A stretch of 64,000 bases of DNA, taken from Parcubacteria group bacterium (GTDB lineage: Bacteria; Patescibacteriota; Minisyncoccia; JACPHC01). Under the pieces are notes generated by a model, which was not told the origin of the DNA, did not search any database, and saw only the letters and a list, made by a program, of their open reading frames with translations. Of this stretch, positions 1-64,000 are shown piece after piece. How positions within the stretch are numbered: the first letter of the stretch is position 1; the number at the start of each line of letters is the position of its first letter. The DNA is taken from positions 31,333-95,332 of the forward strand of contig JACPHC010000010.1 of the NCBI GenBank assembly GCA_016188775.1, read 5' to 3'. Made by a program: the position numbers and the translations under genes.

Positions 1-2
1 AA

Positions 3-317
3 TGCGAATATTACGCTCTTGAAGGATTGTCCCAGCTTTTCAGCACCATCGATTTGGTCAGGGAGAATTTGGGCGCTAATCCTAAAATCTTGGGAGCGGT
101 TTTGACGATGTTTGATCGAAAATCGCGTTTGAGCCGCGCGGTCTCAAAAGAAATTAAAAATAATTTTCCCGGATATGTTTTTGAAGCGATGATTCCCCGA
201 AATATTTCTTTAGCCGAGGCGCCCAGTTTCGGCAAATCAATTTTTCGTTACGACCCTTATTCGCACGGCGCCAAGGCTTATAGGCAATTAGCCGAAGAAG
301 TGATTAAAATGGTATAA
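3..317 (+). CDS. parA: ParA/Soj-family partitioning ATPase, C-terminal part (5' end outside window)
   Basis: ORF 27..317 reads as a ParA/Soj C-terminus (…MFDRKSRLSRAV…AKAYRQLAEEV); frame is open to the window edge; parB starts 7 bp downstream. Confidence 0.8.
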   Translation, partial: CEYYALEGLSQLFSTIDLVRENLGANPKILGAVLTMFDRKSRLSRAVSKEIKNNFPGYVFEAMIPRNISLAEAPSFGKSIFRYDPYSHGAKAYRQLAEEVIKMV

Positions 318-323
318 TTAATT

Positions 324-1232
324 ATGGCCAAATCAAGATTGGGAAGGGGACTTTCGTCTCTTATTCCTCAAAAAAAATCAAAAGCCCAAAACGAGCGGGA
401 GAATTTTAACGGCAATGGCTATGAAAATAACGGGAAAACTGAAAGCATTTTTTGGATTGAAATTGAAAAAATCCAGGCGAATCCGGAACAGCCGCGTCAG
501 GAATTCGACAAGGAAAGCTTGGAAGAGCTGGCGGATTCAATTCGCCGCCATGGCATTATTCAGCCCTTGGTAGTGACGAAAATAGAGACGCCGAGCGCTA
601 AAGGCATTGATGTTTCTTATCAGTTAATTGCCGGCGAGCGTCGGCTGAAAGCCGCCAAAATGGCCGGACTTTATCAAGTGCCGTCAATTATTCGCCGGAT
701 GGAATCCGAAAAAGAAAAATTGGAAGTGGCTTTAGTTGAAAATATTCAAAGAAAAGATTTAAATCCGATGGAAAAAGCCGAGGCCTATTTACGGCTGGCT
801 AAGGAGTTTAATTTGACTCAAGCGGAAGTCGGCAAAAAGGTGGGTAAATCAAGGGAATCGGTGGCTAACGCCATTCGTTTGCTTGAATTGCCGTCGGATA
901 TGAAACAAGCGCTTCGCGAAGGGAGGATTTCCGAAGGCCACGCTCGGGCGATTTTGGCCGCCGGCAACCAAGATCATCAAAAAGAAATTTTTTCAGCGAT
1001 TTTAACCGGCGGAGTTTCAGTCAGAAAAACCGAAGAGTTGATCGCTTCCAAAAATATTAAAATAAAATTAGATGCCGATCCTTATGTCAAACAGCTGATC
1101 AGCCGCTTGGAAGACAGATTAAACACGAAAGTTAAATTAAAAGGAAAAACGCATCGCGGCGTTTTGGCCATTGATTATTATTCAAAAGAAGAATTGCAAA
1201 ATATAGCCGATAAAATCGCTCCGGAAGAATAA
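324..1232 (+). CDS. parB: ParB/Spo0J chromosome partitioning protein
   Basis: ParB box GERRLKAAKMAGL; HTH region (LTQAEVGKKVGKSRESVANAIRLL); directly downstream of parA. Confidence 0.9.
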   Translation: MAKSRLGRGLSSLIPQKKSKAQNERENFNGNGYENNGKTESIFWIEIEKIQANPEQPRQEFDKESLEELADSIRRHGIIQPLVVTKIETPSAKGIDVSYQLIAGERRLKAAKMAGLYQVPSIIRRMESEKEKLEVALVENIQRKDLNPMEKAEAYLRLAKEFNLTQAEVGKKVGKSRESVANAIRLLELPSDMKQALREGRISEGHARAILAAGNQDHQKEIFSAILTGGVSVRKTEELIASKNIKIKLDADPYVKQLISRLEDRLNTKVKLKGKTHRGVLAIDYYSKEELQNIADKIAPEE

Positions 1233-1259
1233 AAGCCCCTTTATTTCGGGGCTTTTTCA
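1232..1259 (+). terminator. rho-independent terminator after parB
   Basis: aaagcccc-ttatttc-ggggcttttt: GC stem followed by T-run immediately after the parB stop. Confidence 0.7.
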
Positions 1260-1462
1260 ATTTTATGAGCGCAGTCGCAGCAGGTTCGTGTTTTTTCGCT
1301 CCATTCAGCATTATTTATAATCATTTTTTTTGCAATTTGGGCACAATCTTTTTATTTCGTAATGACGTAAAAATTTTTCTCTTAAATATAAAGTTAATAC
1401 AAGAAAAAACACAAGAAATAAAATAAAAATTGTTGCCGCTATTCATGGTTTTTCAAAACGAT

Positions 1463-1705
1463 TCATCTTTCCTCCTTAATTTTTTTATATTCCTTTTCCG
1501 CGCAAGTTTGGCAAATTTTTATTTTTGGATCGTTTAACGACCAAGTTAAAAAATTAACTTCGGCCTTACAGGAGGGGCAGATGATTTTTATGATATATTG
1601 ACGAAGAGCTTTTTCTCTTAGCCATGCCGATAAAATTATTCCGAAAATTAAAAAGATTCCAAAAGCTCCAAGAGCTAACCATGGATTTAAAATAGTGTTT
1701 ATCAT
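1463..1705 (-). CDS. small membrane protein with C-terminal zinc ribbon
   Basis: N-terminal hydrophobic helix (LALGAFGIFLIFGIILSAWL) then CPSCK…CQTCAEKE (2x CxxC). Confidence 0.45.
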   Translation of the reverse strand: MINTILNPWLALGAFGIFLIFGIILSAWLREKALRQYIIKIICPSCKAEVNFLTWSLNDPKIKICQTCAEKEYKKIKEER

Positions 1706-1767
1706 TTTTTTTCTCCTCTTTGTTAAAGATCAATTTTTATAAAAGTACAATAATCAACCGTCAATCG

Positions 1768-3498
1768 TCAAGTTTTTACAATCAATTTATGGCTGATTTC
1801 CGCCACGCCTTTAATGCCTTTTATTTTTGTCACCAAGGGAGGCAGTTGGCTTTTTTCCCTTAATCTTAAAGTCAGGCAAAGAGGCGAGCCTTTTTCTTTT
1901 GATTCGTTGAAAATATTTTCAATGTTTATTTTTGAAGCCGAGACGACAGAGCTGACCTCCTTAATCAAACCGATTCTGTCTCTTTCAAAAACAATGCGAA
2001 GTTCGGCTCGAGGAATTTTTTCCGCCTCCCATTGGGAAAGTCCGGAAAATTTACTTTGCTTTATAATTTTTCTGATTCGGTTTTTGGCAAAGCTGGTCTG
2101 AACAAATTCAAACCAGTCCGGCGACGGCTTTTTATTTTTTTGAATGACAATTTCAACAACATCCCCGTTTTTTAATTTTGTGTTTAAAGGCGCTATCCGA
2201 TTGTTGATTTTGGCGCCGGCGCAGGCGTCGCCAATTTCGGTGTGAATTTGGTAGGCAAAATCAACCGGCGTTGAGCCTTCCGGTAGATCAATGATTTGGC
2301 CTTTGGGCGTTAAGACGAAAATCCGATCCTGAAAAAAATCAATTTTTAGTCTTTCCAAGAATTCCTCCGGCTTGGAAAATTCTTTTTGCCATTCGGAAAG
2401 TTGTTTGACCCAGGCTAAGTTTTGCTCATCCGTTTCTATTTTTTTCCCCGTTTTGCCGGATTCGGAATAAAGCCAGTGAGCCACGATGCCGTATTCGGCT
2501 TCAGCATGCATTTCTTGGGTGCGGATTTGAAATTCAACGATTTTTTCGTCTTGGCAAAAAACGGTCGTGTGCAGCGAACGATAGCCATTGGGTTTCGGCA
2601 GGGCGATGTAATCTTTAATCCGGCCCGGCAAAGGTTTCCAGATTTTGTGAATCGCGCCCAAGGCGCCGTAGCAGGAAGCGAGGTCGGGCAGTATCAGGCG
2701 AACCGCCACTAAATCGTGCATTAAGTCCAGGTTCATTTCGTGTTTTAAAAGTTTTTGCCAGAGACTGAAATAATGTTTGGCCCGGTAATCAAAACGCAAA
2801 GGCGTTATGTTTTCTTTTTTTAATTCGGCTAAAATTATCGGCGTCACTTTTTCCAAATATTTTTCCCTTTCTTCGTAGCGGTTGCCGACATTAGCCATAA
2901 TCCAGCTATATTCCTCGGGCCATAAATAGCCGAAAGCCAAATCTTCAAGTTTACCTTTAATTTCTCCAATGCCCAACCGGTGCGCTAGCGGGGCGTAGAT
3001 TTCAATGGTTTCTTGGGCGATGCGGCGCCGTTTTCTTTCCGGAACATAATGGAGCGTTTCCATGTTATGAAGTCGATCGGCCAGTTTGATCAGAATAACT
3101 CTGATGTCTTGGGCCATGGCCAAAATCATTTTTCTTAAATTTTCCGCTTCTCGGGCGACGCCGTGATATTTTATTTTTCCGAGTTTAGTCACGCCATTGA
3201 CCAAAAAAACTATATCTTTTCCAAAATGACGCTCAATTTCTTCCTGATCCATCGGATGAGCCGCGTCATCTTCCAGGGTGTCGTGAAGCAGAGAGGCGGC
3301 GATGGTCGCTCCATCAAGCTTGAGGCGGGTTAAAATTTTGGCCGCGGCCAGCGGATGGCCGATGTAGTCTTCGTCGGAATATCTTTTTTGCCCTTGGTGA
3401 GAAATTTTGGCAAATTGAAAAGCTTTCCGAATCATTTCTTCGTCTTGGGGCGATTGATTATATTTTTTAAAATCTTTGATTATTGGTTCTATGTTCAT
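1768..3498 (-). CDS. relA: bifunctional (p)ppGpp synthetase/hydrolase RelA/SpoT family
   Basis: HD hydrolase motif (HPLAAAKIL…LLHDTLEDD); RelA_SpoT synthetase region (RIKDYIALPKPNGYRSLHTTV); TGS/ACT-like C-terminus. Confidence 0.9.
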   Translation of the reverse strand: MNIEPIIKDFKKYNQSPQDEEMIRKAFQFAKISHQGQKRYSDEDYIGHPLAAAKILTRLKLDGATIAASLLHDTLEDDAAHPMDQEEIERHFGKDIVFLVNGVTKLGKIKYHGVAREAENLRKMILAMAQDIRVILIKLADRLHNMETLHYVPERKRRRIAQETIEIYAPLAHRLGIGEIKGKLEDLAFGYLWPEEYSWIMANVGNRYEEREKYLEKVTPIILAELKKENITPLRFDYRAKHYFSLWQKLLKHEMNLDLMHDLVAVRLILPDLASCYGALGAIHKIWKPLPGRIKDYIALPKPNGYRSLHTTVFCQDEKIVEFQIRTQEMHAEAEYGIVAHWLYSESGKTGKKIETDEQNLAWVKQLSEWQKEFSKPEEFLERLKIDFFQDRIFVLTPKGQIIDLPEGSTPVDFAYQIHTEIGDACAGAKINNRIAPLNTKLKNGDVVEIVIQKNKKPSPDWFEFVQTSFAKNRIRKIIKQSKFSGLSQWEAEKIPRAELRIVFERDRIGLIKEVSSVVSASKINIENIFNESKEKGSPLCLTLRLREKSQLPPLVTKIKGIKGVAEISHKLIVKT

Positions 3499-3499
3499 T

Positions 3500-5593
3500 T
3501 TACATTTCCTTAAAATCGCAGGTTTTGTTTGAGCACTTTATTTGATTTCTCAAAGTTTTGACCAAAAGGGAGCCGCATTGGGGACATTTTTGGCCGGTGG
3601 GTTCGTCCCAGAGGGCAAAATCGCATTCCGGATACCTGGAGCAGCCGTAAAAAAATTTTCCTTTTCTGGTCCGTTTTTTAACGATTTCGCCTTTTTCGCA
3701 TTTCAGGCATTTAAGGCCAATGGTATTTTTAATCGGTTTGGCGTTGCGGCATTCCGGAAAGCCGGTGCAAGCCAAAAATTTTCCGAATCGGGACATTTTT
3801 ATCACCATCGGTTTGCCGCATTTTTCGCAAACTTCTTCGGTTTTTTCCTCTATTTTTTCTTTTTTGACTTCCTCATATTTTTCTTCCAGATTTTTTTTGA
3901 AAGGGCCGTAAAAATCATTAAGCAGCGTTTCGTATTTTATTTCGCCTTCGGCGATTTTATCAAGCCCTTCTTCCATTTGGGCCGTAAATTCCAAATCAAC
4001 TATTTTGGGAAAATGTTGGACGAGAATTTTATTGACTAAAATTCCCATTTCGGTCGGAGCCAGTCTTTTTTGATCGTTTTTTTGAACATAGCCGCGTTCT
4101 TGGATAGTGGAAAGAGTCGGAGCGTAAGTGGAGGGGCGGCCAATGCCGTTTTTTTCCAACGTTTTAATCAAAGAAGCTTCGGAATATCGGGCCGGCGGTT
4201 CTGTAAAATGCTGGAGAGGTTTTAATTCAAGAAGTTTGAGTTCGTCTTTTTCTTTGAGTTCGGGCAGAATTATTTCTTCTTTTTTTGACGGGTAAATTTT
4301 TAAAAAGCCGTCGAATTTAATAATGGAACCGCTGGCCCGAAAGATGTGTAATTTTTTATCAACATCGTTTTTGGCCTCGATGTCGTAATGCGTGTTTGAG
4401 AAAACGGCGTCGCTCATTTGCGAGGCGACGAATCTTCTCCAGATGAGGTCATAGACCTTAAACTGGCGGCTGTCCAGATATTTTTGAACTGACTCGGGAG
4501 TTCTGATCGCTTCAGTCGGCCTAATGGCTTCGTGCGCTTCTTGGGCGGTTTTGGATTTGGTTTTGTATAATCTTTTTCGCCAATAATTTTCGCCCATCTC
4601 TTTTTTAATATAAGCTTCGGCCGATTCTTGGGCGGACTCGGCGATATTAAGCGAATCGGTTCTCATATAGGTGATCAGGCCGGTTGTCCCTTCTTCGCCG
4701 ATTTCAACGCCTTCATATAATTGCTGGGCGAGCATCATTGTTTGTTTGGCCGAGAAATGATATTTAGCCCAAGCTTCTTGTTGAAGGGTGCTGGTGGAAA
4801 AAGGCGGCGAGGGTGATTTATTTATTTCTTTTTTTTCAATTTTCGCGATCAGCCAATTCCTATTGGCTAAATTTTTTAAAATGTTTTCCGCCTCGTTTTT
4901 CGTTTTAATCGCGAATTTTTCCAAAACCTTATCGTCAATCTTGATCAGCAAAGCCTCAATCGTTATCTCGTCTTTTTTCGGTTTTAATAAAGCGGCGATC
5001 GTCCAGTATTCTTCCGGTTGGAAATTTTTAATTTCTTCTTCCCGTTCGACAATTAGCCGAACAGCGACAGATTGGACTCGGCCGGCTGACAAGCCTTTAG
5101 CCACCTTTTTCCATAAAAACGGAGAAAGCTCGTAGCCGACCAGGCGATCTAAAATTCTCCGGCCTTGCTGAGCGTTAACTAGATTCATATCAATTTCGCG
5201 AGAATGCTTTAGGGCGTTTTCAATGGCCGATTTGGTGATTTCATGAAAAACAATTCTTTCTATCGTTTTTTCTTTTTCTTTTTTCGTTTTGACCTCATCA
5301 AGGCCTAAGGCTTTGGCCAGGTGCCAGGCGATAGCTTCTCCTTCCCGGTCTTCGTCAGTGGCCAGAATAATATTTTCCGATTCTTCCGCCGCTTCTTTGA
5401 GTTCTTTAACGTGTTTTTTCGCTTTGGCGGGAATGATATATTTGGGAATAAAATTATGCTCGACATCCACGCCGATTTTACTTTTGGGCAGATCCCGGAC
5501 ATGGCCGTAAGAGGATTCAACGCGATAATCTTTCCCTAAAAATCGGGAAATTGTTTTGGCTTTGGTTGGTGATTCAACTATGACGAGTTTCAT
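3500..5593 (-). CDS. topA: DNA topoisomerase I
   Basis: Toprim N-terminus (KLVIVESPTKAKTI…ILATDEDREGEAIAWH); active-site Tyr region (GLITYMRTDS); three C-terminal CxxC zinc ribbons. Confidence 0.9.
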   Translation of the reverse strand: MKLVIVESPTKAKTISRFLGKDYRVESSYGHVRDLPKSKIGVDVEHNFIPKYIIPAKAKKHVKELKEAAEESENIILATDEDREGEAIAWHLAKALGLDEVKTKKEKEKTIERIVFHEITKSAIENALKHSREIDMNLVNAQQGRRILDRLVGYELSPFLWKKVAKGLSAGRVQSVAVRLIVEREEEIKNFQPEEYWTIAALLKPKKDEITIEALLIKIDDKVLEKFAIKTKNEAENILKNLANRNWLIAKIEKKEINKSPSPPFSTSTLQQEAWAKYHFSAKQTMMLAQQLYEGVEIGEEGTTGLITYMRTDSLNIAESAQESAEAYIKKEMGENYWRKRLYKTKSKTAQEAHEAIRPTEAIRTPESVQKYLDSRQFKVYDLIWRRFVASQMSDAVFSNTHYDIEAKNDVDKKLHIFRASGSIIKFDGFLKIYPSKKEEIILPELKEKDELKLLELKPLQHFTEPPARYSEASLIKTLEKNGIGRPSTYAPTLSTIQERGYVQKNDQKRLAPTEMGILVNKILVQHFPKIVDLEFTAQMEEGLDKIAEGEIKYETLLNDFYGPFKKNLEEKYEEVKKEKIEEKTEEVCEKCGKPMVIKMSRFGKFLACTGFPECRNAKPIKNTIGLKCLKCEKGEIVKKRTRKGKFFYGCSRYPECDFALWDEPTGQKCPQCGSLLVKTLRNQIKCSNKTCDFKEM

Positions 5594-5638
5594 TTTATTT
5601 CACCCGCCAAAATTTCTTTGAAATTTAGGCGGGTGAAT

Positions 5639-5857
5639 TTATATTACCATATAAATATCGCCGCCGATATTTTTAATATAGCCGTTAAGTTCCATCAGGA
5701 CTAAAGAAGTGATAATTTCATTAACGCTTCTTTCGCCTTTTTTTATAATTTCGTCAATATGAGTTGGCTCATTCATAAATTCAAGAATCTTTTTTTCCAA
5801 TTCATTTAAAGATTTTTTTTGTTTTTGTTCGGGATTTTCAAGGCCATATTCTTCCAA
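5639..5857 (-). pseudogene. dprA: DprA C-terminal winged-helix domain, separated from the dprA body by a frameshift
   Basis: Translation (LNELEKKILEFMNEPTHIDEIIKKGERSVNEIITSLVLMELNGYI) matches the DprA C-terminal domain; this frame is open upstream to a TGA at 5897-5899 and overlaps the dprA stop (5883-5885) in a different frame; ORF-track start is TTG. Confidence 0.6.
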
Positions 5858-5882
5858 GACATCGTTGGCTTCCCGGACAAGT

Positions 5883-6731
5883 TTAGCCCATTTTAATCAG
5901 CGAATTCGGACCGATTGAATTTTCGGAAAAGATTGAGCCGGGTACGGCAAAAACATCGCGGTTTTGTTCCAGTGCGATGTCGGCCGTAATCAGGGCTCCG
6001 CTTTTGGCCTTAGCTTCAACGACAATTACGCCCTTGGAAAGACCGGAGATAATTCGATTCCTTAAAGGAAAATTTTGCGGCCAAGCTCCGGTGCCCAGAG
6101 GAAATTCCGAGATTAAAGCGCCGTTTTTGGCGATTTTTTTGGCCAGTTTTAAATTTTCTTTGGGATAAAGGTGAGCCTCGTCAAGGCCGGAACCCAAAAC
6201 CGCGATTGTCCGGCCGCCCGCCGACAGAGCGGCTTCATGAGCCGAGGCATCAATGCCCAAGGCCAAGCCGCTTACGATTGTCAGTCCGGCTTCAGCTAGT
6301 TTTTCGCTTAATTTTCGAGCGGTAGTGTCGCCGTATTGGCTTAAACGTCTGGTGCCGACAATGGCAATGGCCAGTTCGTCTTTTGGGTCCAGATTTCCTT
6401 TTATATACAAGAGAGCCGGCGCTTGGGGAATTTCTTTAAGCCGTAAAGGATAATTTTTATCTTTGATCGTTAAAAGTTCAATTTCTTCATCGGCTAATTT
6501 TTTAAATTCTTTTTCCGGATTTATTTTTTCTCTCTTTTTTTCAAATTGTTCAATTAATTCTTTTGTCTGAAGAGACGTTTCTCCTCTGGCAAAAACCGCT
6601 TCCAATTTTTCTCCGGATCCTTCCCAGGCATTTTTTAAAGATTTAAAATTTTTCATCAATCGGGCGAATCTTTGCGGCCCGAAAAGCCCGGTCAGGCTAA
6701 AAGCGTTAAAATATATTTTTTCCAAATCCAT
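5883..6731 (-). CDS. dprA: DNA processing protein A (Smf), Rossmann-fold body
   Basis: DprA signature LALGIDASAHEAALSAGGRTIAVLGSGLD; ends KMG* roughly 70 aa short of a typical DprA. Confidence 0.8.
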   Translation of the reverse strand: MDLEKIYFNAFSLTGLFGPQRFARLMKNFKSLKNAWEGSGEKLEAVFARGETSLQTKELIEQFEKKREKINPEKEFKKLADEEIELLTIKDKNYPLRLKEIPQAPALLYIKGNLDPKDELAIAIVGTRRLSQYGDTTARKLSEKLAEAGLTIVSGLALGIDASAHEAALSAGGRTIAVLGSGLDEAHLYPKENLKLAKKIAKNGALISEFPLGTGAWPQNFPLRNRIISGLSKGVIVVEAKAKSGALITADIALEQNRDVFAVPGSIFSENSIGPNSLIKMG

Positions 6732-6820
6732 TGAAACAATTTATACCGTAATTTAGCAACGAATGCAAATATCTTTTTTATTATTTTAATATTAAGATTG
6801 AAAGCGCTTTGCTTTACTAT

Positions 6821-6866
6821 ATTTCACTACAATGACCTCACGATCGTGAGGTCATTGTAGTGAATA
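6821..6866. repeat. perfect 42-46 bp palindrome (family C copy 1), TTCACTACAAT-GAC-CTCACGATCGTGAG-GTC-ATTGTAGTGAA
   Basis: Perfect palindrome centred on CGATCG between the mfd stop and the dprA start; second copy at 61307-61350 has a compensated 3-nt change. Confidence 0.8.
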
Positions 6867-6887
6867 ATTTACACTACTGGACGCCAG

Positions 6888-8840
6888 TTATTTTTTTAGT
6901 TTTTCAATCGCTTCATTGAGCAGTTGATAATAAAGATTCAATCCAACGGCATTAACGCAGCCGGATTGTTTGGCGCCAAGGATATTCCCGGCGCCGCGAA
7001 TTTTCAGGTCGGCCGTCGCGATTTCATAGCCGGCTCCCAAATGAGACATCTGACGCAAAGTCTCCAGCCGCTTTTTGGCTTTTTCCGGAATGCTTAAAGA
7101 GCGGTAAAGAAAATAAGCAAAAGCTTGCCGGTTGCCCCGGCCTACCCGGCCTCTTAATTGGTGCGCTTCGGCCAGACCCAAAAGCGATCCTTCTTCAACG
7201 ATCAGGGTGTTGACATTGGCTAAATCCAGGCCGTTTTCAATGATGGTCGTGGCCATTAAAACTTGAATTTTTTTCTCTCGAAAGTCTTGAATGATTTTAA
7301 GCAGAGATTTCTCGTTCATTCGGCCGTGAGCCGTTTCTATTTTCGGCCAATTTCCATGGCGGTTTTTCTTTAAAATCTTGATCAGATTTTTCTTGGCCGC
7401 TTCAATGGTTTCAATTCGGTTATGCAAAAAGAAAACTTGGCCGCCTCTCTGAAGTTCGTAATTAATCGCCTCTTGAATTATTTTTTTTGAGAACGGCAGG
7501 ACAAAAGTTTTAATCGGAGTTCTGCCCAGGGGCGCCTCGTCAATTCGCGAAAGCGACCTTAACGAAGAAAGAGCCAAAGAAAGAGTGCGGGGGATAGGGG
7601 TGGCCGATAAGCTTAAAATATCCAAAACAGCGCGCATCTTTTTCATTTTTTCTTTTTGGCGCACGCCGAATTTTTGCTCCTCGTCAATTATCAAAAGTCC
7701 GAGATTTTTAAATTCGATGTCCGGAGAAAGCAGGCGGTGGGTGCCGATAATAATGTCAATTTTGCCGTTTTTTAAATCAGCCAGAGTCTGTTTTGTTTCT
7801 TTTTTGGAAAAAAGACGGGAAACGCGCTCGATATTCAAAGGGAATTTTTTAAGCCGATTTTTAAAAGTTTCAAAATGCTGTTGGGCCAGTATTGTCGTTG
7901 GCGAAATCAAGGCGACCTGCGATCCGTTTAGAGCTACTCGAAAGGCCGCGCGCAGCGCGACTTCGGTTTTTCCAAAGCCGACATCGCCGACGACAATTCT
8001 ATCCATTGGGCGTTGACTTTCCAAATCCTTAAAAATTTCACTAATCGTTTTCTTTTGGCTTTCGGTTTCTTGATATTCAAAAGAATCCGTTAGCATTATT
8101 TCTAGGTGTCGGTCCGGAACATAAGGTTTTCGGCCGACCATTTCTCTTTTGGCGTAAATAGCGATTAATTCTTTGGCAAATTCAATTATATTTTCTTTGA
8201 TTTTTTTTCTGGTATTTCCCCAGAGAGGGCTGCCCAAGCGGTGAATTTTGGGAGTTTCAAATCCAAGATACGGGCTGATTTTTTCTTTGAGTCCAAAAGG
8301 AACAAAAAGCAAATCCGGACGACCGCCGATTTTAGGCGGAGCGTATTCTATGATGAAATATTTATTTTGTTTTTTTTCTTGAACGCCCCGAAAGATTCCA
8401 ATGCCGTGATCCAAGTGGACGACATAATCGCCGAGATTAAAGACATCCTCTTTTGATTTTTTGGGCTTTTGCCCGGACAACGTTGTCGGCTCTATTTCAA
8501 TAATTTCTTCAAGCCGGTTGTTTTCAAAATCAAGCCTGATAATTTTTTCAGAGTTTATCGGAAAGATGTCAATAATGCCGCCTTGTTTGGAAAATTCGCC
8601 GGCGGAAAAAACTTTGGAAACTTTTTTGTAGCCCAAATCGTCAAATTGTTTTAAAAGCCGGCTGATGGCAATGTTGTCGTCTTTTCGCAAAAAAAGAGTG
8701 TTTTTTTGGAAAAAAATCTGGGTTTTGGCCGAATTTTTTATTTGATGAAAATTTTCCGAAAACCACAAAACGGGCTTTTCCAAAAAAGAGGGGGTAAGCC
8801 CGGCGATTAAAATTTCTTTTTGTCTGATTAAATTATTCAT
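6888..8840 (-). CDS. mfd: transcription-repair coupling factor Mfd-like helicase, short form lacking the UvrB-homology N-terminal module
   Basis: RNAP-interaction motif GDYVVHLDHGIGIF; Mfd-type Walker A GDVGFGKTEVALRAAF; DEEQKFGV; helicase C motifs (QLRGRVGRG); 650 aa versus ~1150 for canonical Mfd. Confidence 0.7.
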   Translation of the reverse strand: MNNLIRQKEILIAGLTPSFLEKPVLWFSENFHQIKNSAKTQIFFQKNTLFLRKDDNIAISRLLKQFDDLGYKKVSKVFSAGEFSKQGGIIDIFPINSEKIIRLDFENNRLEEIIEIEPTTLSGQKPKKSKEDVFNLGDYVVHLDHGIGIFRGVQEKKQNKYFIIEYAPPKIGGRPDLLFVPFGLKEKISPYLGFETPKIHRLGSPLWGNTRKKIKENIIEFAKELIAIYAKREMVGRKPYVPDRHLEIMLTDSFEYQETESQKKTISEIFKDLESQRPMDRIVVGDVGFGKTEVALRAAFRVALNGSQVALISPTTILAQQHFETFKNRLKKFPLNIERVSRLFSKKETKQTLADLKNGKIDIIIGTHRLLSPDIEFKNLGLLIIDEEQKFGVRQKEKMKKMRAVLDILSLSATPIPRTLSLALSSLRSLSRIDEAPLGRTPIKTFVLPFSKKIIQEAINYELQRGGQVFFLHNRIETIEAAKKNLIKILKKNRHGNWPKIETAHGRMNEKSLLKIIQDFREKKIQVLMATTIIENGLDLANVNTLIVEEGSLLGLAEAHQLRGRVGRGNRQAFAYFLYRSLSIPEKAKKRLETLRQMSHLGAGYEIATADLKIRGAGNILGAKQSGCVNAVGLNLYYQLLNEAIEKLKK

Positions 8841-9016
8841 TTTTAGATGGAGCGTAGGCTTGACTCGCGGAACCGTTGTCGGCTCGCCCCAGCGGCTCGC
8901 CGCAACTTAATTCTCGGCGCCAAAACTTTTGCTTCGCAAAAGACCAATCTTTTGGCGCCTCCGAGATATTCCGCTAAGCAAGTTTACGCTCCGTCTATTT
9001 TAAAATAATCATCCGT

Positions 9017-9553
9017 CTATTTAATTTTAATCTCAATATCTTCAATTGTTTCTTTAATGATCTTTTTTAAAGTTTTTTCTTCGTTGGGGGCGAATTTTTG
9101 CAAAACCAGTTTTTCCGCTTTCATTCTTCTTTTTTCTTTTGGCGGTCGAATGCCGACGCGAAAACGCCATAATTCATTGGTTTTTAAATTTTTAATAACT
9201 GACTCCACTCCTTTGTGGCCGGCCGAATGTTTGCCAAAAGAAATTTTGATTTTGCCGAATTCAATGTCTGAATCGTCGTGGACGACAAATATGTTCGCCG
9301 GTTTGATTTTGTAATATTTAGCCGCCAAGCCGGCCGATTTTCCGGAATTGTTCATAAAAGTTTCCGGCAGAAGAAGGATAATCCCGCTTTTTTTAATTTT
9401 TGTTTGAGCTATTTTTCCGAACGCTTTTTTGTCTTCACGAAATTCAATTCCCAGTTTTTTAGCCAGTGCTTCAACAACCCGTCTTCCTATGTTATGGCGG
9501 GTATTTTCATATTTTTTGCCCGGATTGCCTAAGCCGATGATGAGATATGACAT
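9017..9553 (-). CDS. pth: peptidyl-tRNA hydrolase
   Basis: MSYLIIGLGNPGKKYENTRHNIGRRVVEALA: canonical Pth N-terminus. Confidence 0.9.
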   Translation of the reverse strand: MSYLIIGLGNPGKKYENTRHNIGRRVVEALAKKLGIEFREDKKAFGKIAQTKIKKSGIILLLPETFMNNSGKSAGLAAKYYKIKPANIFVVHDDSDIEFGKIKISFGKHSAGHKGVESVIKNLKTNELWRFRVGIRPPKEKRRMKAEKLVLQKFAPNEEKTLKKIIKETIEDIEIKIK

Positions 9554-9601
9554 TGCAATTTTAGATAGATTATTATATAATTAAAAAATTAAAAAAGCAA
9601 A

Positions 9602-10177
9602 ATGGAAAAATTAAGAATAATGTTTAAAAATTTTTTCAGGCAGGCTTGGGAGATCGCGAAAATCATCGTTGTTTCTTTGGCCATTATCATTCCCGTCCGT
9701 TATTTTCTTGTCCAGCCGTTTCTTGTCAAAGGTTCTTCAATGGAGCCGAATTTTCAAGACGGCAATTATCTTTTAATTGACGAAATATCGCCGCGGCTGC
9801 GCGATTACGGGAGAGGGGATATTATTGTTTTTCGCTTTCCGCAAAATCATGGCATTTATTTGATTAAAAGAATCATCGGACTGCCTGGCGAGGAAGTGGA
9901 AATAGACAATGGCCGGATTTATGTTTGGGACGCCGTTGGCCTTAAAAAAATCGCTTTAATCGAGCCGTATTTGGCCAATGGCGTTTTAACTCTTGGCAGT
10001 TCCCGGATTACTTTGGGCCAAAACGAATATTTTGTTTTGGGAGACAATCGCGCCGCCAGTTCCGATTCGCGGAGTTGGGGTTCGGTTAAAAAAGATAATA
10101 TTGTCGGTAAGGTTTGGCTGCGCGCTTGGCCCATAGCCGAGGCCGGTTTTTTTGAAACCCCGAACTACAGACCATAG
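9602..10177 (+). CDS. lepB: signal peptidase I
   Basis: TM anchor, catalytic Ser box (GSSMEP), Lys box (YLIKRIIGLPGE), GDNRAASSDSRSWG. Confidence 0.85.
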   Translation: MEKLRIMFKNFFRQAWEIAKIIVVSLAIIIPVRYFLVQPFLVKGSSMEPNFQDGNYLLIDEISPRLRDYGRGDIIVFRFPQNHGIYLIKRIIGLPGEEVEIDNGRIYVWDAVGLKKIALIEPYLANGVLTLGSSRITLGQNEYFVLGDNRAASSDSRSWGSVKKDNIVGKVWLRAWPIAEAGFFETPNYRP

Positions 10178-10180
10178 GTC

Positions 10181-10333
10181 TTTCGCTTATAATGATTAAA
10201 GAAGTTATTCTAAAAATTTTTAAGGTCGAGGCGCTTTAATTAAATTATATAATCCGCCGAGGGTGCCTAAAAAATTTTAGAATAACTTCTTGCCATTATT
10301 CCGAAAAATTATTTCGCAAAAAGTTTTATTAAA
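10181..10333. repeat. family A hairpin element copy 1 (A1 subtype) forming the hisS 5' region
   Basis: cgcTTATAATgattaaa + 22-bp arm (gaagttattctaaaaattttta) + conserved core GGTCGAGGCGCTTTAATTAAATTATATAATCCGCCGAGGGTGCC + complementary arm + conserved tail running to the hisS ATG; near-identical copies at 50363-50512 and 52665-52815. Confidence 0.8.
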
Positions 10334-11617
10334 ATGCCTAAAAAAAGACAAAAAGAATTATTTCAGCCGGCCAAAGGAACTTTTGATATTTTGCCGGAAG
10401 ACGAGTGGTATTGGGACAAGATTTATAAAGCCGCGAGCAAAGCGGCCGATGTTTACGGGTTTGGCAAGATAGAGACGCCGATTTTTGAAAATACCAATCT
10501 GTTTTTAAGAAGCGTGGGCGAGACTACCGATATAGCGGAGAAACAAATGTATAGCTTTAAGACCAGAGGCGGGGATGCGCTCACTTTGAGACCGGAAGGA
10601 ACGGCGCCGATTAGCCGGGCTTTTATTTCCAACGGACTTTTTGAATTGCCTCAACCGCTGAAGCTTTGGTATTGGGGTCCCTTTTTTAGGCACGAAAGTC
10701 CGCAGCATTTAAGATACCGGGAGTTTCATCAGTTCGGTTTTGAAATTTTTGGCGACCGGGATTCGGTTTATGACGCTTTAATTATTCAGATTTTTGCCAA
10801 TATTTTAAAGGAACTCGGATGGGCTGATTTTGTCGTGGAGATCAATAGCGTGGGCTGTCAGACTTGCCGGCCGGATTTTCGGCGCCTTCTTTTAAATTAT
10901 TATCGTTCTCGCCAGCGGCTTTTGTGCAAGGACTGCAAAAGGCGGTTTGTTTCCAATCCTTTGCGGCTTTTAGATTGCAAAGAAGAAAAATGCGCCGAGT
11001 TGAAATCGCGCGCGCCGCAAATTATCGATCATCTTTGTTCCGCTTGTCGTCCGCATTTTAAATCCACGCTTGAATTTTTGGATGATCTGGAAATTCCTTA
11101 TATGCTGAATCCGCATCTGGTGCGCGGTTTGGATTATTATTCCAAAACCGTGTTTGAATTTGTTTCAACTTCAAAAGAAGATAAGATGGCTATCGCTTCC
11201 GGCGGGCGTTATGACAATTTGGTGGAATTATTGGGAGGAAAAAGCGCGCCGGCCGTCGGCGGAGCCGCGGGCATTGAACGGCTCATCGCCAGTTTAAAAG
11301 AAATCGGCGTTCAGCCGGAGCCGAAAGAAAATCCGAAAGTTTTTGTGGTTCAGCTCGGTTCTTTAGCCAAAAGAAAATCTCTTTCTTTGATTGAAGATTT
11401 AAGAAAAGCGGAAATCACTTTTGCCGAATCCCTGGGTCGGGATTCCATTAAAGCTCAACTCAAGATTGCTGATCGCCTCAAGGCGCAATTAGCGCTAATT
11501 ATCGGCCAAAAAGAATCTTTGGATAATACGATTATTATTCGAGAGATGGATTCCGGCAATCAGGAAACCGTGACACGAGCGAAAATTATTGATAGATTAA
11601 AAAAGAGATTAAGTTAA
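10334..11617 (+). CDS. hisS: histidyl-tRNA synthetase
   Basis: Class II aaRS motifs (YSFKTRGGDALTLRPEGTAPISRAF; GGRYDNL); anticodon-binding C-terminus; Cys-rich insertion (CQTCRPDF…CKDCKRR…CSACRPHF). Confidence 0.85.
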   Translation: MPKKRQKELFQPAKGTFDILPEDEWYWDKIYKAASKAADVYGFGKIETPIFENTNLFLRSVGETTDIAEKQMYSFKTRGGDALTLRPEGTAPISRAFISNGLFELPQPLKLWYWGPFFRHESPQHLRYREFHQFGFEIFGDRDSVYDALIIQIFANILKELGWADFVVEINSVGCQTCRPDFRRLLLNYYRSRQRLLCKDCKRRFVSNPLRLLDCKEEKCAELKSRAPQIIDHLCSACRPHFKSTLEFLDDLEIPYMLNPHLVRGLDYYSKTVFEFVSTSKEDKMAIASGGRYDNLVELLGGKSAPAVGGAAGIERLIASLKEIGVQPEPKENPKVFVVQLGSLAKRKSLSLIEDLRKAEITFAESLGRDSIKAQLKIADRLKAQLALIIGQKESLDNTIIIREMDSGNQETVTRAKIIDRLKKRLS

Positions 11618-11623
11618 AATTTT

Positions 11624-11992
11624 ATGGCTGTTATTTTCGATCCCAATTGTATTTTTTGTAAAATCGGCAGAAAAGAATTGTCGGCGGATATTTTGTTTGA
11701 AAATGACGCTTATGTCGTTTTTAAAGATATTCAGCCCAAAGCGCCGGTTCATCTTTTAGTGGCGACTAAAAATCATATCAGCTCGATAATGGAAATTCAG
11801 GAAAAGGACAAGGAATTGATCGGCGGTTTGATTTTGCTGGCGAAAAAAATCGCCCAAGATCAGGGAATCGCCGCCAGCGGTTTTAAATTGGTTTTTAATG
11901 TCGGTCGAGGAGGCGGGCAGGTAATCGATCACCTTCACCTTCATCTTTTGGGGGGCTGGGCGGTTCCGGCTCAAAAAAAAGTGGAAGTGTAG
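11624..11992 (+). CDS. HIT-family (histidine triad) hydrolase
   Basis: HLHLHLLGG histidine-triad motif near the C-terminus. Confidence 0.8.
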   Translation: MAVIFDPNCIFCKIGRKELSADILFENDAYVVFKDIQPKAPVHLLVATKNHISSIMEIQEKDKELIGGLILLAKKIAQDQGIAASGFKLVFNVGRGGGQVIDHLHLHLLGGWAVPAQKKVEV

Positions 11993-12022
11993 AAAATTTG
12001 AAAAGAGATAATTTTAAGCATT

Positions 12023-12253
12023 ATGCCAATCATTGTTAGAAAAAGAGAAAAAGAAACCCCCGGCGGTTTAGTTCGACGTTTTACTAAAATAGTCAAACAA
12101 AGCGGCTTTGTTTTGAAGACGAGAAAAAAAAGATTTTATAAAAAACCGCTGACTAAAAAGAAAAAACGGGACGCGGCTCTGGGTCGGGCTAAAACGGCCA
12201 AAGAAATGGAACGGCTGGAAAAATTGGGAAAGAAAAAAGAAACCAAAAGATAG
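12023..12253 (+). CDS. rpsU: ribosomal protein S21
   Basis: MPIIVRKREKE…RRFTKIVKQSG…KKRFYKKPLTKKKKRDAA: S21 pattern. Confidence 0.75.
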   Translation: MPIIVRKREKETPGGLVRRFTKIVKQSGFVLKTRKKRFYKKPLTKKKKRDAALGRAKTAKEMERLEKLGKKKETKR

Positions 12254-12261
12254 TTTTCAAT

Positions 12262-12750
12262 ATGTTAAAAGTTCAGCTTCAAAATGATTTAAAAACCGCC
12301 ATGAAAGCGGTTGATATTTCGCGCCGGACCGTTTTGCAGTCATTGCTGGCCGCGATTCGGAATAAAGAAATAGAAAAACGGAGCCGGATTAAAGAAGTTG
12401 CCGGAAAAAGCGACGAAGAACTTCGAACACTTTCCGAATTAAAAGACGATGAAATTATTTCCGTCATTGCCGCGGAGGTTAAAAAAAGAAAAGACGCTTT
12501 AACGCTTTACGAAAAAAGCGGACGTTTGGATTTAATTGAAAAAGAAAAATCCGAACTGGAAATTTTATCGGCTTATTTGCCCGAACAGCTTTCGGAAGAA
12601 GAAATTAGAATAGAAGTTAAAAAAATTATTGAAACTTTAAAAGCCGGTCCCGGCGATTTCGGCAAAGCAATGAAAGAAGTTTCAGCTCGCCTTAAAGGAA
12701 AAGCCGAGGGCGGCCTAGTCAGTAAAATCGTCAAAGAAATGCTGGGTTAA
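12262..12750 (+). CDS. GatB/YqeY-domain protein
   Basis: N-terminus MLKVQLQNDLKTAMKA…LQSLLAAIRNKEIEK matches the YqeY family. Confidence 0.7.
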   Translation: MLKVQLQNDLKTAMKAVDISRRTVLQSLLAAIRNKEIEKRSRIKEVAGKSDEELRTLSELKDDEIISVIAAEVKKRKDALTLYEKSGRLDLIEKEKSELEILSAYLPEQLSEEEIRIEVKKIIETLKAGPGDFGKAMKEVSARLKGKAEGGLVSKIVKEMLG

Positions 12751-12754
12751 TTTT

Positions 12755-13237
12755 ATGATTGTTCTCGAGATTAATAATTTAACCGCGGTAAAAATTAATA
12801 AAACTCAATTAAAAAAAACCGCTCAAAAAATCATTGGGGCGGTAAGCAAAGAAAAAATCGAATTTAAAAAATTTAAAAAAATTGAAATTAGCTTGGCCTT
12901 TGTCGGCGATTCCCGTATAAAAAAATTAAACAAAATTTGGAGAGGAAAAAATCGGATCACGGATGTTTTATCTTTTGGCGTTGAGGAAATTGAATTTAAA
13001 AACTCGCCGGTTGGCGATGTTTTTATTTCTCCGGATAACGTTAAGAGAATCGGCGAGATTGTTATAGATCCGCATCAGGCGAAAAAACAGGCCAAAAAAT
13101 TTGGCCATAGTCTTGATAAAGAAATTATCCGCCTTTTAGCTCACGGCATCTTGCATCTTTTAGGTTACGATCATGAAAATGATAAAGAAGCCCTTGAAAT
13201 GGAAAGGCTGGAAGAGAAAATTTTAATGGATTTTTAG
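12755..13237 (+). CDS. ybeY: rRNA maturation endoribonuclease YbeY
   Basis: HGILHLLGYDHEND zinc-binding motif. Confidence 0.85.
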   Translation: MIVLEINNLTAVKINKTQLKKTAQKIIGAVSKEKIEFKKFKKIEISLAFVGDSRIKKLNKIWRGKNRITDVLSFGVEEIEFKNSPVGDVFISPDNVKRIGEIVIDPHQAKKQAKKFGHSLDKEIIRLLAHGILHLLGYDHENDKEALEMERLEEKILMDF

Positions 13238-13297
13238 CATTGCAATTGATTTAATTTCCAGTTATTCTATACAATATAGAATAACTTTTTTATTTAT

Positions 13298-14527
13298 ATG
13301 GCGCGGGAAAAAATAATTGTGGGATTGGATATCGGCACTTCAACGATCCAGACGATTGTGGCCAAAAAAAGAAAAGGGACTCGGCCGCAAGTAATCGGAA
13401 TTGGCGAATCGGGCGCCCTGGGAATCAGGCGCGGCGTTGTTGTCAATATCAATGAAGCCATTAAAAGCATTAAAGCGTCGGTTATGCAGGCGGAACGCGC
13501 TTCCGGCGTTCCCGTCTCTCGAGTCTACGTCAGTCTGGGCGGATCTCATATTCAGATCGCTCCTTCCAAAGGAGTGGTGGCGGTTTCTCGGGCCGACGGC
13601 GAAGTGTCGGAAGATGACGTGGATCGAGTGATTCGCGCCGCCGAGTCAATTTCTTTGCCGGCTAATTATGAAATTTTGCATATCATACCGCGCCGTTTTC
13701 GTCTGGACAGCCAAGAAGACATTAAAGATCCCAAAGGCATGACTGGCATTCGGCTTGAAACCGAGGCTTTAGTTGTTGAAGCTTTTACTCCCTCGGTTAA
13801 AAATTTAACCAAGGCCGTGAATGAGGCCGGATTGAAAATAGAAGAGCTGATTTTTTCCAGTTTAGCCGCGGCTGAATCCAGTTTAAGTCAGCAGCAAAAA
13901 GAACTGGGCGTTATCGGCATTGATATCGGCGGCGGCACAACCGGTCTCGTGGTTTACGAAGAAGGAGATCTTTTGCACGCCGGGGTTATTCCCGTTGGAG
14001 GAACGCATTTAACCAATGATGTGGCTATCGGGCTTAGAACTTCCATTGAGACGGCTGAGCGAGTCAAGGTGGCGGCCGGCTACGCGGTGCCGGAAAAAAT
14101 CGGCAAACGCGATTTGATTGATTTAGCTAAATTTTCCAAACACGAAGAAGGCGAGACGCAGAAGCGGTATTTGGCGGAAATCATTGAAGCCCGGCTTTCG
14201 GAAATTTTCGAGCTGGCGAATAAAGAATTAAAAAAGATTAATCGTTTGGGCGAACTGCCCGCCGGAGCGGTTTTGTTGGGCGGCTCGGCTCATTTAAATG
14301 ACATCGCGGAACTCGCTAAAAAACGATTGAAACTGCCGGTAATCACCGGTCGGCCAATAGAACTTGACGGATTAGGCGATCGCCTGTCCAAACCGGAATA
14401 CGCTACGGCTGTTGGTTTGATTTTAATCGCTTCCAAGCACCTTGAGAATGAAGAAAACGGTTTTCCTTTCCGAAAAGCTCCTCCAATCAGCGGATTTTTC
14501 AGATGGCTTAAAAACTTCCTTCCCTAA
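13298..14527 (+). CDS. ftsA: cell division protein FtsA
   Basis: Actin-fold N-terminus IVGLDIGTSTIQTIVA; GIDIGGGTT; ftsZ downstream. Confidence 0.85.
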   Translation: MAREKIIVGLDIGTSTIQTIVAKKRKGTRPQVIGIGESGALGIRRGVVVNINEAIKSIKASVMQAERASGVPVSRVYVSLGGSHIQIAPSKGVVAVSRADGEVSEDDVDRVIRAAESISLPANYEILHIIPRRFRLDSQEDIKDPKGMTGIRLETEALVVEAFTPSVKNLTKAVNEAGLKIEELIFSSLAAAESSLSQQQKELGVIGIDIGGGTTGLVVYEEGDLLHAGVIPVGGTHLTNDVAIGLRTSIETAERVKVAAGYAVPEKIGKRDLIDLAKFSKHEEGETQKRYLAEIIEARLSEIFELANKELKKINRLGELPAGAVLLGGSAHLNDIAELAKKRLKLPVITGRPIELDGLGDRLSKPEYATAVGLILIASKHLENEENGFPFRKAPPISGFFRWLKNFLP

Positions 14528-14572
14528 ATTAATTTTTTGTGCTAAGATTGTTTCGTCCAGAAAAAAATAAAA

Positions 14573-15055
14573 ATGAAGAAAACAAAAATAATAACGGACA
14601 AGAAAGATATTGAAAAACTTCTCGTAAAACAGACTGCGGTAATTTTAAACGCGGTTGATGAGAAAATTTCAAAGCTTGACAAGTCAGTTGATGAGAAAAT
14701 TTCAAAGCTTGACAAGTCAGTTGATGAGAAAATTTCAAAGCTTGACAAGTCAGTTGATGAGAAAATTTCAAAGCTTGACAAGTCAGTTGATGAGAAAATT
14801 TCAAAGCTTGACAAGTCAGTTGATGAGAAAATTTCAAGACTTAGTTTGGAAATAATTAAAAGAGAAGCCCATATGGACGCGCGACTTGGAAAGCTTGAAG
14901 AAAGATTGACTAAAAAAATCGATCAGCTTACTACGGCATTAGATAAGTTTCTCACCCGTCTTACTGGACTCGAGCAAGAATTTATATTTATGAAGGAAGA
15001 TATAAAAAGAATAAAATCAATTTTAAAAGAGAAAATTGGAGTCGATTTAACTTAG
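14573..15055 (+). CDS. hypothetical coiled-coil protein with 11-residue tandem repeats (VDEKISKLDKS x5, then a diverged copy), lying between ftsA and ftsZ
   Basis: 160-aa ORF; five perfect 33-bp DNA repeats encode a perfect hendecad repeat; C-terminal heptad-like region (LGKLEERLTKKIDQLTTALDKFLTRLTGLEQE). Confidence 0.55.
   Translation: MKKTKIITDKKDIEKLLVKQTAVILNAVDEKISKLDKSVDEKISKLDKSVDEKISKLDKSVDEKISKLDKSVDEKISKLDKSVDEKISRLSLEIIKREAHMDARLGKLEERLTKKIDQLTTALDKFLTRLTGLEQEFIFMKEDIKRIKSILKEKIGVDLT
14654..14851 (+). repeat. 33-bp direct tandem repeat, 5 perfect units plus 1 diverged unit
   Basis: gttgatgagaaaatttcaaagcttgacaagtca repeated head-to-tail with no spacers, so not CRISPR; lies inside the 14573..15055 CDS. 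Confidence 0.95.
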
Positions 15056-15070
15056 GCTTATTTAATTATG

Positions 15071-15210
15071 CCCAGTAGTGAAATTTCGATAGATTTTTTT
15101 TCTGTCATTTGATTATCACTCTCTACTTGGCAAAATATATTTATTATTAACAATTCCGACTTCTTGTCTTAAGAAATCTTAATGACAGAATCGAAATTCT
15201 ACTACTGGGT
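15071..15210. repeat. family B ~140-bp inverted-repeat element copy 1, ending exactly at the ftsZ ATG
   Basis: cccagtagtgaaatttcgat…atcgaaattctactactggg terminal inverted repeats plus inner tctgtcat/atgacaga pairing; ~93% identical copy at 51255-51394. Confidence 0.8.
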
Positions 15211-16374
15211 ATGCCTCGCATTAAACCAAGCATCGAAACATTTGCCAAAATTAAAGTCATTGGCATTGGCGGTTCCGGCTCTAACGCGGTTGACCATATG
15301 ATTGAGCGGCGAATTCAAGGCGTGGAATTTATCGCCATCAACACCGACGCGCAGGATTTGCATCATTCCCGGGCGCCGATTAAAATTCATATCGGGAAAA
15401 ATTTGACCCATGGCTTGGGCGCGGGAATGAATCCCGAAGTCGGCGAAAAAGCGGCTGAAGAAAGCAAGGAGGAAATCCAGGAAGCTTTAAAGGGCGCGGA
15501 CATGATTTTTATCGCCGGCGGTTTTGGCGGCGGCACTTGTTCCGGGGCCTCCCCCGTGGTGGCGGAAATCGCCGATGGCACCGGCGCTTTAGTCGTGGCG
15601 GTCATTACCCGTCCTTTTAGTTTTGAAGGCGCTCACAGAACTCGGATTGCCGATGAAGCTTTTGGCCGGATTGAAAGCCGAGTGGACACTTTAATCAGAA
15701 TCAGCAATGACAAACTTTTATCTTTAATTGACAAAAAAACTCCTCTTTTGAGCGCTTTCAATATTGTCGATGAAGTTTTGCTTCAGGCGGTGCAGGGAAT
15801 TTCCGATATCATCACTTTGCCCGGCATTGTTAATGTGGATTTTGCCGATGTCAAGGCGATTATGGGTCAAGGCGGAGCCTCTCTTTTGGGCATTGGCAAG
15901 GCCTCGGGCCAAGAGCGGGCGATAGAAGCGGCTCGAGCCGCCATGCATTCTCCTCTTTTAGATATTTCCATTGACGGGGCCAAAGGGCTTTTGTTTAACG
16001 TCAGCGGCGGCCCGGATTTGGCTATGTATGAAATCAATGACGCGGCAAAATTGATTACCGAATCAATAGATAAAGACGCCAAAGTTATTTTCGGCGCGGT
16101 TGAGGACGCTCGCCTTAAAAAAGGCGAAATTAAAATCACGATTATTGCCACTGGTTTTGATGATAAACCTTCCAATACCGACGGTGAATTAGGGAAAAAT
16201 GTTTCCAATAAGCCGTTAATTAAGACTGTCGGAGCGGTGGAAAGTTTTTTTGCCAGGGAAAGCAAAGAGGACAAAAATGATAAGAAATCTGAAAATAACG
16301 TTAAGATTGAAGAGAAAAAAAAAGAAGAATCCGACGAGTGGGATATTCCGGCCTTTTTAAGGAGAAAGAAATAA
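15211..16374 (+). CDS. ftsZ: cell division GTPase FtsZ
   Basis: IKVIGIGGSGSNAV; tubulin signature GGGTCSGASPVVAEIA; acidic C-terminal tail. Confidence 0.92.
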   Translation: MPRIKPSIETFAKIKVIGIGGSGSNAVDHMIERRIQGVEFIAINTDAQDLHHSRAPIKIHIGKNLTHGLGAGMNPEVGEKAAEESKEEIQEALKGADMIFIAGGFGGGTCSGASPVVAEIADGTGALVVAVITRPFSFEGAHRTRIADEAFGRIESRVDTLIRISNDKLLSLIDKKTPLLSAFNIVDEVLLQAVQGISDIITLPGIVNVDFADVKAIMGQGGASLLGIGKASGQERAIEAARAAMHSPLLDISIDGAKGLLFNVSGGPDLAMYEINDAAKLITESIDKDAKVIFGAVEDARLKKGEIKITIIATGFDDKPSNTDGELGKNVSNKPLIKTVGAVESFFARESKEDKNDKKSENNVKIEEKKKEESDEWDIPAFLRRKK

Positions 16375-16445
16375 AAAAAGCTCGACTTATCCCCAGAAGA
16401 ACGCCTTGACGGCGTTTTTTGTTCGTCTAAAATAAAGATACTTAT

Positions 16446-18752
16446 ATGTTAAAAAATCCCATCAAACAAGTTGAAAAACGCGACGGCCGGATTGTTGATT
16501 TTGATCAGGCGAGAATCACCAGCGCTATTTACCGGGCCATGGAAGCGGCGAACGAAGGCGATTTGGGTCGGGACCCTCAAAAAGTTTCCGATCGCGTGGT
16601 CAAAGAGTTGATAAAAAAATATTCCAAAGGAGGGATTCCAAAAATAGAAGAAATTCAGGACGTCGCGGAAGAGTCTTTAATTTTATTGGATTTCCCCAAA
16701 GTCGCCAAGGCTTACATTCTTTACCGGCATGAGCGTTCGCTGGTTCGGGAGAAACAAAAATTTATTCCGGAGCGCGTTAAAAAATTAGCCAGCGAGTCTA
16801 AAAAATATTTCCGCAATCCTTTGGGCGAATTTATTTTTTACCGGACTTATTCGCGCTGGATCGAAGAAGAAAATCGAAGGGAAACTTGGATTGAAACGGT
16901 TGATCGCTATGTTAATTTTATGAAAGAAAATTTGGGCCAGCGGCTGAAAGAAGATGAATACGCGACGATTCGCGAGGCGATTTTAAATCAGGAAGTAATG
17001 CCTTCAATGCGGCTTTTATGGAGCGCGGGCAAAAGCGCTAAAGCCACTAATGTTTCGGCCTATAATTGTTCTTATTTAGCACCCTCAAAAATAGAGGATT
17101 TTGCCGAGATTATGTATCTACTGATGTGCGGCGCCGGAGTCGGGTTTTCCGTGGAATCGCAGACAGTTCAAGAATTGCCGATCGTCAAGCGTCAGAATGG
17201 AAAAATAAGAGAGGCTTACGCGATAGCCGACAGCAAAGAAGGCTGGGCCGACGCTTTGACTCTTGGTTTAAAAACTTGGTACGAAGGAGAGGATATTGAA
17301 TTTGATTTTTCCCAGCTTCGGCCGGCTGGAGCCCGTCTTAAAACCATGGGCGGCCGAAGTTCCGGCCCGGCTCCTTTGGTCGCTCTTTTGGATTTTACTC
17401 GGAATAAAATTTTGTCCAGACAGGGAAAGAGATTGAGCAATTTAGATGTTCACGATATTATCTGCAAAATCGCGGATTTGGTGGTGATGGGCGGCGTTCG
17501 GCGATCGGCCCTGATTTCTTTATCGGACCTTGACGATGAAGAGATGCGATTTGCCAAAACCGGACAATTTTACTTGACTGACCCGCAGAGAATGCTGGCT
17601 AATAATTCGGCTGTTTATAATTATCGGCCGACTTCAACCCAATTTTTGGACGAGTGGCTGGCTTTGGCCAAAAGCGGCACGGGCGAGCGGGGAATTTTTA
17701 ACCGCGGCAGTCTAAAAAATCAATTGCCGGAGAGGCGTTGGAAGGTTTTTGAGAAATATTGGCAGACGTCCGGCACTAATCCCTGCGGCGAAATTATTCT
17801 AAGATCGAAGCAATTTTGCAATCTTTCGGAAGTGGTGGCGCGAGCCCAAGATACCGAAGAAACTTTGCTTAGAAAAGTTGAAATAGCGGCGATTTTGGGA
17901 ACTTATCAATCAACTTTCATTAATTTTCCATATATTTCCAAAGATTGGAGGAAAAATTGCGAAGAAGAAAGGTTGCTGGGAGTTTCCATAACCGGCCAGT
18001 GGGATAGTTCGGCCGCCCGATCTCCGGAAATTTTACGAAAATTAAAAGTTCAAGCCGTTAAAACAAATCGTCAATACGCCAAGAAATTCGGCGTTAACGA
18101 ATCAACGTGCGTGACGTGCGTTAAGCCGTCCGGCACGGTTTCGCAATTGGTGGATGCCGCTTCGGGCATGCATCCGCGCCACGCCAAATATTATATTCGC
18201 CGGATCCGTATTTCCGCCACTGATCCGCTTTTCCAAATGTTAAAGGAACAAAAATTTCCCTATCAGCCGGAAGTGGGGCAATTGGAAAATTCCGCCACTA
18301 CTTACGTGTTGGATTTTCCGGTTAAAGCCCCCAAAAGCGCGGCTTTAAGAAACGATTTGACGGCTATGAGTCAGTTGGAGTATTGGAAAATTGTTAAAAT
18401 GAATTACACCGAGCATAATCCTTCCGTGACCATTACCGTTGACGACGGCGAATGGATTGAGGTGGCCAATTGGCTTTATCAAAACTGGGACATGCTGGGC
18501 GGTCTTTCTTTTTTGCCTAAAGAAAAACACGTTTATCAATTGGCTCCTTATGAAGAAATTACCGAAGAGAAATATGTTGAGTTAATGTCTAGAATGCCCG
18601 ATATTGATTTTTCCCAAATTATCGCTTACGAAAAAGAAGATCAGACAACCGGCGCCAAAGAATTGGCCTGCGTGGGCGGAGTTTGCGAAATTGATCCGGA
18701 AGAAGGCAGCGTGCCAACAGCAGAGACAAAAATTATCGCGGCCAGTTATTAA
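16446..18752 (+). CDS. nrdJ: ribonucleotide reductase with N-terminal ATP-cone, probably class II (B12-dependent)
   Basis: ATP-cone (VEKRDGRIVDFDQARITSAI); NPCGEI active-site motif; C-terminal Cys pair; no adjacent NrdB-like gene; class assignment is inference. Confidence 0.65.
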   Translation: MLKNPIKQVEKRDGRIVDFDQARITSAIYRAMEAANEGDLGRDPQKVSDRVVKELIKKYSKGGIPKIEEIQDVAEESLILLDFPKVAKAYILYRHERSLVREKQKFIPERVKKLASESKKYFRNPLGEFIFYRTYSRWIEEENRRETWIETVDRYVNFMKENLGQRLKEDEYATIREAILNQEVMPSMRLLWSAGKSAKATNVSAYNCSYLAPSKIEDFAEIMYLLMCGAGVGFSVESQTVQELPIVKRQNGKIREAYAIADSKEGWADALTLGLKTWYEGEDIEFDFSQLRPAGARLKTMGGRSSGPAPLVALLDFTRNKILSRQGKRLSNLDVHDIICKIADLVVMGGVRRSALISLSDLDDEEMRFAKTGQFYLTDPQRMLANNSAVYNYRPTSTQFLDEWLALAKSGTGERGIFNRGSLKNQLPERRWKVFEKYWQTSGTNPCGEIILRSKQFCNLSEVVARAQDTEETLLRKVEIAAILGTYQSTFINFPYISKDWRKNCEEERLLGVSITGQWDSSAARSPEILRKLKVQAVKTNRQYAKKFGVNESTCVTCVKPSGTVSQLVDAASGMHPRHAKYYIRRIRISATDPLFQMLKEQKFPYQPEVGQLENSATTYVLDFPVKAPKSAALRNDLTAMSQLEYWKIVKMNYTEHNPSVTITVDDGEWIEVANWLYQNWDMLGGLSFLPKEKHVYQLAPYEEITEEKYVELMSRMPDIDFSQIIAYEKEDQTTGAKELACVGGVCEIDPEEGSVPTAETKIIAASY

Positions 18753-18815
18753 TTTACGAATTATTTGTTTTGTCATTGCGAGTCGGGAGCGAAGCAATCT
18801 CGCGATTATTTTTTT

Positions 18816-18916
18816 AAAGCCGGTCTAATCCGGCGGTCGTAAACTTTTTGGGTGTTTTTACTCTTTGGAGTATTGATCCTGAAAAAGGATGAAGGCCGCC
18901 GGATTAGACCGGCTTT
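18816..18916. other. long hairpin (23-bp stem, ~55-nt loop with an inner hairpin) downstream of the RNR gene
   Basis: aaagccggtctaatccggcggtc … ggccgccggattagaccggcttt, nearly perfect complement; possible terminator or sRNA. Confidence 0.5.
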
Positions 18917-19062
18917 GTCTACTTCATGCTCTAATAATAATTTTTAATTATTTTTTTTATTTTGTTATAATATTTCAAGCATTTACTTGCTATCGCTTAT
19001 AAATGCTAAAATGGATAGTTTATAGTTTTAAGTTTAAAAATTATTAATCTATTTTAAAATCT

Positions 19063-19623
19063 ATGTCTTTTGGTCCAGGAGTTGTGCAACGGAAAATTTT
19101 ACTTCTACTTTTAGGCGGGTTATCTCTTAGTTTTTCCAGATCGCCGCGGCAATATTTTAGTATTCTTAAAGAAATAAGAAAAAAGTGGAAAAAAATAAAT
19201 CAGCAATCCTTGCAGCGAGCAATAAGAAGTTTATACAAGAATCGTCTCATCACTGAAAAATATAATCGTGACGGAACAATTACGCTTGCGCTTTCCGATG
19301 CCGGCCGTAAGCGCGCTTTGATTTTTAACCTAAATGAAATGTCAATCAAGAAACCGAAGACGTGGGATAAAAAATGGAGAATTATTTTGTTTGATATCCC
19401 TGAAAATAGAAAAAAAATACGGGAAGCTTTACGTTTTCATCTTCAACGTTTAGGTTTTAGACAATTGCAGAAAAGCGTTTTTGTTTATCCTTATCCTTGC
19501 GATGATGAGGTGGATTTTCTTATTGAATTTTATCAAATTAAATCTTTTGTCAGAAAAATGTTCGCTGTTTCGATTGATAATGAATTGTATTTTAAACAAA
19601 AGTTTTCTCTTTTTAATAGTTAG
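19063..19623 (+). CDS. PaaX-family-like transcriptional regulator, short form (winged HTH plus PaaX middle domain, no C-terminal domain)
   Basis: N-terminal wHTH-like region (…LALSDAGRKRA, compare PaaX YSLSDKG); WDKKWRIILFDIPENRKKIREALRFHLQRLGFRQLQKSVFVY resembles the PaaX WDGKWLLLL…GFG core and is Cas2-fold-like. Confidence 0.5.
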   Translation: MSFGPGVVQRKILLLLLGGLSLSFSRSPRQYFSILKEIRKKWKKINQQSLQRAIRSLYKNRLITEKYNRDGTITLALSDAGRKRALIFNLNEMSIKKPKTWDKKWRIILFDIPENRKKIREALRFHLQRLGFRQLQKSVFVYPYPCDDEVDFLIEFYQIKSFVRKMFAVSIDNELYFKQKFSLFNS

Positions 19624-19781
19624 TTGGCTAATTAGAATAGCAATTTGATTAGTTAATAACTACATTATAGATTTTATTTTTAGCACTTAATCGCGATAGC
19701 AAGTAAGTGCTAAAAATAGTTAATTTAGCTAGTAAAGATAATTAAACTAATACTTGATTTTATTTAATTAAATTTTTAATC

Positions 19782-21206
19782 TTGTCTAATATGTCTAAAT
19801 CTCGGATTTTTTTAATTTGGCTTCTTTGTTTTATTGCCGGAATTTTTTTCGCTTCTTATATCAGTTGGCCGAAATTATTTTTAATATTTTTATCCATTGT
19901 CTCTTCGGCGGTTATTCTGGTTTTTAGAAAAGAAAAAATTATTTTTATTTTTGCGGGCGGAATTTTGATTTTTAGCCTCGGATTTTTAAGAATCGCGGGA
20001 ATCGCGGAGAAAAAATCGACGCTTGATCAATATTTAGATAAAAAAATTATTAGCCGAGGAATAGTAATGGCCGAGCCAAAAACAAAAGGAGAATCAACCA
20101 GTTTTCTTTTGGAAATTAGGGGAGAAAAAATTCAAATCAGAACCCGAAATTATCCGATTATCAATTATGGCGACGAATTAGAAGTTCAGGGCCAGCTTAA
20201 ATCGGTTCAAAATTCCGCTATCCGCTACGCTCTCAATTGGCCCAAAATTGAAATTCAAAAAAAAGATCAAGGGAATTTTTTCAAATCCAGTCTTTTTAAA
20301 TTAAAAGAAAAATTCAGCCAAAATATTTCTCAAAATATGCCCGAACCCGAAGCCTCGCTGCTGGCCGGCTATATTTTCGGCTCCCGAAATCTTCCTTCGG
20401 ATGTCGAGCAAAATTTTAAAACCCTCGGCCTTTCCCATATCGTCGCGGTTTCCGGTTTTAATTTAAGCGTTATCGCGCTTTTTATCAGTCAAATTTTTAC
20501 TTATTTTAATTGGCCTCGTTTTTTGAAATTTTGGAGCGCCGTTTCCATTATTTTTCTTTTTGTTTTAATGATCGGTTTTCCGTCTTCGGCCATGCGGGCC
20601 GCGATTATGGCTATTTTAGTTTTAGTGGCGGAAAAAGAAGGCCGCTTGTACGAATCCGCTCATGCCATAATTTTTGCCGGCGCTCTGATGCTTTTATTGG
20701 ATCCTTTAATTTTGCGTTTTGACCTGGGGTTTTCTTTGTCGTTCTTAGCGACTTTGGGGCTGATTTTTCTCTCGCCGATTTTACCGAAATATCTGCCTCA
20801 ACTCGTTTCCCAGACTTTGGCCGCCCAAATTTTTGTTTTACCGGTTCTGCTTTTAAATTTCGGCGTCGTCTCTCCCTACAGTTTATTGGTTAATTTTTTG
20901 ATTTTGCCCTTGGTGCCTCTGGCCATGCTTTTAGGATTTTTAGCCGGCCTGACTGGTTTTATTTTTCAAATTTTGGCCGAAATTATCAGTTGGCTGGCTT
21001 GGCCGATTTTATTTTATCAAATTAAAATCGCTCAATTTTTTTCTTTTTTCCCTTACGCCAAGATTAATTTCGGAAAAATCAGTTTGATTTTCGCCTTTAT
21101 TTATTACGCGGCGATTGGATTTATTATTTTTAAAAATAGAAATAAAGTACCCACTTCCACTTGCGGCGCTGATGTTTTGTTGGGGCATAATAAGCAGGTA
21201 TCCTAA
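19782..21206 (+). CDS. comEC: ComEC/Rec2 DNA-uptake channel, membrane part (DUF4131 + competence domain)
   Basis: Polytopic membrane protein; competence-domain motif LSHIVAVSGFNLSVIALF; the stop codon lies inside a family A repeat. Confidence 0.75.
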   Translation: MSNMSKSRIFLIWLLCFIAGIFFASYISWPKLFLIFLSIVSSAVILVFRKEKIIFIFAGGILIFSLGFLRIAGIAEKKSTLDQYLDKKIISRGIVMAEPKTKGESTSFLLEIRGEKIQIRTRNYPIINYGDELEVQGQLKSVQNSAIRYALNWPKIEIQKKDQGNFFKSSLFKLKEKFSQNISQNMPEPEASLLAGYIFGSRNLPSDVEQNFKTLGLSHIVAVSGFNLSVIALFISQIFTYFNWPRFLKFWSAVSIIFLFVLMIGFPSSAMRAAIMAILVLVAEKEGRLYESAHAIIFAGALMLLLDPLILRFDLGFSLSFLATLGLIFLSPILPKYLPQLVSQTLAAQIFVLPVLLLNFGVVSPYSLLVNFLILPLVPLAMLLGFLAGLTGFIFQILAEIISWLAWPILFYQIKIAQFFSFFPYAKINFGKISLIFAFIYYAAIGFIIFKNRNKVPTSTCGADVLLGHNKQVS

Positions 21207-21280
21207 AAAATTTTTGAGGTCGAGGCTCTTTAATGAAATTATATAATCCGCCGAGGGGACCTAAAAATTTTTAGGATACC
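21197..21280. repeat. family A hairpin element copy 2 (A2 subtype)
   Basis: gtatcctaaaaaattttt-GAGGTCGAGGCTCTTTAATGAAATTATATAATCCGCCGAGGGGACC-taaaaatttttaggatac; arms differ from A1 copies but remain mutually complementary. Confidence 0.8.
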
Positions 21281-21362
21281 TACGAAATTAGAAAAGATAA
21301 AGGCGATTTAAAAAATCTATTTCCGAAGCCTTGCTATAAAGTATTCGGCGAATACGTAAAAA

Positions 21363-22259
21363 ATGCTTAAGAAAATTATTAAAAATAAAAAAGGTTTAAT
21401 TTTCGGCTTTTTCGGGTTTTTAATTTTAGCCAATTTTTTAATCTGGACTTCGGTTTTCAGTAAAGCCGAGAGCCGATTTTTGCGCGTTTATTTTTTTGAC
21501 GTCGGCCAGGGAGACGCGATTTTTATTGAAACTCCGGGAAACAATCAAATTCTCATTGATGGCGGGCCGACCGATAGAATTATGGAAAAATTAGGCCGAA
21601 CTATGCCATTTTACGACCATTCAATAGATTTGATTATTTTGACTCATCCGCACGCGGATCACGTCAGCGGCCTGATTAATGTTTTAAAAAATTATGAAGT
21701 CAAAATGATTTTAATGAGCGATGTCAGCTATAACACGGCCGAATATCAGGAATTTTTAAGGCTGGTTAAAGAGAAAAATATTCCGGTTATTTTTGCCGAA
21801 CCGATGCGTTGGCGCTTGTCCAGCGGCGTTATTTTAGATATCTTAAACCCAGCGCAAGATTTGCAAGGAATTAGTTTAAAAAATGTTCATGACGGGGCGG
21901 TGGTCGGTCAATTAAAATACGGCCGAAATATTTTTCTTTTGACTTCGGATATTGAAGAAAATATAGAAAAACAACTTGTTCTGGCTTATGGCGATTCCTT
22001 GAATTCCGATATTTTAAAAGTCGGACATCACGGATCGAAAACTTCATCCTCTCCGGAATTTTTGAAAACAGTTTCTCCAAAAATTTCAGTAATTTCGACT
22101 GGCCGGAAAAACCGTTACGGCCATCCGCATCAAATAACGCTTGATCGTTTGCGAGAAATTGGCAGCCAAATTTTTCGCGCTGATCTGGACGGAGATATTG
22201 AGATTAAAAGCAACGGTGATATAATGGAAATAGATCTGTCGCGTAATAATTTTCGGTAG
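21363..22259 (+). CDS. ComEC-type metallo-beta-lactamase domain protein (separate ORF)
   Basis: N-terminal TM helix; FFDVGQGDAIFIETP…LTHPHADHVSGL…VGHHGSKTSSS: MBL-fold motifs typical of the ComEC C-terminal domain. Confidence 0.75.
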   Translation: MLKKIIKNKKGLIFGFFGFLILANFLIWTSVFSKAESRFLRVYFFDVGQGDAIFIETPGNNQILIDGGPTDRIMEKLGRTMPFYDHSIDLIILTHPHADHVSGLINVLKNYEVKMILMSDVSYNTAEYQEFLRLVKEKNIPVIFAEPMRWRLSSGVILDILNPAQDLQGISLKNVHDGAVVGQLKYGRNIFLLTSDIEENIEKQLVLAYGDSLNSDILKVGHHGSKTSSSPEFLKTVSPKISVISTGRKNRYGHPHQITLDRLREIGSQIFRADLDGDIEIKSNGDIMEIDLSRNNFR

Positions 22260-22307
22260 AAAGGTTATTACGCGACAGATCTAAGAATTAAATGAAATAG
22301 AAATAAA

Positions 22308-22775
22308 ATGAAAGAACGAACCTTGATTATAATTAAACCCGACGCTCTCCAAAGAAATCTTTTGGGCGAGATTATTTCCCGTTTTGAGAAAAAAGGGTTA
22401 AAAATTATCGGTTTTAAAATGATGGAATTGGGCGACGTTCTTTTGGAAGAACATTACGCTCATCATAAAGATAAAAGTTTTTTTGCCGGTTTGAAACGTT
22501 TTATGAAAAGTTCGCCGGTGATTTTGACGGTTCTTGAGGGCCCGAATATCATCAAAAGCGTTAGATTGATAGTCGGTCCGACTCGGGGATACGAGGCTGA
22601 CGCCGGAAGCATTCGGGGAGATTTTTCAATGAGCGCCCAATACAATATCGTTCACGCTTCGGATTCCCTAGAAAACGCCGAAATAGAAATCAGAAGATTT
22701 TTTGCCCCGGGAGAGCTTTTCGATTATCCCAAAGTTGATTTTGAATGGATTTATTCGGAGGAAGAGATTAAATAA
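22308..22775 (+). CDS. ndk: nucleoside diphosphate kinase
   Basis: ERTLIIIKPDALQRNLLGEIISRFE; NIVHASDS active-site His region. Confidence 0.85.
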   Translation: MKERTLIIIKPDALQRNLLGEIISRFEKKGLKIIGFKMMELGDVLLEEHYAHHKDKSFFAGLKRFMKSSPVILTVLEGPNIIKSVRLIVGPTRGYEADAGSIRGDFSMSAQYNIVHASDSLENAEIEIRRFFAPGELFDYPKVDFEWIYSEEEIK

Positions 22776-22782
22776 TGTCGGA

Positions 22783-23523
22783 TCAGGGTTTAATAAGAGT
22801 ATAGAGTTCGTCGTAGAGTCGGTAAAAATCTGGAGAGCGTTTGTTTCTGGGCCGAGGAAGCGAATTTTCAATGATTTTTTCAATGCGTCCGGGCAGAGGA
22901 GTCAGAACCGCGATACGGTCGGCCAACTCCAAGGCCTCTTCAATATTGTGACTGACCATGACGATGGTCATTTTTCTTTCATTCCATATCTTCAGCAGAT
23001 CCTGCCGCAATTCTTCGGCAGTAAAGGAATCCAATTCGGAAAAAGGCTCATCCATAAAAATAATCTTGGGATTGGTGCAAAGCGCGCGAGCCAGACCGAC
23101 GCGTTGCCTCATTCCTCCGGAAAGTTCTCGGGGAAAAGCTTGAGAAAATTTTTCCAGCTTGAAAAGTTTAAGTTCTTCGCTGACTCGTTTATTCCGGTCG
23201 GCCGAAGAAAGATTTCGACTCATCAGTCCCAGTCCTATATTTTCTCGCACGGTCAGCCAGGGAAGAAGCGCGAATTGCTGGAACACAAAGCTGAAATCAG
23301 ATTTGGCGATTTCGCCGGATAGGCTAAGATTTCCTTCATAGGATTTTTCCAGTCCGCTCATAACGCGCAGAAGCGTTGATTTGCCGGCGCCCGAAGGTCC
23401 GAGAAAAATAAAAAATTCCCCGAGCCGGATTTCCAGGGATATGTTTTTTAGCGCGACGAGAGTTTCCCCGGGTTTTTCTTGAAAGGATTTGGAAATATTT
23501 TTTAATTCAAGAGCGGTATTCAT
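22783..23523 (-). CDS. ABC transporter ATP-binding protein (SsuB/TauB-like)
   Basis: Walker A GPSGAGKST; ABC signature LSGGMRQRVGLARAL; Walker B IIFMDEPFS. Confidence 0.85.
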   Translation of the reverse strand: MNTALELKNISKSFQEKPGETLVALKNISLEIRLGEFFIFLGPSGAGKSTLLRVMSGLEKSYEGNLSLSGEIAKSDFSFVFQQFALLPWLTVRENIGLGLMSRNLSSADRNKRVSEELKLFKLEKFSQAFPRELSGGMRQRVGLARALCTNPKIIFMDEPFSELDSFTAEELRQDLLKIWNERKMTIVMVSHNIEEALELADRIAVLTPLPGRIEKIIENSLPRPRNKRSPDFYRLYDELYTLIKP

Positions 23524-23526
23524 ATT

Positions 23527-24255
23527 TTATTCTTCCATTTTGTGATGGCTCCATTCCAACAGCGGAAGCCAGATTAATTTATTAACGCTGAAAATAAAAA
23601 TAAGGAATCCGAAAATTCCCAGAGCGGTAATAGGGATGTTGCGCGAAAAAGTTTCAAAAAAGCCGCCGAGGCCCGATTTTACGCCGGTAATAATTTCCGT
23701 CGCGACCAGCGCTTCCCATCCTTCGCCGAGCCCGATAATGGAGCCAGTGATAAGGCCGGGCATCGTTATCGGCAGAAGGAAAATTTTTAAATAATTGAAA
23801 CCCGAAAGGCCTGCTATTTCCGCTACCTCTTGCCAGTCGCGCTTAATCAGTTTTAATGAGCTGATGATTGAGAAAAAAATCGGCCAAATGACGGTAATAA
23901 TAAGGAAAAAAATAACCACGAAATTAGAATGTCCCCACAGAAAAACCGCCATTGGCAAAGCGGCGAAAGTGGGGAAACTCTGGAGCACGTCAAAAATTGG
24001 CAAAGCGATGACGGCTCTTTTCCCGTGATAAAATAAAACCGCGGAGAGCCAACCAATTATCGCGGCCAGGCCATAGGCCGCGGCCAGCCGTCCGGCCGAG
24101 ATGAAAAGATCGCTAAATAATTTTCCGGTCGTTATATGCGCCAATCGAGAAAACACGAGAAGAAACAAAAACGGCACAACGATAAAAAGTAAAGTAACGA
24201 GGATATGCGTTCTTGATTGGTAGATTTTAGCCCGTTTTGTTCGGCGAGAAATCAT
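23527..24255 (-). CDS. ABC transporter permease
   Basis: Six predicted TM helices; binding-protein-dependent transport permease-like; translationally coupled to the ATPase. Confidence 0.7.
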   Translation of the reverse strand: MISRRTKRAKIYQSRTHILVTLLFIVVPFLFLLVFSRLAHITTGKLFSDLFISAGRLAAAYGLAAIIGWLSAVLFYHGKRAVIALPIFDVLQSFPTFAALPMAVFLWGHSNFVVIFFLIITVIWPIFFSIISSLKLIKRDWQEVAEIAGLSGFNYLKIFLLPITMPGLITGSIIGLGEGWEALVATEIITGVKSGLGGFFETFSRNIPITALGIFGFLIFIFSVNKLIWLPLLEWSHHKMEE

Positions 24256-24297
24256 ACGGATATAATATAATTTTTTACCAGAAATAGCGAATGCCTC

Positions 24298-24326
24298 TTG
24301 CTTATCTTCCGGAGATTTTTTATACT
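24298..24326 (+). promoter_or_regulatory. sigma70-like promoter TTGCTT-17-TATACT
   Basis: -35 TTGCTT (24298-24303), 17-nt spacer, -10 TATACT (24321-24326); reading of the sequence only. Confidence 0.4.
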
Positions 24327-24471
24327 GATGCCAGCTTCACTCTAAGGAAGGTTTTAGGACATTCGAATCTCCAGGGAGGCCTATATCTTGTTGTTCCAGT
24401 TCTTTGGAACAGAACAACTTTGCGGCCACCCACTTGGATTTTTGCTAAAACCTCTTGAGAGTTAAGCGTAT

Positions 24472-24503
24472 AAAAAAGTCCCGATTGCATCGGGGCTTTT
24501 TGC
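24472..24503 (+). terminator. rho-independent terminator-like hairpin 40 bp upstream of the Clp ATPase gene
   Basis: aaaaaGTCCCGATtgcATCGGGGCttttt. Confidence 0.6.
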
Positions 24504-24544
24504 TGTTTTATATTTTTTAAAATTTTGTTAAAATAATCACACTT

Positions 24545-26992
24545 ATGTATCAATACCTTTTTTGGCATTACACCGGCGGCATCAAAGGATTTATTGAAAT
24601 TTGGGGCAATTTCATCGAGTTTTTTTGGAATTATTTTTCCATTAAATTGCTTTCCAAAACGCTTTTCGCTCATTGGCATCGGGATATTTCCAAAAGAGGC
24701 CGAGCTTTTCGTTTTGGAGATTTTTTCCAAACCTTGGCTTTTAACGTTCTTAGCCGAATTATCGGCGCCGTTGTTAGATTAGTTGTTATTTTTGTCGGCC
24801 TGTTTTTTGTCATTTTAGCGATGATACTCGGTTTTCTTTTTTTCATAGTCTGGCTGTTTTTACCCGTTTTTATCATCGGCTGTTTGATTCTGGCTTTTGT
24901 TTTATTAAAAAATAATAATGTTTTCGGCAGTTTATCGTTTTTTGTTTTCGCCGCCTTCGCCGCTTTTTTACCCTGGCGTTTTTATTTAATCGCCTCGGAA
25001 AAAACTCCTTCGGAGCTGACCGAAGAAGAAATTTTGAAATCTTCGTTATTTAATTTGATTTTGCAAAGAGCCGGTATTGATCCGAAAATCGTTGGAAAAA
25101 TAAACGCGGGGAATATTAAGGCGGTTTTGGAAGAACATAATATTGCCGAAGAAGATTTTAACGAGATTATAAGTTGGGTTTTTCGAGAATATTATAAAAA
25201 AAGAGAAGCGAGCCGATTTTGGACCAAAGAAAATTTGGCGCGTCGTCGCGGCCTTGGCAAAAATTGGGCTTACGGATACACGATTAATCTTGATAAATTT
25301 TCCAAAGACTTAGGCGAGTTCGGGGCGGGAAAATTGAAGACAGAGCTTATTGGCCGGGACGAAGACATAGAAATAATCGAGAGAATTCTTTCCCGGGCCG
25401 AGGAAAACAATATTTTGATGATTGGCGAGCCGGGCGCGGGAAGAAAAATGGTTATCCAGGGATTGGCTAATTTAGTTTATGAGGGTATGGTTTTGCCGCC
25501 GCTCAAACACAAAAGAATTTTGGAAATAAATCTTGAAGCGTTAATAGCCAGCGCCGGAGCCGACGGGAATCTCGAGAGTCAATTGGCGCTGGTATTCAAC
25601 GAAGCCGTTGGAGCCGGCAATATTATTTTAGTTATCAATGATTTTCATAATTTCGTGGGCGCGGCTTCCGGAGTCGGCAAAATGGATATTTCCAGTTTTT
25701 TGACGCCGTATCTTTCTTCAAAAAATATTCAGATTATCGGCATTACCGATTATAAAGGGCTTCACCGTAACATGGAGGCTAACCCCGGACTTTTGATGTA
25801 TTTTGAAAAAGTTGAAATCAAAGAACCGGATGAAAAAACTTCAATGCTTATTTTGGAAGATATAGTCGGCCGTTTTGAAAAAAGGAGCAATGTTTTGGTA
25901 ACTTATCCGGCCTTGAAAGAAATAGTCAAACAATCCGCTCGTTATTTAAGCGCCGTTCCTATGCCTGAGCGAGCCATTGATTTGTTGGATGAGTCTATGG
26001 TTTATGCCGCGACCAAAACGGACGACCGGTTTTTAAAAATTGAACATATAGATAAAATTCTTTCAGAGAAAACAAAAATACCAATCGGCGAAGTCGGCAA
26101 AAGCGAAAAAGAAAAATTATCTCAATTGGAAAAAATTTTGCATCAAAGAGTGATTGATCAAGAAGAGGCGATTGTGGCTATTTCTCGGGCGATGAGAAGA
26201 TCGCGTTTGGGCGTTGGGGAGACGAAAAAACCCATTGGGACTTTTCTTTTTCTCGGGCCGACCGGCGTTGGCAAGACCGAGACCGCCAAAGCCTTGAGCG
26301 AAGCTTATTTCGGTTCCGAAGAACGAATGGTCCGTTTTGATATGTCCGAATATCAAAATACCGCTGACATCGCTCGATTAATCGGCTCTCCGGAGGGCGA
26401 ACCCGGAGTTTTAACGACCCGAATCAAGGAAAATCCTTTTTCATTGGTTTTGCTCGATGAACTTGAAAAAGCGCACCCGAATATTTTAAATCTTTTTCTT
26501 CAAGTTTTGGATGAAGGATTTTTAACCGACGCTTGGGGCCGAAAGGTGAATTTTCGGAATACTATCATTATCGCCACTTCCAACGCCGGAGCGGAGTTTA
26601 TCAGGGAAATGATTGAGAAAAATATTAACCCGGTCAAAGAAAAAGAAAAATTAATGGACTTTTTGCAGATGAATTCTCTTTTTAAGCCGGAATTTTTGAA
26701 CCGTTTTGACGAGATTGTTATTTTTCACGCTCTATCAAAAGAAAATCTTGTCAAAATCGCGATTCTGCTTTTGCGAAATTTAGCCAAAAGATTGGCGGAA
26801 CAAAAAATTACTTTATCAATAACTCCGGCCTTGGCCGAACGGGTCGCCGAATTGGGCTATAGTCCGGAATACGGCGCCCGGCCAATGAAGCGAGTGATTC
26901 AGGATAGAGTGGAAGATTTGATTTCAAGAAAATTATTGGACGGATCGCTCAAAAAGGGCGACACTTTGGAAATAAAACCGGAGGAAATTTGA
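24545..26992 (+). CDS. Clp/Hsp100-family double-ring AAA+ ATPase with N-terminal transmembrane domain in place of the Clp_N domain
   Basis: N-terminal ~170 aa with several hydrophobic helices; D1 (IGRDEDIEIIERILSR…GEPGAGRK); D2 (GPTGVGKTETAKALS…SNAG); no IGF/IGL ClpP-docking tripeptide seen. Confidence 0.75.
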   Translation: MYQYLFWHYTGGIKGFIEIWGNFIEFFWNYFSIKLLSKTLFAHWHRDISKRGRAFRFGDFFQTLAFNVLSRIIGAVVRLVVIFVGLFFVILAMILGFLFFIVWLFLPVFIIGCLILAFVLLKNNNVFGSLSFFVFAAFAAFLPWRFYLIASEKTPSELTEEEILKSSLFNLILQRAGIDPKIVGKINAGNIKAVLEEHNIAEEDFNEIISWVFREYYKKREASRFWTKENLARRRGLGKNWAYGYTINLDKFSKDLGEFGAGKLKTELIGRDEDIEIIERILSRAEENNILMIGEPGAGRKMVIQGLANLVYEGMVLPPLKHKRILEINLEALIASAGADGNLESQLALVFNEAVGAGNIILVINDFHNFVGAASGVGKMDISSFLTPYLSSKNIQIIGITDYKGLHRNMEANPGLLMYFEKVEIKEPDEKTSMLILEDIVGRFEKRSNVLVTYPALKEIVKQSARYLSAVPMPERAIDLLDESMVYAATKTDDRFLKIEHIDKILSEKTKIPIGEVGKSEKEKLSQLEKILHQRVIDQEEAIVAISRAMRRSRLGVGETKKPIGTFLFLGPTGVGKTETAKALSEAYFGSEERMVRFDMSEYQNTADIARLIGSPEGEPGVLTTRIKENPFSLVLLDELEKAHPNILNLFLQVLDEGFLTDAWGRKVNFRNTIIIATSNAGAEFIREMIEKNINPVKEKEKLMDFLQMNSLFKPEFLNRFDEIVIFHALSKENLVKIAILLLRNLAKRLAEQKITLSITPALAERVAELGYSPEYGARPMKRVIQDRVEDLISRKLLDGSLKKGDTLEIKPEEI

Positions 26993-27348
26993 TGGTCGCG
27001 ATTACTGAACGAAGCTCGAACCTTTTTCGAGCGAAAATCGCTCGAATGATTTGAAACCCCACCCCAGCGTTTCCGCCCGCCGAAACTCGGCGAGCAAAGC
27101 AAAACAATTTTCTTTTCAATTCTTTAATTTTTCGCGCGACCTTTTTTCTTTTAAAAGGAATTGAAAATTGTTTTGCTTTGATGTCTTGATACCAAGACGG
27201 CGGAAACTCTTCCCACCCCATTGCGCTTACGGCGCAGAACAGGCGGGCAAAAATTCCTTCCCCCCAACCCCCTTCCTTTTTGCCCGCCCGCTGGAAACTC
27301 CCAGCGGATTTTTCGGGCGGCGGGCCCTCAAATTGAGTGGTGGGTGGA

Positions 27349-28791
27349 TTATGTTGATTTTGGGATTAGGTTTTCCGCAACTTTCCTGCCAAGATATGAT
27401 AGCATTTTTCCTTCCTCTTCAAAACTTGTAGCGTCTGCCCAGATTAAATTCGCAATTTTTTGTCCCACCACGACTTCCCACGGTTTTGCGCTACCTATTA
27501 TGCCCATTAGATCATTTCGTACTTCTTTAATATCGTAATTTTTTCTATTGTACCCATCTTCTTTAAATCCGTTCATTACGAAAAAATGCGCATGTTGTGA
27601 ATTTGCTTTAAGCCAAGTTTCAATTCGTTGTTTTAATTCATCCCAAGTAACACTTAACGCCTCCAGAACATCATCAGAGAGCAAAAGATTTTCAGCGTTT
27701 CTACAAGATAATTTCATTCTGACTATCGGCAATAAATCGTCAATTGTTTCCTCGCCATCATCCCTATCTCTCAAAGAGTATCCTTTGGCGTTATCGTAAA
27801 CGGTCTGAACAATCTTTTGCGTCTCTTGTTCAAAGTCATTTATGTTACTAACACTATCAACCGAACAAGGGTATATCTTGATTTTGCCGCCGGCTGACCG
27901 GACAGCTTGTTGCCAAATTCGTTCGTCGTCTTCACCCTCAACTAATAAAATTGGAGCTTCATTAAAGAAATTTGATAGTGGATGCGCTCCAAACACCGGC
28001 AAAACTTTTTTATAAACTTCCGAGATAACTTTAAAATCTAATTCTTTTTGGTCATATACCATAAATGCCAAATGTGTATCGGCGTAGGATTCTAAGGCTC
28101 CCAAAATGGCGGTGCTATGAGTAGCAATTACTACTTGAAAGTTATTTTCAGCAACCAATCCTTTCAAGAAGTGCATCAACCGTACCTGTAAATCTGGGTG
28201 CAAATGCACGTCCGGCTCATCAAGAAATAAGATATTTCCTTTATCCGCCAAACATTCTTTACCAAAGATCAGGCACTCAATTCCCAAAGAAATAAGCTCA
28301 CTTTCGCCACTACTAATTGCGTTCGCGTCTAATTTATTCGTTGTTCCTTTTCGATATATCTCAAATGTCGTTTCGTGTCTTTTTATTTCGATATTGTCCA
28401 GCAAAGAGTTAATTTTATTGACGTAGATATCAAAGGTATAATCATTTTGTTGTCTTTTCTCTTTTTCAATTTCTCTCAAAACCAAGGTCTCAAGTTTACG
28501 ATATTGAGCAACGCTTTGCTGCCTAAATCCTGTTGCCTGATTTCGTCTTCTTTGGCCCGAAAGCCAATTTATATCATTTGTCAGACTTTGTTCAACCCCA
28601 GCCTCATAAATTAGCGCACCGCCTCTTTCCGGTGTGATATATTTCGTTTTGTCATAAGTTCCAGTTTGTGAGGAAAGACCTTGCTCAACCAGCCGAAGCA
28701 TTGTGCTCTTACCAGAGCCGTTCTTACCCAAAACGATATTTATTTTGTTTATGTTTTTTAGCGTATAACCGCTAACATTTGAAATATCCAT
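27349..28791 (-). CDS. OLD-family (overcoming lysogenization defect) nuclease: ABC-type ATPase + Toprim
   Basis: Walker A GKNGSGKST; Walker B/H-loop ILFLDEPDVHLHP; C-terminal Toprim-like LLVEGEDDERI … RDRDDGEE. Confidence 0.65.
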   Translation of the reverse strand: MDISNVSGYTLKNINKINIVLGKNGSGKSTMLRLVEQGLSSQTGTYDKTKYITPERGGALIYEAGVEQSLTNDINWLSGQRRRNQATGFRQQSVAQYRKLETLVLREIEKEKRQQNDYTFDIYVNKINSLLDNIEIKRHETTFEIYRKGTTNKLDANAISSGESELISLGIECLIFGKECLADKGNILFLDEPDVHLHPDLQVRLMHFLKGLVAENNFQVVIATHSTAILGALESYADTHLAFMVYDQKELDFKVISEVYKKVLPVFGAHPLSNFFNEAPILLVEGEDDERIWQQAVRSAGGKIKIYPCSVDSVSNINDFEQETQKIVQTVYDNAKGYSLRDRDDGEETIDDLLPIVRMKLSCRNAENLLLSDDVLEALSVTWDELKQRIETWLKANSQHAHFFVMNGFKEDGYNRKNYDIKEVRNDLMGIIGSAKPWEVVVGQKIANLIWADATSFEEEGKMLSYLGRKVAENLIPKST

Positions 28792-28793
28792 AG

Positions 28794-29249
28794 TTATTTA
28801 ATAGCTTTAAGAATCTTATCAGTAACGATTTTGCTTTCAGACTTTATCTGATGCTCCCAAAATCGCAATACGATCCAACCATTTTTTCGCAGATAAGTCG
28901 TAGTTTTTCTGTCTCGTTTGCGATTGTTTTCTATCTTTTCCCGCCAAAAATCGTTCTTTAGCAAATGCTTCCAGCGTGGGCAATACCAACCGTGCCAGAA
29001 ATTACTATCAAGAAAAATACATACCTTATCTTTTTGAAAAACTATATCTGGTTTTCCCTTGATTGACACAACATTCGCTTGGAATTTTTTGTGAGTAGCT
29101 TTCCCCAAAGAAACTATGAATTCTCGCTCGAATTTTGTGTCTCTGGAACGGATTTTTGCCATTAATTCCGACCGCTTTTTTGTCGGGAGTAAGTCGTCGC
29201 TCCGTTCTTTTTTGAAGTTTCTATTTAGATAGTTTTTCGTCTTTTTCAT
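28794..29249 (-). CDS. vsr: very short patch repair endonuclease
   Basis: DTKFEREF…DIVFQKDKVCIFLDSNFWHGW: Vsr signature. Confidence 0.85.
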   Translation of the reverse strand: MKKTKNYLNRNFKKERSDDLLPTKKRSELMAKIRSRDTKFEREFIVSLGKATHKKFQANVVSIKGKPDIVFQKDKVCIFLDSNFWHGWYCPRWKHLLKNDFWREKIENNRKRDRKTTTYLRKNGWIVLRFWEHQIKSESKIVTDKILKAIK

Positions 29250-30286
29250 AGAAGTCCAGCGTCAAAAATATCGGAAGCTTTGACGCCGGACTTAACGAGG
29301 GAAAATTTATCGTTCAAGAGTTTTTTCCACTGCTTCAAGCGATCACTTTCCAATTTTTCGCTTCTCCAATAGTAAGCGATGGTTTTGGCGTCCATCTCCT
29401 TGATTTTTCTTTCAATCGCTTTCGCTCTAACTTGCAAGCGATAAGCCAGTTGTGGCACTACGACATTTTTGCCTTTCACTTTTAATTTAATTTGACCGCC
29501 AGCCGTGAACAAATCTCGCAAGTTTGCGGATACGGCGTTGTATTCGGCGATAAGATAGGCGGCCGCACGCTCAAACTTTGTCGAGCTGTTACCAAACATT
29601 TCAGGAAACAGAATCATCGCTTCAACCACGAAATTTTCTTTTTCTTTGTCGCTCAAACCTCTGAAAGGCTTAATGATAGGACTAACCGCTTTTCCGTCTC
29701 CGTCTTGATCTATCCACCACAATTCCTCACCCTCTTTTAGTTGTGAGCGATAATAATCCTTGATTTTTTGAATTGGGTTAGTGTCATTCCGTAGCGTGTC
29801 ATAATCAATTCCAATCTTATCGAAAATTGATTTACCTGAAGGCAAATCCATGTTTATTCGATAGCGGGGAGAATGGGTAACGCTAATTTCTGGCAGACAT
29901 TCTTGGTAGAGTCGGTAGCGAACATCCAACTCACCGCCGAATTTTCCAAATACGATATAAATTCTTTCAACATCTTCAATACGTGAAGATTCAAGAACGC
30001 TGTTTCCGGTTGATGTCCAATGATCGTTCGCCGTCATTTTAACTTCAACGCCAAAGTATTTGTTGGCGATGATGTCTGGAAAAGCGTGCGTTCCCGTTTG
30101 TTTAACTGTTCCTTCGAAAGTCGTGCCTTTCGCCGCTTCACGAATTTGCTCAAAAACTATCGTTTCAAAATAAGTCGGCGAGATATTTTTCTTGCCACTC
30201 AAAAAGACCAGCATTAACCCCCTTGATTTTTCAAGCAAGGCGATAAAGTCTTTTTCTTTGGCGTTGGGTTTCGCGACGTAAATCAT
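29246..30286 (-). CDS. type II restriction endonuclease candidate (PD-(D/E)xK)
   Basis: FPDIIANKYFGVEVKM contains PD…(E)VK; flanked by dcm upstream and vsr downstream with 4-bp overlaps. Confidence 0.5.
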   Translation of the reverse strand: MIYVAKPNAKEKDFIALLEKSRGLMLVFLSGKKNISPTYFETIVFEQIREAAKGTTFEGTVKQTGTHAFPDIIANKYFGVEVKMTANDHWTSTGNSVLESSRIEDVERIYIVFGKFGGELDVRYRLYQECLPEISVTHSPRYRINMDLPSGKSIFDKIGIDYDTLRNDTNPIQKIKDYYRSQLKEGEELWWIDQDGDGKAVSPIIKPFRGLSDKEKENFVVEAMILFPEMFGNSSTKFERAAAYLIAEYNAVSANLRDLFTAGGQIKLKVKGKNVVVPQLAYRLQVRAKAIERKIKEMDAKTIAYYWRSEKLESDRLKQWKKLLNDKFSLVKSGVKASDIFDAGLL

Positions 30287-30288
30287 AG

Positions 30289-31260
30289 TTATTTCAAATT
30301 TTTATCTAAAAACTTTTCAATCGCCGTGGCGACATGCCAAGCTAAAACAGGCGGCACGGCGTTGCCAATCTGCTTATAAGCCGAGGAAGTGGACGGATAA
30401 AACACAAAATCGTCTGGAAAAGATTGAATCCGTGCCGCCTCTCTCGCCGACAATCTCCTTTTTCCGTTCCAATGATACTCTATGTTTCCGTGGTGTTCCG
30501 TTCGCATTGTTGGCCCCGGCTTATCCGCCGAGACGACCGAATTCCCTTGCCCGTTATTCTTTTTTGCCTTTGACCAGTAGTGATTGGCGATATTCCCTTC
30601 CTCCGCTTTCTCTAAATCGCCAATTGCTTGTTTTAAGCTAACCCAGCTTTTTTCGTCCAAAATCGGTTTTGGATGTTCAAAAGGAGGAAGTTTGTCTTTT
30701 CTTGTTCCAACAATAATAACTCTCTCTCGTGTTTGCGGCACTCCGTAATCAGCGGCCGTGAGTAATTTATAAACGACATGGTATCCCAATTTTTCAAAAT
30801 CCTTAATAATCGTTTGTATCGCTTCACCGCCGTTCATTGTGAGAAGTCCTCGGACATTTTCAGCGACAAATAAAACAGGTTTAGTTCTCTTGATAACTTC
30901 CGCCATGCTTTGATAAAGCAATCCTCGTTTACTATTAAATCCTTTTCTCTTTCCGGCATGGCTAAAATCTTGACAAGGAAAGCCGCCAAGCACTATATCC
31001 ACTTTTTGCGGGATTGGTTTTTCAAAAAAGCCCGAATTGTGTTTGCCGTCAAGAATTTTTCCGATATCGCCGCAAACTATATCGTGCTTAAAGTATTTTC
31101 TAAAGGTGGCACAGGCGGCCTCGTCAATATCGTTCGCCCAAGCAATCTCAAAGTTTCTTTTCGCGTATTTTTTGCCTAAAAATTCAAAATCGCCGACGAA
31201 GCCAAGATCGAGGCCACCGCAGCCCGCAAAAAGTGAAATTATGGAAAATTGTTTCTTCAT
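30289..31260 (-). CDS. dcm: DNA (cytosine-5)-methyltransferase
   Basis: Motif I FAGCGGLDLGF; motif IV GFPCQDFS; motif VI ENVRGL. Confidence 0.9.
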   Translation of the reverse strand: MKKQFSIISLFAGCGGLDLGFVGDFEFLGKKYAKRNFEIAWANDIDEAACATFRKYFKHDIVCGDIGKILDGKHNSGFFEKPIPQKVDIVLGGFPCQDFSHAGKRKGFNSKRGLLYQSMAEVIKRTKPVLFVAENVRGLLTMNGGEAIQTIIKDFEKLGYHVVYKLLTAADYGVPQTRERVIIVGTRKDKLPPFEHPKPILDEKSWVSLKQAIGDLEKAEEGNIANHYWSKAKKNNGQGNSVVSADKPGPTMRTEHHGNIEYHWNGKRRLSAREAARIQSFPDDFVFYPSTSSAYKQIGNAVPPVLAWHVATAIEKFLDKNLK

Positions 31261-31262
31261 AC

Positions 31263-31358
31263 TTTTACTTGATTAAATCATCAACACCAACATCCAACGC
31301 TTTGGCAATCTTGATTAGTGTTTCAATTGTATGGGTTAAAAAGTATTTTTTTACTTTC
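31263..31358 (-). pseudogene. remnant of an XRE-type HTH regulator (possible RM controller-protein fragment)
   Basis: Minus-strand 31-aa ORF MKVKKYFLTHTIETLIKIAKALDVGVDDLIK resembles the C-terminal half of an HTH_3 domain; too short to be functional. Confidence 0.3.
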
Positions 31359-31520
31359 ATCAATTACAATGATAACAAATTTCAAAACACTTATCTAAAC
31401 AAAAACGGAGTTTTTACTTGTTGCGCGCGCACGGGAAGGGTGGGGCAAACGCAACTATTCAACTCAACGCGCGAGCGAAGCGAGCGCGTACCTTCTTCCG
31501 AAAACTCTCAATACCTAACT

Positions 31521-31594
31521 TGGTCGGACCACCCGGAATCGAACCGGGGCTATACCCACCCCAAGGGTACGGACTGCCACTATCCGATGGTCCG
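31521..31594 (-). tRNA. tRNA-Pro (anticodon GGG), CCA encoded
   Basis: Folds by hand into a cloverleaf: acceptor CGGACCA/TGGTCCG, D-loop AGTGGCA, anticodon stem TACCC/GGGTA with loop TTGGGGT, T-arm CCCGG-TTCGATT-CCGGG, 3' ACCA. Confidence 0.8.
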
Positions 31595-31625
31595 ATGAAA
31601 AAATAGACCCTATGGAGTGTAGGAT

Positions 31626-31874
31626 CTAATTTTTGAGAGATTTTTTGATTTTTTCCAGGCTCATTTTTCCTTGAGCGATTGTTTTTCTGCAGTTGGAACA
31701 GGTTTTAATCCTTTTGATTGTTTTTTTACCAATCGTCAAGGCCGACGGCAAGGCGACCCATTGAAGATTAGGGTATTTTCTTTTGCGGCTTGTTGGATTA
31801 TACTTGCCTCGAAGGAGTTGACGATGAGTGACCATCGTCGAGCTCTTTTTGCAAGTTGGACAAATGTTTGCCAT
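31626..31874 (-). CDS. rpmB: ribosomal protein L28
   Basis: MANICPTCKKSSTMVTHRQLLRGKYNPTSRKRKYPNLQWV: L28 pattern. Confidence 0.75.
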   Translation of the reverse strand: MANICPTCKKSSTMVTHRQLLRGKYNPTSRKRKYPNLQWVALPSALTIGKKTIKRIKTCSNCRKTIAQGKMSLEKIKKSLKN

Positions 31875-31991
31875 AATTATTCACCCGCCAAAATTTCTAT
31901 GAAATTTAGGCGGAAAAATTTAAGTCTAAAAAGAAGGATAAACTATTTTTTATTTTTTTGCAAACTCGCAGTGAAACCGCGAAGAGTATAA

Positions 31992-32675
31992 ATGAATTTT
32001 TTTATGGCCGATTTATTCGACACAATTAGAATTTTCATCATTCAAATTGTTTTTTTGATTTTTTCCGTGATGGTTCACGAAGTTTTTCACGGCCTGTCCG
32101 CTCATTGGATGGGAGACGAGACGGCTAAAATGGAAGGCCGTTTGACTCTCAATCCCTTAAAACACTTGGATCCGTTCGGTTCGATAATTTTGCCTTTGAT
32201 CTTGGGATTGGCCGCGCTTTTTGGGGCCGGCGGAATTATTTTCGGCTGGGCCAAGCCCGTGCCTTATAATCCCAATAATTTAAAATATAAAAAATACGGG
32301 CCTTCTTTAGTGGCCTTGGCCGGGCCAATGGCTAATTTTTTAATAGCCGTGTCGGCCGGCCTTTTAATCAGATTTTTTTTAAGTTCCAATTTTTCCCCCG
32401 CTTATTTTAATTTTTTAAGCGATTTTGTCAGCATCATCGCTTTCGTGGTTTTTATAAATTTACTGTTGGGAATTTTTAATCTTTTGCCGATTCCGCCGCT
32501 GGACGGCTCAAAACTTCTTTTTGCCGTTTTGCCGTCCAAGTTTGACGAGTTAAAAATTTCTCTCGAGCAATATGGTTTTATAATACTGCTTCTCTTTTTA
32601 TTTATCGGATTTCAAATCATTATTCCGCCGATTCTTTTTCTTTTTCGAATTATTACCGGCCAGCCTTTTATTTAA
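31992..32675 (+). CDS. membrane zinc metalloprotease, site-2-protease/M50-like
   Basis: HEVFH (HExxH) in the first TM region; polytopic membrane protein. Confidence 0.5.
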   Translation: MNFFMADLFDTIRIFIIQIVFLIFSVMVHEVFHGLSAHWMGDETAKMEGRLTLNPLKHLDPFGSIILPLILGLAALFGAGGIIFGWAKPVPYNPNNLKYKKYGPSLVALAGPMANFLIAVSAGLLIRFFLSSNFSPAYFNFLSDFVSIIAFVVFINLLLGIFNLLPIPPLDGSKLLFAVLPSKFDELKISLEQYGFIILLLFLFIGFQIIIPPILFLFRIITGQPFI

Positions 32676-32814
32676 AAACTTACGGAATTTTAATTTGACA
32701 TTAAAATTTTATTTTGTTAATTTTTATAAAGCGCTAAGCGCTTTATTTATTTAAAGGGCTTTCTCTAAATTTTCAAGCGCCAAGTGCGCAGAAAATTTAG
32801 ATAGAAAACCTTTA

Positions 32815-32914
32815 CCCAGCACATAATTTTACATTCATTCCGTATATTATAAAAAGTTTTTTCGCTATTATACTTATATTTATAATAACGACTATTGTAA
32901 AGTTATGTGCTGGG
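32815..32914. repeat. family D inverted-repeat element copy 1 upstream of rpsL
   Basis: cccagcacataa … ttatgtgctggg perfect 12-bp arms around ~75 nt; second copy at 42153-42258. Confidence 0.7.
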
Positions 32915-32975
32915 CGCTCAATGTGATAGTAAAATTTACTTCGCATTGAGGCTCGTAAATTTTAATCACAATGGC

Positions 32976-33404
32976 ATGCCTACAATCAATCAATTGGTTA
33001 AAAAAGGAAATCAAATCCGCAAATTAAGAAAGTTGAGAAAGAAAACTCGTTCGGTCGCTCTTTTGCGGGGTTTTAACGCGAAAAAAAATCGCGCGATTTT
33101 TTATCCTTCGCCTTTTAAACGCGGCGTATGCGTTAAAGTGACGACCACGACTCCGAAAAAACCGAATTCGGCTTTGCGAAAAGTGGCCAGAGTTCGTTTG
33201 ACTAACGGAATGGAAGTGACGGCCTATATTCCCGGGGAAGGCCACTCCTTGCAGGAGCACTCGGTGGTTTTGATCAGGGGCGGCCGGGTCAAGGATTTGC
33301 CGGGCGTGCGCTACCATATTGTCCGAGGCATTTTAGACACGACGGGCGTGGAAAACAGAAAACAGCAAAGAAGCAAATACGGCGCCAAGCAGCCCAAAAA
33401 ATAA
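32976..33404 (+). CDS. rpsL: ribosomal protein S12
   Basis: [11 protein letters not shown]…; ORF-track start at 32907 is probably too far upstream, ATG at 32976 is the likely start. Confidence 0.9.
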
Positions 33405-33413
33405 CATTAACGT

Positions 33414-33881
33414 ATGCGCAGAAAACAAAACATAAAAAGAAACTTATTGCCCGATCCGCTTTACAATGACGCCGCGGTCGCGAAAATGATCAATCATATT
33501 ATGAAAGAGGGAAAAAAGACAACGGCTCAAAAAATAGTCTGGCAAGCTTTGGATGAAATCAATAAGCAAACCAAAAAAGAGGCGCTGGAAATTTTTGATT
33601 TGGCCATTAAAAACGCCTCCCCGCTTTTAGAAGTTAAATCCCGTCGGATCGGCGGCGCGACTTATCAGGTTCCCCGCGAGGTCAGAGGCGAGCGGCGTTT
33701 GGCTCTGGCCATGCGTTGGATTATTAACGCGGCCCGGGCTAAAAAAGGAAAGCCAATGGCTTTAAAATTAGCCGATGAGCTGGTTTTGGCTTCCAAAAAC
33801 GAAGGTTCGGCGATTAAGAAAAGAAATGACACCCACCGAATGGCCGAAGCCAATAAGGCTTTTGCTCATTTTGCCTGGTAA
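33414..33881 (+). CDS. rpsG: ribosomal protein S7
   Basis: [19 protein letters not shown]…. Confidence 0.9.
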
Positions 33882-33889
33882 AAAGAAAT

Positions 33890-35995
33890 ATGGCTGATTA
33901 TCCGATTGAGAAAATTAGAAATATTGGCATTATTGCCCACATTGACGCCGGTAAAACCACCGTTTCCGAGCGCGTTTTATTTTATACCGGCGTCTCGCAT
34001 AAAATTGGCGAGGTTCATGAAGGCACGACCGTGCTGGACTGGATGGAACAGGAAAGAGAGCGGGGCATCACTATCACGGCCGCGGCCACCACTGTTTTTT
34101 GGATCCCTTCTTATTTAAAAGAACGAAAAAAAGATCAGGAATACAAAATTAATATTATTGACACGCCCGGCCACGTTGATTTTACCGTTGAAGTGGAAAG
34201 ATCTTTAAGGGTGCTTGACGGAGGCGTGGTAGTTTTTGACGGCGTAGCCGGAGTTGAGCCGCAGTCCGAGACCGTTTGGCGCCAGGCGGATAAATATCAC
34301 GTTCCGCGAATTTGTTTTATTAATAAATTAGACCGCATGGGCGCTTCTTTTGAGCGGTCTTTTGAATCAATTTTAGAGAGGTTGACCGATAAGGCCGTGG
34401 CAGTGGCTATTCCGATGGGCTTGGAAGAAAAATTTATGGGCGTGATTGATCTGATTCGTCAAAAAGCCGTTAGTTTTGAAGGCGAGGCTGGCGAACGAAT
34501 TGTTGAAAACGATATTCCGGCCAATTATATTGAAGAAGCTAAAAAATGGCGGGAGAAACTTTTGGAAAATTTAGCCGATGAGGATGACCTGATCGCGGAA
34601 AAATATCTTTCCGGCCAGGAATTATCAATTGAGGAAATTAAAAAATCTTTGAGAATAGCGACATTAAAAAGCCGATTAGTGCCGGTTTTTTGCGGCTCGG
34701 CCTTGCAGAATAAAGGCGTTCAGTTGGTCATTGACGGCGTGATTGATTATTTACCCAGTCCGGTTGACGTGCCGCCGGTTAAAGGCATTGATTCTAAAAC
34801 CGGCCAAGAAATTTTCAGAGAGCCGAAAGAAGATACTCCTTTTTCCGCCCTCGCTTTCAAAGTCGCCACTGATCCGTTTGTCGGATCACTGACTTATTTC
34901 CGGGTTTATTCCGGAACCTTGACAGCCGGTTCTTATTTGTTAAACTCTACAAAAAATGACAAAGAAAGAATCGGCCGCATCCTTCAGATGCACGCCAATG
35001 ATCGCCGCGACTTGAAAGATATTTCCGCCGGCAATATCGGCGCGGCGGTTGGTTTGAAAAATACCACGACCGGAGACACTTTAACCGATCCGGAGCACTC
35101 TGTTATTTTGGAAAAAATCACTTTTCCCGAGCCGGTGGTCGGTTTAAGCATTGAGCCTAAGACGAAAGCCGATCAGGAAAAACTCGGCTTGGCCTTAAAG
35201 AGGCTTTCCGAAGAAGATCCGACTTTCAAAATTAAAGGCGATCTGGAAACCGGCCAAACGATTATTTCCGGCATGGGCGAATTGCATCTTGAAATTATCG
35301 TTGATCGGATGAAGAGGGAATTTAAGGTCGAGGCTAATGTCGGCCGGCCGGAAGTGGCTTATAAAGAAAGCGTTAAAGGAACGGCTGAAGCTGAAGGCAA
35401 ATACATTCGCCAAAGCGGCGGTCGAGGTCAATACGGCCATGTTTGGTTGAGAGTCGAGCCCAGAGAGCGCGGTCAAGGTTTTGAGTTCATTAACGCGATA
35501 AAAGGAGGCGTTATTCCCCAGGAATTTATTTCGGCCATTGAAAAAGGCGTTCGGGAAGCCATGGATAAAGGCGTTTTTGCCGGCTATCCTTTGGTTGATT
35601 TCGCCGTCACGCTTTATGACGGCTCTTATCATGAGGTTGATTCATCCGAAGCGGCTTTCAAAATTGCCGGTTCCATCGCTTTGCAGGAGGCGGTCAGGAG
35701 ATCCAATCCTTATCTTCTCGAGCCGATTATGAAAGTGGAAGTTGTGACGCCTGAGAAGTTTTTGGGAGAAGTGACCGGCAATATCAATTCTAAACGCGGT
35801 CGAATCGAGAAAATGGAAGAGCGTATCAATATCAAAGTCATAGACGCTAAAGTTCCTTTGTCGGAAATGTTTGGTTACGCGACAACGCTTCGTTCAATGA
35901 CTGAAGGTCGCGCTTCATTCACGATGGAATTCGATCATTACGATGAAGTGCCGTCCGGTATCGCTCAATTAATCATTGAAGGTAAAAAGAAATAA
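33890..35995 (+). CDS. fusA: elongation factor G
   Basis: [16 protein letters not shown]…DTPGHVDF; full five-domain length. Confidence 0.95.
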
Positions 35996-36006
35996 ATAAA
36001 AAGCAT

Positions 36007-36234
36007 ATGGATGGTTTCGTCAATAAAATGAAAACATTGATCAAGAACGGCGGAGATCGTTTTATCGTGGTGGATAATAATGAGCCGACTTTTGTTATTC
36101 TTAGTCTTTCCGAATACGAACAACTGGTGAACGGGAAAAGTAGCAACGATGAAAAAAATATTCAGCTGGGAAAAGATCAGGCCTTGTTTCAAGACGATGA
36201 AATCTTCAATGATCTTGACTTATCTTTAGATTAA
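36007..36234 (+). CDS. Phd/YefM-type antitoxin-like small protein (orphan)
   Basis: …DRFIVVDNNEPTFVILSLSEYEQL resembles YefM [23 protein letters not shown]; no toxin gene adjacent. Confidence 0.45.
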   Translation: MDGFVNKMKTLIKNGGDRFIVVDNNEPTFVILSLSEYEQLVNGKSSNDEKNIQLGKDQALFQDDEIFNDLDLSLD

Positions 36235-36341
36235 CATTATGATGTTAAAATCGTCGATTATTAAAATTTTTTTATATTAAATTTAAATTAAAATTAAATT
36301 TTTCTAGATTCTAATTTTTAGTTTCTAGATTCTAATTTTTT

Positions 36342-37535
36342 ATGGCAGAAAAATTTGAAAGAACAAAACCTCATTTAAACGTCGGCACTATTGGTCACGT
36401 TGACCATGGTAAAACCACTTTGACCGCTTCTATTCTTCATGTTTTGAATTTGGCGGGTTTGCGGGCCCAGCAAAAGTCGGTTGATCAGATTGATTCCGCG
36501 CCGGAAGAAAAAGCCCGTGGGATTACTATCAATTTGGCTCACGTTGAATACGAATCGGAAAAACGGCATTACGCTCACGTGGACGCTCCGGGTCACGCCG
36601 ACTATATTAAAAATATGATTACGGGCGCGGCTCAAATGGACGGCGCGATTTTAGTGGTTTCGGCCGCCGACGGCCCTATGCCTCAAACCCGAGAGCATAT
36701 TCTTTTAGCTCGCCAAGTCGGCGTTCCGGCTTTAGTTGTTTTTCTTAATAAAGTTGATCAGGTTACCGATCCGGAATTGACTGATTTGGTTGAGACCGAA
36801 GTCCGCGAACTTTTAACCAAATACGAATATCCGGGAGACACGACTCCGATTATCCGCGGTTCGGCCCTGAAAGCCTTGGAAGCGAAATCTAAAGACGATC
36901 CGGCCGCCAAACCGATCCTTGATTTAATAAAAGCCTTGGATGAATATATCGTGGAGCCGGTTCGGGAAATAGATAAGCCGTTTCTGATGCCTATTGAAGA
37001 CGTTTTTTCCATTGAAGGACGAGGCACGGTTGTGACCGGCCGAATTGAAAGAGGTATTATGAAAATTAACGACGAGGTGGAAGTGATCGGCATTCGTCCG
37101 ACTCAAAAATCCGTTGTTACCGGCATTGAAATGTTCAATAAATCTTTGGATGAAGGAAGGGCCGGAGATAACGCCGGAATTCTTTTGCGCGGTCTTAAAA
37201 AGGAAGACGTGGAACGGGGTCAAGTTTTAGCCAAGCCCGGATCAGCCACGCCGCATTCGGAATTTGAAAGCGAAGTTTATATTTTAAGCAAAGAAGAAGG
37301 CGGACGGCACACTCCGTTTTTGGCCGGCTACAAACCTCAATTTTATATCCGAACTACCGATGTAACCGGCGAGGTTACTTTGCCGTCAGGCACGGAAATG
37401 GTTATGCCCGGAGATACTGTTAAATTCACGGTTAAATTAATATCCCCGGTCGCCTTGGAAGAAAAACAGAGATTCGCCATCAGAGAAGGCGGGAAAACGG
37501 TAGGCGCGGGCGTGGTCACCAAAATTCTTAAATGA
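36342..37535 (+). CDS. tuf: elongation factor Tu
   Basis: [10 protein letters not shown]…DAPGHADY…NKVD. Confidence 0.95.
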
Positions 37536-37584
37536 TAAATAAGCTTGGGCGTTAAAATTTATTAAATCTGAAAAAGTTCTTTTT

Positions 37585-37911
37585 ATGGCCAAAATGGAAG
37601 AAGCAATTAAACAGAGAATTCGAATTAAAATTCGGGCTTATGACTCGAAGATTATTGATACATCGGCCAAGCAGATTGTCGAGACGGCTGAGCGATACGG
37701 GGCCGAGGTGATCGGGCCGGTTCCTTTGCCAACCGAGATCCATAAATATACCGTTAATCGTTCCACTTTTGTCCATAAAGATTCCCGAGAGCAGTTTGAA
37801 ATGAGAATTCATAAACGCTTGATTGATATTTTAAATCCAACGGCTAAAACCGTTGACGCTCTGATGAATCTGAATTTGCCGGCCGGCGTTGATATAGAAA
37901 TTAAGATGTGA
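37585..37911 (+). CDS. rpsJ: ribosomal protein S10
   Basis: [40 protein letters not shown]. Confidence 0.9.
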
Positions 37912-38009
37912 TTTTAATCGCCAATAATGGATATTGTTTAAAATTAATTTTTATTTTTTAAGAAAGCCCCGCGTTTGGCGAGCGGCTAGATGCGGGGCTT
38001 TTAAATTGT

Positions 38010-38624
38010 ATGACTTTTATTCTTGGAAAAAAATTAGGAATGTCTCAAGTTTTTGACGCCAAAGGAAATGTTCAGCCCGTCACCGTTGTCGAGGCCGGGC
38101 CGATTGTTGTCACTCAAATCAGAACAAAAGAGAGGGACGGCTATCTCGCCACTCAGGTTGGTTTCGGAATTAAAAAGAAATTAAATAAGCCGGCCAAAGG
38201 GCATCTTAAAGATTTGGGAAATTTCGCTTATTTAAGAGAATTCAGGATTAAAAAAGACAGCGAGAAGACGGAATTGAAAACCGGAGATAAGATAGACGTT
38301 TCAATGTTTCAAGAAGGCGAGTTCGTTAAAGTGACCGGCGTTTCCAAAGGAAAAGGATTTCAGGGAGTGGTGAAGAGGCACGGTTTCAGGGGCGCTTCCA
38401 AAACTCACGGCACCAAACACGCTTTAAGACAGCCCGGCTCCATTGGCGCCACGTGGCCCCAGCGGGTAATCAAAGGAAGAAGAATGGCCGGGCGAATGGG
38501 TTATGATAAGGTGACGGTGAAGAATTTAAAAATTATCCAAATCGACACAGAGAATAATTTATTGGCTCTGAAAGGAGCGGTGCCGGGATCAAAAGGTTCG
38601 TTAGTTAGAATCATTAGTATTTAA
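38010..38624 (+). CDS. rplC: ribosomal protein L3
   Basis: LGKKLGMSQVFD…; in order within the S10 cluster. Confidence 0.9.
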   Translation: MTFILGKKLGMSQVFDAKGNVQPVTVVEAGPIVVTQIRTKERDGYLATQVGFGIKKKLNKPAKGHLKDLGNFAYLREFRIKKDSEKTELKTGDKIDVSMFQEGEFVKVTGVSKGKGFQGVVKRHGFRGASKTHGTKHALRQPGSIGATWPQRVIKGRRMAGRMGYDKVTVKNLKIIQIDTENNLLALKGAVPGSKGSLVRIISI

Positions 38625-38670
38625 AATAAATCAAAAAGCGAGGCGTATTTTTTAATAAATTTTAGTAATT

Positions 38671-39342
38671 ATGATTTCCGTTGATTATTACAATCAGAAA
38701 GGGGAAAAAGTCGGAACTCTGGATTTATCAGAGAAAATTTTTGGTTTGAAATTTAAAGCCGATTTGGTTCATCAGGTTTTGACGGCCGTGGAGGCGAATC
38801 AAAGAAAATCGATTGCCCATACAAAAAATAGAGCGGAAGTTTCGGGCGGAGGCAAAAAGCCCTGGAAACAGAAAGGCACGGGCCGGGCGCGCCAAGGCTC
38901 AATCCGTTCACCGATTTTTCGTCACGGCGGCGTTGTTTTTGGGCCGAGAAAAGAAAAAAATTTCAGCCAAGACATCAATAAAAAAATGCGAAGAAAAGCT
39001 CTGTTGATGGTTCTTTCGGCCAAATTAAACGACCAAGAAATTTTATTTTTAGATAATATTAAAATTAAAGAACCAAAGACAAGATTGATGGCTGAATTTT
39101 TCAATAATTTTTTGAGCAAAGTAATTTACTCGTCCGGCAGGCGGGAAGGAGAAATTAAAAAACCAACTTTTCTTTTGAGCGCGAGCGAGCAAGGGAAAGA
39201 ACTTTTGAGAGGAACTCGAAATATTCCTTCAGCTGTTTTTTTAAGGCCTCAAGACTTGAATTTAAAAGAAGTTTTGGCTAAAAAATTTTTGATTTTCACC
39301 AAAGACGCGGTTTCGGTGATTGAAAAAACTTTTGTTAAATAA
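38671..39342 (+). CDS. rplD: ribosomal protein L4
   Basis: KPWKQKGTGRARQGSIRSPIFRHGG. Confidence 0.9.
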   Translation: MISVDYYNQKGEKVGTLDLSEKIFGLKFKADLVHQVLTAVEANQRKSIAHTKNRAEVSGGGKKPWKQKGTGRARQGSIRSPIFRHGGVVFGPRKEKNFSQDINKKMRRKALLMVLSAKLNDQEILFLDNIKIKEPKTRLMAEFFNNFLSKVIYSSGRREGEIKKPTFLLSASEQGKELLRGTRNIPSAVFLRPQDLNLKEVLAKKFLIFTKDAVSVIEKTFVK

Positions 39343-39347
39343 ATTTT

Positions 39348-39764
39348 ATGTTAAAAGGCATTAAGAAAATTTTTTCTGACCAGGCGAGTCAATCGGAATC
39401 AAAGATTGTCGTCCCCGCGGGAGACCTCTCGCGAGTTAAAAATGAAAAAGGCTATTTTAAAGACGCGCCGGAAACATTACGGGGAAGCGAGCTGAGTCTT
39501 TTAGTTTTGCGGCCGATTATAACGGAAAAAAGCACTTCTTTGGAAACGGAGGGAAAATATGTTTTTGAAGTTTTACCGAAATCAACAAAACAGGAAGTTA
39601 AAAAAGCGATTGAAAAATTTTATTCCGTTAAAGTGAATTCGGTCAGAATGATCAATACTCACGGAAAAGTTCGAAAAGTTGGCCGTCACGAAGGCAGAGT
39701 CTCGGGCAAAAGGAAAGCGATTGTCACTATCAATAAAGAACAAAAAATTGATCTGACGATTTAA
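39348..39764 (+). CDS. rplW: ribosomal protein L23 with N-terminal extension
   Basis: …LRPIITEKSTSLETEGKYVFEV…; position between L4 and L2. Confidence 0.8.
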   Translation: MLKGIKKIFSDQASQSESKIVVPAGDLSRVKNEKGYFKDAPETLRGSELSLLVLRPIITEKSTSLETEGKYVFEVLPKSTKQEVKKAIEKFYSVKVNSVRMINTHGKVRKVGRHEGRVSGKRKAIVTINKEQKIDLTI

Positions 39765-39769
39765 ATATT

Positions 39770-40594
39770 ATGAAGATTTACAATCCCACAACCAATGCCA
39801 GAAGGAATATGACCGGAGTGGATTACGGTGTTTTAAGCAAGGTTCGGCCGACAAAATCTCTTGTCAGGCCTCTTAAAAAAACCGGCGGACGAAATTCACA
39901 AGGCCGGATTACTTCCCGTCATCGCGGCGGAGGAAATAAAAGACTTTATCGAATGATTGATTTTGGCGAAAATAAAAGAGACGTCAAAGCAAAAGTTTTA
40001 ACGCTTGAATACGATCCGAACCGAACGGCTTTTATAGCCTTGATTCAATACGCGGACAATGAAAAAAGATATATTTTGGCCCCGTTTGACCTGAAAGTCG
40101 GAGATGAAATTATTTTCAGTGAAAGCGCGCCTTTAAAAATCGGCAACCGCCTTCCTTTAACAAAAATTCCGGTTGGTACTTTTGTTTATAATGTTGAATT
40201 GGTGGCTGGGAATGGCGGACAATTAGGACGTTCGGCCGGTTCTTCTTTGCAAGTAATGGCTCAAGAAGGCGGCTGGACTCATTTGCTTTTGCCCTCTTCG
40301 GAAATTCGCCGCGTCTCCGGCGATTCTTGGGCGAGCCTTGGAACCTTGTCAAACCCGGAATGGAATATTATAAATTGGGGAAAGGCCGGAAAATCCAGAT
40401 GGAAAGGAATTCGGCCTCATGTTCGAGGCAGCGTGATGAACCCGAGAGATCATCCGCACGGCGGCGGCGAAGGCAAAACAACCATCGGTCTCAAAGGGCC
40501 GAAGACTCCGTGGGGAAAGCCGGCTCGGGGAGTGAAAACCAGAAAAAGAAAAAAATCGTCAAATAAATTTATAATGAGAAGAAGAATCAAATAA
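39770..40594 (+). CDS. rplB: ribosomal protein L2
   Basis: …[16 protein letters not shown]…HPHGGGEGK. Confidence 0.95.
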
Positions 40595-40595
40595 C

Positions 40596-40922
40596 ATGGC
40601 CAGAAGCGTTAAAAAAGGTCCGTGGGTGGATCCAAAATTATTAAAAAAGATAGGCCGACTCAAATTCGGCGATAAAACTTTGATTAAAACCTGGTCGCGA
40701 AATTCAATGATTAGCCCGGAAATGATCGGTTTTAACATCGGAGTTCATAACGGTAAGAATTTTATCGAGGTTGTGATTACCGAAGAAATGGTCGGCCATA
40801 AGCTTGGCGAATTTTCTCCAACCAGAAAATTCACCAGACACGGCGGTAAGATGCAGAGAGAAATAGAGGCCAAAGCCAAAGCGGCTGAATCGGTCAAAGC
40901 GGAGACGCCCGAGAAAAAATAA
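40596..40922 (+). CDS. rpsS: ribosomal protein S19
   Basis: [19 protein letters not shown]. Confidence 0.9.
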
Positions 40923-40934
40923 TTTTAAATCAAA

Positions 40935-41441
40935 ATGAATGAAGTCAAAGCCCAATTAAATTCTTTAAGAATGAGCCCAAGAAAGGTTCGTTTGGTTGTT
41001 GATCTTCTTCGGGGGCTCGACGCCGGTCAAGCGAAATCGGTTTTACGATTTGTCGTCAAGAAAACCGCCAAACCTCTGCTCAAGCTTTTAAATTCAGCGA
41101 CCGCCAACGCCGAACACAATTTCGGACTGAATAAAAATAATCTTTATGTTTCGGAAATTAAAGTTGACGCCGGCCGGACCTTGAAGCGATTTAGACCCAG
41201 AGCTTTCGGCCGGGCTTCGGCTATCGGCAAAAGAACTTCAAAAATATCTCTGGTTTTAAAAGAAAAATTGGGACCGTCTTTAGGAACGGTTTCCAAGGTT
41301 CAGGCGGTTAAGGAATCTTCGGATAAAAAATCGGAAAAAATAGAGAAACGGCCTAAATACGCGAGACCGGAAACGCAAGAGAAGCAAAAAATAAATCAGC
41401 CTATTTTAAAGAAGAAAATTTTTCAAAGAAAAACCATTTAA
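40935..41441 (+). CDS. rplV: ribosomal protein L22 with C-terminal extension
   Basis: LRMSPRKVRLVVDLLRG. Confidence 0.85.
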   Translation: MNEVKAQLNSLRMSPRKVRLVVDLLRGLDAGQAKSVLRFVVKKTAKPLLKLLNSATANAEHNFGLNKNNLYVSEIKVDAGRTLKRFRPRAFGRASAIGKRTSKISLVLKEKLGPSLGTVSKVQAVKESSDKKSEKIEKRPKYARPETQEKQKINQPILKKKIFQRKTI

Positions 41442-41445
41442 TATT

Positions 41446-42096
41446 ATGGGACAAAAAACACATCCAATTGGTTTTAGAACCGGCTACGTTTTTCCCTGGC
41501 AATCCCGCTGGTTTTCAAAAAAGGATTTTAATAAAATCCTGCAAGAGGATTTTAAAATTCGAAGTTTTATCAATGAACGTTTTTCTCGGGCCGGCCTCAA
41601 GGCTGTTGAGATTGAACGAACTTCAAGTACTCTTTTGATAACGATTCATACTTCCAAGCCCGGTGTTTTGATTGGCCGAGGCGGAGAGGGAATAGAGAAA
41701 ATCAGAGGAGAATTAAAAAAACTTTTTAATAGAAAAGGAAATCGCGTTAAAGAAAAAGATTTTCGTCTCAACGTCGAAGAAGTCAGAGCGCCGGAAACGC
41801 AAGCCCTGATAGTGGCTTCTAACGTAGCGCAGGATCTTGAAAAGCGTTTGCCTTTTCGGAGAGTGATGCGGAAAACGGTAGATTCGGTCTCCGGCCAAAA
41901 AGACGTCAAAGGAGTGAAGATCCTTTTGTCCGGCCGGCTAAATGGCGCGGAAATCGCCCGATCCGAATGGCTTAAAAAGGGCGAGCTTCCTTTGAGCACG
42001 TTAAGAGCCAATATTGATTACGCCGGTCAAACGGCCTTCACGACTTACGGAACCATTGGCATAAAAGTTTGGATTTATAAAGGAGAAATATTTTAA
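41446..42096 (+). CDS. rpsC: ribosomal protein S3
   Basis: MGQKTHPIGFRTGY…KH domain. Confidence 0.9.
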   Translation: MGQKTHPIGFRTGYVFPWQSRWFSKKDFNKILQEDFKIRSFINERFSRAGLKAVEIERTSSTLLITIHTSKPGVLIGRGGEGIEKIRGELKKLFNRKGNRVKEKDFRLNVEEVRAPETQALIVASNVAQDLEKRLPFRRVMRKTVDSVSGQKDVKGVKILLSGRLNGAEIARSEWLKKGELPLSTLRANIDYAGQTAFTTYGTIGIKVWIYKGEIF

Positions 42097-42152
42097 AGGC
42101 TTGACCTAAAAATTCGAGCCGAAGACGAAGAATTTTTAGCTGTCAAACTTTA

Positions 42153-42258
42153 CCCAGCACATAAATTTATGAAAATATCTTTAAACAAAAATCAATCACT
42201 GGAACCAATAAATTTTATTTTATTAAACGGTCGTCGGGTTGAATTTATGCGCCGGGTG
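42153..42258. repeat. family D inverted-repeat element copy 2 in the S3-L16 spacer
   Basis: cccagcacataaattt … aatttatgcgccgggt (arms with 2 mismatches) around ~75 nt; the interior is unrelated to copy 1. Confidence 0.65.
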
Positions 42259-42278
42259 CTTAATTAGAACACATTAGC

Positions 42279-42686
42279 ATGTTATCGCCAAAAAAAGTAA
42301 AACATAGAAAATGGCATAAGGGTCGTTCCCGCGCCAAAGTCGCCGCCAGGGGCGCTAAATTAAGTTTTGGCAGTTTTGGAATTAAAGCTGAAGGAGAGCA
42401 GTGGATTAATGCCAGACAAATTGAAGCGGCGCGCCGAGCTATTATCCATTTTATTGAAAAACGCGGCAAAATTTGGGTCAGAATTTTCCCGGACAAACCA
42501 GTGACGACTAAAGGCAATGAAGTGCCGATGGGTCACGGAAAAGGCGCGGTTGATCGTTACGTGGCGCCGGTTAAGCCGGGGCAAGTTATTTTTGAAATCG
42601 ACGGCGTCACTAAAGAAATAGCTCAAAAGGCCATGTATCGAGCGGCGGCGAAATTGCCGGTTAAAACAAGATTTATTTCAAGATAA
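42279..42686 (+). CDS. rplP: ribosomal protein L16
   Basis: MLSPKKVKHRKWHKGR…. Confidence 0.9.
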   Translation: MLSPKKVKHRKWHKGRSRAKVAARGAKLSFGSFGIKAEGEQWINARQIEAARRAIIHFIEKRGKIWVRIFPDKPVTTKGNEVPMGHGKGAVDRYVAPVKPGQVIFEIDGVTKEIAQKAMYRAAAKLPVKTRFISR

Positions 42687-42710
42687 AATTATGATAAATA
42701 TGATAAATAA

Positions 42711-42791
42711 GTATCCTAAAAATTTTTGAGGTCGAGGCACTTTAATGAAATTATATAATCTGCCGAGGGTACCTAAAAATTTTTAGGATAC
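42711..42791. repeat. family A hairpin element copy 3 (A2 subtype) in the L16-L29 spacer
   Basis: gtatcctaaaaatttttGAGGTCGAGGCACTTTAATGAAATTATATAATCTGCCGAGGGTACCtaaaaatttttaggatac. Confidence 0.8.
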
Positions 42792-42803
42792 TTATTAAAC
42801 ATT

Positions 42804-42986
42804 ATGAAAATAAAAAAATTAAAAAATAAATCTTTTGAGGAATTAAAAAAAACGCTTGCCGCCGCAAGAGCTAAATTGAAATCTTTGCGATTTGAAAGAG
42901 CTCTGGGCGGAAAGATAAAAGACAATCAAGAGATGAAGAAAACTAAAAAAGAAATTGCCAGAGTTTTAACTTTAATAAATTTATGA
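42804..42986 (+). CDS. rpmC: ribosomal protein L29
   Basis: [31 protein letters not shown]. Confidence 0.85.
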
Positions 42987-43216
42987 GTAAAAGAATTTTA
43001 AAAGGCCAAATAGTTTCGGAAAAAATGGATAAGACGCGGGTTGTTTTAGTGGAAAGATTAAAAGAGCATCCGAAGTATAAAAAGCGCTATAAAATTAGCC
43101 GCCGTTATAAAGCGCATGATGAAAAAAACGAATATCATATCGGCGATCAAGTTTATATTGAGGAAACAAAGCCGATGTCTCGGGATAAAAGATGGATTGT
43201 TGTGAAAAAAATTTGA
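42983..43216 (+). CDS. rpsQ: ribosomal protein S17
   Basis: …[30 protein letters not shown]…. Confidence 0.85.
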
Positions 43217-43227
43217 ACTAATTTTTT

Positions 43228-43593
43228 ATGATTCAAACTCGCACAATGTTAAAAGTGGCTGATAACACGGGAGCGAAAATCGCTCAGTGCATTCGAGTTT
43301 TCGGAGGCTCCAAAAGAAAATACGGCCAGCTGGGCGATATTATTAAAGTGGTGATCAAAAAAGCCGAGCCGAGAAAAATAGTTAAAGCCAAAGAAAAACA
43401 CAGAGCCGTTATCGTTCGCCAACGTAAAACTTATCGCCGAGCCGATGGTTCTTACATCCGTTTCGATGATAACGCCATTGTTTTGTTGGACGGCCAAGAG
43501 CCGAAAGGCAGTCGAGTTTTCGGCCCGATTCCGAGAGAAATAAGGGAAAAAGGTTTTATAAAAATCGTTTCTTTAGCGGAAGAAATAGTGTAA
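43228..43593 (+). CDS. rplN: ribosomal protein L14
   Basis: MIQTRTMLKVADNTGAK. Confidence 0.95.
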   Translation: MIQTRTMLKVADNTGAKIAQCIRVFGGSKRKYGQLGDIIKVVIKKAEPRKIVKAKEKHRAVIVRQRKTYRRADGSYIRFDDNAIVLLDGQEPKGSRVFGPIPREIREKGFIKIVSLAEEIV

Positions 43594-43594
43594 C

Positions 43595-43900
43595 ATGAAA
43601 ATAAAAAAAGGAGACAATGTGTTAATTATCGCGGGAAAAGATAAGGGTAAAAAAGCCCCGGTGATTAAGGTTTTTCCAAAAAATAAATCTATTTTAGTTG
43701 AAGGAGTAAATTTGGTAAAAAAGCACCGGAAACCGAAAAAATCCGGCGAAAAAGGCGAAATTATAATTTTGCCCCGGCCTTTTTCCGTTTCCCGCGTTAT
43801 GTTGGTCTGTCCAAGATGTTCGAAGCCCGCCCGCGTTGGAATTAAAATCGAAGGAAATAAAAAAAACCGTTTTTGTAAAAAATGTCAAACGTCAATTTAA
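43595..43900 (+). CDS. rplX: ribosomal protein L24 (KOW) with C-terminal CxxC…CxxC tail
   Basis: MKIKKGDNVLIIAGKDKGKK…; C-terminus CPRCSKPARVG…CKKCQ. Confidence 0.85.
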   Translation: MKIKKGDNVLIIAGKDKGKKAPVIKVFPKNKSILVEGVNLVKKHRKPKKSGEKGEIIILPRPFSVSRVMLVCPRCSKPARVGIKIEGNKKNRFCKKCQTSI

Positions 43901-44442
43901 ATTTAAAAGATAAATACGAGAAGAAAGTGATCGCGGAAATGATGGAAAAATTCGGATATAAAAGCCGTCTTAATGTTCCGCGTCTGGAAAAAGTCGCGAT
44001 TAACGTCGGCATTGGCAGACTGGCTCAAGCCAAAGACGAGAAAAAAATAGAACGAATCAAAAACAGTTTCGCCTTGATCGCGGGCCAAAAACCGGCCTTA
44101 GCTCGGGCTCGAAAAGCGATTGCCGGCTTCAAAACAAGACAAGGAATGGTCATCGGTTTTTTCGCTATTTTAAGAGGAAATCGAATGTATGATTTTTTAG
44201 ACAGACTTATTTATATCGCTTTGCCGCGGACTCGAGATTTTCGCGGCTTGGAAGAAAAATCCATTGATCAGGGAGGAAATTTGACTATTGGCGTAAAAGA
44301 GCATATTGTTTTTCCGGAAATACAAGCCGAGTCTCAAGAAACTATGTTCGGTTTTCAAATTACCGTTGTCTCCAACGCTAAAAAAAGAGAAGAAGCGGTC
44401 GAATTATTTAGATTACTCGGTTTCCCCATTAAAAATGGCTAA
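43882..44442 (+). CDS. rplE: ribosomal protein L5
   Basis: …[14 protein letters not shown]…. Confidence 0.9.
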
Positions 44443-44620
44443 AGAATCACAAATTGCCAGAGCCCTGAAAACCCCCAAGTTTTCCACTCGGGTTATTCGG
44501 CGCTGTTTTATTTGCGGACGACGGAGGGGCTATATCAGAAAATTCGGCCTTTGCCGGATAGACTTCCGTTCCCTGGCTTTAAAAGGGGAAATTCCGGGCA
44601 TTAAAAAATCTTCGTGGTAA
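44435..44620 (+). CDS. rpsZ: ribosomal protein S14 type Z (zinc-binding, 61 aa)
   Basis: [41 protein letters not shown]; ORF-track start at 44306 is too far upstream, ATG at 44435 fits. Confidence 0.85.
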
Positions 44621-44631
44621 TCCCGTTAGAA

Positions 44632-44714
44632 ATTAAAAAGGCAAAATCAATGTTTTATAGCATAAAAAAGTCAAATAATAATTATAATAATCTTGTTAGA
44701 AATTTTCTAACGGG
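44632..44714. repeat. family E inverted-repeat element copy 1 in the S14-S8 spacer
   Basis: cccgttagaaatt … aattttctaacggg 12-bp arms around ~57 nt; second copy at 56016-56080. Confidence 0.65.
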
Positions 44715-44729
44715 ACTATTCCTAACGAG

Positions 44730-45119
44730 ATGAACGATCCTATTTCAGATATGTTAGCGCGAATAAAAAACGCTCAAGCGGTTCAAAAAGAAACCGTGAC
44801 GGTTCCGTTTTCCGAAATTAAATGGCGGATCGCTGAAATTCTTAAAGCCAACCATTATATAGATGACATTGAAAAAAAAGGCAAGACCGTTAAACGTTTT
44901 ATCGCCATAACTTTGAAATATATTGACGGAAAACCGGCCATTGTCAGTTTAAGGCGAGTTTCCAAGCCGGGACAAAGATTGTATATTCAGTCAAAAGACT
45001 TGAGGCCGTTTAAGAGCGGATTTGGGTTAAGAATTATTTCCACCTCAAAAGGACTGATGACTAATCTGGAAGCAAAAAATTTGAAATTAGGCGGAGAATT
45101 AATTTGTGAAGTTTGGTAA
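44730..45119 (+). CDS. rpsH: ribosomal protein S8
   Basis: MNDPISDMLARIKNA. Confidence 0.9.
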   Translation: MNDPISDMLARIKNAQAVQKETVTVPFSEIKWRIAEILKANHYIDDIEKKGKTVKRFIAITLKYIDGKPAIVSLRRVSKPGQRLYIQSKDLRPFKSGFGLRIISTSKGLMTNLEAKNLKLGGELICEVW

Positions 45120-45663
45120 TATGAGTCGAATCGGTAAAAAATCTATTTTAATTCCGACGGGCGTTAATGTCGCGATTGTTGACGATGTAGTTAAAGTTGA
45201 AGGCCCGAAAGGAAAATTGGAACGACATTTGAGTCCGGGGATTAAAGCTGAAGTTAAGGATAACGGTATTTTTGTTTTTCCAACCGGCAAAAACGGAATG
45301 TCCCGTCTTTGGGGTCTTGAACGCAGTCTTTTAGCCAATATAGTAGCGGGAGTTTCTCAAGGATTTGAAAAAATATTGGAATTTGAAGGCATTGGATTTA
45401 AAGCGGAAATTCAGGGCGATGATTTAGTTTTAAGTTTGGGCTTTAGTCATCCGATACGAATTAAAACTCCGGCCGGAATTGCTCTTAAAGTTGCTAAAAA
45501 CATGATTTATATTTCAGGCATTAACAAAGAATTGGTTGGCGAGACGGCGGCGAAAATTCGCGCTCTTAAAAAACCCGAACCCTACAAAGGCAAAGGCATC
45601 AGATATCAAGGAGAGATTATTAGAAGAAAAGCCGGCAAAAAAGCCGTTGCTTCGGCCGGTTAA
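45106..45663 (+). CDS. rplF: ribosomal protein L6
   Basis: SRIGKKSILIPTGVNVAIV…. Confidence 0.9.
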   Translation: MKFGNMSRIGKKSILIPTGVNVAIVDDVVKVEGPKGKLERHLSPGIKAEVKDNGIFVFPTGKNGMSRLWGLERSLLANIVAGVSQGFEKILEFEGIGFKAEIQGDDLVLSLGFSHPIRIKTPAGIALKVAKNMIYISGINKELVGETAAKIRALKKPEPYKGKGIRYQGEIIRRKAGKKAVASAG

Positions 45664-45672
45664 TAAAATGAT

Positions 45673-46026
45673 ATGTCTAATCTTCGTGTAAAAAATCAAA
45701 GCCATAGAATAAGAAGACATAAAAAAGTCCGGGCTGTCATTTCGGGCAGCGCCGAGATACCTCGTCTTTATGTTTTTCGTTCCTCTAAACATATTTACGC
45801 CGCCATTGTGGATGATAAAACGAGCAGAACCTTGACCCAAGTTTCAGATTTAGACATTAAAAAAGGTTTAAAGAGCGAAAAGGCCGGTTTGATTGGAAAA
45901 AAAATAGCCGAGGCGGCTAAGAAAATAAAAATTAAGAAAGTGGTTTTTGATCGCGGCGGCTATAAATATCACGGACGGATCAAGCAATTGGCCGAGGCGG
46001 CCAGACTGGGAGGATTAGAATTTTAA
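45673..46026 (+). CDS. rplR: ribosomal protein L18
   Basis: …[19 protein letters not shown]…[26 protein letters not shown]. Confidence 0.9.
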
Positions 46027-46036
46027 GACCTTTTAT

Positions 46037-46552
46037 ATGGATACTAATAAAGAAAAAGAAATAAAAAAAGAAACAAAATTTTCCGGCGGAAAAAGGCTTG
46101 AAAAAGACGCTTTTGATTCCAAGGTCCTGGATTTAAGAAGAGTGGCGCGGGTGGTGGCTGGCGGACGGCGTTTTAGTTTTCGGGCGACGGTCGTGGCCGG
46201 CAATCGCAAAGGCGAGGTCGGAGTGGGTATAGCCAAAGGCTTGGATGTCCAGCAATCGGTTAATAAAGCGACTCGAATGGCTAAAAAAGATTTAATTCGG
46301 GTTTCGTTCAGAAACGGCACTATCGTTCACGAGGTGGACGGAAAATTTGGGTCGGCTTTCGTTCGGCTCAAGCCGGCCGCCAAGGGACGCGGGATTATCG
46401 CCGGTGGGGCGGTTAGGACCGTTTTATCCTTGGCCGGCCTGTCCGACGTCACTTCCAAAATTATTTCCACTTCTTCCAATAAATTAAATATCGCCCGCGC
46501 GACTTTGGAAGCGTTAAAGCATTTAAAAAATAAAAATAGACCTACTGCTTAA
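46037..46552 (+). CDS. rpsE: ribosomal protein S5
   Basis: …VLDLRRVARVVAGGRRFSFRATVVAGN…. Confidence 0.9.
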   Translation: MDTNKEKEIKKETKFSGGKRLEKDAFDSKVLDLRRVARVVAGGRRFSFRATVVAGNRKGEVGVGIAKGLDVQQSVNKATRMAKKDLIRVSFRNGTIVHEVDGKFGSAFVRLKPAAKGRGIIAGGAVRTVLSLAGLSDVTSKIISTSSNKLNIARATLEALKHLKNKNRPTA

Positions 46553-46710
46553 TAACCTTTTCTACTCCAATGATAATTTTTCGGCTACAAACAACTCACC
46601 GCTCGTCAATGAATACGTTGCGTTCACTTCCTCGCGTTTCGTTGTTTTCGCTCGAAAAATTATCATTTCGCTACGAAAAATTATTAAGCAGTGGGTCTAA
46701 ATAAAAACAT

Positions 46711-47112
46711 ATGCAGCTCCATCAAATTCAGCCAATTCATAAAGGCAAAAAATCAAGGAGAATCGGCCGAGGGGGAAAGCGGGGCAGTTATTCCGGCCGG
46801 GGCATTAAGGGTCAAAGATCCAGAGCGGGCGCTCGGATCAGGCCGGCTATCCGCGATTTAATTTTACGGCTGCCGAAATTAAGAGGCGCCCGTTTTAAAT
46901 CTCTCAAAGAAAAATCCGTCGCTTTAAATATCAAAAAAATCGGAAGATATTTTTCCGATGGAGATAAAATTAATCTCGAGGCGTTAGAGAAGGCCGGACT
47001 AATAAATCGTTTTGGCGGGAAATTGCCGGAGGTGAAGATTATTGGCCAAAATTTTTCCGGTAAAAAATTTGAATTTGAAGGGATAAAATTATCTAAGAGT
47101 ATTAATAAATGA
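46711..47112 (+). CDS. rplO: ribosomal protein L15
   Basis: MQLHQIQPIHKGKKSRRIGRGGKRGSYSGRG. Confidence 0.9.
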   Translation: MQLHQIQPIHKGKKSRRIGRGGKRGSYSGRGIKGQRSRAGARIRPAIRDLILRLPKLRGARFKSLKEKSVALNIKKIGRYFSDGDKINLEALEKAGLINRFGGKLPEVKIIGQNFSGKKFEFEGIKLSKSINK

Positions 47113-48374
47113 AAATTCCGCGCGTTTTACAAGATCCGGATTTAAGAAAAAAGATTTTTTGGGTTTTAGCGATCCTGGCGGTTTTTAGATTGGCGGCTTC
47201 TATTCCGGTTCCCGGAGTCAATCCGGACGCTCTGCGGGCTTTTTTCGCCCAGAATCAATTTTTTAATCTTTTAAATTTATTTTCCGGCGGCGGACTGGAG
47301 AATCTTTCCATTGTTATGCTGGGCGTGGGGCCTTATATCACCGCCTCGATTATTATGCAGCTTTTTACGATTATTTTTCCTAAGCTTAAAGAGATGCATG
47401 AGGAATCGGGCGAGCAGGGCCGGGCTAAATTTAATCAATACACGCGTTATTTGACAGTCCCTTTAGCTTTCCTTCAGGCTTTTGGACTTATAAAATTGCT
47501 TTCCCGACAGGGAGTTTTTGGAGAGACGACAACTTTTTCTTTTATCACTAATCTTGTTGTCGTGGTGGCCGGCACTTTATTTTTAATGTGGCTGGGCGAA
47601 ATTATTTCCGAATATAAAATCGGCAACGGCATTTCTCTTTTGATCTTTGCCGGCATTGTCGCCCGTCTGCCAAGAGAAATTTTGAATCTAGCTTTAAGTT
47701 TCAATGTTTCCCAGTTGCCTTACATTATCGGTTTTGTTTTAATCGGCCTTTTAGTTATCGCGGCGGTGGTATTTGTCACCGAAGGTGAAAGAGATATTCC
47801 GGTTTCTTACGCCAAACGGGTTCGGGGAACGCGGATGTACGGCGGAATTTCCACTCATCTGCCGCTTCGGGTTAATCAGGCCGGAGTGATCCCGATTATT
47901 TTCGCTCTTTCGATTATACTTTTGCCGGGTATGATTGCCACTTTTTTATCAGCGGCTAAATTTGAAACTCTGGCTAAAATCGCCTCCAGTCTCGCCAATC
48001 TTTTCAATCGCCAGAGCTTTTACGGCGGCCTTTATTTTATTCTGGTTGTTGTTTTCACGTATTTTTACACGGCCATCGCTTTTGATCCCAAAAAAATATC
48101 CGAAAACATCCAGAAACAAGGCGGATTTATTCCCGGGATTCGGCCGGGCAGCCACACGGTTGATTATTTGTATAAAATAGTCAATCGGATTACTTTAGTC
48201 GGCGCTATTTTTCTCGGACTAATCGCGATTTTGCCGTTTATCGTTCAGACTTTTACCAAAATTAGCACTATTACCATTGGCGGCACCTCGCTTTTAATCG
48301 TGGTCAGCGTTGTTTTGGAAACAATTAAACAAATTGAAGCGCAAATGGTCATGCGCGAATATGATACCGTTTAA
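47109..48374 (+). CDS. secY: preprotein translocase SecY
   Basis: 10-TM profile; …GVNPDAL…GIMPYITASIIMQL-like segment. Confidence 0.9.
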   Translation: MKIPRVLQDPDLRKKIFWVLAILAVFRLAASIPVPGVNPDALRAFFAQNQFFNLLNLFSGGGLENLSIVMLGVGPYITASIIMQLFTIIFPKLKEMHEESGEQGRAKFNQYTRYLTVPLAFLQAFGLIKLLSRQGVFGETTTFSFITNLVVVVAGTLFLMWLGEIISEYKIGNGISLLIFAGIVARLPREILNLALSFNVSQLPYIIGFVLIGLLVIAAVVFVTEGERDIPVSYAKRVRGTRMYGGISTHLPLRVNQAGVIPIIFALSIILLPGMIATFLSAAKFETLAKIASSLANLFNRQSFYGGLYFILVVVFTYFYTAIAFDPKKISENIQKQGGFIPGIRPGSHTVDYLYKIVNRITLVGAIFLGLIAILPFIVQTFTKISTITIGGTSLLIVVSVVLETIKQIEAQMVMREYDTV

Positions 48375-48969
48375 AAAAGGAATTGTTATAGCTTTTTTGG
48401 GGCGTTCCGGGTCCGGCAAAGGAACGCAAGCGAATCTTTTGGCGAAAAAATTTAATTTGAGAATTATTTCGACGGGCAATCTGGCTCGCGATTTTTCCAA
48501 AGAGAAATCAATGAGCGGAAAATTAATCGCTCAAATCCTGGAAAAAGGCGGATTTTTGCCTCATTGGCTGGCCAGTTTTTTATGGATGAGAGAAATAATC
48601 CAGAGTCAAGAACCTTTTTTGAGAATAGCGTTTGAAGGGTCGCCCAGAAAATCGGGCGAAGCTCGCGATATTGACGAGGTTTTTAATTTTTACGGCTTGA
48701 AAAATAATATTATCGCGTTTTATATTAATATCTCTCGCCAAGAAGCGATTAAAAGATTGCTTGCCAGGGGACGGGAAGATGATACAAAAAAAGCCATTGA
48801 AAATCGGTTGGATGAATTTGAAAAATTTGTCATTCCGGTTATTGAATATTACAAAAAAACTAAAAGACTAATCACCATTAACGGTCAACAGAGCGTGGAA
48901 GATGTTTTTAAAGAAATCGTCAAAAAACTAAAAGTAAAGAATGATTGCTCGATCCGAAAACGAAATTAA
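48361..48969 (+). CDS. adk: adenylate kinase
   Basis: IVIAFLGRSGSGKGTQANLLAKKF (P-loop); ORF-track start at 48310 is probably too far upstream. Confidence 0.8.
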   Translation: MIPFKKGIVIAFLGRSGSGKGTQANLLAKKFNLRIISTGNLARDFSKEKSMSGKLIAQILEKGGFLPHWLASFLWMREIIQSQEPFLRIAFEGSPRKSGEARDIDEVFNFYGLKNNIIAFYINISRQEAIKRLLARGREDDTKKAIENRLDEFEKFVIPVIEYYKKTKRLITINGQQSVEDVFKEIVKKLKVKNDCSIRKRN

Positions 48970-49702
48970 AAAATTAAGAGAAGCCGGCGGTATTTTAGCC
49001 GTGATTTTAAACGATGTCGCTAAGAAAGTTGTTCCCGGCATCTCGACTTTTGAACTTGATCAATACGCCGAAGAAGCTATTTTAAAATCCGGCAGTCAGC
49101 CGTCTTTTAAGGGTTATCGTCCGTGGGGCGTGGCAACGGCTTATCCGGCCAGTCTTTGCGTTTCCGTAAACGATACGGTTGTTCACGGATTGCCTTCTCA
49201 AAGACGCTTGAAAGAGGGAGAGATTATTAGTCTTGATTTAGGCTTGGAATGGCAAGGGCTTTTCGTGGACGCGGCCTTGACCGTTTCGGTCGGAATTCCC
49301 TTGCCGGAAATAAAGAGATTTTTGGAAATTACAAAACATTCTCTTGACATTGGCGTTGAAAAAGCGAGAGTCGGCAATCATATCGGCGATATCGGAGCCG
49401 CTATTGCCGATTACGCGGAAAAAGCGGGTTATTCAATAATTCGCGAACTGGTCGGACACGGCGTGGGAGAAGCGGTGCACGAGCCGCCGCAAATCCCGAA
49501 TTTTGGCCGGCCCGGCTCCGGCCCTTTGATCTTGGAAGGCATGGTTCTGGCCATTGAACCGATGGTCAGTCTTGGAAAATTTGACGTGATTTTAGCCGAT
49601 GACGGCTGGAGCTGGAAAACTAAAGACGGCAGTTTGGCGGCTCATTTTGAGCATACGATTTTGGTGACTAAAGAAGGGCCGGAGATTCTAACTAAAATCT
49701 AA
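48941..49702 (+). CDS. map: methionine aminopeptidase type I
   Basis: …VVHGLPS…DLGLEWQGLFVDAA…ELVGHGVGEAVHEPP…. Confidence 0.9.
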   Translation: MIARSENEIKKLREAGGILAVILNDVAKKVVPGISTFELDQYAEEAILKSGSQPSFKGYRPWGVATAYPASLCVSVNDTVVHGLPSQRRLKEGEIISLDLGLEWQGLFVDAALTVSVGIPLPEIKRFLEITKHSLDIGVEKARVGNHIGDIGAAIADYAEKAGYSIIRELVGHGVGEAVHEPPQIPNFGRPGSGPLILEGMVLAIEPMVSLGKFDVILADDGWSWKTKDGSLAAHFEHTILVTKEGPEILTKI

Positions 49703-49716
49703 TTTGTAAAATTTTA

Positions 49717-49906
49717 CAGCGTTGTTTACATTATCCTGCAGGTAATGAGCGCGAAAACACGCTATCAAATTTCCCAGCGAGAAATTTTCGCTTGTTTTCG
49801 GGCTCGCTCGTCTCCCTGCGGGAGACACCTGCCCGCTCGCCTTGCGAGACAGCTTTCTTAGCTCATTACCTGCAGGATACAATACATAAAAGTGTAAACA
49901 ACGCTC
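49717..49906. other. ~190-bp structured element with long two-part terminal inverted repeat and GC-rich hairpin interior
   Basis: cagcgttgtttaca…ttatcctgcaggtaatgagc at the left pairs with gctcattacctgcaggatac…tgtaaacaacgctc at the right; inner hairpins tctccctgcgggaga and gcgagaaattttcgc. Confidence 0.55.
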
Positions 49907-49928
49907 GGAATTCTTAAATCTAATTATT

Positions 49929-50312
49929 ATGCGTTATCTTGGTGTTGATTTTGGGACGAAAAAAATCGGTCTGGCTATTTCCGACGAGAAAGGCCAGATG
50001 GCTTTTCCGCTTCAGACGATCCTTTATAAAAGCGATCGTTTTGTTTTCGCTCGGCTTAAAGAAATTGTTGAAAAAAATCAAATTGAGCGGATTGTGGCCG
50101 GATTACCCGTCAGCATTCAAAAAACTCAAACGGATATTTCAAAGAAAGTTGAAAGATTCGCTCAAAAACTTTCCCAATCGACTGATCTTTCCGTTGATTT
50201 TGAACGGGAATTTATGACTACTAAAATCGCCAAAATCAGTTCGTCTAAAAAAATTGACGAAGCCTCGGCGGCCTTGATTCTCCAAAGTTATTTGGACAGA
50301 AAGAATCGTTAA
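49929..50312 (+). CDS. ruvX: Holliday junction resolvase-like YqgF/RuvX
   Basis: MRYLGVDFGTKKIGLAISDE. Confidence 0.85.
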   Translation: MRYLGVDFGTKKIGLAISDEKGQMAFPLQTILYKSDRFVFARLKEIVEKNQIERIVAGLPVSIQKTQTDISKKVERFAQKLSQSTDLSVDFEREFMTTKIAKISSSKKIDEASAALILQSYLDRKNR

Positions 50313-50362
50313 GGTATAATAATATTATAGACTTCTTGCGAAATAATTTTTTAAAAATCCAT

Positions 50363-50512
50363 TTCCTTCGCTTATAATGATTAAAGAAGTTATTCTAAAA
50401 ATTTTTAAGGTCGAGGCGCTTTAATTAAATTATATAATCCGCCGAGGGTGCCTAAAAAATTTTAGAATAACTTCTTGTTATTATTCTGAAAAATTATTTC
50501 GCAAAAAGTCTT
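50363..50512. repeat. family A hairpin element copy 4 (A1 subtype) forming the 5' region of the GT2 gene
   Basis: Same TTATAAT + arm + core + arm + conserved tail as copy 1; ends at the ATG of the 50513 gene. Confidence 0.85.
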
Positions 50513-51262
50513 ATGAAACCATATTTATCAATTATTATTCCGGCTTATTACGAAGAGCATCGGATTGAAAAAACGCTTCGCGAGTCGGATAAATATCTGC
50601 GATCTCAAAAATACGATTACGAAATTTTAGTCGTTAACGACGGTTCAAAAGACAAAACCGCTGATGTCGTGAAAAGGCTTGTTTCGGAAATCGCGAATTT
50701 AAGATTGATTGACAATAAAATCAATCAAGGCAAGGGTAGCGTGGTTAGGCAAGGAATGCTGGAGGCTCAAGGCCAGTTTCGGCTTTTTATGGACGCGGAT
50801 AATTCAGTTTCTTTAGATCAGGTCGCGAATTTTTTTCCTCGTCTTTGCGGCGCCAAAAACGCCGGTTCGGAATGTTTTGATATTGTTATTGGCTCGATTG
50901 AGGTGGAGGGCGCTAAAATCGAAGAGCAGTCCCAGTGGTATCGGAGAGCTTTGGGGAGATTTTCCAAATATTTAATCAGATTGATTTCCGGCCTTCGGGA
51001 GATTCACGATTCCCAGCGGGGTTTTAAAATTTTTTCGGAAAAGGCCGCTTTGCGAATATTTCCCAAACAGACAATCGCGCGCTGGGGTTTTGATATTGAA
51101 ATTTTGCTTATTGCCAAGCGTCAAGGATTTAAAATCAAAGAGGTGCCGGTGGTTTGGATTAATCCGCCGGAATCCAAAGTGACTTTAAAGGCTTATATTA
51201 AAACTTTCGGCGAGCTTTTGAAAATCAAATGGAATGATATAAGAGGAAGATATGCCCAGTAG
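50513..51262 (+). CDS. family 2 glycosyltransferase (dolichyl/polyprenyl-phosphate glycosyltransferase-like)
   Basis: LSIIIPAYYEE…VVNDGSKDKT…DAD: GT-A fold motifs. Confidence 0.8.
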   Translation: MKPYLSIIIPAYYEEHRIEKTLRESDKYLRSQKYDYEILVVNDGSKDKTADVVKRLVSEIANLRLIDNKINQGKGSVVRQGMLEAQGQFRLFMDADNSVSLDQVANFFPRLCGAKNAGSECFDIVIGSIEVEGAKIEEQSQWYRRALGRFSKYLIRLISGLREIHDSQRGFKIFSEKAALRIFPKQTIARWGFDIEILLIAKRQGFKIKEVPVVWINPPESKVTLKAYIKTFGELLKIKWNDIRGRYAQ

Positions 51263-51394
51263 TGAAATTTCGATAGATTTCTTTTCTGTCATCTGATTAT
51301 TACTCTCTACTTGGCAAAGTATATTTATTATTAACAATTCCGACTTCTTGTCTTAAGAAATCTTAATGACAGAATCGAAATTCTACTACTGAGT
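51255..51394. repeat. family B inverted-repeat element copy 2, ending at the galT ATG
   Basis: cccagtagtgaaatttcgat … atcgaaattctactactgagt. Confidence 0.8.
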
Positions 51395-52411
51395 ATGTCC
51401 GGTAAAAATCAAATTCAAAAATCCGTTTCCGAATTACGGCAAGATTTGGTTTCCGGCGATTGGGTGGTTATTGCCACCGGTCGGGCCAAAAGGCCGAATT
51501 TTTTTAAAGAAAAAAAGATTATGCCGGATCAACCGGTCCAAGCTTGCCCTTTTGAAAATCCGCAAAAATCAACTCACGGCGACCCTTTCTATGTTAGTCC
51601 GAATTTAAAAAATTGGTGGGTGCAGGTGGTTGGCAATAAATATCCGGCTTTTGGCCCGGGCAATTGCCTTATTTTGACTAAAAACGGGCCGTATTCTCAA
51701 ATAGACGGAGCCGGTTTTCACGAATTAGTGATTACTCGCGATCACAAAAGAAGCATTGCCGAAATGTCGGCTAAAGAAGTGGAAGCGATAATTTTAGCCT
51801 ATAAAAATCGTTATTCAGAACATTCCAAAAGCGAATGCGTGGAATATATTTCTATTTTTCACAATCACGGCCCGGCGGCCGGCGCTTCCATTTCCCATCC
51901 CCATTCGCAAATTATCGCTATTCCGGTCGTGCCGCCTGACGTGGGTCGGTCATTGAACGGTTCGGCCGATTATTTTAAAAAAAATAAAAAGCGCGTTCAT
52001 GACGTGATGCTGGATTTTGAAATGAAAGAGCAAACGAGAATCGTTTACGAAAATAAAGATTTTGTTTCGCTTTGCCCTTTTGTTTCCCGCTCCATTTTTG
52101 AAGTTCGGATTTTTCCCAAAAAACACAATCCTTATTTTGAAGATATAAAAACCGAAGAAGTTAAAACTTTAGCCGATATTTTACAAAAAACGCTAAGCAA
52201 GATTTTTAAGGGATTAAATAATCCTTCTTATAATTTTTTTATTCATACCAGTCCGACCAAGGATCGGGAATTTTACGATCATTATCATTGGCATATTGAA
52301 ATTTTGCCTCGGGCTTCGGTTTGGGGCGGAGTGGAGTTGGGCATTGGCATTGAAATTTTAACCGTTTTGCCCGAAGACGCGGCCGAATACTTGCGCGGCA
52401 TAAAAATATAG
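51395..52411 (+). CDS. galT: galactose-1-phosphate uridylyltransferase family (HIT superfamily)
   Basis: …CPFENPQ…ISHPHSQIIAIPVVP: HxHxQ nucleotidyl-transfer motif. Confidence 0.7.
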   Translation: MSGKNQIQKSVSELRQDLVSGDWVVIATGRAKRPNFFKEKKIMPDQPVQACPFENPQKSTHGDPFYVSPNLKNWWVQVVGNKYPAFGPGNCLILTKNGPYSQIDGAGFHELVITRDHKRSIAEMSAKEVEAIILAYKNRYSEHSKSECVEYISIFHNHGPAAGASISHPHSQIIAIPVVPPDVGRSLNGSADYFKKNKKRVHDVMLDFEMKEQTRIVYENKDFVSLCPFVSRSIFEVRIFPKKHNPYFEDIKTEEVKTLADILQKTLSKIFKGLNNPSYNFFIHTSPTKDREFYDHYHWHIEILPRASVWGGVELGIGIEILTVLPEDAAEYLRGIKI

Positions 52412-52502
52412 ACTTTTTTCAAAATAATTTTTCAGAAATAAATCGCTTCGGAAACGGATTTTTAAAATCGCCATAGCCATGAGATCGTACAAAAATTCAA
52501 TC

Positions 52503-52638
52503 ATTTGTCATTGCGAGAAGCGAAGAGACGAAGCAATCTCATTTGTCATTGCGAGGAGGAATGAAGCGACGAAGCAATCTCTAAAATCAGCCAAGAAATG
52601 AGATTTCTTCGGCGATTCCATCGCCTCGCAATGACGAT
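52503..52638. repeat. family F: two direct ~40-bp repeats (TTTGTCATTGCGAG…GCGAAGCAATCTC) plus an inverted partial copy
   Basis: Units 52503-52540 and 52541-52581 abut; cctcgcaatgacgat at 52624-52638 is the reverse complement of the unit start; a related unit lies at 18768-18808; no spacers, so not CRISPR. Confidence 0.7.
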
Positions 52639-52664
52639 TGTTTCGCAATATTTTAAAAATCTAT

Positions 52665-52815
52665 TTCCTTCGCTTATAATGATTAAAGAGATTATTCTAA
52701 AAATTTTTAAGGTCGAGGCTCTTTAATTAAATTATATAATCCGCCGAGGGTACCTGAAAAATTTTAGAATAACTTCTTGTTATTATTTCGAAAAATTATT
52801 TCGCAAAAAAGTTTT
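52665..52815. repeat. family A hairpin element copy 5 (A1 subtype) forming the tpiA 5' region
   Basis: Same architecture as copies 1 and 4; ends at the ATG at 52816. Confidence 0.85.
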
Positions 52816-53556
52816 ATGAAAAAAATTATTATTGCCAATTGGAAAATGAATCCCCAAAGCGCCAAAGAGGCGATTAGTCTTTTTGATCAAGTTATTAAAG
52901 CGGCCGCCCGATTAAAAAATCTTGATTTAATTTTTTGTCCGCCTTTTGTTTGGCTTGGCGTCATTTCGGAAAAATTGAAAAAAATAAAAAAGATCCTGCC
53001 TGCCGCAGGCAGGATCTTTTTGGGAGCCCAGGATATTTTTTGGCAATCCAGGGGCGCTTTTACCGGCGAAATTTCCGGCCCGATGCTGAAAAATTTAGAC
53101 TGTCAATATGTCATTATCGGCCATTCGGAGCGGCGATGGATAATCGGAGAGACCAATGAAATCGTCAATAAAAAATTTTTAGCCGCTCTGAATTTCGGTC
53201 TCATTCCCATTTTGGCCGTGGGAGAGAAAGAAAGAAAAAAGGATTTTCTGGATTTTTTGAAAAATCAACTTGAAGAATCAATAAAAGACGTTTCGAAAGA
53301 AGCGAAATTTATTATCGCTTACGAACCGGTCTGGGCGATTGGAACCGGTCTTCCCGATCGGCCCGAAGATACTGAATTAGCGGTTAATTTTATTAAAAAA
53401 ATAGCGGGAGAAAATTTGATTTTATACGGCGGTTCGGTGACATCAAAAAATATCAAGAGTTTTTTGGAAAAAGCCGGAGTGGACGGCGCCTTGGTGGGCG
53501 GAGCGAGTTTGGACGCGAAAGAATTCGCCAAGATATTAAAAATTGCCAATTTATGA
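52816..53556 (+). CDS. tpiA: triosephosphate isomerase
   Basis: MKKIIIANWKMN…AYEPVWAIGTG; ORF-track start at 52777 lies inside the repeat element. Confidence 0.9.
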   Translation: MKKIIIANWKMNPQSAKEAISLFDQVIKAAARLKNLDLIFCPPFVWLGVISEKLKKIKKILPAAGRIFLGAQDIFWQSRGAFTGEISGPMLKNLDCQYVIIGHSERRWIIGETNEIVNKKFLAALNFGLIPILAVGEKERKKDFLDFLKNQLEESIKDVSKEAKFIIAYEPVWAIGTGLPDRPEDTELAVNFIKKIAGENLILYGGSVTSKNIKSFLEKAGVDGALVGGASLDAKEFAKILKIANL

Positions 53557-54719
53557 TTCGCTCCATCACTAAAGTTAAATTAAAAAATAAGAAAGTTCTT
53601 GTTAGGGTTGATTTTAACGTGCCAATTAAAAACGGCAAAGTTGTTGACGATTTCCGAATCAAAGAAGCGATTCCAACGATTCAATATGTTTTAAAAAAAG
53701 GAGGGAGTATTATCGTAGCGGCTCATTTGGGCCGGCCTCAAGGGAAAATTGTTCCGGAATTAAGCATGAAGCCGGTGGCGAAAAAACTTTCCCAGCTTAT
53801 TAAAAGAAAAGTGGATTTTATCGCTGATTCTCCGGATTCAAAAAATATTTTTGAAAAGATTAAAAAAAGGGGGGAAATATTTTTTTTGGAAAATTTGCGT
53901 TTTAGCGGCCAAGAAGAAGCGAATGATGAAAATTTTGCCCGGCATTTAGCCGGCCTGGCTGACGTTTACGTCAATGAAGCGTTTTCCGATTCTCATCGAA
54001 CTCACTCTTCCATTGTCGGCGTTCCGAAATTTTTGCCTTCCTGTGCCGGACTTTTGTTTATGAAAGAATACAGGGCGCTTTCAAGGGCTCTGCATCAAAA
54101 GAAACGACCTTACGTGGTGATTATGGGCGGGGCAAAAGTGGCGACTAAATTTCCGTATTTAGTGAAATTTTTTACCATTGCCGATGAGGTAATTTTAGGC
54201 GGTATCATCGCCAACACCTTTTTAAAAGCCAAAGGGCTTTCGGTCGGTAAATCTTTATTTGAAGAAGAAGTGGCCGAAGAGGCCAGAAAAATGGAAATTA
54301 CTTCTCTCAAGCTTCATTTGCCGGTTGATGTCGTGGTTTCAATAAATTTATCCGGGCGAGGCGAGGTTTTCGCTCGAGGAGCCGGCGGAGTTTTAAAAAA
54401 TGAGTATATTTTGGATATCGGACCGGATTCAGTATTGCTTTTTGAAAGCATTATTAAAAAAGCGAAAATGATTATTTGGAACGGGCCGATGGGACTGACC
54501 GAAGTTCCGAAATTCGCCAAAGGGACCGAGGCTATTGCTTTGGCTGTTGCCAAGGCCAAAGCTTGGAGTTTGGTTGGCGGCGGGGACGTTATCGCCGCGA
54601 TTGACAAATTAGGCCTTCGGCATAAAATGAATCATATTTCCACGGCCGGCGGCGCCATGCTTGCCTATTTAGCCGGCGAGAAATTACCTGGAGTGGAAGC
54701 GTTAAAAAATCAAAATTAA
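53553..54719 (+). CDS. pgk: phosphoglycerate kinase
   Basis: …KVLVRVDFNVP…; overlaps the tpiA stop by 4 bp. Confidence 0.9.
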   Translation: MIRSITKVKLKNKKVLVRVDFNVPIKNGKVVDDFRIKEAIPTIQYVLKKGGSIIVAAHLGRPQGKIVPELSMKPVAKKLSQLIKRKVDFIADSPDSKNIFEKIKKRGEIFFLENLRFSGQEEANDENFARHLAGLADVYVNEAFSDSHRTHSSIVGVPKFLPSCAGLLFMKEYRALSRALHQKKRPYVVIMGGAKVATKFPYLVKFFTIADEVILGGIIANTFLKAKGLSVGKSLFEEEVAEEARKMEITSLKLHLPVDVVVSINLSGRGEVFARGAGGVLKNEYILDIGPDSVLLFESIIKKAKMIIWNGPMGLTEVPKFAKGTEAIALAVAKAKAWSLVGGGDVIAAIDKLGLRHKMNHISTAGGAMLAYLAGEKLPGVEALKNQN

Positions 54720-54721
54720 AA

Positions 54722-55558
54722 ATGCCTAAAATTTTAGTCACTCATATTAATCCTCATTTGGACGATATCGCCGCTTTTTGGCTTTTTCAGCGTTTCCATC
54801 CGGATTTTCAAGACGCTGAATTGAAATTTTTAAGCCAGCATCACAGTCCGACCTGGGAAAATAAACCCGTTGATTCCGATCTGGACGTGATTCATCTTGG
54901 CGTGGGACGGGGAATGTTTGATGAGCACCGAGGCCTGCCGGACGAATCAACCACATCTTTAGTTTGGAAGTGGCTCAAAGAAAAAAAATTAGGACCCCAA
55001 GAAGAAATTTTGGAAAAAGCGATTGATAAGTTTGTGGAGCAGGTGCGGCTTGAAGACACCGGACATTTCATTCAAAGAGAATTCAGTCTGCCTTCCGTTA
55101 TTTCCGGCCTCAATATTTTTTTTCGCGATTCTATAAAAACTTCGAAAACTATTTTTCCCATTTTGGACGGACTGGTTGAATTTTTGAAGACCGAAGTTAT
55201 TTTGGATCAGGATTGGCCCAAGAGAATTGAGTTTGAAACGGCTTGGGGGAAAGGGGTGGCTTTGGAAAGTCAATCCCGGCCGTATGATTACGGTTATCAT
55301 CGAGGATTTGAGATTGTCATTTCCCTCAATCCCGTCAATGGTTGGCGAAGCATTCGGGCCAAAGGTCCAAGCAATATTGATTTGACGCCGGTTTATGGAA
55401 AATTAAAAGAAATTGATCTCAAAACCGACTGGTATTTTCACCATTCCAAAAAAATGATTATTAATGGCGGCGATGTGGCGCCCGAGGTCAAAGTTTCCCG
55501 ATTATCACTTTCCGAGTTAATTAAAATTGTCGTTCAATCCAAGCCCTCCGCCTTATAG
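54722..55558 (+). CDS. hypothetical protein, possibly MYG1/UPF0160-like metal-dependent hydrolase
   Basis: ILVTHINPHLDDIAAFWLF and GMFDEHRG resemble MYG1 motifs; weak. Confidence 0.35.
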   Translation: MPKILVTHINPHLDDIAAFWLFQRFHPDFQDAELKFLSQHHSPTWENKPVDSDLDVIHLGVGRGMFDEHRGLPDESTTSLVWKWLKEKKLGPQEEILEKAIDKFVEQVRLEDTGHFIQREFSLPSVISGLNIFFRDSIKTSKTIFPILDGLVEFLKTEVILDQDWPKRIEFETAWGKGVALESQSRPYDYGYHRGFEIVISLNPVNGWRSIRAKGPSNIDLTPVYGKLKEIDLKTDWYFHHSKKMIINGGDVAPEVKVSRLSLSELIKIVVQSKPSAL

Positions 55559-55672
55559 GGCCTATTTTTAGCTATTTTTTGCAAAGGAATCACAAAATCG
55601 TTTAAGAAATAATCTTCGCGCATAACATAACTATTGCGCTTATTCTATTTTTTCGTTATCATTTGAATAAGT

Positions 55673-56008
55673 ATGCAAAAGAGAAATATTTATGGCGAGC
55701 GAAGTCGAATCACCAAGCAAATAAAGAAAGAGCTAAAAGATAAAAAAGCGCTTGTTCAGTGCGCGGAGAATTTCAATGTGATAGGCGATTTTACCCGGCT
55801 TAAGGTTTGTTATCTTCTATGCCATCATAAGGGGCTGTCGGTCGGAGAAATCGCCGATGTTGTGGGAATTTCAATATCGGCCGTCTCGCACACCCTCAAA
55901 AAATTGCAGGAGGCTAAAATTGCTGAAAGTTATCGAGTTCACCGCAATGTCTATTATCAACTAAAAAAGTCGCCATTTACCAACATCATAAAAAGCCAAT
56001 TTAAATAA
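55673..56008 (+). CDS. ArsR/SmtB-family metalloregulator
   Basis: wHTH …LKVCYLLCHHKGLSVGEIADVVGISISAVSHTLKKLQEAKIAES; candidate metal-sensing Cys (CYLLCHH). Confidence 0.8.
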   Translation: MQKRNIYGERSRITKQIKKELKDKKALVQCAENFNVIGDFTRLKVCYLLCHHKGLSVGEIADVVGISISAVSHTLKKLQEAKIAESYRVHRNVYYQLKKSPFTNIIKSQFK

Positions 56009-56015
56009 CATGAAC

Positions 56016-56080
56016 CCCGTTAGAAACTAAAAAGCGGGACAATAAAATTATGACTAAGCAAAATAAAATTTCTAACGGGG
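56016..56080. repeat. family E inverted-repeat element copy 2, overlapping the merA start
   Basis: ccccgttagaaa … tttctaacgggg. Confidence 0.65.
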
Positions 56081-57513
56081 TGGAAGCATTTGATTATCAA
56101 TTTATTATAGTCGGGGGCGGAGCCGCGGGTTTCGCGGCCGCCATCAAGGCGGATTCTTTGAAAATTAAAACTTTGATGATTTCGGGCGGAAAAGTGCCTC
56201 TTGGCGGCACATGCATCAATGTCGGCTGCATGCCGTCTAAAAGATTGCTTGCCGTGGCGGAGGCCTACTGGAATGCTAAACACAGCAAATTTGATGGAGT
56301 ACAAAATTCCGCGCCAAAATTAAATTTTGAAGAAGTCGTCAAATCAAAAGACGCTCTTATCGGTAAACTTCAAAGCAAGGCGTACGCCGGCACTCTTAAA
56401 TTTTTGGTTTACGTGACGCTTAAAGAAGGAGACGCGAAATTTATTGATGAGCGCGCGATCGAAGTAAATGGCGAGAAAATCACGGGGGAAAAGTTCCTTA
56501 TTTCAACGGGGTCATCCGCTTTTATTCCGCCGATTTCCGGATTGGATAGCGTGGATTATTTGACCAATATTGAAGCGTTGAGTTTAAAAGAATTGCCGAA
56601 ATCAATGATTATTTTAGGTGGCGGGCCCCTGGGTCTTGAATTTTCCCAAATCTATAGCCGTTTTGGAACAAAGGTTACGGTCTTGCAATCAGCTGAAAGA
56701 ATTGCCGACCGCGAAGAGCCGGAATTATCCAATTTTCTCCGAAAAAAATTAGAAGAGGAAGGAATTACAATCTATACTTCCGCGCGAACTAAAAGTGTTA
56801 GCCGGCGCGATGGCTTTATCGAGGTTCAAACAGATGTGCGCGGTAAAGAAATTATAATCAAGGCGGAAAAAATTTTGGTGGCAACTGGAGTAAGAGCCAA
56901 TACTCAATCTTTGAACCTCGAAAGCATCGGTGTCGGTATCGGCAAAAAAGGAGGAGTAATAACCAACGAATTTTTACAGACAGACCTCCCTCATATATTT
57001 GCGGCTGGCGATGTTGTGGACCAGTATGGCGATGAGGTTAATCCCAAATTAGAGACAACCGCCGGAAGAGAGGGCTTTGTCGCCGCGTCCAATCTTCTCG
57101 AAAATAAGGGCATCAAAATAGATTTTCGCTCTACTCCGCGTGCTATTTTCACCGACCCGTCGCTCGTCAGCGTCGGCCTTACCGATGCCCAAATCGTCAA
57201 GCAAAGCGGGCTTACCTGTGGCTGCCGCGCTCTGAGCTTGGAACTTGTTCCAAAAGCGCATATTTTAGAAGCGGCGGACGGCTTAATTAAAATGGCAATA
57301 GACGCCAAAACAGAAGAAGTTATCGGTATCCACATGGCGGGAGCAAGAGCGGACGAAATTATTTCAATGGCAAGTTTTATTATCAAGAACAGAATGAAGT
57401 TGGACGACATTATTGAAAACACGTTTATCTTTCCGACTATGGCCGAATCAATCAAATGGGTCGCCCAATCCTTCAGGAAAGATGTCAGCAAACTTTCCTG
57501 CTGCACGGAATAG
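56050..57513 (+). CDS. merA: mercuric reductase (core, without NmerA domain)
   Basis: FAD site FIIVGGGAAGFAAA; redox-active GGTCINVGCMPSK; C-terminal vicinal Cys pair (KLSCCTE) characteristic of MerA. Confidence 0.7.
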   Translation: MTKQNKISNGVEAFDYQFIIVGGGAAGFAAAIKADSLKIKTLMISGGKVPLGGTCINVGCMPSKRLLAVAEAYWNAKHSKFDGVQNSAPKLNFEEVVKSKDALIGKLQSKAYAGTLKFLVYVTLKEGDAKFIDERAIEVNGEKITGEKFLISTGSSAFIPPISGLDSVDYLTNIEALSLKELPKSMIILGGGPLGLEFSQIYSRFGTKVTVLQSAERIADREEPELSNFLRKKLEEEGITIYTSARTKSVSRRDGFIEVQTDVRGKEIIIKAEKILVATGVRANTQSLNLESIGVGIGKKGGVITNEFLQTDLPHIFAAGDVVDQYGDEVNPKLETTAGREGFVAASNLLENKGIKIDFRSTPRAIFTDPSLVSVGLTDAQIVKQSGLTCGCRALSLELVPKAHILEAADGLIKMAIDAKTEEVIGIHMAGARADEIISMASFIIKNRMKLDDIIENTFIFPTMAESIKWVAQSFRKDVSKLSCCTE

Positions 57514-57517
57514 AATT

Positions 57518-57961
57518 ATGGAGAATAAAAAAGCGCCGGAATTTATAACCGATGACGAGAAATGGCTGAATTCAAGGCCGTTGAAACTCGCTGATCTAAA
57601 AGGCAAGATAGTATTGATTAAATTCTGGACTTTTATGTGCTCGTGGTGTCAGCAGGATTTGCCGGGCATTATGGAACTTGAAAAGAAATATAAAGACAAG
57701 GGGTTGGCGGTAATTGGTATCCATTCACCAGAGACAACTTTTGAAAGAGACATCGAAGCCCTTAAAAAACAGATGAAAGTTTTAAAAGTGGATTTTCCGG
57801 TGCTTACCGATAATGCCCAACAAAACTGGAAAGCCTATAAAGTTGAGAATTGGCCGGCGTATTATCTGATTGATAAGGAGGGAAACATCGCGTTTCACAT
57901 TCTTGGTCCGGGGATCGAAGGCCGGCTAGAAAATAAGATTAAGGAAATTCTCGGCATATGA
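57518..57961 (+). CDS. thioredoxin-fold thiol:disulfide oxidoreductase (TlpA/redoxin-like)
   Basis: FWTFMCSWCQ CxxC motif; start ATG 57518 chosen just after the merA stop. Confidence 0.7.
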   Translation: MENKKAPEFITDDEKWLNSRPLKLADLKGKIVLIKFWTFMCSWCQQDLPGIMELEKKYKDKGLAVIGIHSPETTFERDIEALKKQMKVLKVDFPVLTDNAQQNWKAYKVENWPAYYLIDKEGNIAFHILGPGIEGRLENKIKEILGI

Positions 57962-58668
57962 ATAAAAAAGAGGCAATTCCCGCCATTACCCGAGGTCAAA
58001 TGCGCGAAATTGACCGATTGATGATGGATGGCCTTGGCATTTCTTTTTTTATGATGGCCGAAAATGCGGCGCGTGAAATCGCGCGCGTGGCGCGCGATCA
58101 GGCGGGAAATGGCCGTCGGGTTCTGGTTCTTGCCGGAACCGGCGGCAATGGCGGAGACGGCTTAATCACGGCAAGAAGATTGTCGGGGTGGGGATACGAA
58201 CCTCGCGTTATTCTTGTCGGCGGCCGCGTTAGAGACGAGATAAATATATTGAGTTCCATATTGGTAAAAATGAAGATTTTTATACAGAGCAATTCTCTAG
58301 GAATAAATGAATTGTTTGCGTGGGCGGATATTATCGTCGATTCCTTGTTGGGCTACGGAGCTTCAGGAAATCCGCGAGGGGAAATGGTTAAATTGATAGA
58401 AATGGCCAATAACTCCGGAAAAACAATTGTCTCCGTTGATATGCCCACGGGGCTTGACGCTGATACGGGAGCGCCCGCTGAATTTACAATTAAGGCGCGT
58501 CATACCGTATCCATTGGACTTCCCAAGGTAGGGCTTTTAAAAGATGCCGCAAGTTTATATGTTGGAAAATTATGGCTATGCGATATTGGCATCCCACCAT
58601 CTCTCTATAAGGAGATTGGCGTCGAGGTGGGGCCTATATTCCGCGATGATACGCTTATTAGTATTTAA
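57958..58668 (+). CDS. YjeF N-terminal domain protein (NAD(P)H-hydrate epimerase)
   Basis: VLVLAGTGGNGGDGLITARRL. Confidence 0.75.
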   Translation: MNKKEAIPAITRGQMREIDRLMMDGLGISFFMMAENAAREIARVARDQAGNGRRVLVLAGTGGNGGDGLITARRLSGWGYEPRVILVGGRVRDEINILSSILVKMKIFIQSNSLGINELFAWADIIVDSLLGYGASGNPRGEMVKLIEMANNSGKTIVSVDMPTGLDADTGAPAEFTIKARHTVSIGLPKVGLLKDAASLYVGKLWLCDIGIPPSLYKEIGVEVGPIFRDDTLISI

Positions 58669-58679
58669 TTATAAATTTT

Positions 58680-58940
58680 ATGGAACAAACAAATCACAAA
58701 ATAACCATTTACTCGACTTCTACCTGTCCTTCCTGCAAAATGCTAAAATCTTATCTTCAGGAAAAAGGATTTGAGTATGAAAATAAAGATGTGGGGGAAG
58801 ACGCGAAAGCCCGCGAAGAGATGATGGAAAAAAGCGGCGGACTTTTGAGTACGCCGACGATGGAAATTGACGGAAAAGTAATTGTTGGTTTTGACAAGGA
58901 AAAAGTTGATGTTTTGCTGGGGATAAACTCCCATGCCTAA
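58680..58940 (+). CDS. glutaredoxin-like protein (NrdH/YruB-like)
   Basis: ITIYSTSTCPSCKMLKSYLQEKGFEYENKDV. Confidence 0.8.
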   Translation: MEQTNHKITIYSTSTCPSCKMLKSYLQEKGFEYENKDVGEDAKAREEMMEKSGGLLSTPTMEIDGKVIVGFDKEKVDVLLGINSHA

Positions 58941-58943
58941 TGT

Positions 58944-59213
58944 TTGAACATTACCACCAGCGGCGCGATTACCGCGGGTGAAAAATCAGAGTTTGGGAAA
59001 CTCACGAATATAATTCTTTTAACTCGCGCTAGGGAAGAAGCTTGTAAAATTTGCGCTACTTTCAATTTGGCTCCTACGATGAGCGCATTAGTTGAGTCGG
59101 CCTTAGGAGACGCGATTTCAAGAGCGCTTCAGGAAATGAAAGGATTTAAACAAGAACATTTTGCTAAATTTCATCTCGGAGGCGCGCTTGGCAAGCTAGA
59201 TAAAACAGCTTGA
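58944..59213 (+). pseudogene. fragment of a SIS-domain (KpsF/GutQ-like sugar-phosphate isomerase) gene
   Basis: …PTMSALVESALGDAISRALQEMKGFKQEHFAKFHLGGALGKL matches the SIS C-terminal half; only 89 aa with a TTG start, so probably a remnant. Confidence 0.45.
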
Positions 59214-59234
59214 TTTTATTTCTAAATTTTATAT

Positions 59235-59256
59235 CATTTGAATAATTATTCAAATG
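59235..59256. promoter_or_regulatory. perfect 22-bp palindrome CATTTGAATAATTATTCAAATG upstream of the aroE-like gene; the half-site is shared with the arsR upstream region (55657-55670)
   Basis: Perfect dyad; tatcatttgaataa recurs ~15 bp upstream of the arsR start. Confidence 0.4.
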
Positions 59257-59271
59257 TTGATACATTAAACA

Positions 59272-60756
59272 ATGACAAGCTGTTGCGAAGAACCACAATT
59301 TAACAAGGAGGGCGGAGAAGTGGAAAAAATGGACGTTGACAAACATGAAAAGCCGGCAATCGCGCAAGAGCTTTGGTTTCAAGAAGACGAAAAAGAGCTT
59401 GTCGCAAAACACAGCATTGGCGCAACCGTAAGAGCCGGTGACAGAACCGCGAAAACCGCCGACCTCAAGGGCGGATATCAGGAAGGCGGATTTGTTAACT
59501 TGAAAATTCAAAAAAATGACGGCAGTTTTGATCCCCTAGAGACAAGAGTGATAGTCTACTCCGTTGTGAAAAAGATGTTGGAAGAAATTGAGCCGGAAGA
59601 TTTAGAAGGTACGCCATTGCTCCAAAAAACCAAAGCAGATCTCATTGAAAAATTAAAACGGCTTTACGGAAGAGATTTTACCGACAACGATGTTGTTACG
59701 ATTGTGCGATTTGAATACGCGGATAACTTAAAAGAGGCCGGTGATTTAATCAGGGTAAAAACCTTGACTTACGCTCATGAGCCGAAAGAAAACCCAAAAA
59801 ACATGGACATCCCTTCGTATACCATTCCGCTCATAGAGCATGACTATCCTGCCAAAACGCCGGTAATGTGGAATGCGGCATACCGAAAATTCGGAATTGA
59901 TGCTGGAAATATTATGCTGGTCGGCGATTCGCAGAGCGCTGGCCACATATTGGATGTGTTCCGCAAAGACGCGAAATACAGAGGCGGCGGGGCTGGCGTT
60001 GGCTTTAAAAATGAAGTTATTACTTACCTTGACGAACTTGAACCGCTAGCAAAAGAGATTGGCGCCGTGAACTTTATCATGAAAACGCCGGAAGGAAAGC
60101 TCAAGGGTTTTAATACTGACGGAATAGGCTATGCGCAGAGTTTGGAAGAAGTATTCAAGCAGAGACAAGAAGAATTGCGGGGCAAAAAAGCAGTTGTTTT
60201 GGGCGCTGGCGGAGCCGGCAACGCGGTCGCCTTCGCTCTTGCAGAAAAAGGCATGAGGGTTGTGATTCTCAATAGAACTGTCGCGAAAGCCCGCGATTTA
60301 GCGGATAAGATAAATAGATACTTCAAGAAAATGAGAATAAATGAGACGTTGAGATTCGGCGGTGAAGAATTGATTGCCGCAGAAATAAGAGATGCCGATG
60401 CAGTAATTAATGTTTCAACAAAAGGCTCGGCCGGAGAACTGGAAAAGTATTCAGCTTTAGCTCCGGCTGTATTGCCGGCAAGCCAAGAAAACATCCAAGA
60501 AAATCTCGATCGGACAAAAGAGCTGTTGCGTGTCATACCCCAAGATGCTATTATCAGTGATATTGTGCTGGGCAAAGAAGCTACTCCATTACTAAAATCC
60601 GCCAAAGCTGCCGGATTTGAAACTCTTGATGGCATTCCAATGGTAATCAATCAAGGAGTGGAAGCGTTTTGGCTGCTCTATGACAAAGAGCTTCAATCAA
60701 AAAACATTACCAAAGAACAAGTTGCCGAAGTTATGAAACGAGCCGCAAGCTCTTAA
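59272..60756 (+). CDS. aroE: shikimate dehydrogenase-family protein with ~180-aa N-terminal extension of unknown function
   Basis: C-terminal ~300 aa: …MWNAAYRKFGIDA…NTDGIGYAQSL…GKKAVVLGAGGAGNAVAFALAEKG…NRTVAKARDLA. Confidence 0.6.
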   Translation: MTSCCEEPQFNKEGGEVEKMDVDKHEKPAIAQELWFQEDEKELVAKHSIGATVRAGDRTAKTADLKGGYQEGGFVNLKIQKNDGSFDPLETRVIVYSVVKKMLEEIEPEDLEGTPLLQKTKADLIEKLKRLYGRDFTDNDVVTIVRFEYADNLKEAGDLIRVKTLTYAHEPKENPKNMDIPSYTIPLIEHDYPAKTPVMWNAAYRKFGIDAGNIMLVGDSQSAGHILDVFRKDAKYRGGGAGVGFKNEVITYLDELEPLAKEIGAVNFIMKTPEGKLKGFNTDGIGYAQSLEEVFKQRQEELRGKKAVVLGAGGAGNAVAFALAEKGMRVVILNRTVAKARDLADKINRYFKKMRINETLRFGGEELIAAEIRDADAVINVSTKGSAGELEKYSALAPAVLPASQENIQENLDRTKELLRVIPQDAIISDIVLGKEATPLLKSAKAAGFETLDGIPMVINQGVEAFWLLYDKELQSKNITKEQVAEVMKRAASS

Positions 60757-60772
60757 ATTTTCAGGCACCTTC

Positions 60773-61210
60773 ATGTTATTGAGGGTGCTTTTTTATATGA
60801 TTATTCATGAAAAATTAATTATCTATACCGACGGCGGAGCCCGGGGCAATCCCGGACCGGCGGCTCTGGGCGCGGTGGTTCAAACCGCTGAAGGGAAATT
60901 GGTAAAAACTTATTCGGAGTATTTGGGAGAAAAAACTAATAATCAGGCCGAATACGAGGCGCTGATTTTCGCTCTGCGGAAAGTCAAGATATACAAGCCC
61001 AAAGAAATTACCTGTTTTTTAGACAGCGAGTTGGTGGTCAAGCAACTAAACGCCGAATATAAAATTAAAGACCCGGATCTTGGGCCGCTTTTTATTAAAG
61101 TTTGGAATTTAAAACTGGATTTTGAAAAAGTGATTTTTAATCATATTTCGCGCGAAAAAAACAAAGAAGCGGATAAATTGGTTAATCAAAAATTAGATCA
61201 GAAAATATAA
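60773..61210 (+). CDS. rnhA: ribonuclease HI
   Basis: IYTDGGARGNPGPAALGAV…NNQAEYEALIFAL. Confidence 0.85.
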   Translation: MLLRVLFYMIIHEKLIIYTDGGARGNPGPAALGAVVQTAEGKLVKTYSEYLGEKTNNQAEYEALIFALRKVKIYKPKEITCFLDSELVVKQLNAEYKIKDPDLGPLFIKVWNLKLDFEKVIFNHISREKNKEADKLVNQKLDQKI

Positions 61211-61306
61211 AATGTCGCCGCATATTATTCTTCAAATTTTTTTACATATTTTTAAACGATCGTTTGAAAAGAAGAAGGGATTTTAAAAAAATAAAGGATT
61301 TAAAAT

Positions 61307-61350
61307 TTTCACTACAATCAACTCACGATCGTGAGTTGATTGTAGTGAAA
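61307..61350. repeat. perfect palindrome, family C copy 2 (TTCACTACAAT-CAA-CTCACGATCGTGAG-TTG-ATTGTAGTGAA)
   Basis: Same outer and core sequence as 6821-6866 with the internal triplet swapped and compensated. Confidence 0.8.
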
Positions 61351-61441
61351 TAAATGAAATAGTGGAATAAAATAAAGCAAATTAATATTTGGGTCATGAT
61401 AAATTTTGATGTGGATAAGTAATATGGTATAATAATTATCT

Positions 61442-61756
61442 ATGGGAAAAATCAATTTAAAAGAATTAATCATTATTTTACTTTTAACTTCGTTTATTCT
61501 TTTTGTCGGCGTAGCCATTGGCTTGTCTGTTGGTTGGATCCAGGGCGATGCGATAGGATTGAAAGAAGGAATAGCTAAAGGTTTTGAACAGGGAAAATTG
61601 GAAGGCCAGGCGATTTTGCGCGCCGAGTTAAAGGCCGAGGCGGAAAAAGCGGCGGCCGAAGCGGCTAATCCTTTTAAAGAAACAACCGTTAATCCTTTTG
61701 AAAAAGCTATTACTAATCCTTTTGAAAATATCAAATTAAATCCCTTTGACCGGTAG
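61442..61756 (+). CDS. small membrane-anchored protein with 4x NPF(E/K/D) C-terminal repeats
   Basis: N-terminal TM helix; Ala/Glu-rich helix; NPFKE, NPFEK, NPFEN, NPFD repeats. Confidence 0.45.
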   Translation: MGKINLKELIIILLLTSFILFVGVAIGLSVGWIQGDAIGLKEGIAKGFEQGKLEGQAILRAELKAEAEKAAAEAANPFKETTVNPFEKAITNPFENIKLNPFDR

Positions 61757-61790
61757 GTCTGTTGCGTAATGGTTAGCAAAATTAATTGCT

Positions 61791-63737
61791 ATGAACGAGT
61801 TTAAAAAATATTTTTTCGTCTTTTTTTTAATTTTCGGGGTTTTATTTTTTTTGGGTGTTTTCACACCTGATTTTTTTGTCTTGGCTTCCTCTCCTTTTGA
61901 TATTACTTATCCGATTTCCGAGCTGTCTAGTTGCGCCACTCAAGACGAGTGTCGGGTTTATTGCGATAATTTGGCTAATAAAGACGTTTGTTTCGCTTTT
62001 GCTCAAAAGCACGGTTTTGTTTCCAAAGACGACGCGGAAAAGATTAAAAATTTGCCTTTGGTCGGTCCGGGCGGCTGTCAGGGCGAGAATCAGTGCCGAG
62101 AATTTTGCGGCAAATCGGAAAATCAAAATGAATGCTTTAATTTTGCCAAGACAAACGGCTTGATTTCTCAGGATGAAATTCGGCGTTTTGAAAAATTTAA
62201 CAAAATTAAAGGGCCGGCTGGCTGCCGCGGTTTTGAAGAATGCCATCAAGCTTGCGGCGATCCCCGGAATGCTCGGGCTTGTTTGGAAATTTCCAGAAAA
62301 GAAGGACTGATTGAAGAAAAAGAGTTCGGACTTTTAGAAGATGTTTTGGAAAAAGGCGGCCCGGGGGGGTGTTTGGGTCCGGAAGAGTGTCAGATCTATT
62401 GCCAAGATTCAAATCATCTCGCCGAATGCGTTAATTTTGCCAAAGAACATCATTTTATATCCGAAGCAGAAGCGGCCAAAATTCAGGCTTTGCCTCAAAT
62501 CGGTCCGGGCGGTTGTCAAGGGGAGGTTTGCCGAACTTATTGCCAAGTTCCGGCTCATCAGACGGAATGTATAAATTTTGCCGTGGAAAATGGATTTATG
62601 TCTGAAGAAGAAGCTCTCCATGCGAGAAAAGCCATGGAAGCGATGCGGGCCGGCGGACCCGGAGGATGTTCGGGCCCGGATGAATGCCGAGTTTATTGCG
62701 AAAATCCGGACAATTTTGAAGCATGCGCTGGATTTGGAGAAAAAAATGGTTTGGTAAACAAAGAAGACATTAGGCGCGGTCGGGAATTTTCAAGAACTAT
62801 TCGAGAGAAAGGCGGCCCCGGCGGTTGCCATAAGCCTGAAGAATGCCGAGTTTATTGCGAAAATCTGGATCACGGAGATGAATGTTTTGAGTTTGGAAAG
62901 AAACAGGGGCTTATTCGCGAAGAAGATATTAAAAATTTTGAACGCGGAAAAGAGATCCGGAAAAAAGTAATGGAAACCGGCGGCCCCGGCGGATGCAAAT
63001 CCGATAATGAGTGCCGCTCTTATTGCCAAGATTCTTCTCGTGCCGAAGAGTGTCTCGCTTTCGCGGTTGAGCATGGCGGAATTCCTCCCGAAGACGCCAA
63101 AATGATGCTCGAAAATTTTGTCCGTGAAACTCATCGGCCGGAATTCGGTCCTCCGTCGAGAGATTTTGAAAAATTTGAGCAGGAAAAATTTAGAAGATTT
63201 GATGAATTTCGAGGATTAGAACGTCAATTTCGACAAGGTCCGGCGACTCAATTTCAAGGCGGTCCGGGCGGTTGTTTGAGTCCGGAAGAATGCATCAAAT
63301 TTTGTTCCGATCCGGCCAATCGCGATACTTGCGCTCATTTTGGTCCGCCTTCCGGAGGTCCGCCGTCAGGAGAAATATTTAAACAAGTTCCTTCCGGTTC
63401 TGAATCCGAATTTAGAAATATTGAGCCGTTTATACTGCCCAAAAATACGCCTTATCCGCGAATGATGCCGCCAACCGAGGTCGCTTCTCCTTTTTCCCCG
63501 GATTTAATAAATCCTCAATATCCGCAATACGCGCCTCGGCAATTTGGCCCCGGCGGTTGCGCTTCAGAGGCTGAATGCAAAGCTTACTGTTCGGATCCGG
63601 CGCGCGCCACTGAATGCGGAATTTATGTTCCGCCTTCGATAACTCCAGAGTTAAAAAATTCTTCCTCGCCTCAAAGCGGTTTTCTAAGATTTTTATCCGC
63701 GATGTTAGGCGTTATTTTGCCCGGATTTAGATATTAA
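61791..63737 (+). CDS. secreted/membrane-anchored cysteine-rich modular repeat protein (~10 modules GPGGC-x4-EC-x2-YC-x7-EC-x2-FA…G[LF]I…EE)
   Basis: N-terminal signal/TM (FFVFFLIFGVLFFLGVF); ~48-aa modules with 4 Cys each; Pro-rich C-terminal region and a hydrophobic C-terminus (FLRFLSAMLGVILPGF). Confidence 0.6.
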   Translation: MNEFKKYFFVFFLIFGVLFFLGVFTPDFFVLASSPFDITYPISELSSCATQDECRVYCDNLANKDVCFAFAQKHGFVSKDDAEKIKNLPLVGPGGCQGENQCREFCGKSENQNECFNFAKTNGLISQDEIRRFEKFNKIKGPAGCRGFEECHQACGDPRNARACLEISRKEGLIEEKEFGLLEDVLEKGGPGGCLGPEECQIYCQDSNHLAECVNFAKEHHFISEAEAAKIQALPQIGPGGCQGEVCRTYCQVPAHQTECINFAVENGFMSEEEALHARKAMEAMRAGGPGGCSGPDECRVYCENPDNFEACAGFGEKNGLVNKEDIRRGREFSRTIREKGGPGGCHKPEECRVYCENLDHGDECFEFGKKQGLIREEDIKNFERGKEIRKKVMETGGPGGCKSDNECRSYCQDSSRAEECLAFAVEHGGIPPEDAKMMLENFVRETHRPEFGPPSRDFEKFEQEKFRRFDEFRGLERQFRQGPATQFQGGPGGCLSPEECIKFCSDPANRDTCAHFGPPSGGPPSGEIFKQVPSGSESEFRNIEPFILPKNTPYPRMMPPTEVASPFSPDLINPQYPQYAPRQFGPGGCASEAECKAYCSDPARATECGIYVPPSITPELKNSSSPQSGFLRFLSAMLGVILPGFRY

Positions 63738-64000
63738 AAAAGTAAGTTGACGTTTAGTTTTTGCTTTCTCAAGTGTTTTAACTTGCTCACAAATATCCTC
63801 TTTGAGCAAATCAAACTCCTTTATGAAGGGCCGACTGGCAAGCTCAGGAATCGACTTTCCATGCTCCAGATGGAGCTTTATCCATTGTTCTTTTATTGTG
63901 GCCCTACAATGAAGGTATATTTTGTTTATTGTAGCTATTCCGCATTATATGCGTGGAAGCATTTTGATCAAGAACTCAGACAATTGCATATGACTTATTA

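What the first reader, a model, noticed from the sequence alone, without database searches (positions are those of the whole stretch)
14573..15055. Tandem-repeat coiled-coil protein inserted between ftsA and ftsZ with five perfect 33-bp repeats
A 160-aa ORF between ftsA and ftsZ encodes VDEKISKLDKS five times perfectly, plus a sixth diverged copy; the 33-bp DNA units are identical. Perfect nucleotide identity implies very recent expansion, or ongoing slipped-strand length variation. An 11-residue (hendecad) periodicity is typical of amphipathic, membrane- or filament-binding helices. Given its position it could be a lineage-specific divisome accessory (a ZapA/ZapB/SepF-like role), possibly one whose length varies between cells or strains. 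It could also be an assembly collapse or expansion artefact.
Basis: seen in the sequence. Interest (0 to 1): 0.65.

Follow-up and report, generated by a model that had tools for sequence, protein, structure and literature searches.

The report
Repeat-lengthened coiled-coil gene between ftsA and ftsZ
The ORF is a real gene from a widespread but unnamed family of single-helix coiled-coil proteins of Patescibacteria; in this lineage it landed between ftsA and ftsZ and was lengthened by five perfect 11-residue repeats, and nothing ties the family to cell division.

Summary
ORF 14573-15055 (160 aa) lies between ftsA and ftsZ and holds a 33-bp unit repeated 5.6 times at 100% identity (14654-14837).

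The ORF is not an orphan. It belongs to an unannotated Patescibacteria family (at least 866 clusters), typically 88-120 aa. Members have a conserved N motif (LLxxQTxVILxAVDEK), a fixed 38-residue C module (LDKFLKRLTDxEDEF...EKLGVxL) and a variable middle. AlphaFold2 predicts one continuous helix.

The repeated unit is the family's own motif, amplified. This gives the longest spacer among 241 members examined.

Other members carry independent 21-bp or 33-bp in-frame expansions. Two otherwise identical contigs differ by exactly one 21-bp unit, so length variation is a family trait.

Family genes sit at unrelated sites and never beside ftsA or ftsZ. They usually have their own near-consensus promoter, which this copy lacks.

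The closest relative (FtsA and FtsZ 79% identical) has ftsA, 102 bp, then ftsZ. The ORF plus a 145-bp palindromic repeat element is therefore a 666-bp lineage-specific insertion.

A dedicated divisome role is unsupported. The exact copy number is unverified, because a short-read contig breaks at the array.

The parts
13298..14527 (+). ftsA (409 aa), with an intact C-terminal amphipathic helix (GFFRWLKNFLP)
   Evidence: Pfam FtsA 2.2e-37 and SHS2_FTSA 1.8e-26. An identical protein is annotated as FtsA of a 'Parcubacteria group bacterium' MAG (P0267).
14545..15210 (+). 666-bp lineage-specific insertion into the ftsA-ftsZ spacer. It holds the ORF with its short leader and a palindromic element.
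   Evidence: DNA homology to the closest relative L174 ends at window 14544 and resumes at 15211. L174 has 102 bp between the ftsA stop and the ftsZ ATG; 85 bp of it (3217-3301) lies outside the aligned stretches. GC is 0.33 for the ORF and 0.30 for the element, against 0.49 and 0.47 in ftsA and ftsZ.
14542..14550 (+). TGcTAAGAT, a possible extended -10 box. It may be a remnant of the family-typical promoter; no -35 box is present.
   Evidence: The best sigma-70 match upstream of this ORF is only 7/12, whereas 60 of 69 family genes reach 10/12 or better, several with TAAGAT as the -10 box. This is a consensus match only; that it is a promoter is inference.
14573..15055 (+). ORF, 160 aa: a single-helix coiled-coil protein of an unannotated Patescibacteria family
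   Evidence: Homologues P0001-P0009 at E 1e-15 to 1e-11. Family profile: 160 clusters at E<=1e-10 and 866 at E<=1e-5. AF2 gives a helix over residues 10-155, pLDDT 92.
14606..14671 (+). Conserved N-terminal family motif (DIEKLLVKQTAVILNAVDEKIS, residues 12-33)
   Evidence: Invariant columns L17 Q20 T21 I24 V28 D29 E30 K31 I32 in alignment A1; the same motif appears in A3.
14654..14837 (+). Perfect tandem array, 33 bp x 5.6 (VDEKISKLDKS x5 plus a partial copy). It amplifies the end of the family N motif and adds 55 residues.
   Evidence: TRF 100% matches. Hydrophobic period 3.67. The spacer of 103 residues is the longest of 241 members and equals the common class 48 plus 5x11.
14918..15052 (+). 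Conserved C-terminal family module (IDQLTTALDKFLTRLTGLEQEFIFMKEDIKRIKSILKEKIGVDLT, residues 116-160)
   Evidence: Invariant columns D117 L119 T121 L123 D124 F126 L127 R129 E134 E136 F137 K148 E153 K154. The tail from the L of LDKF to the C-terminus is 38 residues in 187 of 241 members.
15068..15212 (.). 145-bp palindromic, MITE-like repeat element filling the ORF-ftsZ gap. Its 3' arm ends in the ftsZ ATG.
   Evidence: Inverted arms I1 and I2. RNA fold -44.1 kcal/mol, z = -6.2. A second copy at 51251-51397 is 96.6% identical. The element is absent from the relative L174.
15211..16374 (+). ftsZ (387 aa), with an intact C-terminal peptide (DIPAFLRRKK)
   Evidence: Pfam Tubulin 3e-44 and FtsZ_C 9e-31.
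51251..51397 (.). Second copy of the palindromic element, between a GT2 glycosyltransferase gene and a GalT/HIT-like gene. It again ends at the downstream ATG.

Best explanation
The ORF is a functional member of an uncharacterised, Patescibacteria-wide family of small cytoplasmic proteins. Each member is one long alpha-helix that most likely homo-oligomerises into a coiled-coil rod. The family has two conserved ends and a central spacer, and spacer length varies only in whole helical turns. I infer that the ends are the interaction modules: the N motif LLxxQTxVILxAVDEK and a fixed 38-residue C module, LDKFLKRLTDxEDEF...EKLGVxL. New length alleles arise by replication slippage or unequal recombination of 21-bp (heptad) or 33-bp (hendecad) units, which keeps both reading frame and helical phase. 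In this lineage a family gene was inserted into the ftsA-ftsZ spacer, probably as a cassette that lost its own -35 box. A 145-bp palindromic repeat element also inserted there. The gene then expanded its own VDEKISKLDKS motif to five perfect copies. This lengthens the predicted rod by 55 residues (my arithmetic: about 8 nm, from roughly 14 to 22 nm). The position between ftsA and ftsZ is an accident of insertion, not evidence of a divisome function. Its main consequence is probably co-transcription with ftsA and ftsZ.
For: Shown:
- Family membership and conserved motifs.
- Single-helix prediction for both the 160-aa protein and a 92-aa member.
- Hydrophobic period 3.67 in the repeat and 3.54 in the C module.
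- Spacer lengths cluster at 30, 33/34, 37, 41, 44/45, 48, 51/52, 55/56 and 58/59, and the window value of 103 is the maximum of 241.
- Independent expansions in homologues: L146 33 bp x4.2 at 100%, L091 21 bp x6.1 at 93%, L098 21 bp x4.1. L106 differs from L098 by one unit over an otherwise identical 1000 bp.
- Variable genomic contexts with no ftsA or ftsZ.
- 60 of 69 family genes have a promoter matching the consensus at 10/12 or better, against 10% of control genes; the window copy scores 7/12.
- The closest relative has ftsA, 102 bp, then ftsZ, with homology breaking at 14544 and resuming at 15211.
- 41 further Patescibacteria have ftsA-ftsZ gaps of about 355 bp or less.
- The ORF has low GC3 (0.32, against 0.49 for the flanking genes).

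Inferred: oligomerisation, the role of the ends, the slippage mechanism, promoter truncation and co-transcription.
Against: - No experiment or annotation gives any function for the family.
- Oligomeric state was not modelled, because the tool folds single chains only.
- Copy number is unverified: a short-read contig breaks at the array.
- A few family loci do lie near cell-envelope or division genes: L121 downstream of mraZ-rsmH-ftsL-ftsI, L110 and L148 beside Mur ligases. A loose link to division is therefore not excluded.
- Only one relative closer than about 56% FtsA identity was available.
Confidence: 0.6

Rival explanations
1. Lineage-specific divisome accessory. The rod has been recruited as a ZapB/EzrA-like FtsZ- or FtsA-associated spacer whose length is tuned by the repeat number.
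For: It is co-oriented with ftsA and ftsZ and sits only 45 nt after the ftsA stop. It lacks the family's own promoter, so it is probably co-expressed with them. There is a weak sub-threshold coiled-coil similarity to EzrA (E 1.3e-4, 20.9 bits against a cutoff of 39.6). A few homologues lie near dcw or mur genes.
Against: No match to the ZapA, ZapB, SepF, DivIVA or GpsB models. The EzrA hit is generic coiled coil, and there is no TM anchor. The family is never next to ftsA or ftsZ in 85 loci. The closest relative and 41 others lack any ORF at this position.
Confidence: 0.12
2. The gene is real, but the length of the repeat array is an assembly product. The true copy number differs, or is heterogeneous in the population.
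For: The array is 184 bp of perfect 33-bp periodicity, longer than typical short reads or k-mers. The independent Logan contig stops about one unit into the array. The exact 160-aa product is not on record in the collection that the look-up of encoding contigs looks up.
Against: Perfect multi-copy arrays also occur in other family members from other assemblies (L146, 137 bp at 100%). Shorter arrays that a read can span differ between samples (88 bp against 67 bp in L098 and L106), so real expansion does happen in this family. The contig break itself requires at least 2 copies.
Confidence: 0.3
3. Decaying passenger: a displaced family copy that lost its promoter and is drifting, so the runaway repeat expansion marks relaxed constraint.
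For: The family-typical promoter is lost. The spacer is the most extreme of 241. Composition is atypical. The gene lies inside a spacer that also took up a repeat element.
Against: The ORF is intact, all invariant family residues are kept, and the expansion is in frame and in helical phase. Only 64 kb of the genome was seen, so it is unknown whether another copy exists.
Confidence: 0.1
4. Contingency-type variable protein involved in host, phage or partner interaction, where length variation is selected for diversification, as in the Borrelia Bdr proteins or surface coiled coils.
For: Recurrent, independent, polymorphic in-frame repeats occur across the family. Patescibacteria are thought to be episymbionts (my own knowledge, not tested here).
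Against: The sequences show no signal peptide, TM segment or anchor. There are no hits in viral contigs. Only coiled-coil-level hits to defence models such as the ZorA tail were found. The ends are strongly conserved rather than diversifying.
Confidence: 0.08

Closest known systems
Borrelia Bdr (Borrelia direct repeat) proteins
   Same: Both are small bacterial proteins of unknown function whose central tandem repeats differ in number between near-identical strains. bdrT has about 9 repeats in B31 and about 6 in the 99.4%-identical N40 orthologue (PMC3303823). Both occur in reduced genomes.
   Different: No sequence relationship was detected. Bdr genes are multi-copy on plasmids or prophages. 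From my own knowledge, not checked here, Bdr proteins carry a C-terminal membrane anchor. The present family appears chromosomal and mostly single-copy per locus, and has no hydrophobic tail.
ZapB / EzrA / DivIVA-type coiled-coil division proteins
   Same: They are small or repetitive cytoplasmic coiled coils, and the window copy lies in the ftsA-ftsZ operon region.
   Different: No model match above threshold: EzrA scores 20.9 bits against a cutoff of 39.6, and ZapA, ZapB and SepF are absent from the lists. There is no TM anchor (EzrA) and no lipid-binding N domain (DivIVA). The family shows no synteny with division genes.
ZorA cytoplasmic tail (Zorya anti-phage system)
   Same: It is a long coiled-coil segment, and the best PADLOC hits align to it (E 6e-7).
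   Different: The similarity is at coiled-coil level only. There is no MotA/ExbB membrane domain, no zorB-D neighbours, and no link to defence islands.
Baculovirus P10 / PEP_C-type coiled-coil regions (PF05531, PF04513)
   Same: These are the best Pfam similarities (1.3e-7, 32 bits). They share a pattern resembling '..ILxAVxxxxxKVDxL..'.
   Different: The score is below the gathering threshold (38 bits), and typical family members score far lower. I judge these to be compositional, coiled-coil matches.

Membership tests
Unannotated Patescibacteria single-helix coiled-coil family (defined here; no Pfam or NCBIfam model) | N-terminal motif LLxxQTxVILxAVDEK | tested here: met
   Residues 16-31 are LLVKQTAVILNAVDEK, and these columns are invariant in A1. 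The profile score is 132 bits.
Unannotated Patescibacteria single-helix coiled-coil family (defined here; no Pfam or NCBIfam model) | C-terminal module LDKFLKRLTDxEDEF..MKxDxxRxKxVxxEKLGVxL, ending the protein 38 residues after the L of LDKF | tested here: met
   The window has LDKFLTRLTGLEQEFIFMKEDIKRIKSILKEKIGVDLT with a 38-residue tail, as in 187 of 241 members.
Unannotated Patescibacteria single-helix coiled-coil family (defined here; no Pfam or NCBIfam model) | Whole protein predicted as one continuous helix | tested here: met
   AF2: helix 10-155, pLDDT 92. A 92-aa member gives helix 3-87, pLDDT 93.
Unannotated Patescibacteria single-helix coiled-coil family (defined here; no Pfam or NCBIfam model) | Stand-alone gene with its own near-consensus sigma-70 promoter (TTGACA-16/17-TAnnnT), often leaderless | tested here: not met
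   60 of 69 members reach 10/12 or better. The window copy scores 7/12, with only a TGcTAAGAT box and ftsA ending 45 nt upstream. This is a feature of the locus, not of the protein.
ZapB (PF06005), ZapA (PF05164), SepF (PF04472) | Significant match to the family HMM | tested here: not met
   None of these appears among the Pfam hits for the ORF (the 25 best of 40 at E<=1 are listed; the last shown has E 0.2). None appears for five typical members at E<=0.01.
EzrA (PF06160 / NF003409) | HMM score above the curated cutoff, N-terminal TM anchor, protein of about 560 aa with spectrin-like repeats | tested here: not met
   20.9 bits against a 39.6 cutoff, and 18.4 against 562. The protein is 160 aa and has no hydrophobic segment.
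Conserved divisome accessory by synteny (gene kept between or next to ftsA and ftsZ) | Orthologue at the same position in relatives, or family members linked to ftsA or ftsZ | tested here: not met
   L174 (79% identical) has no ORF there. Of 44 loci with ftsA followed by ftsZ, 0 carry a family ORF. Of 85 family loci, 0 carry ftsA or ftsZ.
Leucine-rich repeat / internalin | LRR fold and an LxxLxLxxN consensus | tested here: not met
   The InlJ hits (E 4.5e-5 against PDB sequences; 21 bits against a 1700 cutoff) are period-11/22 coincidences. AF2 gives an all-helical model with pLDDT 98 in the repeat.
Borrelia Bdr family | Sequence homology to Bdr, and a C-terminal membrane anchor | not tested
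   I ran no search aimed at Bdr, and no Bdr match appeared in the hit lists I examined. The resemblance is functional (repeat-number polymorphism; PMC3303823). The window protein ends in EKIGVDLT, with no hydrophobic tail.
Phage or defence-associated gene | Presence on viral contigs, or a significant PHROG or PADLOC match | tested here: not met
   No relatives in IMG/VR. PHROG hits have E>=2.7e-4 to families of unknown function. PADLOC hits align only to the ZorA coiled-coil tail.

The most novel reading that the evidence does not exclude
The family is an abundant, length-tunable cytoskeletal 'ruler' or adaptor of Patescibacteria. Its rod length would be adjusted in 1.0-nm or 1.6-nm quanta by slippage of heptad or hendecad repeats. 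In this lineage it would have been captured into the ftsA-ftsZ operon, giving a divisome-associated spacer about 8 nm longer than usual whose length varies between cells or strains.
Probability: 0.08. Interest if true: 0.7.

Novelty: new variant of a known kind. Interest (0 to 1): 0.4.

Why it matters
Patescibacteria (CPR) make up a large share of bacterial diversity, and most of their small proteins are unnamed. This finding brings out a family of at least 866 sequence clusters with unusually clear properties. Each member is a single helix with two conserved ends. Spacer lengths are quantised in whole helical turns. The genes carry near-consensus, often leaderless promoters, which suggests high expression. 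In-frame heptad or hendecad expansions recur and are polymorphic between otherwise identical contigs. That makes the family a natural system for studying how coiled-coil length evolves, and a candidate major structural protein of these ultra-small cells. For genome annotation, the case shows that position between ftsA and ftsZ is not evidence of a division function. Here the position reflects a 666-bp insertion that the nearest relative lacks.

Tried and rejected
- Known-family searches found only sub-threshold coiled-coil matches. I searched Pfam, NCBIfam, PHROGs and PADLOC, PDB sequences by profile, and PDB structures with Foldseek. The hits were Baculo_PEP_C, apolipoprotein, EzrA, ZorA tail and internalin-J LRR. 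Foldseek on a single helix is uninformative (best E = 4).
- LRR reading of the 11/22-residue period: rejected, because the AF2 model is helical.
- Viral origin: no relatives among 2.9 M viral contigs.
- Structured RNA: no Rfam family in the window or at the locus.
- Other small ORFs downstream of ftsA as hidden homologues. The 105-aa coiled-coil ORF in L007 is not related (hhalign probability 1.1%). L036 gives only a marginal hit (E 0.003).
- Conserved neighbours of the family: none. NUDIX is the commonest, in 8 of 136 neighbours.
- Other copies of the ORF or of the repeat unit in the window: none.
- Exact-protein look-ups of the ORF and of FtsZ: not on record.
- Papers on the family: none found. 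Two Bdr papers are not held in the library.

Full report
**1. The observation**

The window holds ftsA (13298-14527) and ftsZ (15211-16374). Both have strong Pfam support and intact C-terminal membrane- or partner-binding peptides. Between them lies ORF 14573-15055 (+, 160 aa). Tandem Repeats Finder reports a 33-bp unit repeated 5.6 times at 14654-14837, with 100% matches and no indels (same register). The protein reads VDEKISKLDKS five times, followed by VDEKISRLSLE. It is by far the strongest tandem array in the 64-kb window.

**2. The ORF belongs to a real, large, unnamed family**

A search of 5.8 billion proteins found 88-111-aa homologues at E 1e-15 to 1e-11. These align to the N- and C-terminal parts of the ORF and lack only the repeat block.

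- A profile search of 1.84 billion cluster representatives gave 421 clusters at E<=1e-3 and 160 at E<=1e-10.
- A 40-sequence profile gave 866 clusters at E<=1e-5.
- The few taxon-bearing names come from Patescibacteria MAGs (Nealson-, Staskawicz- and Wildermuthbacteria) and read 'hypothetical protein'. A few JGI names are functional labels that look spurious.

The family has three parts. The first is a conserved N motif, LLxxQTxVILxAVDEK. The second is a variable middle. The third is a C module, LDKFLKRLTDxEDEF..MKxDxxRxKxVxxEKLGVxL, that ends the protein exactly 38 residues after the L of LDKF in 187 of 241 non-redundant members.

No Pfam, NCBIfam, PHROG, PADLOC or PDB family reaches threshold. 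The hits are generic coiled-coil matches.

**3. Structure**

AlphaFold2 predicts one uninterrupted helix for the window protein (residues 10-155, pLDDT 92). It predicts the same for a 92-aa member (residues 3-87, pLDDT 93).

The hydrophobic periodicity is 3.67 in the repeat, a true hendecad with V, I and L at positions a, e and h. It is 3.54, heptad-like, in the C module.

Across 241 members, the distance from the N-motif Q to the C-motif L clusters at 30, 33/34, 37, 41, 44/45, 48, 51/52, 55/56 and 58/59. These steps correspond to whole helical turns, which is what a continuous coiled-coil seam between two conserved ends would produce. The window value of 103 is the largest seen (next are 88 and 79). 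It equals the common class 48 plus 5x11.

From this I infer a homo-oligomeric rod whose ends are the functional modules and whose middle is a spacer. The expansion adds 55 residues, or about 8 nm by my arithmetic. Oligomeric state could not be modelled with the tools available.

**4. Repeat expansion is a family habit**

TRF on the family genes from 85 loci finds independent arrays in the same central or N-proximal region:

- L146: 33 bp x4.2 at 100%, with a different unit, DQTKQIEQRLS.
- L086: 33 bp x4.3 at 74%.
- L091: 21 bp x6.1 at 93%.
- L098 and L100: 21 bp x4.1 at 98%.
- L104, L117 and L164: older 21-bp arrays.

L098 and L106 come from different assemblies. They are identical over 1000 bp except for one 21-bp unit (4 copies against 3). 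These arrays are 88 and 67 bp long and can be spanned by single reads, so this is probably real polymorphism.

Units are almost always 21 or 33 bp, so both reading frame and helical phase are kept. Repeat-number change therefore gives length alleles, not on/off switching.

**5. Genomic context: no link to division**

Family genes sit at unrelated places:

- among small ORFs near rpsP, khpA, rnc and trmD;
- next to tig-clpP, dnaE-thrS, uppS and a GNAT-NUDIX pair;
- next to uvrB, secA, maf, Mur ligases and hsp20.

None of 85 family loci contains ftsA or ftsZ. A Pfam scan of 136 neighbours from 67 non-redundant loci gave 140 different families. The commonest was NUDIX, in 8 of 136 neighbours, and no divisome family is among the 25 most frequent listed. 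A few loci lie near dcw or mur genes (L121, L110, L148). I regard this as within chance.

A family hallmark is an own near-consensus sigma-70 promoter. 60 of 69 non-redundant genes match at 10/12 or better within 90 nt, against 10% of 305 control genes from the same contigs. In about 21 cases the -10 box ends 6-9 nt before the ATG, which suggests leaderless mRNA. The window copy lacks this promoter (7/12). It keeps only TGcTAAGAT at 14542-14550, and ftsA ends 45 nt upstream of the start codon.

**6. The ORF is a lineage-specific insertion**

The window comes from an NCBI 'Parcubacteria group bacterium' MAG contig of 126 kb (P0267).

In 80 GTDB Patescibacteria loci found with FtsA (identity up to 52%), ftsZ follows ftsA in 44. 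The gap is about 355 bp or less in 41 of them, and no family ORF occurs. Three loci have unrelated or no ORFs in larger gaps.

The closest relative available is L174, with FtsA and FtsZ both 79% identical and the same S21-yqeY-ybeY-ftsA-ftsZ order. It has ftsA, 102 bp, then ftsZ. DNA homology to the window stops at 14544 and resumes exactly at the ftsZ ATG at 15211.

So 14545-15210 (666 bp) is an insertion. It consists of the ORF with a 28-nt leader, 12 nt, and a 145-bp palindromic element. The inserted DNA is AT-rich: the ORF has GC3 of 0.32, against 0.49 in ftsA and ftsZ and a window mean of 0.42 +/- 0.05. Because TAAGAT lies at the very left edge of the insertion, I suspect the cassette arrived with its -35 box cut off. 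This is inference.

**7. The palindromic element**

Positions 15068-15212 fold into a long hairpin (-44 kcal/mol, z = -6.2) whose 3' arm includes the ftsZ start codon. A second copy, 96.6% identical, lies at 51251-51397 between a GT2 glycosyltransferase gene and a GalT/HIT-like gene.

Both copies are bracketed by ATG...ATG, and both end at the start codon of the downstream gene. The empty site in L174 has a single ATG. This looks like a MITE-type element with a 3-bp target duplication. It also contains promoter-like hexamers. It is independent of the ORF.

**8. Assembly caveat**

A Logan short-read contig (SRR12113424, seen in 3 samples) has the identical ftsA, the identical ORF start and the first repeat unit. 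It ends about one unit into the array. This confirms the insertion and shows at least two copies in independent reads. It also shows that short-read graphs cannot resolve the array. The exact 160-aa product is not on record in the look-up collection. The figure of 5.6 copies therefore rests on the source assembly alone.

**9. Verdict**

The protein is a coiled coil with genuine hendecad repeats, and length variation by repeat slippage is well supported at family level.

The proposed divisome role is not supported. The gene is a displaced member of a stand-alone, probably highly expressed family of unknown function, and it landed in the ftsA-ftsZ spacer after divergence from the nearest known relative.

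The most likely mechanism is a homo-oligomeric rod with conserved interaction ends and a slippage-tuned spacer (confidence about 0.6 overall). Confidence is much higher for family membership and for the insertion. It is lower for the functional model.

The closest functional analogue is the Borrelia Bdr family, whose central repeats also differ in number between near-identical strains and whose function is also unknown (PMC3303823). It is not a homologue.

Noticed in passing
window 15068-15212 and 51251-51397: A 145-bp palindromic, MITE-like element is present twice at 96.6% identity. Each copy is bracketed by ATG...ATG and ends exactly at the start codon of the downstream gene (ftsZ, and a GalT/HIT-like gene). 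At the second copy the upstream GT2 gene's TAG stop lies inside the element's 5' arm. The RNA fold has z = -6.2 and would sequester the ftsZ AUG. The element carries promoter-like hexamers. It is absent from the empty site in relative L174.
   Followed up: partly
L098:6001-6330 and L100 versus L106:456-764: Contigs from different assemblies are identical over 1000 bp except for one 21-bp repeat unit in the family gene (FDGVDEK x4 against x3). This is direct evidence of repeat-number polymorphism in the family.
   Followed up: yes
L146:5945-6333: Another family member carries a perfect 33-bp x4.2 array with a different unit (DQTKQIEQRLS), placed before the QT motif. It lies directly downstream of an Hsp20-like gene and upstream of what looks like a tRNA gene (my reading of the sequence; ARAGORN was not run).
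   Followed up: partly
upstream 90 nt of family genes in L001-L005 and L086-L172: 60 of 69 family genes have a near-consensus TTGACA-16/17-TAnnnT promoter, against 10% of neighbouring genes. In about 21 of them the -10 box ends 6-9 nt before the ATG, which suggests leaderless and highly expressed transcripts.
   Followed up: yes
L001:5879-5950; L003:1303-1400; L005:1-25 and 425-525: A recurring hairpin element (CATAGCGGCGAG...CTCGCCGCTATG-like arms) flanks the family gene in three related contigs, on both sides in L005. It may be a dispersed repeat marking the variable small-gene islands where these copies sit.
   Followed up: no
L174:816-1429: The closest relative carries its own small insertion, a MazE-Fic toxin-antitoxin pair between yqeY and ybeY. 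This pair is absent from the window. The conserved S21-yqeY-ybeY-ftsA-ftsZ block therefore takes up different small cassettes in different lineages.
   Followed up: no
L007-L039 (Doudnabacteria-like loci): In 36 of 80 Patescibacteria loci no ftsZ lies within the sequence held downstream of ftsA (up to 4 kb). Unrelated genes follow ftsA instead, for example an ArsR-like HTH gene, membrane proteins, and an unrelated 105-aa coiled-coil ORF in L007.
   Followed up: partly
L019: ORF starting about 235 nt after the end of the ftsA match (4001-5248); exact coordinates not recorded; near the contig end: A 57-aa ORF downstream of ftsA consists of tandem 9-residue repeats (ATKKDLESF / ATKKDLSGF). It is another repeat-rich small ORF next to ftsA and is unrelated to the family studied here.
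   Followed up: no
L114:2171-2389: A 72-aa ORF shares the N-terminal 'KKxITIDELAVM..GFD' motif with one subfamily (P0047, P0060, L098). It lies on the same contig as a canonical family gene (5923-6240), near ftsK and recA. It may be a paralogue.
   Followed up: no
window 52501-52581; 36301-36340; 46646-46684; 61691-61749: Other short tandem repeats occur in the window: 41 bp x2, 21 bp x1.9 (twice) and 24 bp x2.5. None is comparable to the 33-bp array.
   Followed up: no

Follow-up and report, generated by a model that had tools for sequence, protein, structure and literature searches.

A probable MITE family at start codons of CPR/Patescibacteria genes

Among MITEs, in the general definition of the term (PMC3184786), a close counterpart of the elements described here is the Correia family (CREE/NEMIS) of Neisseria, which can affect how neighbouring genes are expressed and which RNase III binds or cleaves (PMC2649163). 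Both kinds of element are ∼100–150 bp long, have terminal inverted repeats and a target duplication, carry no transposase gene, and would form a long RNA hairpin upon co-transcription with neighbouring genes. The duplication is TA in Correia elements and a 4-bp (T/C)ATG in ours, and the CPR host and the arm sequence also differ, the Correia sequence being compared here by description. Our elements further contain no detectable conserved core, IHF site or end-generated promoter and, unlike Correia elements, keep a strict orientation to the downstream gene. The REP2 repeats of Neisseria and inverted-repeat sequences of Borrelia lie directly upstream of genes, include the ATG start, and have been described with a promoter and ribosome-binding site (PMC3184786). 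In the elements reported here, by contrast, the ATG comes from the target duplication, the genomes are Shine-Dalgarno (SD)-free, a promoter is unsupported, and mobility is shown with empty sites. Rickettsia palindromic elements (RPEs) are small, palindromic and mobile, and insert in or at genes without destroying them (PMC10969869). While RPEs are in frame and translated within the host protein, ours have stops in three frames and lie outside the ORF, at its start codon.

Other short repeats resemble the family in part. Mycobacterial MIRUs are short, lie within operons in one orientation, and hold small ORFs that overlap the flanking stop and start codons, which suggests preserved translational coupling; unlike our elements, they are repeated directly in tandem and lack both terminal inverted repeats and a target duplication. 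REPINs/RAYT and IS200/IS605-derived PATEs are likewise hairpin doublets with ∼20-nt conserved arms, a variable spacer, and polar insertion linked to a tetranucleotide, but they make no target duplication, whereas here the two flanks vary together and an empty site has a single copy of the tetranucleotide. IS1380/piggyBac-type transposons have CC(C) termini, duplicate 4 bp and insert at a defined tetranucleotide (TTAA for piggyBac), a likeness that is a lead only, and the target here is TATG instead. A literature search found the arm sequence in no paper and no mention of start-codon insertion in MITE reviews. Judged from its sequence, this is probably a new MITE family.

In the window, the 64,000-nucleotide stretch of Parcubacteria group DNA analysed here, a repeat search returned a 147-nt pair at 15067–15213 (copy A) and 51251–51397 (copy B), 97% identical with 5 differing positions. 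The original prediction had placed a repeat of ∼93% identity at 15071–15210 and 51255–51394; the repeat is real, while the figure is too low, as 5 mismatches in 140 nt correspond to about 96%. Each copy is a 139-bp element on the forward strand with 20-nt terminal inverted repeats and a TATG at either side (15067–15070 and 15210–15213 in copy A, 51251–51254 and 51394–51397 in copy B). The left repeat, or GTGA arm, CCCAGTAGTGAAATTTCGAT (15071–15090 and 51255–51274), had been recognised correctly and is near-invariant, being identical in 11 of 13 elements of the family. The reverse-complement GTAG arm is ATCGAAATTCTACTACTGGG at 15190–15209 in copy A (2 mismatches, 18/20 complementary) and ATCGAAATTCTACTACTGAG, with one G-to-A change, at 51374–51393 in copy B (3 mismatches, 17/20). 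Arm matches in the window number 4, against 0.01 expected by chance. Between the arms lies an A/T-rich interior (15091–15189 and 51275–51373), which is peculiar to the subfamily of this genome and shows no similarity to the interiors of other members. The inner pairing tctgtcat/atgacaga (15101–15108 / 15182–15189) noted earlier falls within the predicted fold, a long hairpin that is predicted from both strands (−44.1 and −42.2 kcal/mol, z = −6.2 and −4.6).

Because TATG flanks each copy on both sides, one T separates the element from the downstream ATG; the elements thus adjoin the start codons of ftsZ and the galT-like gene as proposed, although they do not end exactly at them. The ftsZ start codon is 15211–15213, and the gene (15211–16374, 387 aa; Pfam Tubulin and FtsZ_C, and homologues) is intact from the regenerated ATG, with an N-terminus, MPRIKP, common to relatives. 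The GalT-like start codon is 51395–51397, and this GalT/HIT-family gene (51395–52411, 338 aa, by Pfam) is also intact, an identical 338-aa protein having been called by NCBI (P0241). For both genes the proximal leader is wholly supplied by the element, in line with the original prediction. The upstream ATG of copy A (15068–15070) retains the native ftsZ leader 5′ of it, in a position where relatives have a single (C/T)ATG. The gene 5′ of ftsZ had been taken for ftsA and is a small coiled-coil ORF (14573–15055). In each copy the insertion makes a mini-ORF out of the upstream ATG and the left arm, MPSSEISIDFFSVI then stop, at 15068–15112 and 51252–51296, which may be translated; the two copies differ in it by 2 synonymous changes. 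At copy B, the GT2 glycosyltransferase gene upstream (50513–51262, by Pfam and by comparison with the relative L024) now takes its final codons and stop from the element, ending at TAG 51260–51262 (…GRYAQ*).

Relatives without the element preserve the target. L024 has the synteny RuvX-GT2-GalT-TIM-PGK and a single TATG (…aaaTATGcct…) at the GT2/GalT junction, where its GT2 ends …GKYA*, overlapping the GalT ATG. With the element and one TATG removed, the window aligns with L024 across the junction at 128 of 163 identical columns. A comparison of the ftsZ spacer gives the same picture, as ftsZ begins at the same ATG in L020 and L021, two relatives that have no element there. At a dcd locus outside the window (L001), the element sits between two CATGs, and L022 and L023, whose Dcd is 92% identical, have a single CATG in a gap-free alignment. 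Since element-free syntenic relatives hold a single target, the window copies are insertions with a 4-bp target-site duplication; at the level of sequence comparison, flanking duplications and empty sites together prove insertion. An ancient conserved insertion at dcd was rejected, as the closest relatives are empty and others are without a translated-arm signature; other Dcd relatives with extended N-termini contain no element. The absence of the element at ftsZ, galT and dcd of the closest relatives therefore makes the insertions sporadic and recent.

Across 13 elements, the flanks are TATG/TATG in 7, while the eighth, L005, is TATG/TATA. Deviating flanks co-vary (CATG/CATG, TAAA/TAAA, CATA/CATA), and in three elements the flanks disagree by one base or untidily: L005, L015 (CATG/TATG) and L014 (GTG/ATG). 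Reading the ends as a 2-bp TA (IS630-like) or as TG…CA (IS3-like) does not fit the flanks.

A search of public genomes and metagenomes for more copies, as had been suggested, found 11 further independent elements in CPR bacteria, including Gottesmanbacteria-like and Taylorbacteria hosts and others, at least 3 CPR lineages overall; confinement of the sequence to the two window loci, together with a lack of fold conservation, had been named as the refuting case. The 13 independent elements, a small sample, have the arms in common and unrelated interiors. They are 116–140 bp long, with an A/T-rich, lineage-specific interior that has no coding capacity, and in 13/13 every forward frame contains a stop. 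In every copy the two arms (GTGA vs GTAG) differ at positions 10–11. The family is dispersed within genomes: the window has 2 copies, and a single 11-kb contig has another 2 and a remnant. Mini-hairpins made of the arms alone, ∼40 nt long, occur at L004 4362–4401 and adjoining the L005 copy. Single-arm matches at L003, L007, L009, L011 and L012 were judged to be chance, with those of L003 and L009 in coding sequence; the L009 match falls in a Cas6f-like ORF. An element splitting nrdD in L006 was also rejected, as the frames differ and the full nrdD 3′ end lies upstream.

Taken together, these features suggest that the family is probably a non-autonomous DNA transposon (MITE) of CPR/Patescibacteria. 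The idea of an exapted MITE is thereby upheld in its first half, through the terminal inverted repeats, 4-bp duplication, empty sites and 11 more copies, and lacks support in its second: the interiors are unrelated, promoter-likeness is equal in both orientations, and the element is sporadic among close relatives. None of the 19 loci has an arm pair more than 200 nt apart that could mark an autonomous partner; the scans for family members needed an exact 20-mer, which a diverged partner would escape. No transposase is present among 10 ORFs beside the L005 and L014 copies, whose neighbours are housekeeping genes, and exact 20-mer searches gave no arm match in viral, plasmid or phage collections.

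The flanks and empty sites show insertion by a 4-bp staggered cut, preferably at (T/C)ATG, with duplication of those four bases. We propose that a DDE-type transposase would act in trans and that integration would be polar relative to the asymmetric TATG. In these compact SD-free genomes TATG is the usual start context, so that, by the window counts, most non-coding TATG sites are starts. An insertion at a start regenerates an intact ATG beside the GTAG arm and leaves the ORF untouched, while the old ATG becomes the head of a short ORF (MPSSEIS…). An upstream gene overlapping the start is closed by the TAG-TGA of the left arm.

Ten of the 13 elements adjoin a genuine start codon, with ftsZ, galT-like, dcd (twice), ssb, ruvB, atpF, glycosyltransferase, MBL hydrolase and other genes downstream, and at least 8 unrelated gene families have these arms upstream. 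These are true starts, as the Pfam domains DCD, SSB and Lactamase_B_3 begin at residues 2–3, with RuvB, ATP-synt_B and FtsZ also downstream. In the window, by crude gene calls, TATG is the context of 44/70 ATG genes (63%), and start codons make up 44 of the 64–67 non-coding TATG sites, about two thirds; SD motifs are found in 4/76 leaders. These TATG-site counts largely deflate any special targeting of start codons, and the position can be put down largely to the target motif, as the counts show, together with a presumed effect of selection. With the site counts of the window as reference, start codons are not significantly over-represented (p = 0.17–0.30), and the probability of at least 10 of 12 elements at starts runs from 8.5e-4, if 35% of sites are starts, to 0.17, if 66% are.

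In loci outside the window, start codons make up only ∼36% of the non-coding TATG sites, yet 8 of 10–11 elements lie at one. This would suit a start-codon module that selection retains, or even targets, for a function such as coupling or throttling downstream translation via the hairpin and mini-ORF, or insulating genes within operons, a reading compatible with a MITE origin. The fixed orientation (10/10), the use of the dcd target in two lineages whose Dcd proteins are only 51% identical, the tolerance of the element at essential ftsZ, ssb, ruvB and atpF, and the synonymous nature of both mini-ORF differences between the window copies point the same way. We nevertheless regard selection for function as improbable: two synonymous changes carry no statistical weight, the excess is not significant with the window site counts, the closest relatives do without the element at ftsZ, galT and dcd, the interiors are unrelated, and promoter and stop-codon features are not orientation-specific.

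The GTAG arm faces the gene in 10/10 start-codon insertions (p = 0.002), and L010 has the opposite polarity. DDE-type MITEs do not usually show such strict polarity, and the features tested give no account of it. Stop codons make no real difference (13/13/13 elements with stops per frame in forward orientation vs 12/13/10 in reverse), and fold energies are alike forward and reverse. A search of the elements for an outward promoter gave only weak −35/−10 scores that do not differ between orientations (109 vs 102 summed); the sigma-70-like matches are weak, 7–9 of 12, under promoter rules that may differ in CPR bacteria.

In 10/10 start-codon copies the start codon itself is base-paired in the predicted hairpin, at −37 to −55 kcal/mol. 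On these fold models, AUG pairing should hinder SD-independent initiation, and RNase III is known to act on MITE hairpins (PMC2649163). A bolder reading is of a transposon specialised for start codons, with one-way TATG integration, a regenerated ATG, and a hairpin and mini-ORF (MPSSEIS…) that keep ftsZ, ssb, ruvB and atpF translated. Translation from native leaders could then proceed via ribosome-driven unfolding or by initiation across the stem base, and a coupling mechanism through RNA unfolding has been documented (PMC12548453). We put this forward tentatively, as a rather unlikely version of the MITE reading. If true, it would describe a start-codon-targeting, translation-compatible mobile element in bacteria without SD initiation.

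Polarity could also follow from strand-specific insertion, if the family were a single-strand HUH/Y1 element of the IS200/IS605-PATE or REPIN/RAYT type. Such an element would insert 3′ of TATG and carry its own right TATG, and the flanking repeat would not be a true duplication. The tetranucleotide target, the hairpin-forming element and the arm-only mini-hairpins of about 40 nt agree with this, and the flanks of L015, CATG left and TATG right, are those predicted. The GTAG motif is also found in REPs. An element-borne right end, however, would not give deviating flanks that are identical on both sides, and the inverted repeats extend to the termini rather than forming separate subterminal hairpins. 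Together with the opposite polarity of L010, this leaves single-strand insertion with a small chance of being right; a non-systematic look at the short contigs showed no Y1 transposase.

Fixed orientation and a shared core on either side would likewise be expected if an IS110/IS492-like or integrase-like enzyme carried out site-specific recombination at a TATG core. An exchange inside a shared AT core would account for the mixed flanks of L015 (CATG/TATG) and L005 (TATG/TATA), but a donor core of TATG could not yield TAAA/TAAA, CATA/CATA or CATG/CATG. IS110-type elements do not typically have perfect terminal inverted repeats, and no such recombinase was found, so recombination of this kind seems very unlikely.

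A conserved cis-regulatory RNA leader common to ftsZ and galT, rather than mobile DNA, was the other explanation originally offered, and despite a stable sense-strand fold and a 5′ position at both genes it is scarcely credible: the antisense strand gives an equally good fold, the arms also stand before unrelated genes, FtsZ and GalT relatives are without the element, and the flanking duplications and empty sites show insertion. The terminal stem is the sole shared structure. Of its 23 consensus pairs, 0 show compensatory changes (covariation term +0.83), and mutations break pairs without compensation; a search of the whole window against Rfam 15 at gathering thresholds gave 0 matches. The arms are, by this comparison, conserved as sequence and not as structure.

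For the MITE reading, the finding bears on mobile elements of CPR/Patescibacteria, which are barely characterised. Its preferred 4-bp target is also the local context of start codons, and therefore insertion would be self-repairing, which may explain how the element persists in very compact genomes. The operon spacers of the window are for the most part recent insertions, and annotation is affected as well, since PGAP, in reading through the right arm, gave one dcd gene 12 residues too many. Essential genes behind AUG-pairing hairpins in SD-free organisms are natural constructs for translation studies, and with them SD-independent initiation and translational coupling in CPR bacteria become directly testable.

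A repeat search of the window returned the two copies of Family B as a 147-nt repeat pair (15067-15213 and 51251-51397) with 97% identity, and the pair is real, with 5 mismatches over the 140 nt first delimited. A 20-nt arm, CCCAGTAGTGAAATTTCGAT, lies at 15071 and 51255, and its reverse complement at 15190-15209 and 51374-51393 with 2-3 mismatches, bearing out the proposed terminal inverted repeats in both copies (4 arm matches in the window against 0.01 expected by chance). Fold prediction gives one long hairpin on either strand, with sense-strand energies of -44.1 and -42.2 kcal/mol (z = -6.2 and -4.6). By Pfam, copy A precedes the FtsZ gene (15211-16374) and copy B a GalT/HIT-family protein gene (51395-52411), each abutting the ATG as predicted. 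Immediately upstream of copy A lies not ftsA, as had been assumed, but a small ORF between ftsA and ftsZ (14573-15055) that includes six near-perfect tandem repeats of 33 nt and encodes a coiled-coil protein of 160 aa; the relatives L020 and L021 lack it, their ftsA-ftsZ spacer being just 51-61 nt. The original prediction overlooked that TATG stands on both sides of both copies, with the start codon inside the downstream TATG, and this decides the interpretation.

Scanning one genome per species and metagenome contigs with the arm yielded 19 loci. Five single-arm loci were judged chance matches, two of them (L003 and L009) within coding sequence; the remaining loci and the window hold 13 independent elements of 116-140 bp, the window's two included. 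All 13 pair one GTGA (left) arm with one GTAG (right) arm, and their interiors are unrelated. Judged by sequence, Family B is spread over CPR bacteria, its hosts including the window organism (a Parcubacteria-group MAG), a Taylorbacteria MAG and a MAG labelled Gammaproteobacteria. Two loci groups, L001 (CAYSEV010000026.1) and L002/L005 (CAYHQU010000022.1), come from MAGs titled 'uncultured Gammaproteobacteria'; for the L001 MAG at least, the only one tested, this title is probably a mistake, because its Dcd is 77-92% identical to proteins of Gottesmanbacteria (CPR).

In 10 of the 13 elements a real gene starts at the right-hand ATG; the products are FtsZ, a GalT-like protein, Dcd (twice), an MBL-fold hydrolase, a small NrdD-tail protein, AtpF, RuvB, SSB and a GT4 glycosyltransferase; where the family permits the test, Pfam models start at residues 2-3. 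The GTAG arm adjoins the gene in all ten (p = 0.002). The only element with the opposite polarity, at the TATG-type site L010 (2229-3193), adjoins a DinJ/RelE-type toxin-antitoxin pair and, on the opposite strand, borders what may be a hydrophobic ORF of 39 aa (MQKVALIIKSL…). Upstream genes that formerly overlapped the start now end in the left arm as …(Y/H)AQ*, and the upstream ATG opens an ORF of 8-24 codons starting MPSSEIS. At L001, NCBI's Dcd protein (P0121) is annotated 12 residues too long, reading through the right arm as MAKPYIEILRLG-MILSD….

Sequence comparison identifies Family B as an insertion with a 4-bp target-site duplication. In L024, a relative's locus from another sample, GalT is 74% identical and the gene order (RuvX, GT2, GalT, TIM, PGK) is that of the window, while GT2 and GalT overlap at the junction …agaggaaaaTATGcctaaa…. 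With the element and one TATG removed, the window aligns to L024 straight across this junction, identical in 128 of 163 columns; the window's own GT2 gene no longer overlaps galT but stops at a TAG within the left arm (…GRYAQ*). The duplication is confirmed by a second clean empty site, in which two Dcd relatives (92% identical) hold a single CATG where L001 reads CATG-element-CATG, with 13-14 of 15 nt identical upstream and a gap-free alignment. The comparison proposed for ftsZ gave the same picture, relatives with 81% and 62% protein identity using the same ATG (MPRIKP / MPQIRP) without the element. Such sporadic distribution among close relatives, together with the unrelated interiors, weakens the idea of a start-codon module kept by selection. 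Read left/right with the GTGA arm on the left, the flanks are TATG/TATG in seven elements, CATG/CATG in L001, CATG/TATG in L015, TATG/TATA in L005, TAAA/TAAA in L004, CATA/CATA in L010 and GTG/ATG in L014; since deviant flanks agree left and right (as in L001, L004 and L010), the duplication is genuine. The polarity would also follow from a HUH-type single-strand element or from a site-specific recombinase with a shared core, but these co-varying flanks contradict both.

Two ~40-nt mini-hairpins consist of hardly more than two arms (L004 4362-4401, CCCCGTAGTGAAATTTGCAATCAAATTTCTACTACCGAGG; L005 4960-4998, CCCAGTAGTGATCCCGCAGCATTACGGTATCATCTGGGC). The latter directly follows a full element with TATA alone between, which suggests that this site was hit repeatedly, with internal deletion afterwards. 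In L006 (1-1667), a full-length nrdD ends ~200 nt before the element; beyond the element lies an 88-aa stand-alone duplicate of the NrdD C-terminus, with its Zn-ribbon and glycyl-radical motif (RVVGYIRP), perhaps a GrcA-like 'spare part' serving the anaerobic ribonucleotide reductase. Two copies of one perfect 20-bp palindrome at intergenic, terminator-like positions of the window (6822-6881 and 61307-61366) contain GTAGTGAA(A)T, a 10-mer common to the Family B arm, with CACTACTGG next in one copy.

The original prediction had offered an exapted MITE or a shared cis-regulatory RNA for ftsZ and galT. The MITE identity stands, on the inverted repeats, duplication and empty sites; the regulatory RNA was rejected. 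The sole structure common to the 13 elements is the terminal stem, the antisense strand folds as well as the sense, and arm mutations break pairs, with compensatory changes at 0 of 23 pairs. An Rfam search of the window found nothing, and orthologous ftsZ, galT and dcd leaders in the relatives examined lack the element. Near-invariant arms with a fixed two-base left/right difference look instead like protein-recognised transposon ends.

What is established is the inverted repeats, the 4-bp duplication with its empty sites, the dispersal and polarity of the elements, and the integrity of the genes downstream. A DDE-type transposase acting in trans would make a 4-bp staggered cut at (T/C)ATG, and two non-identical ends would give polar integration. 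Host genomes depend on open start regions, yet in 10/10 start-codon copies the predicted stem, of -37 to -55 kcal/mol there and -28 to -55 in the full set of 13, takes in the flanking UAUG, so that the start codon is paired. The most economical account of expression would be the 'RNA unfolding' form of translational coupling, which is documented (PMC12548453). The left arm would be covered, and the right arm and AUG released, by ribosomes that terminate on the arm's TAG after reading the upstream gene, or that load on the native leader, left intact by the insertion, and translate the mini-ORF. Alternatively, RNase III could cleave the stem, as described for Correia elements (PMC2649163). An internal promoter was not supported.

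The start-codon preference mostly has an ordinary cause. By 76-81 crude gene calls over the whole window, T occupies -1 in 44 of 70 ATG-initiated genes (63%, against 29% T window-wide), there is A-richness at -6/-7, and only 4 of 76 leaders have a Shine-Dalgarno motif. Window TATG/CATA sites comprise ~223 coding, 44 start-codon and 20-23 otherwise intergenic sites; a TATG-seeking element surviving only outside coding sequence would thus meet a start codon about two-thirds of the time, and 10 of 12-13 is not a significant excess (p = 0.17-0.30, window site counts). Crude gene calls put the start fraction in the other loci lower, at about 0.36, which would make the excess significant; this is weak evidence only.

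Family A, an unrelated repeat family in the same operon, likewise sits on TAT(G) start contexts, which fits the idea that such sites are simply permissive. Its ~163-nt repeats lie in the window at 10160-10322, 21206-21287, 42666-42828, 50345-50507 and 52647-52809. It too has the look of a mobile element inserted where genes meet: the window has ~200 nt between RuvX and GT2 and ~400 nt between GalT and TIM, against 17 nt and an ATGA overlap in the syntenic L024. The Family A ends are apparently inverted (AGACTTCTTGCGAAATAATTTTT … AAAAATTATTTCGCAAAAAGTCT), the right one adjoining the T-ATG of three genes (10334, 50513 and 52816), and the repeat contains a promoter-like TTTAAA-17-TATAAT. The GalT-TIM spacer also holds a 31-nt direct-repeat pair 38 nt apart (52501-52569; TCATTTGTCATTGCGAG…), absent from L024. 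Within a large ORF (61791-63737) there are several repeats, Cys-rich and ~54-97 nt long (GGCGGNCCNGGNGG…TGCCG…TATTGC), corresponding to repeat families D4, D5 and D8.

Family B is set apart from Correia elements by host, by a 4-bp TATG target and by the lack of a conserved core, from RPEs by not being translated in frame, and from REPINs and PATEs by its true duplication. Repeats carrying a gene's ATG are known from Neisseria REP2 and Borrelia (PMC3184786); the MITE reviews examined do not mention start-codon regeneration by target duplication, and the arm sequence was not found in the literature searched. Showing every testable MITE feature save an identified autonomous partner, Family B is classed as a new family of MITEs whose unusual, polar target coincides with start codons.

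Follow-up and report, generated by a model that had tools for sequence, protein, structure and literature searches.

The window (the whole 64-kb stretch of DNA analysed) harbors a gene at 19063-19623 on the + strand that encodes a protein of 186 amino acids, composed of a winged helix-turn-helix (wHTH) part (residues ~1-95) and a Cas2-like (PaaX_M) domain (residues ~99-186). The neighbours of the gene encode a class II RNR (nrdJ) and ComEC, and no paa genes are found nearby. The ORFs of the window at ≤4 kb comprise ftsZ, nrdJ, comEC, the gene of an MBL protein and an ORF of 155 amino acids (22308-22775). The intergenic GC content is 0.21-0.25 versus 0.41 for the window, in agreement with the initial annotation, which had described the DNA between nrdJ and comEC as very AT-rich.

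The Cas2-like domain is recognized by the Pfam model PaaX_M (PF20803, "PaaX protein central Cas2-like domain") over residues 99-165 with an E-value of 3.8e-22 and 78.6 bits (cut-off 24). The Pfam scan of the protein yielded in addition only a sub-threshold HTH_12 match; the N-terminal PaaX model stayed unmatched and a match to PaaX_C was absent, the protein stopping at residue 186. The PaaX model TIGR02277 aligns with residues 45-166 (E 2.9e-8), its score of 33.6 bits lying far below the cut-off of 264.55, and TIGR01573 (cas2) gives 25.8 bits (cut-off 24.5) over just 38 of 96 profile positions. Several Cas2 models of PADLOC match the protein weakly (15-26 bits). In the structure model the N-terminal part is predicted to form helices and a beta-hairpin wing. 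A Foldseek search against the PDB places E. coli PaaX (8a39) first (137 columns) with weak E-values from ~3e-3; ranks 2-8 are occupied by Cas2 structures, also with weak E-values (4e-3 to 1e-2), and VapD structures match the Cas2-like domain as well. The protein thus appears to be a minimal PaaX-type protein, i.e. a probable PaaX-like winged helix with a Cas2-like core and without the PaaX C-terminal domain. The same had been proposed from motifs: a PaaX-type wHTH would be consistent with the TIGR02277 alignment, the modelled helices and wing and the similarity to 8a39, while the Cas2-like core is supported by the HMM and Foldseek matches and the lack of the C-terminal domain by the missing PaaX_C match.

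The Cas2-like domain carries W101-D102-x2-W105, D111, R120, Q136-x-S138 and C146. Among 104 divergent representatives of the family, residues conserved in at least 90% are G81, W101, D102, W105, D111, P113, R120, Q136, S138, P143, C146 and F181. D111, located in WRIILFDIPE, is kept in all 104, and the Q-x-S-V-F motif of Cas2 is retained as well (Q136 in 95%, S138 in 99%). On the basis of the HMM alignment from residue 105 and general knowledge, we equate D111 with the catalytic Asp found in Cas2 at the end of strand 1.

The gene is flanked by two related palindromes. The window contains the 19-mer AGCAYTTACTTGCTATCGC in exactly two copies, at 18978-18996 on the + strand and at 19693-19711 on the - strand, and two matches were obtained in none of 100 dinucleotide shuffles. 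Each copy is placed inside a near-palindrome of 30-44 bp of the form AGCAYTTA-N14-TAARTGCT, where a T/C change in one arm is paired with an A/G change in the other. The centres lie at 18992/3 and 19696/7, 704 bp apart; the near-palindromes in opposite orientation at a distance of ~700 bp reported initially are therefore real. The upstream palindrome (U, 18971-19014, no strand) is formed by the core GCTATCGC (18989-18996) and the boxes AGCATTTA (18978-18985) and TAAATGCT (19000-19007), positions 5-7 from its centre being asymmetric. The downstream palindrome (D, 19675-19718, no strand) has its centre 73 nt past the stop codon and carries the core GCGATAGC (19693-19700), inverted relative to the core of U, as well as the boxes AGCACTTA (19682-19689) and TAAGTGCT (19704-19711). 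The initial annotation had asked for other copies of the motif. The exact 19-mer has no further copy in the window; the class of palindrome, however, recurs there with different arms at 6822-6865 (centre ~6843) and 61307-61350 (centre ~61328). A second family gene was found in the window neither by tblastn nor by the family HMM, and these two palindromes are consequently orphans there, i.e. they have no cognate gene in the window.

An extended -10 element (TGcTAAAAT, 19004-19012, + strand; hexamer 19007-19012) is located in the gene-proximal arm of U, so that U overlaps the promoter of its own gene. Transcription would start near 19019, leaving a leader of ~44 nt. This arrangement recurs in the family: an extended -10 in the same register (15-20 from the centre) is present in 17 of 68 upstream sites versus 6 of 67 downstream ones. 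In 18 upstream sites, position 15 of the proximal arm is the start of a -10-like hexamer, which in distal arms and downstream sites is met 5-7 times; at 26 of 69 loci such a hexamer stands at -12/-13 from the ATG. A perfect extended -10, TGTTATAAT, is also present upstream of U (18964-18972). It was discarded as the promoter, as its position is not enriched across the family while that of the proximal-arm element is; it is possible that it serves as a second promoter at the window locus.

Both palindromes fold to stable hairpins (-20.3 kcal/mol and z -6.2 for the sense strand of D), and D lies in the likely 3' untranslated region. This might suggest that the palindromes act as RNA hairpins of the 5' and 3' untranslated regions, i.e. 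as stabilisers, terminators or protein-binding RNA, which we consider scarcely credible. With the -10 element in the proximal arm of U, the transcript would start downstream of U. On the sense strand G.T mismatches are about as frequent as A.C mismatches, the asymmetric cores (GCTATCGC vs GCGATAGC) are found at both ends and in both orientations, and an RNA role would leave the shared sequence of the two copies without a reason. No Rfam family reaches its gathering threshold anywhere in the window, the match near the gene being a chance one to a microRNA (E 0.08). As for terminators in particular, a terminator scan was negative at both palindromes, and A-runs instead of T-runs follow the hairpins.

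The layout was compared in 82 homologous genes from Patescibacteria, with sites admitted at a symmetry of at least 12/18 (background mode 10/18). At least one palindrome accompanies 76 of the 82 genes and 60 have one on each side; an element homologous to U is found upstream of 69, and a downstream element follows the stop codon in 67, at +6 to +99. Clustering of the family at 50% identity gives at least 352 clusters (E <= 1e-30), and one genome often encodes several members. Our literature search returned nothing on this PaaX/Cas2-like family or on this palindrome layout. Palindromes of this class are found essentially at family-gene flanks only: 128 matches were counted in 625 kb around these genes, ~115 of them at the gene flanks, versus 5 in 587 kb of related control DNA chosen via nrdJ, whose shuffles give 1-3.

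The sites share a core, [G/A]C[G/T]A-T[C/A]G[C/T] (the hyphen marks the centre), and a box ..CAnnTA.. at 8-15 bp from the centre. The core is near-invariant, with C at position 3 in 100% and A at position 1 in 93% of the sites. Symmetry is lowest at the variable positions 5-7 (69%) and amounts to 92% at positions 8-15, slid partners reaching just 24-30%; these symmetry percentages are inflated by selection, since the sites were admitted via a symmetry threshold. Each of the eight positions 8-15 shows all four pair types except position 9, which shows three. Such an anatomy fits a symmetric protein with three putative contact zones. The symmetry extends to arms of 20-26 bp, and many of the palindromes are long and perfect.

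The arms are specific to each locus. Their identity over 28 nt is 0.79 between the upstream and downstream sites of one locus and 0.39 between loci, and 55 of 60 loci have a value above the 95th percentile for pairs from different loci. Paralogs within one genome, whose proteins are 49-77% identical, possess different arms. Divergence of the boxes correlates better with that of the winged helix (Mantel r 0.29, partial 0.25) than with that of the Cas2-like domain (0.19, partial 0.09), and core variants correlate slightly more with the Cas2-like domain (0.12) than with the winged helix (0.08). A comparison by eye of the recognition-helix region with the box types revealed no simple residue-by-base recognition code.

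These observations suggest that the gene probably encodes a minimal PaaX-type autorepressor flanked by two operators. Nearly all relatives have the same layout, so a double operator for self-repression is the most likely function of the palindromes, rather than the ends of a jumping element. A protein dimer would bind a two-fold symmetric site of 30-40 bp on duplex DNA. Its two winged helices would read the locus-specific boxes at 8-15 bp on each side of the centre (AGCAYTTA and TAARTGCT in the window), and the Cas2-like dimer would cover the near-invariant core GC[G/T]A-T[C/A]GC. Binding at U is expected to exclude RNA polymerase, resulting in negative autoregulation. As each paralog has its own arm sequence, several such units could coexist in one small genome without cross-talk. 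Of the two roles offered by the initial annotation, operators for autoregulation and terminal inverted repeats, the first is thus favored by the family comparison, by the -10 in register, by locus-specific arms that co-diverge with the winged helix and by the precedent of PaaX. The assignment of this protein to these sites is suggested by their co-location and co-variation, a signal to which the joint inheritance of gene and flanks would contribute a part.

It is also conceivable that the palindromes are read by another factor or are structural DNA (a cruciform, or a recombination, replication or boundary signal), their link to the gene being indirect. A core kept almost unchanged across the family next to variable arms, orphan sites away from family genes such as those at 6843 and 61328, and a symmetry reaching beyond the contacts of one dimer would be consistent with this. 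We find it highly improbable, as the sites are hardly met anywhere but beside family genes, and paralog-specific arms need a reader that is just as diversified, for which the encoded protein is the sole candidate present at every locus.

The proposed autorepressor finds its closest parallel in PaaX. The half-sites recognised by the E. coli protein, TGATTC-N27-GAATCA, are inverted and far apart, and at its own Px promoter the protein acts as a repressor that hinders RNA polymerase (PMC9493321). According to that 2022 review, no structure of a PaaX-operator complex had yet been determined (PMC9493321). The order of domains, an N-terminal winged helix followed by a Cas2-like central domain, appears to be the same in both proteins, and inverted half-sites together with repression of the own promoter would correspond to the logic suggested here. 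PaaX is a phenylacetyl-CoA-responsive repressor of E. coli and Pseudomonas (PDB 8a39, 3l09) and its PaaX_C domain binds phenylacetyl-CoA. In contrast to PaaX (~305-316 amino acids), the protein of 186 amino acids has no such effector domain, scores far under the TIGR02277 cut-off and has no paa neighbours. Its half-sites are closer (~21-23 bp centre to centre) and are combined with an invariant central core. A putative second operator past the stop codon, several orthogonal paralogs per genome and the retained Cas2-type Asp are further differences. As to the core, Cas2 dimers lie across duplex DNA in the Cas1-Cas2 integrase complex, as seen in published structures, and the position proposed here for the Cas2-like dimer over the palindrome core may be analogous.

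The downstream site is tied to the stop codon of its own gene and not to the next gene (comEC in the window): it accompanies 50 of the 58 genes followed by a co-directional neighbour and 12 of the 17 followed by a convergent one, at 32-457 nt from the next start codon. It would be a second high-affinity operator. Most likely D cooperates with U by looping the gene of ~0.7 kb, or else it may block transcription through the 3' end in either direction. Cooperation by looping is known for OL and OR, between which the lambda cI gene lies, and for auxiliary operators of DeoR, LacI and GalR; these systems serve purely as an analogy. The sites compared here are likewise hundreds of bp apart and flank the putative regulated unit, as those of the looping repressors flank theirs or lie within it. 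Unlike those systems, each operator consists here of one long palindrome, a promoter is not regularly present at the 3' site, and the inter-site distances show no helical phasing (best period 9.5, R 0.21, inside the null range). We know of no oligomerisation beyond a dimer here.

The second role offered initially, in which the palindromes are the ends of a small cassette mobilised by the protein, we judge very unlikely. The two copies in the window are indeed inverted; yet relative orientation is not conserved in the family, the 60 loci with both sites comprising 27 direct and 17 inverted pairs and 16 ties. Several copies are present per genome, but none are near-identical, and a paralog identity of 49-77% speaks against recent copying. 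The low GC content of the gene relative to its host would agree with mobility: it is below that of the neighbours at all 81 loci examined, and GC3 is lower at 75. The genomic contexts of family members vary widely as well, without any recurrent neighbour or partner gene across the 81 loci. Varied context is, however, not special to this gene, since general synteny is poor: in 80 nrdJ-related metagenome loci (up to 73% identity) neither this gene nor comEC follows nrdJ in any, and even the housekeeping nrdJ keeps its neighbour ftsZ in 6 only. In six genomes the family gene retains the same position and orientation among housekeeping genes, between rmuC and rplU, recR, dnaB. Family genes are often found at contig ends, which can be explained technically, as Logan assemblies break exactly at such palindromes. 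None of the conserved residues points to a transposase, recombinase or HUH protein, IMG/VR viral contigs yielded no relative, and the two ends are functionally unequal, for only the upstream one is regularly combined with a promoter. An unsystematic look at the 44-nt site windows revealed no obvious target-site duplications, the borders of the element being fuzzy. The arrangement resembles REP/RAYT systems (REPtrons) in that a gene is flanked by its cognate palindromes and paralogs in one genome go with different palindrome families. It differs in the protein, which is not of the HUH/Y1 type (no His-hydrophobic-His and no Tyr among the conserved residues), and in the palindromes, which are not dispersed: the motif has two copies in 64 kb, and the class is at background level in the 587-kb control.

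A model of a dimer on duplex DNA leaves two features of the sites unexplained. One is the extension of the symmetry to arms of 20-26 bp. The other is the compensation of arm changes: among 117 double changes between the copies of a locus, 70 are paired changes in both arms, while simple arithmetic on the counts gives ~35 double changes if the arms changed independently. It is also odd for a regulator to have almost no other targets nearby. An alternative would be a self-contained nuclease module with a catalytically active Cas2/VapD-like domain, resembling a fused toxin-antitoxin, addiction or defence gene. The palindromes would then keep expression very low, sequester the protein or serve as hairpin or cruciform substrates, and autoregulation would be a means rather than the function. 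The invariance of D111 and the kept Q-x-S-V-F motif point to this, as do the matches to Cas2 HMMs and to Cas2 and VapD structures, the near-absence of a regulon with nearly all sites flanking the own gene, the several orthogonal paralogs of one small genome, the low GC and GC3 of the gene, and the compensated arms and long perfect palindromes. The conservation of D111 seems to be more than a pure dimerisation scaffold would need. Nevertheless, such a module appears rather unlikely. The homologous domain of PaaX has been described as a dimerisation motif (PMC9493321). The unit is a single gene and not a toxin plus antitoxin operon, it has no conserved adjacent partner, and it is stably placed among housekeeping genes in the six genomes mentioned above. 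PADLOC reports no defence system, only the weak Cas2 matches, PHROG gives no match of note, and relatives are missing from the viral contigs. Unlike Cas2 and VapD, the domain is fused to a winged helix, and neither cas1 nor a CRISPR array was seen among the identified neighbours in the window (ftsZ, nrdJ, comEC and the MBL gene); any nuclease activity of the protein is putative.

One may also imagine an autonomous module of a kind not yet described, in which the fused winged-helix-Cas2 protein has a live active site and acts on its own palindromes when these are extruded as hairpins, by recognising and perhaps also nicking or processing them. We regard this as unlikely. If true, ultra-small bacteria would harbor an element of a selfish, addiction-like or genome-marking kind, and with it a free-living case of Cas2 acting on palindromic repeats outside CRISPR.

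Patescibacteria have tiny genomes with few recognisable regulators, and to our knowledge no genetics is available for them. Here cis-elements can be read from the sequence at nearly every locus of the family, which offers a rare way into the transcription control of uncultured bacteria, including promoter architecture and leaderless starts. Dozens of putative natural orthogonal protein-operator pairs make PaaX-type DNA recognition directly testable. The putative autorepressor also poses a puzzle: a regulator that brackets its own gene with two private palindromes keeps the Cas2 Asp and has almost no other targets. The palindromes matter for assembly as well, since they break short-read assemblies and thereby leave genomes reconstructed from metagenomes fragmented. 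Look-ups via the genes at the edges of the window gave only short Logan contigs, which break off at the orphan palindromes.

The studied gene (19063–19623, + strand) is an ORF of 186 aa located between the genes of class II ribonucleotide reductase (nrdJ, 16446–18752, with ATP-cone, RNR_Alpha and RNR-II insertion domains) and ComEC (19791–21206, with Competence and DUF4131 domains). Domain scans of both neighbours, as well as the GC content of the intergenic DNA around the gene (0.21–0.25 vs 0.41 for the window), agree with the AT-rich setting between nrdJ and comEC described in the initial annotation. ComEC looks split: the 19791–21206 ORF is its membrane part, and the metallo-beta-lactamase part forms a separate ORF (21363–22259) after a gap of 156 nt. 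Directly 3' of nrdJ there is a 101-nt hairpin (18816–18916) whose G+C-rich stem is perfectly paired over 21 bp (GCCGGTCTAATCCGGCGG and its complement); the 183-nt stretch containing it has a fold of −75.7 kcal/mol (z −7.9). This hairpin has neither a second copy in the window nor an Rfam match; a terminator, a small RNA and an insertion remnant are candidate identities. In the 160-aa ORF at 14573–15055, 5' of ftsZ, the peptide DEKISKLDKSV is repeated in tandem five or six times.

The Pfam scan of the 186-aa protein yields PaaX_M ("PaaX protein central Cas2-like domain") at residues 99–165 (E 3.8e-22) and no match to PaaX_C. Weaker alignments are given by TIGR02277 (PaaX; residues 45–166, 33.6 vs cut-off 264.55), by TIGR01573 (cas2; 25.8 vs cut-off 24.5, first 38 profile positions only) and by the Cas2 models of PADLOC. 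In the PDB, E. coli PaaX (8a39) ranks first, ahead of many Cas2 structures, all with weak E-values (~3e-3 upward); the sole match in the PDB-sequence profile search is PaaX-like Rv0674 (3kfw, E 0.94). Because of the PaaX_M match, the absence of PaaX_C and the PaaX and Cas2 profile and structure matches, the protein is assigned a truncated PaaX architecture, namely a winged helix followed by a Cas2-like domain. Both the PaaX/Cas2 similarity and the missing C-terminal domain of PaaX had been proposed from motifs, and the profiles bear them out.

A hypothetical protein with the identical sequence is recorded for a Parcubacteria-group MAG. The homologs of the studied protein (>1200, ~184 aa, identity up to 66%) all belong to Patescibacteria and are annotated differently as PaaX, Cas2 or hypothetical proteins; among 1.84 billion cluster representatives, a profile search recovers 352 clusters with E <= 1e-30, rising to 2603 with E <= 1e-10. 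Across 104 divergent representatives, conservation is higher in the C-terminal domain (0.54) than in the N-terminal domain (0.39). Residues G81, W101, D102, W105, D111, P113, R120, Q136, S138, P143, C146 and F181 are conserved in at least 90% of them, and D111 is absolutely conserved (100%). It is located at the end of strand 1 (WRIILFDIPE), which we take to be the place of the catalytic Asp of Cas2. HMM alignment along with general knowledge suggests that D111 is the counterpart of this Asp and that Q136-K-S138-V-F corresponds to Q-x-S-V-F, presumably a Cas2 motif. In the main alternative to the operator reading discussed below, which we regard as rather improbable, the Cas2-like domain would have nuclease activity and the unit would be a tightly self-repressed toxin-like or DNA-processing module.

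The 64-kb window has two copies of the 19-mer AGCAYTTACTTGCTATCGC, at 18978–18996 (+) and 19693–19711 (−); two matches were found in 0 of 100 shuffles. Each copy is the left portion of a near-palindrome AGCAYTTA-N14-TAARTGCT, and the lone T/C difference between the copies is offset by A/G in the other arm. The palindrome centres (18992|18993 and 19696|19697) are separated by 704 bp, as expected for the related motifs in opposite orientation, ~700 bp apart, noticed initially.

For comparison, 80 genomic loci encoding relatives were fetched and the flanks of 82 genes examined. Local alignment of upstream and downstream flanks reveals a shared element in most loci, far above shuffles, and a palindrome scan identifies these elements as long, often perfect palindromes on either side of the gene, their arms reaching 26 bp. 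The best symmetric site per flank was centred and the core pattern then required, resulting in 136 sites; at least one site is present in 76 of the 82 genes and both in 60. The palindrome-gene-palindrome layout is a family trait. Thus the motif pair is not particular to this locus, although its exact arms are.

The core, positions 1–4 counted outward from the centre, hardly varies: [G/A]C[G/T]A|T[C/A]G[C/T] (C3 100%, A1 93%). Since sites were chosen at a symmetry score >=12 of 18 (background best score per 200 nt: mode 10, seldom 13), the following symmetry figures are affected by selection: positions 5–7 are variable and least symmetric (65–75%), positions 8–15 form a box that is 84–96% symmetric, and box complementarity is 92%, compared to 24–30% with the partner slid by 1–3 positions and 43% after within-column shuffling. 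The box has a loose consensus C13 A12 n n T9 A8 with all four pair types at most positions, and symmetry falls off between positions 16 and 20. With the class defined as the core plus at least 7/8 symmetric box positions, the 625 kb surrounding family genes contain 128 matches, of which ~115 lie in the gene flanks, vs 5 in 587 kb of related DNA chosen via nrdJ and 1–3 in shuffles of the latter. Two tandem palindromes instead of one on a gene side are seen in L021 (1010 and 1046; also 362–423) and L028 (4576 and 4630).

The arms are locus-specific. Median arm identity over 28 nt is 79% between the two copies of a locus vs 39% between loci, and in 55 of 60 loci the former exceeds the 95th percentile of between-locus pairs. 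Sixteen genomes each provide two or three paralogs, 49–77% identical, every one with its own arm sequence. In L003 a second, N-terminally truncated paralog (2312–2710) lies immediately 5' of the main one, lacks class palindromes and adjoins a poly-G run; it may be a frameshift or assembly error.

The initial annotation considered the pair as either autoregulatory operators or terminal inverted repeats of a cassette. The latter reading, in which the palindromes are the ends of a mobile cassette, is unlikely. The ends have no fixed relative orientation (27 loci direct, 17 inverted, 16 undecidable), the divergent paralogs of the 16 genomes leave no near-identical copies within a genome, conserved residues carry no recombinase or HUH signature, and no relative was found in IMG/VR. 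Moreover, six genomes share the gene's position between rmuC and rplU as well as its orientation, with recR, dnaB and cysS following on the opposite strand. In these six (L002, L004, L007, L022, L030 and L032) the gene is immediately 5' of rplU (ribosomal protein L21), and its downstream palindrome is therefore within the rplU upstream region. None of 80 nrdJ-related loci has this family gene or comEC downstream of nrdJ; the wide variety of neighbourhoods seen around family genes is not diagnostic, because housekeeping nrdJ itself keeps ftsZ as a neighbour in only 6 of the 80. Base composition leaves some room for a selfish or accessory nature: gene GC is 0.333 and GC3 0.28 vs window medians of 0.425 and 0.427, and across L001–L080 and the window GC is below that of the neighbours in 81/81 loci (median −6.5 points) and GC3 in 75/81 (median −8.5 points). 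Low expression, foreign origin and a requirement that the DNA separating the two sites be flexible are candidate causes.

The two flanking sites are functionally non-equivalent. The upstream centre prefers distances of −26 and ~−46 from ATG, and the downstream centre lies +6 to +99 past the stop, at times overlapping it; the two are 599–732 bp apart across loci. Of 68 upstream sites, 18 have a −10-like hexamer that begins at position 15 of the gene-proximal arm (17 with extended TG), vs 7 of 67 downstream sites and 5 gene-distal arms of upstream sites, and a second hexamer cluster is at positions 34–36. The hexamer starts at −12 or −13 from ATG in 26 of 69 loci, which implies leaderless or near-leaderless mRNAs there. 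In the window, the gene-proximal arm of the upstream palindrome (18971–19014) contains the extended −10 TGcTAAAAT (19004–19012, + strand); the palindrome therefore spans the −35 and the spacer, adjoins the −10 and probably lies outside the transcript. A downstream site accompanies 50/58 family genes whose next gene is co-directional and 12/17 whose next gene is convergent, at scattered distances to the next start codon (32–457 nt); the site is therefore tied to the family gene and not to comEC.

The alternative that the palindromes act as RNA hairpins on the sense strand is likewise improbable. G.T and A.C mismatches are equally frequent, asymmetric cores are found both ways round at both ends, the copies are mixed in relative orientation as described, and there is neither an Rfam match nor a T-run terminator. 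The way the arms change is hard to reconcile with a simple dimer: differences between the copies of a locus include 117 double changes (~35 expected from the counts with independent arms), of which 70 are complementary in both arms, and arm symmetry reaches well past a likely protein footprint. Candidate explanations are a role for hairpin or cruciform formation and the homogenisation of long palindrome arms by template switching.

On balance we lean towards the operator reading: the protein would be a minimal autorepressor of the PaaX type, and the palindromes on both sides of its gene would be its private operators. The promoter register, the locus-specific arms and the PaaX precedent speak for it, and the compensated arm changes against its simple dimer form. 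The three-zone site with a loosely symmetric spacer appears suited to a symmetric protein on duplex DNA. Protein bound at the upstream operator, which would overlap the promoter, would keep RNA polymerase out; the downstream operator would be an auxiliary site for looping or a roadblock. E. coli PaaX recognizes TGATTC-N27-GAATCA and represses its own Px promoter by hindering RNA polymerase (PMC9493321), a precedent of widely spaced inverted half-sites with autorepression that the family site matches. The family would thus be a form of PaaX-like repression distinguished by a 5' and 3' operator pair throughout, by fast-diversifying orthogonal specificities and by having kept an active-site residue of Cas2. 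No description of the family or this layout was found in the literature searched. Box divergence follows that of the winged helix (Mantel r 0.29, partial 0.25) more than that of the Cas2-like domain (0.19, partial 0.09), and core variants lean to the Cas2-like domain (0.12 vs 0.08), a signal that is modest and confounded by phylogeny. That an unrelated factor reads the palindromes seems unlikely.

Within the window the exact 19-mer is confined to the two flanking sites, and the search for other copies returned two class palindromes that share a different arm (TTTCACTACAAT..CTCACGA|TCGTGAG..). One (6822–6865, centre 6843) is 112 nt 5' of dprA and 45 nt past the mfd stop; the other (61307–61350, centre 61328) is 114 nt 5' of a 104-aa ORF followed by a 648-aa Cys-rich repeat protein. 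Both are near-perfect (42–44 bp, core ACGATCGT), 54.5 kb apart, with compensated mutual differences and arms unlike those of the studied gene. The 64-kb window contains no second family gene, therefore the protein reading them must be encoded in another part of the genome. The same core also occurs in a short palindrome, TTTTAAACGATCGTTTGAAAA (61251–61270), 70 nt ahead of the second one. Other loci have a few such orphans, mainly intergenic and 5' of genes, as in L063, where a third copy of the local motif is 50 nt 5' of a two-gene operon; small regulons therefore probably exist, though most sites flank the regulator itself.

Logan contigs of the source organism (SRR12113420, SRR12113424) break exactly at both orphans: L081 ends at window ~6854, and L082 and L083 start at ~61321. 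Long class palindromes fragment de Bruijn assemblies, which is probably the technical cause of many family genes being found at contig ends. In two metagenome contigs (L148, 2466–5825; L149, 443–4150) the nrdJ match is interrupted by ~1.1–1.4 kb of unmatched sequence, which suggests an intein, intron or other insertion within the reductase gene.
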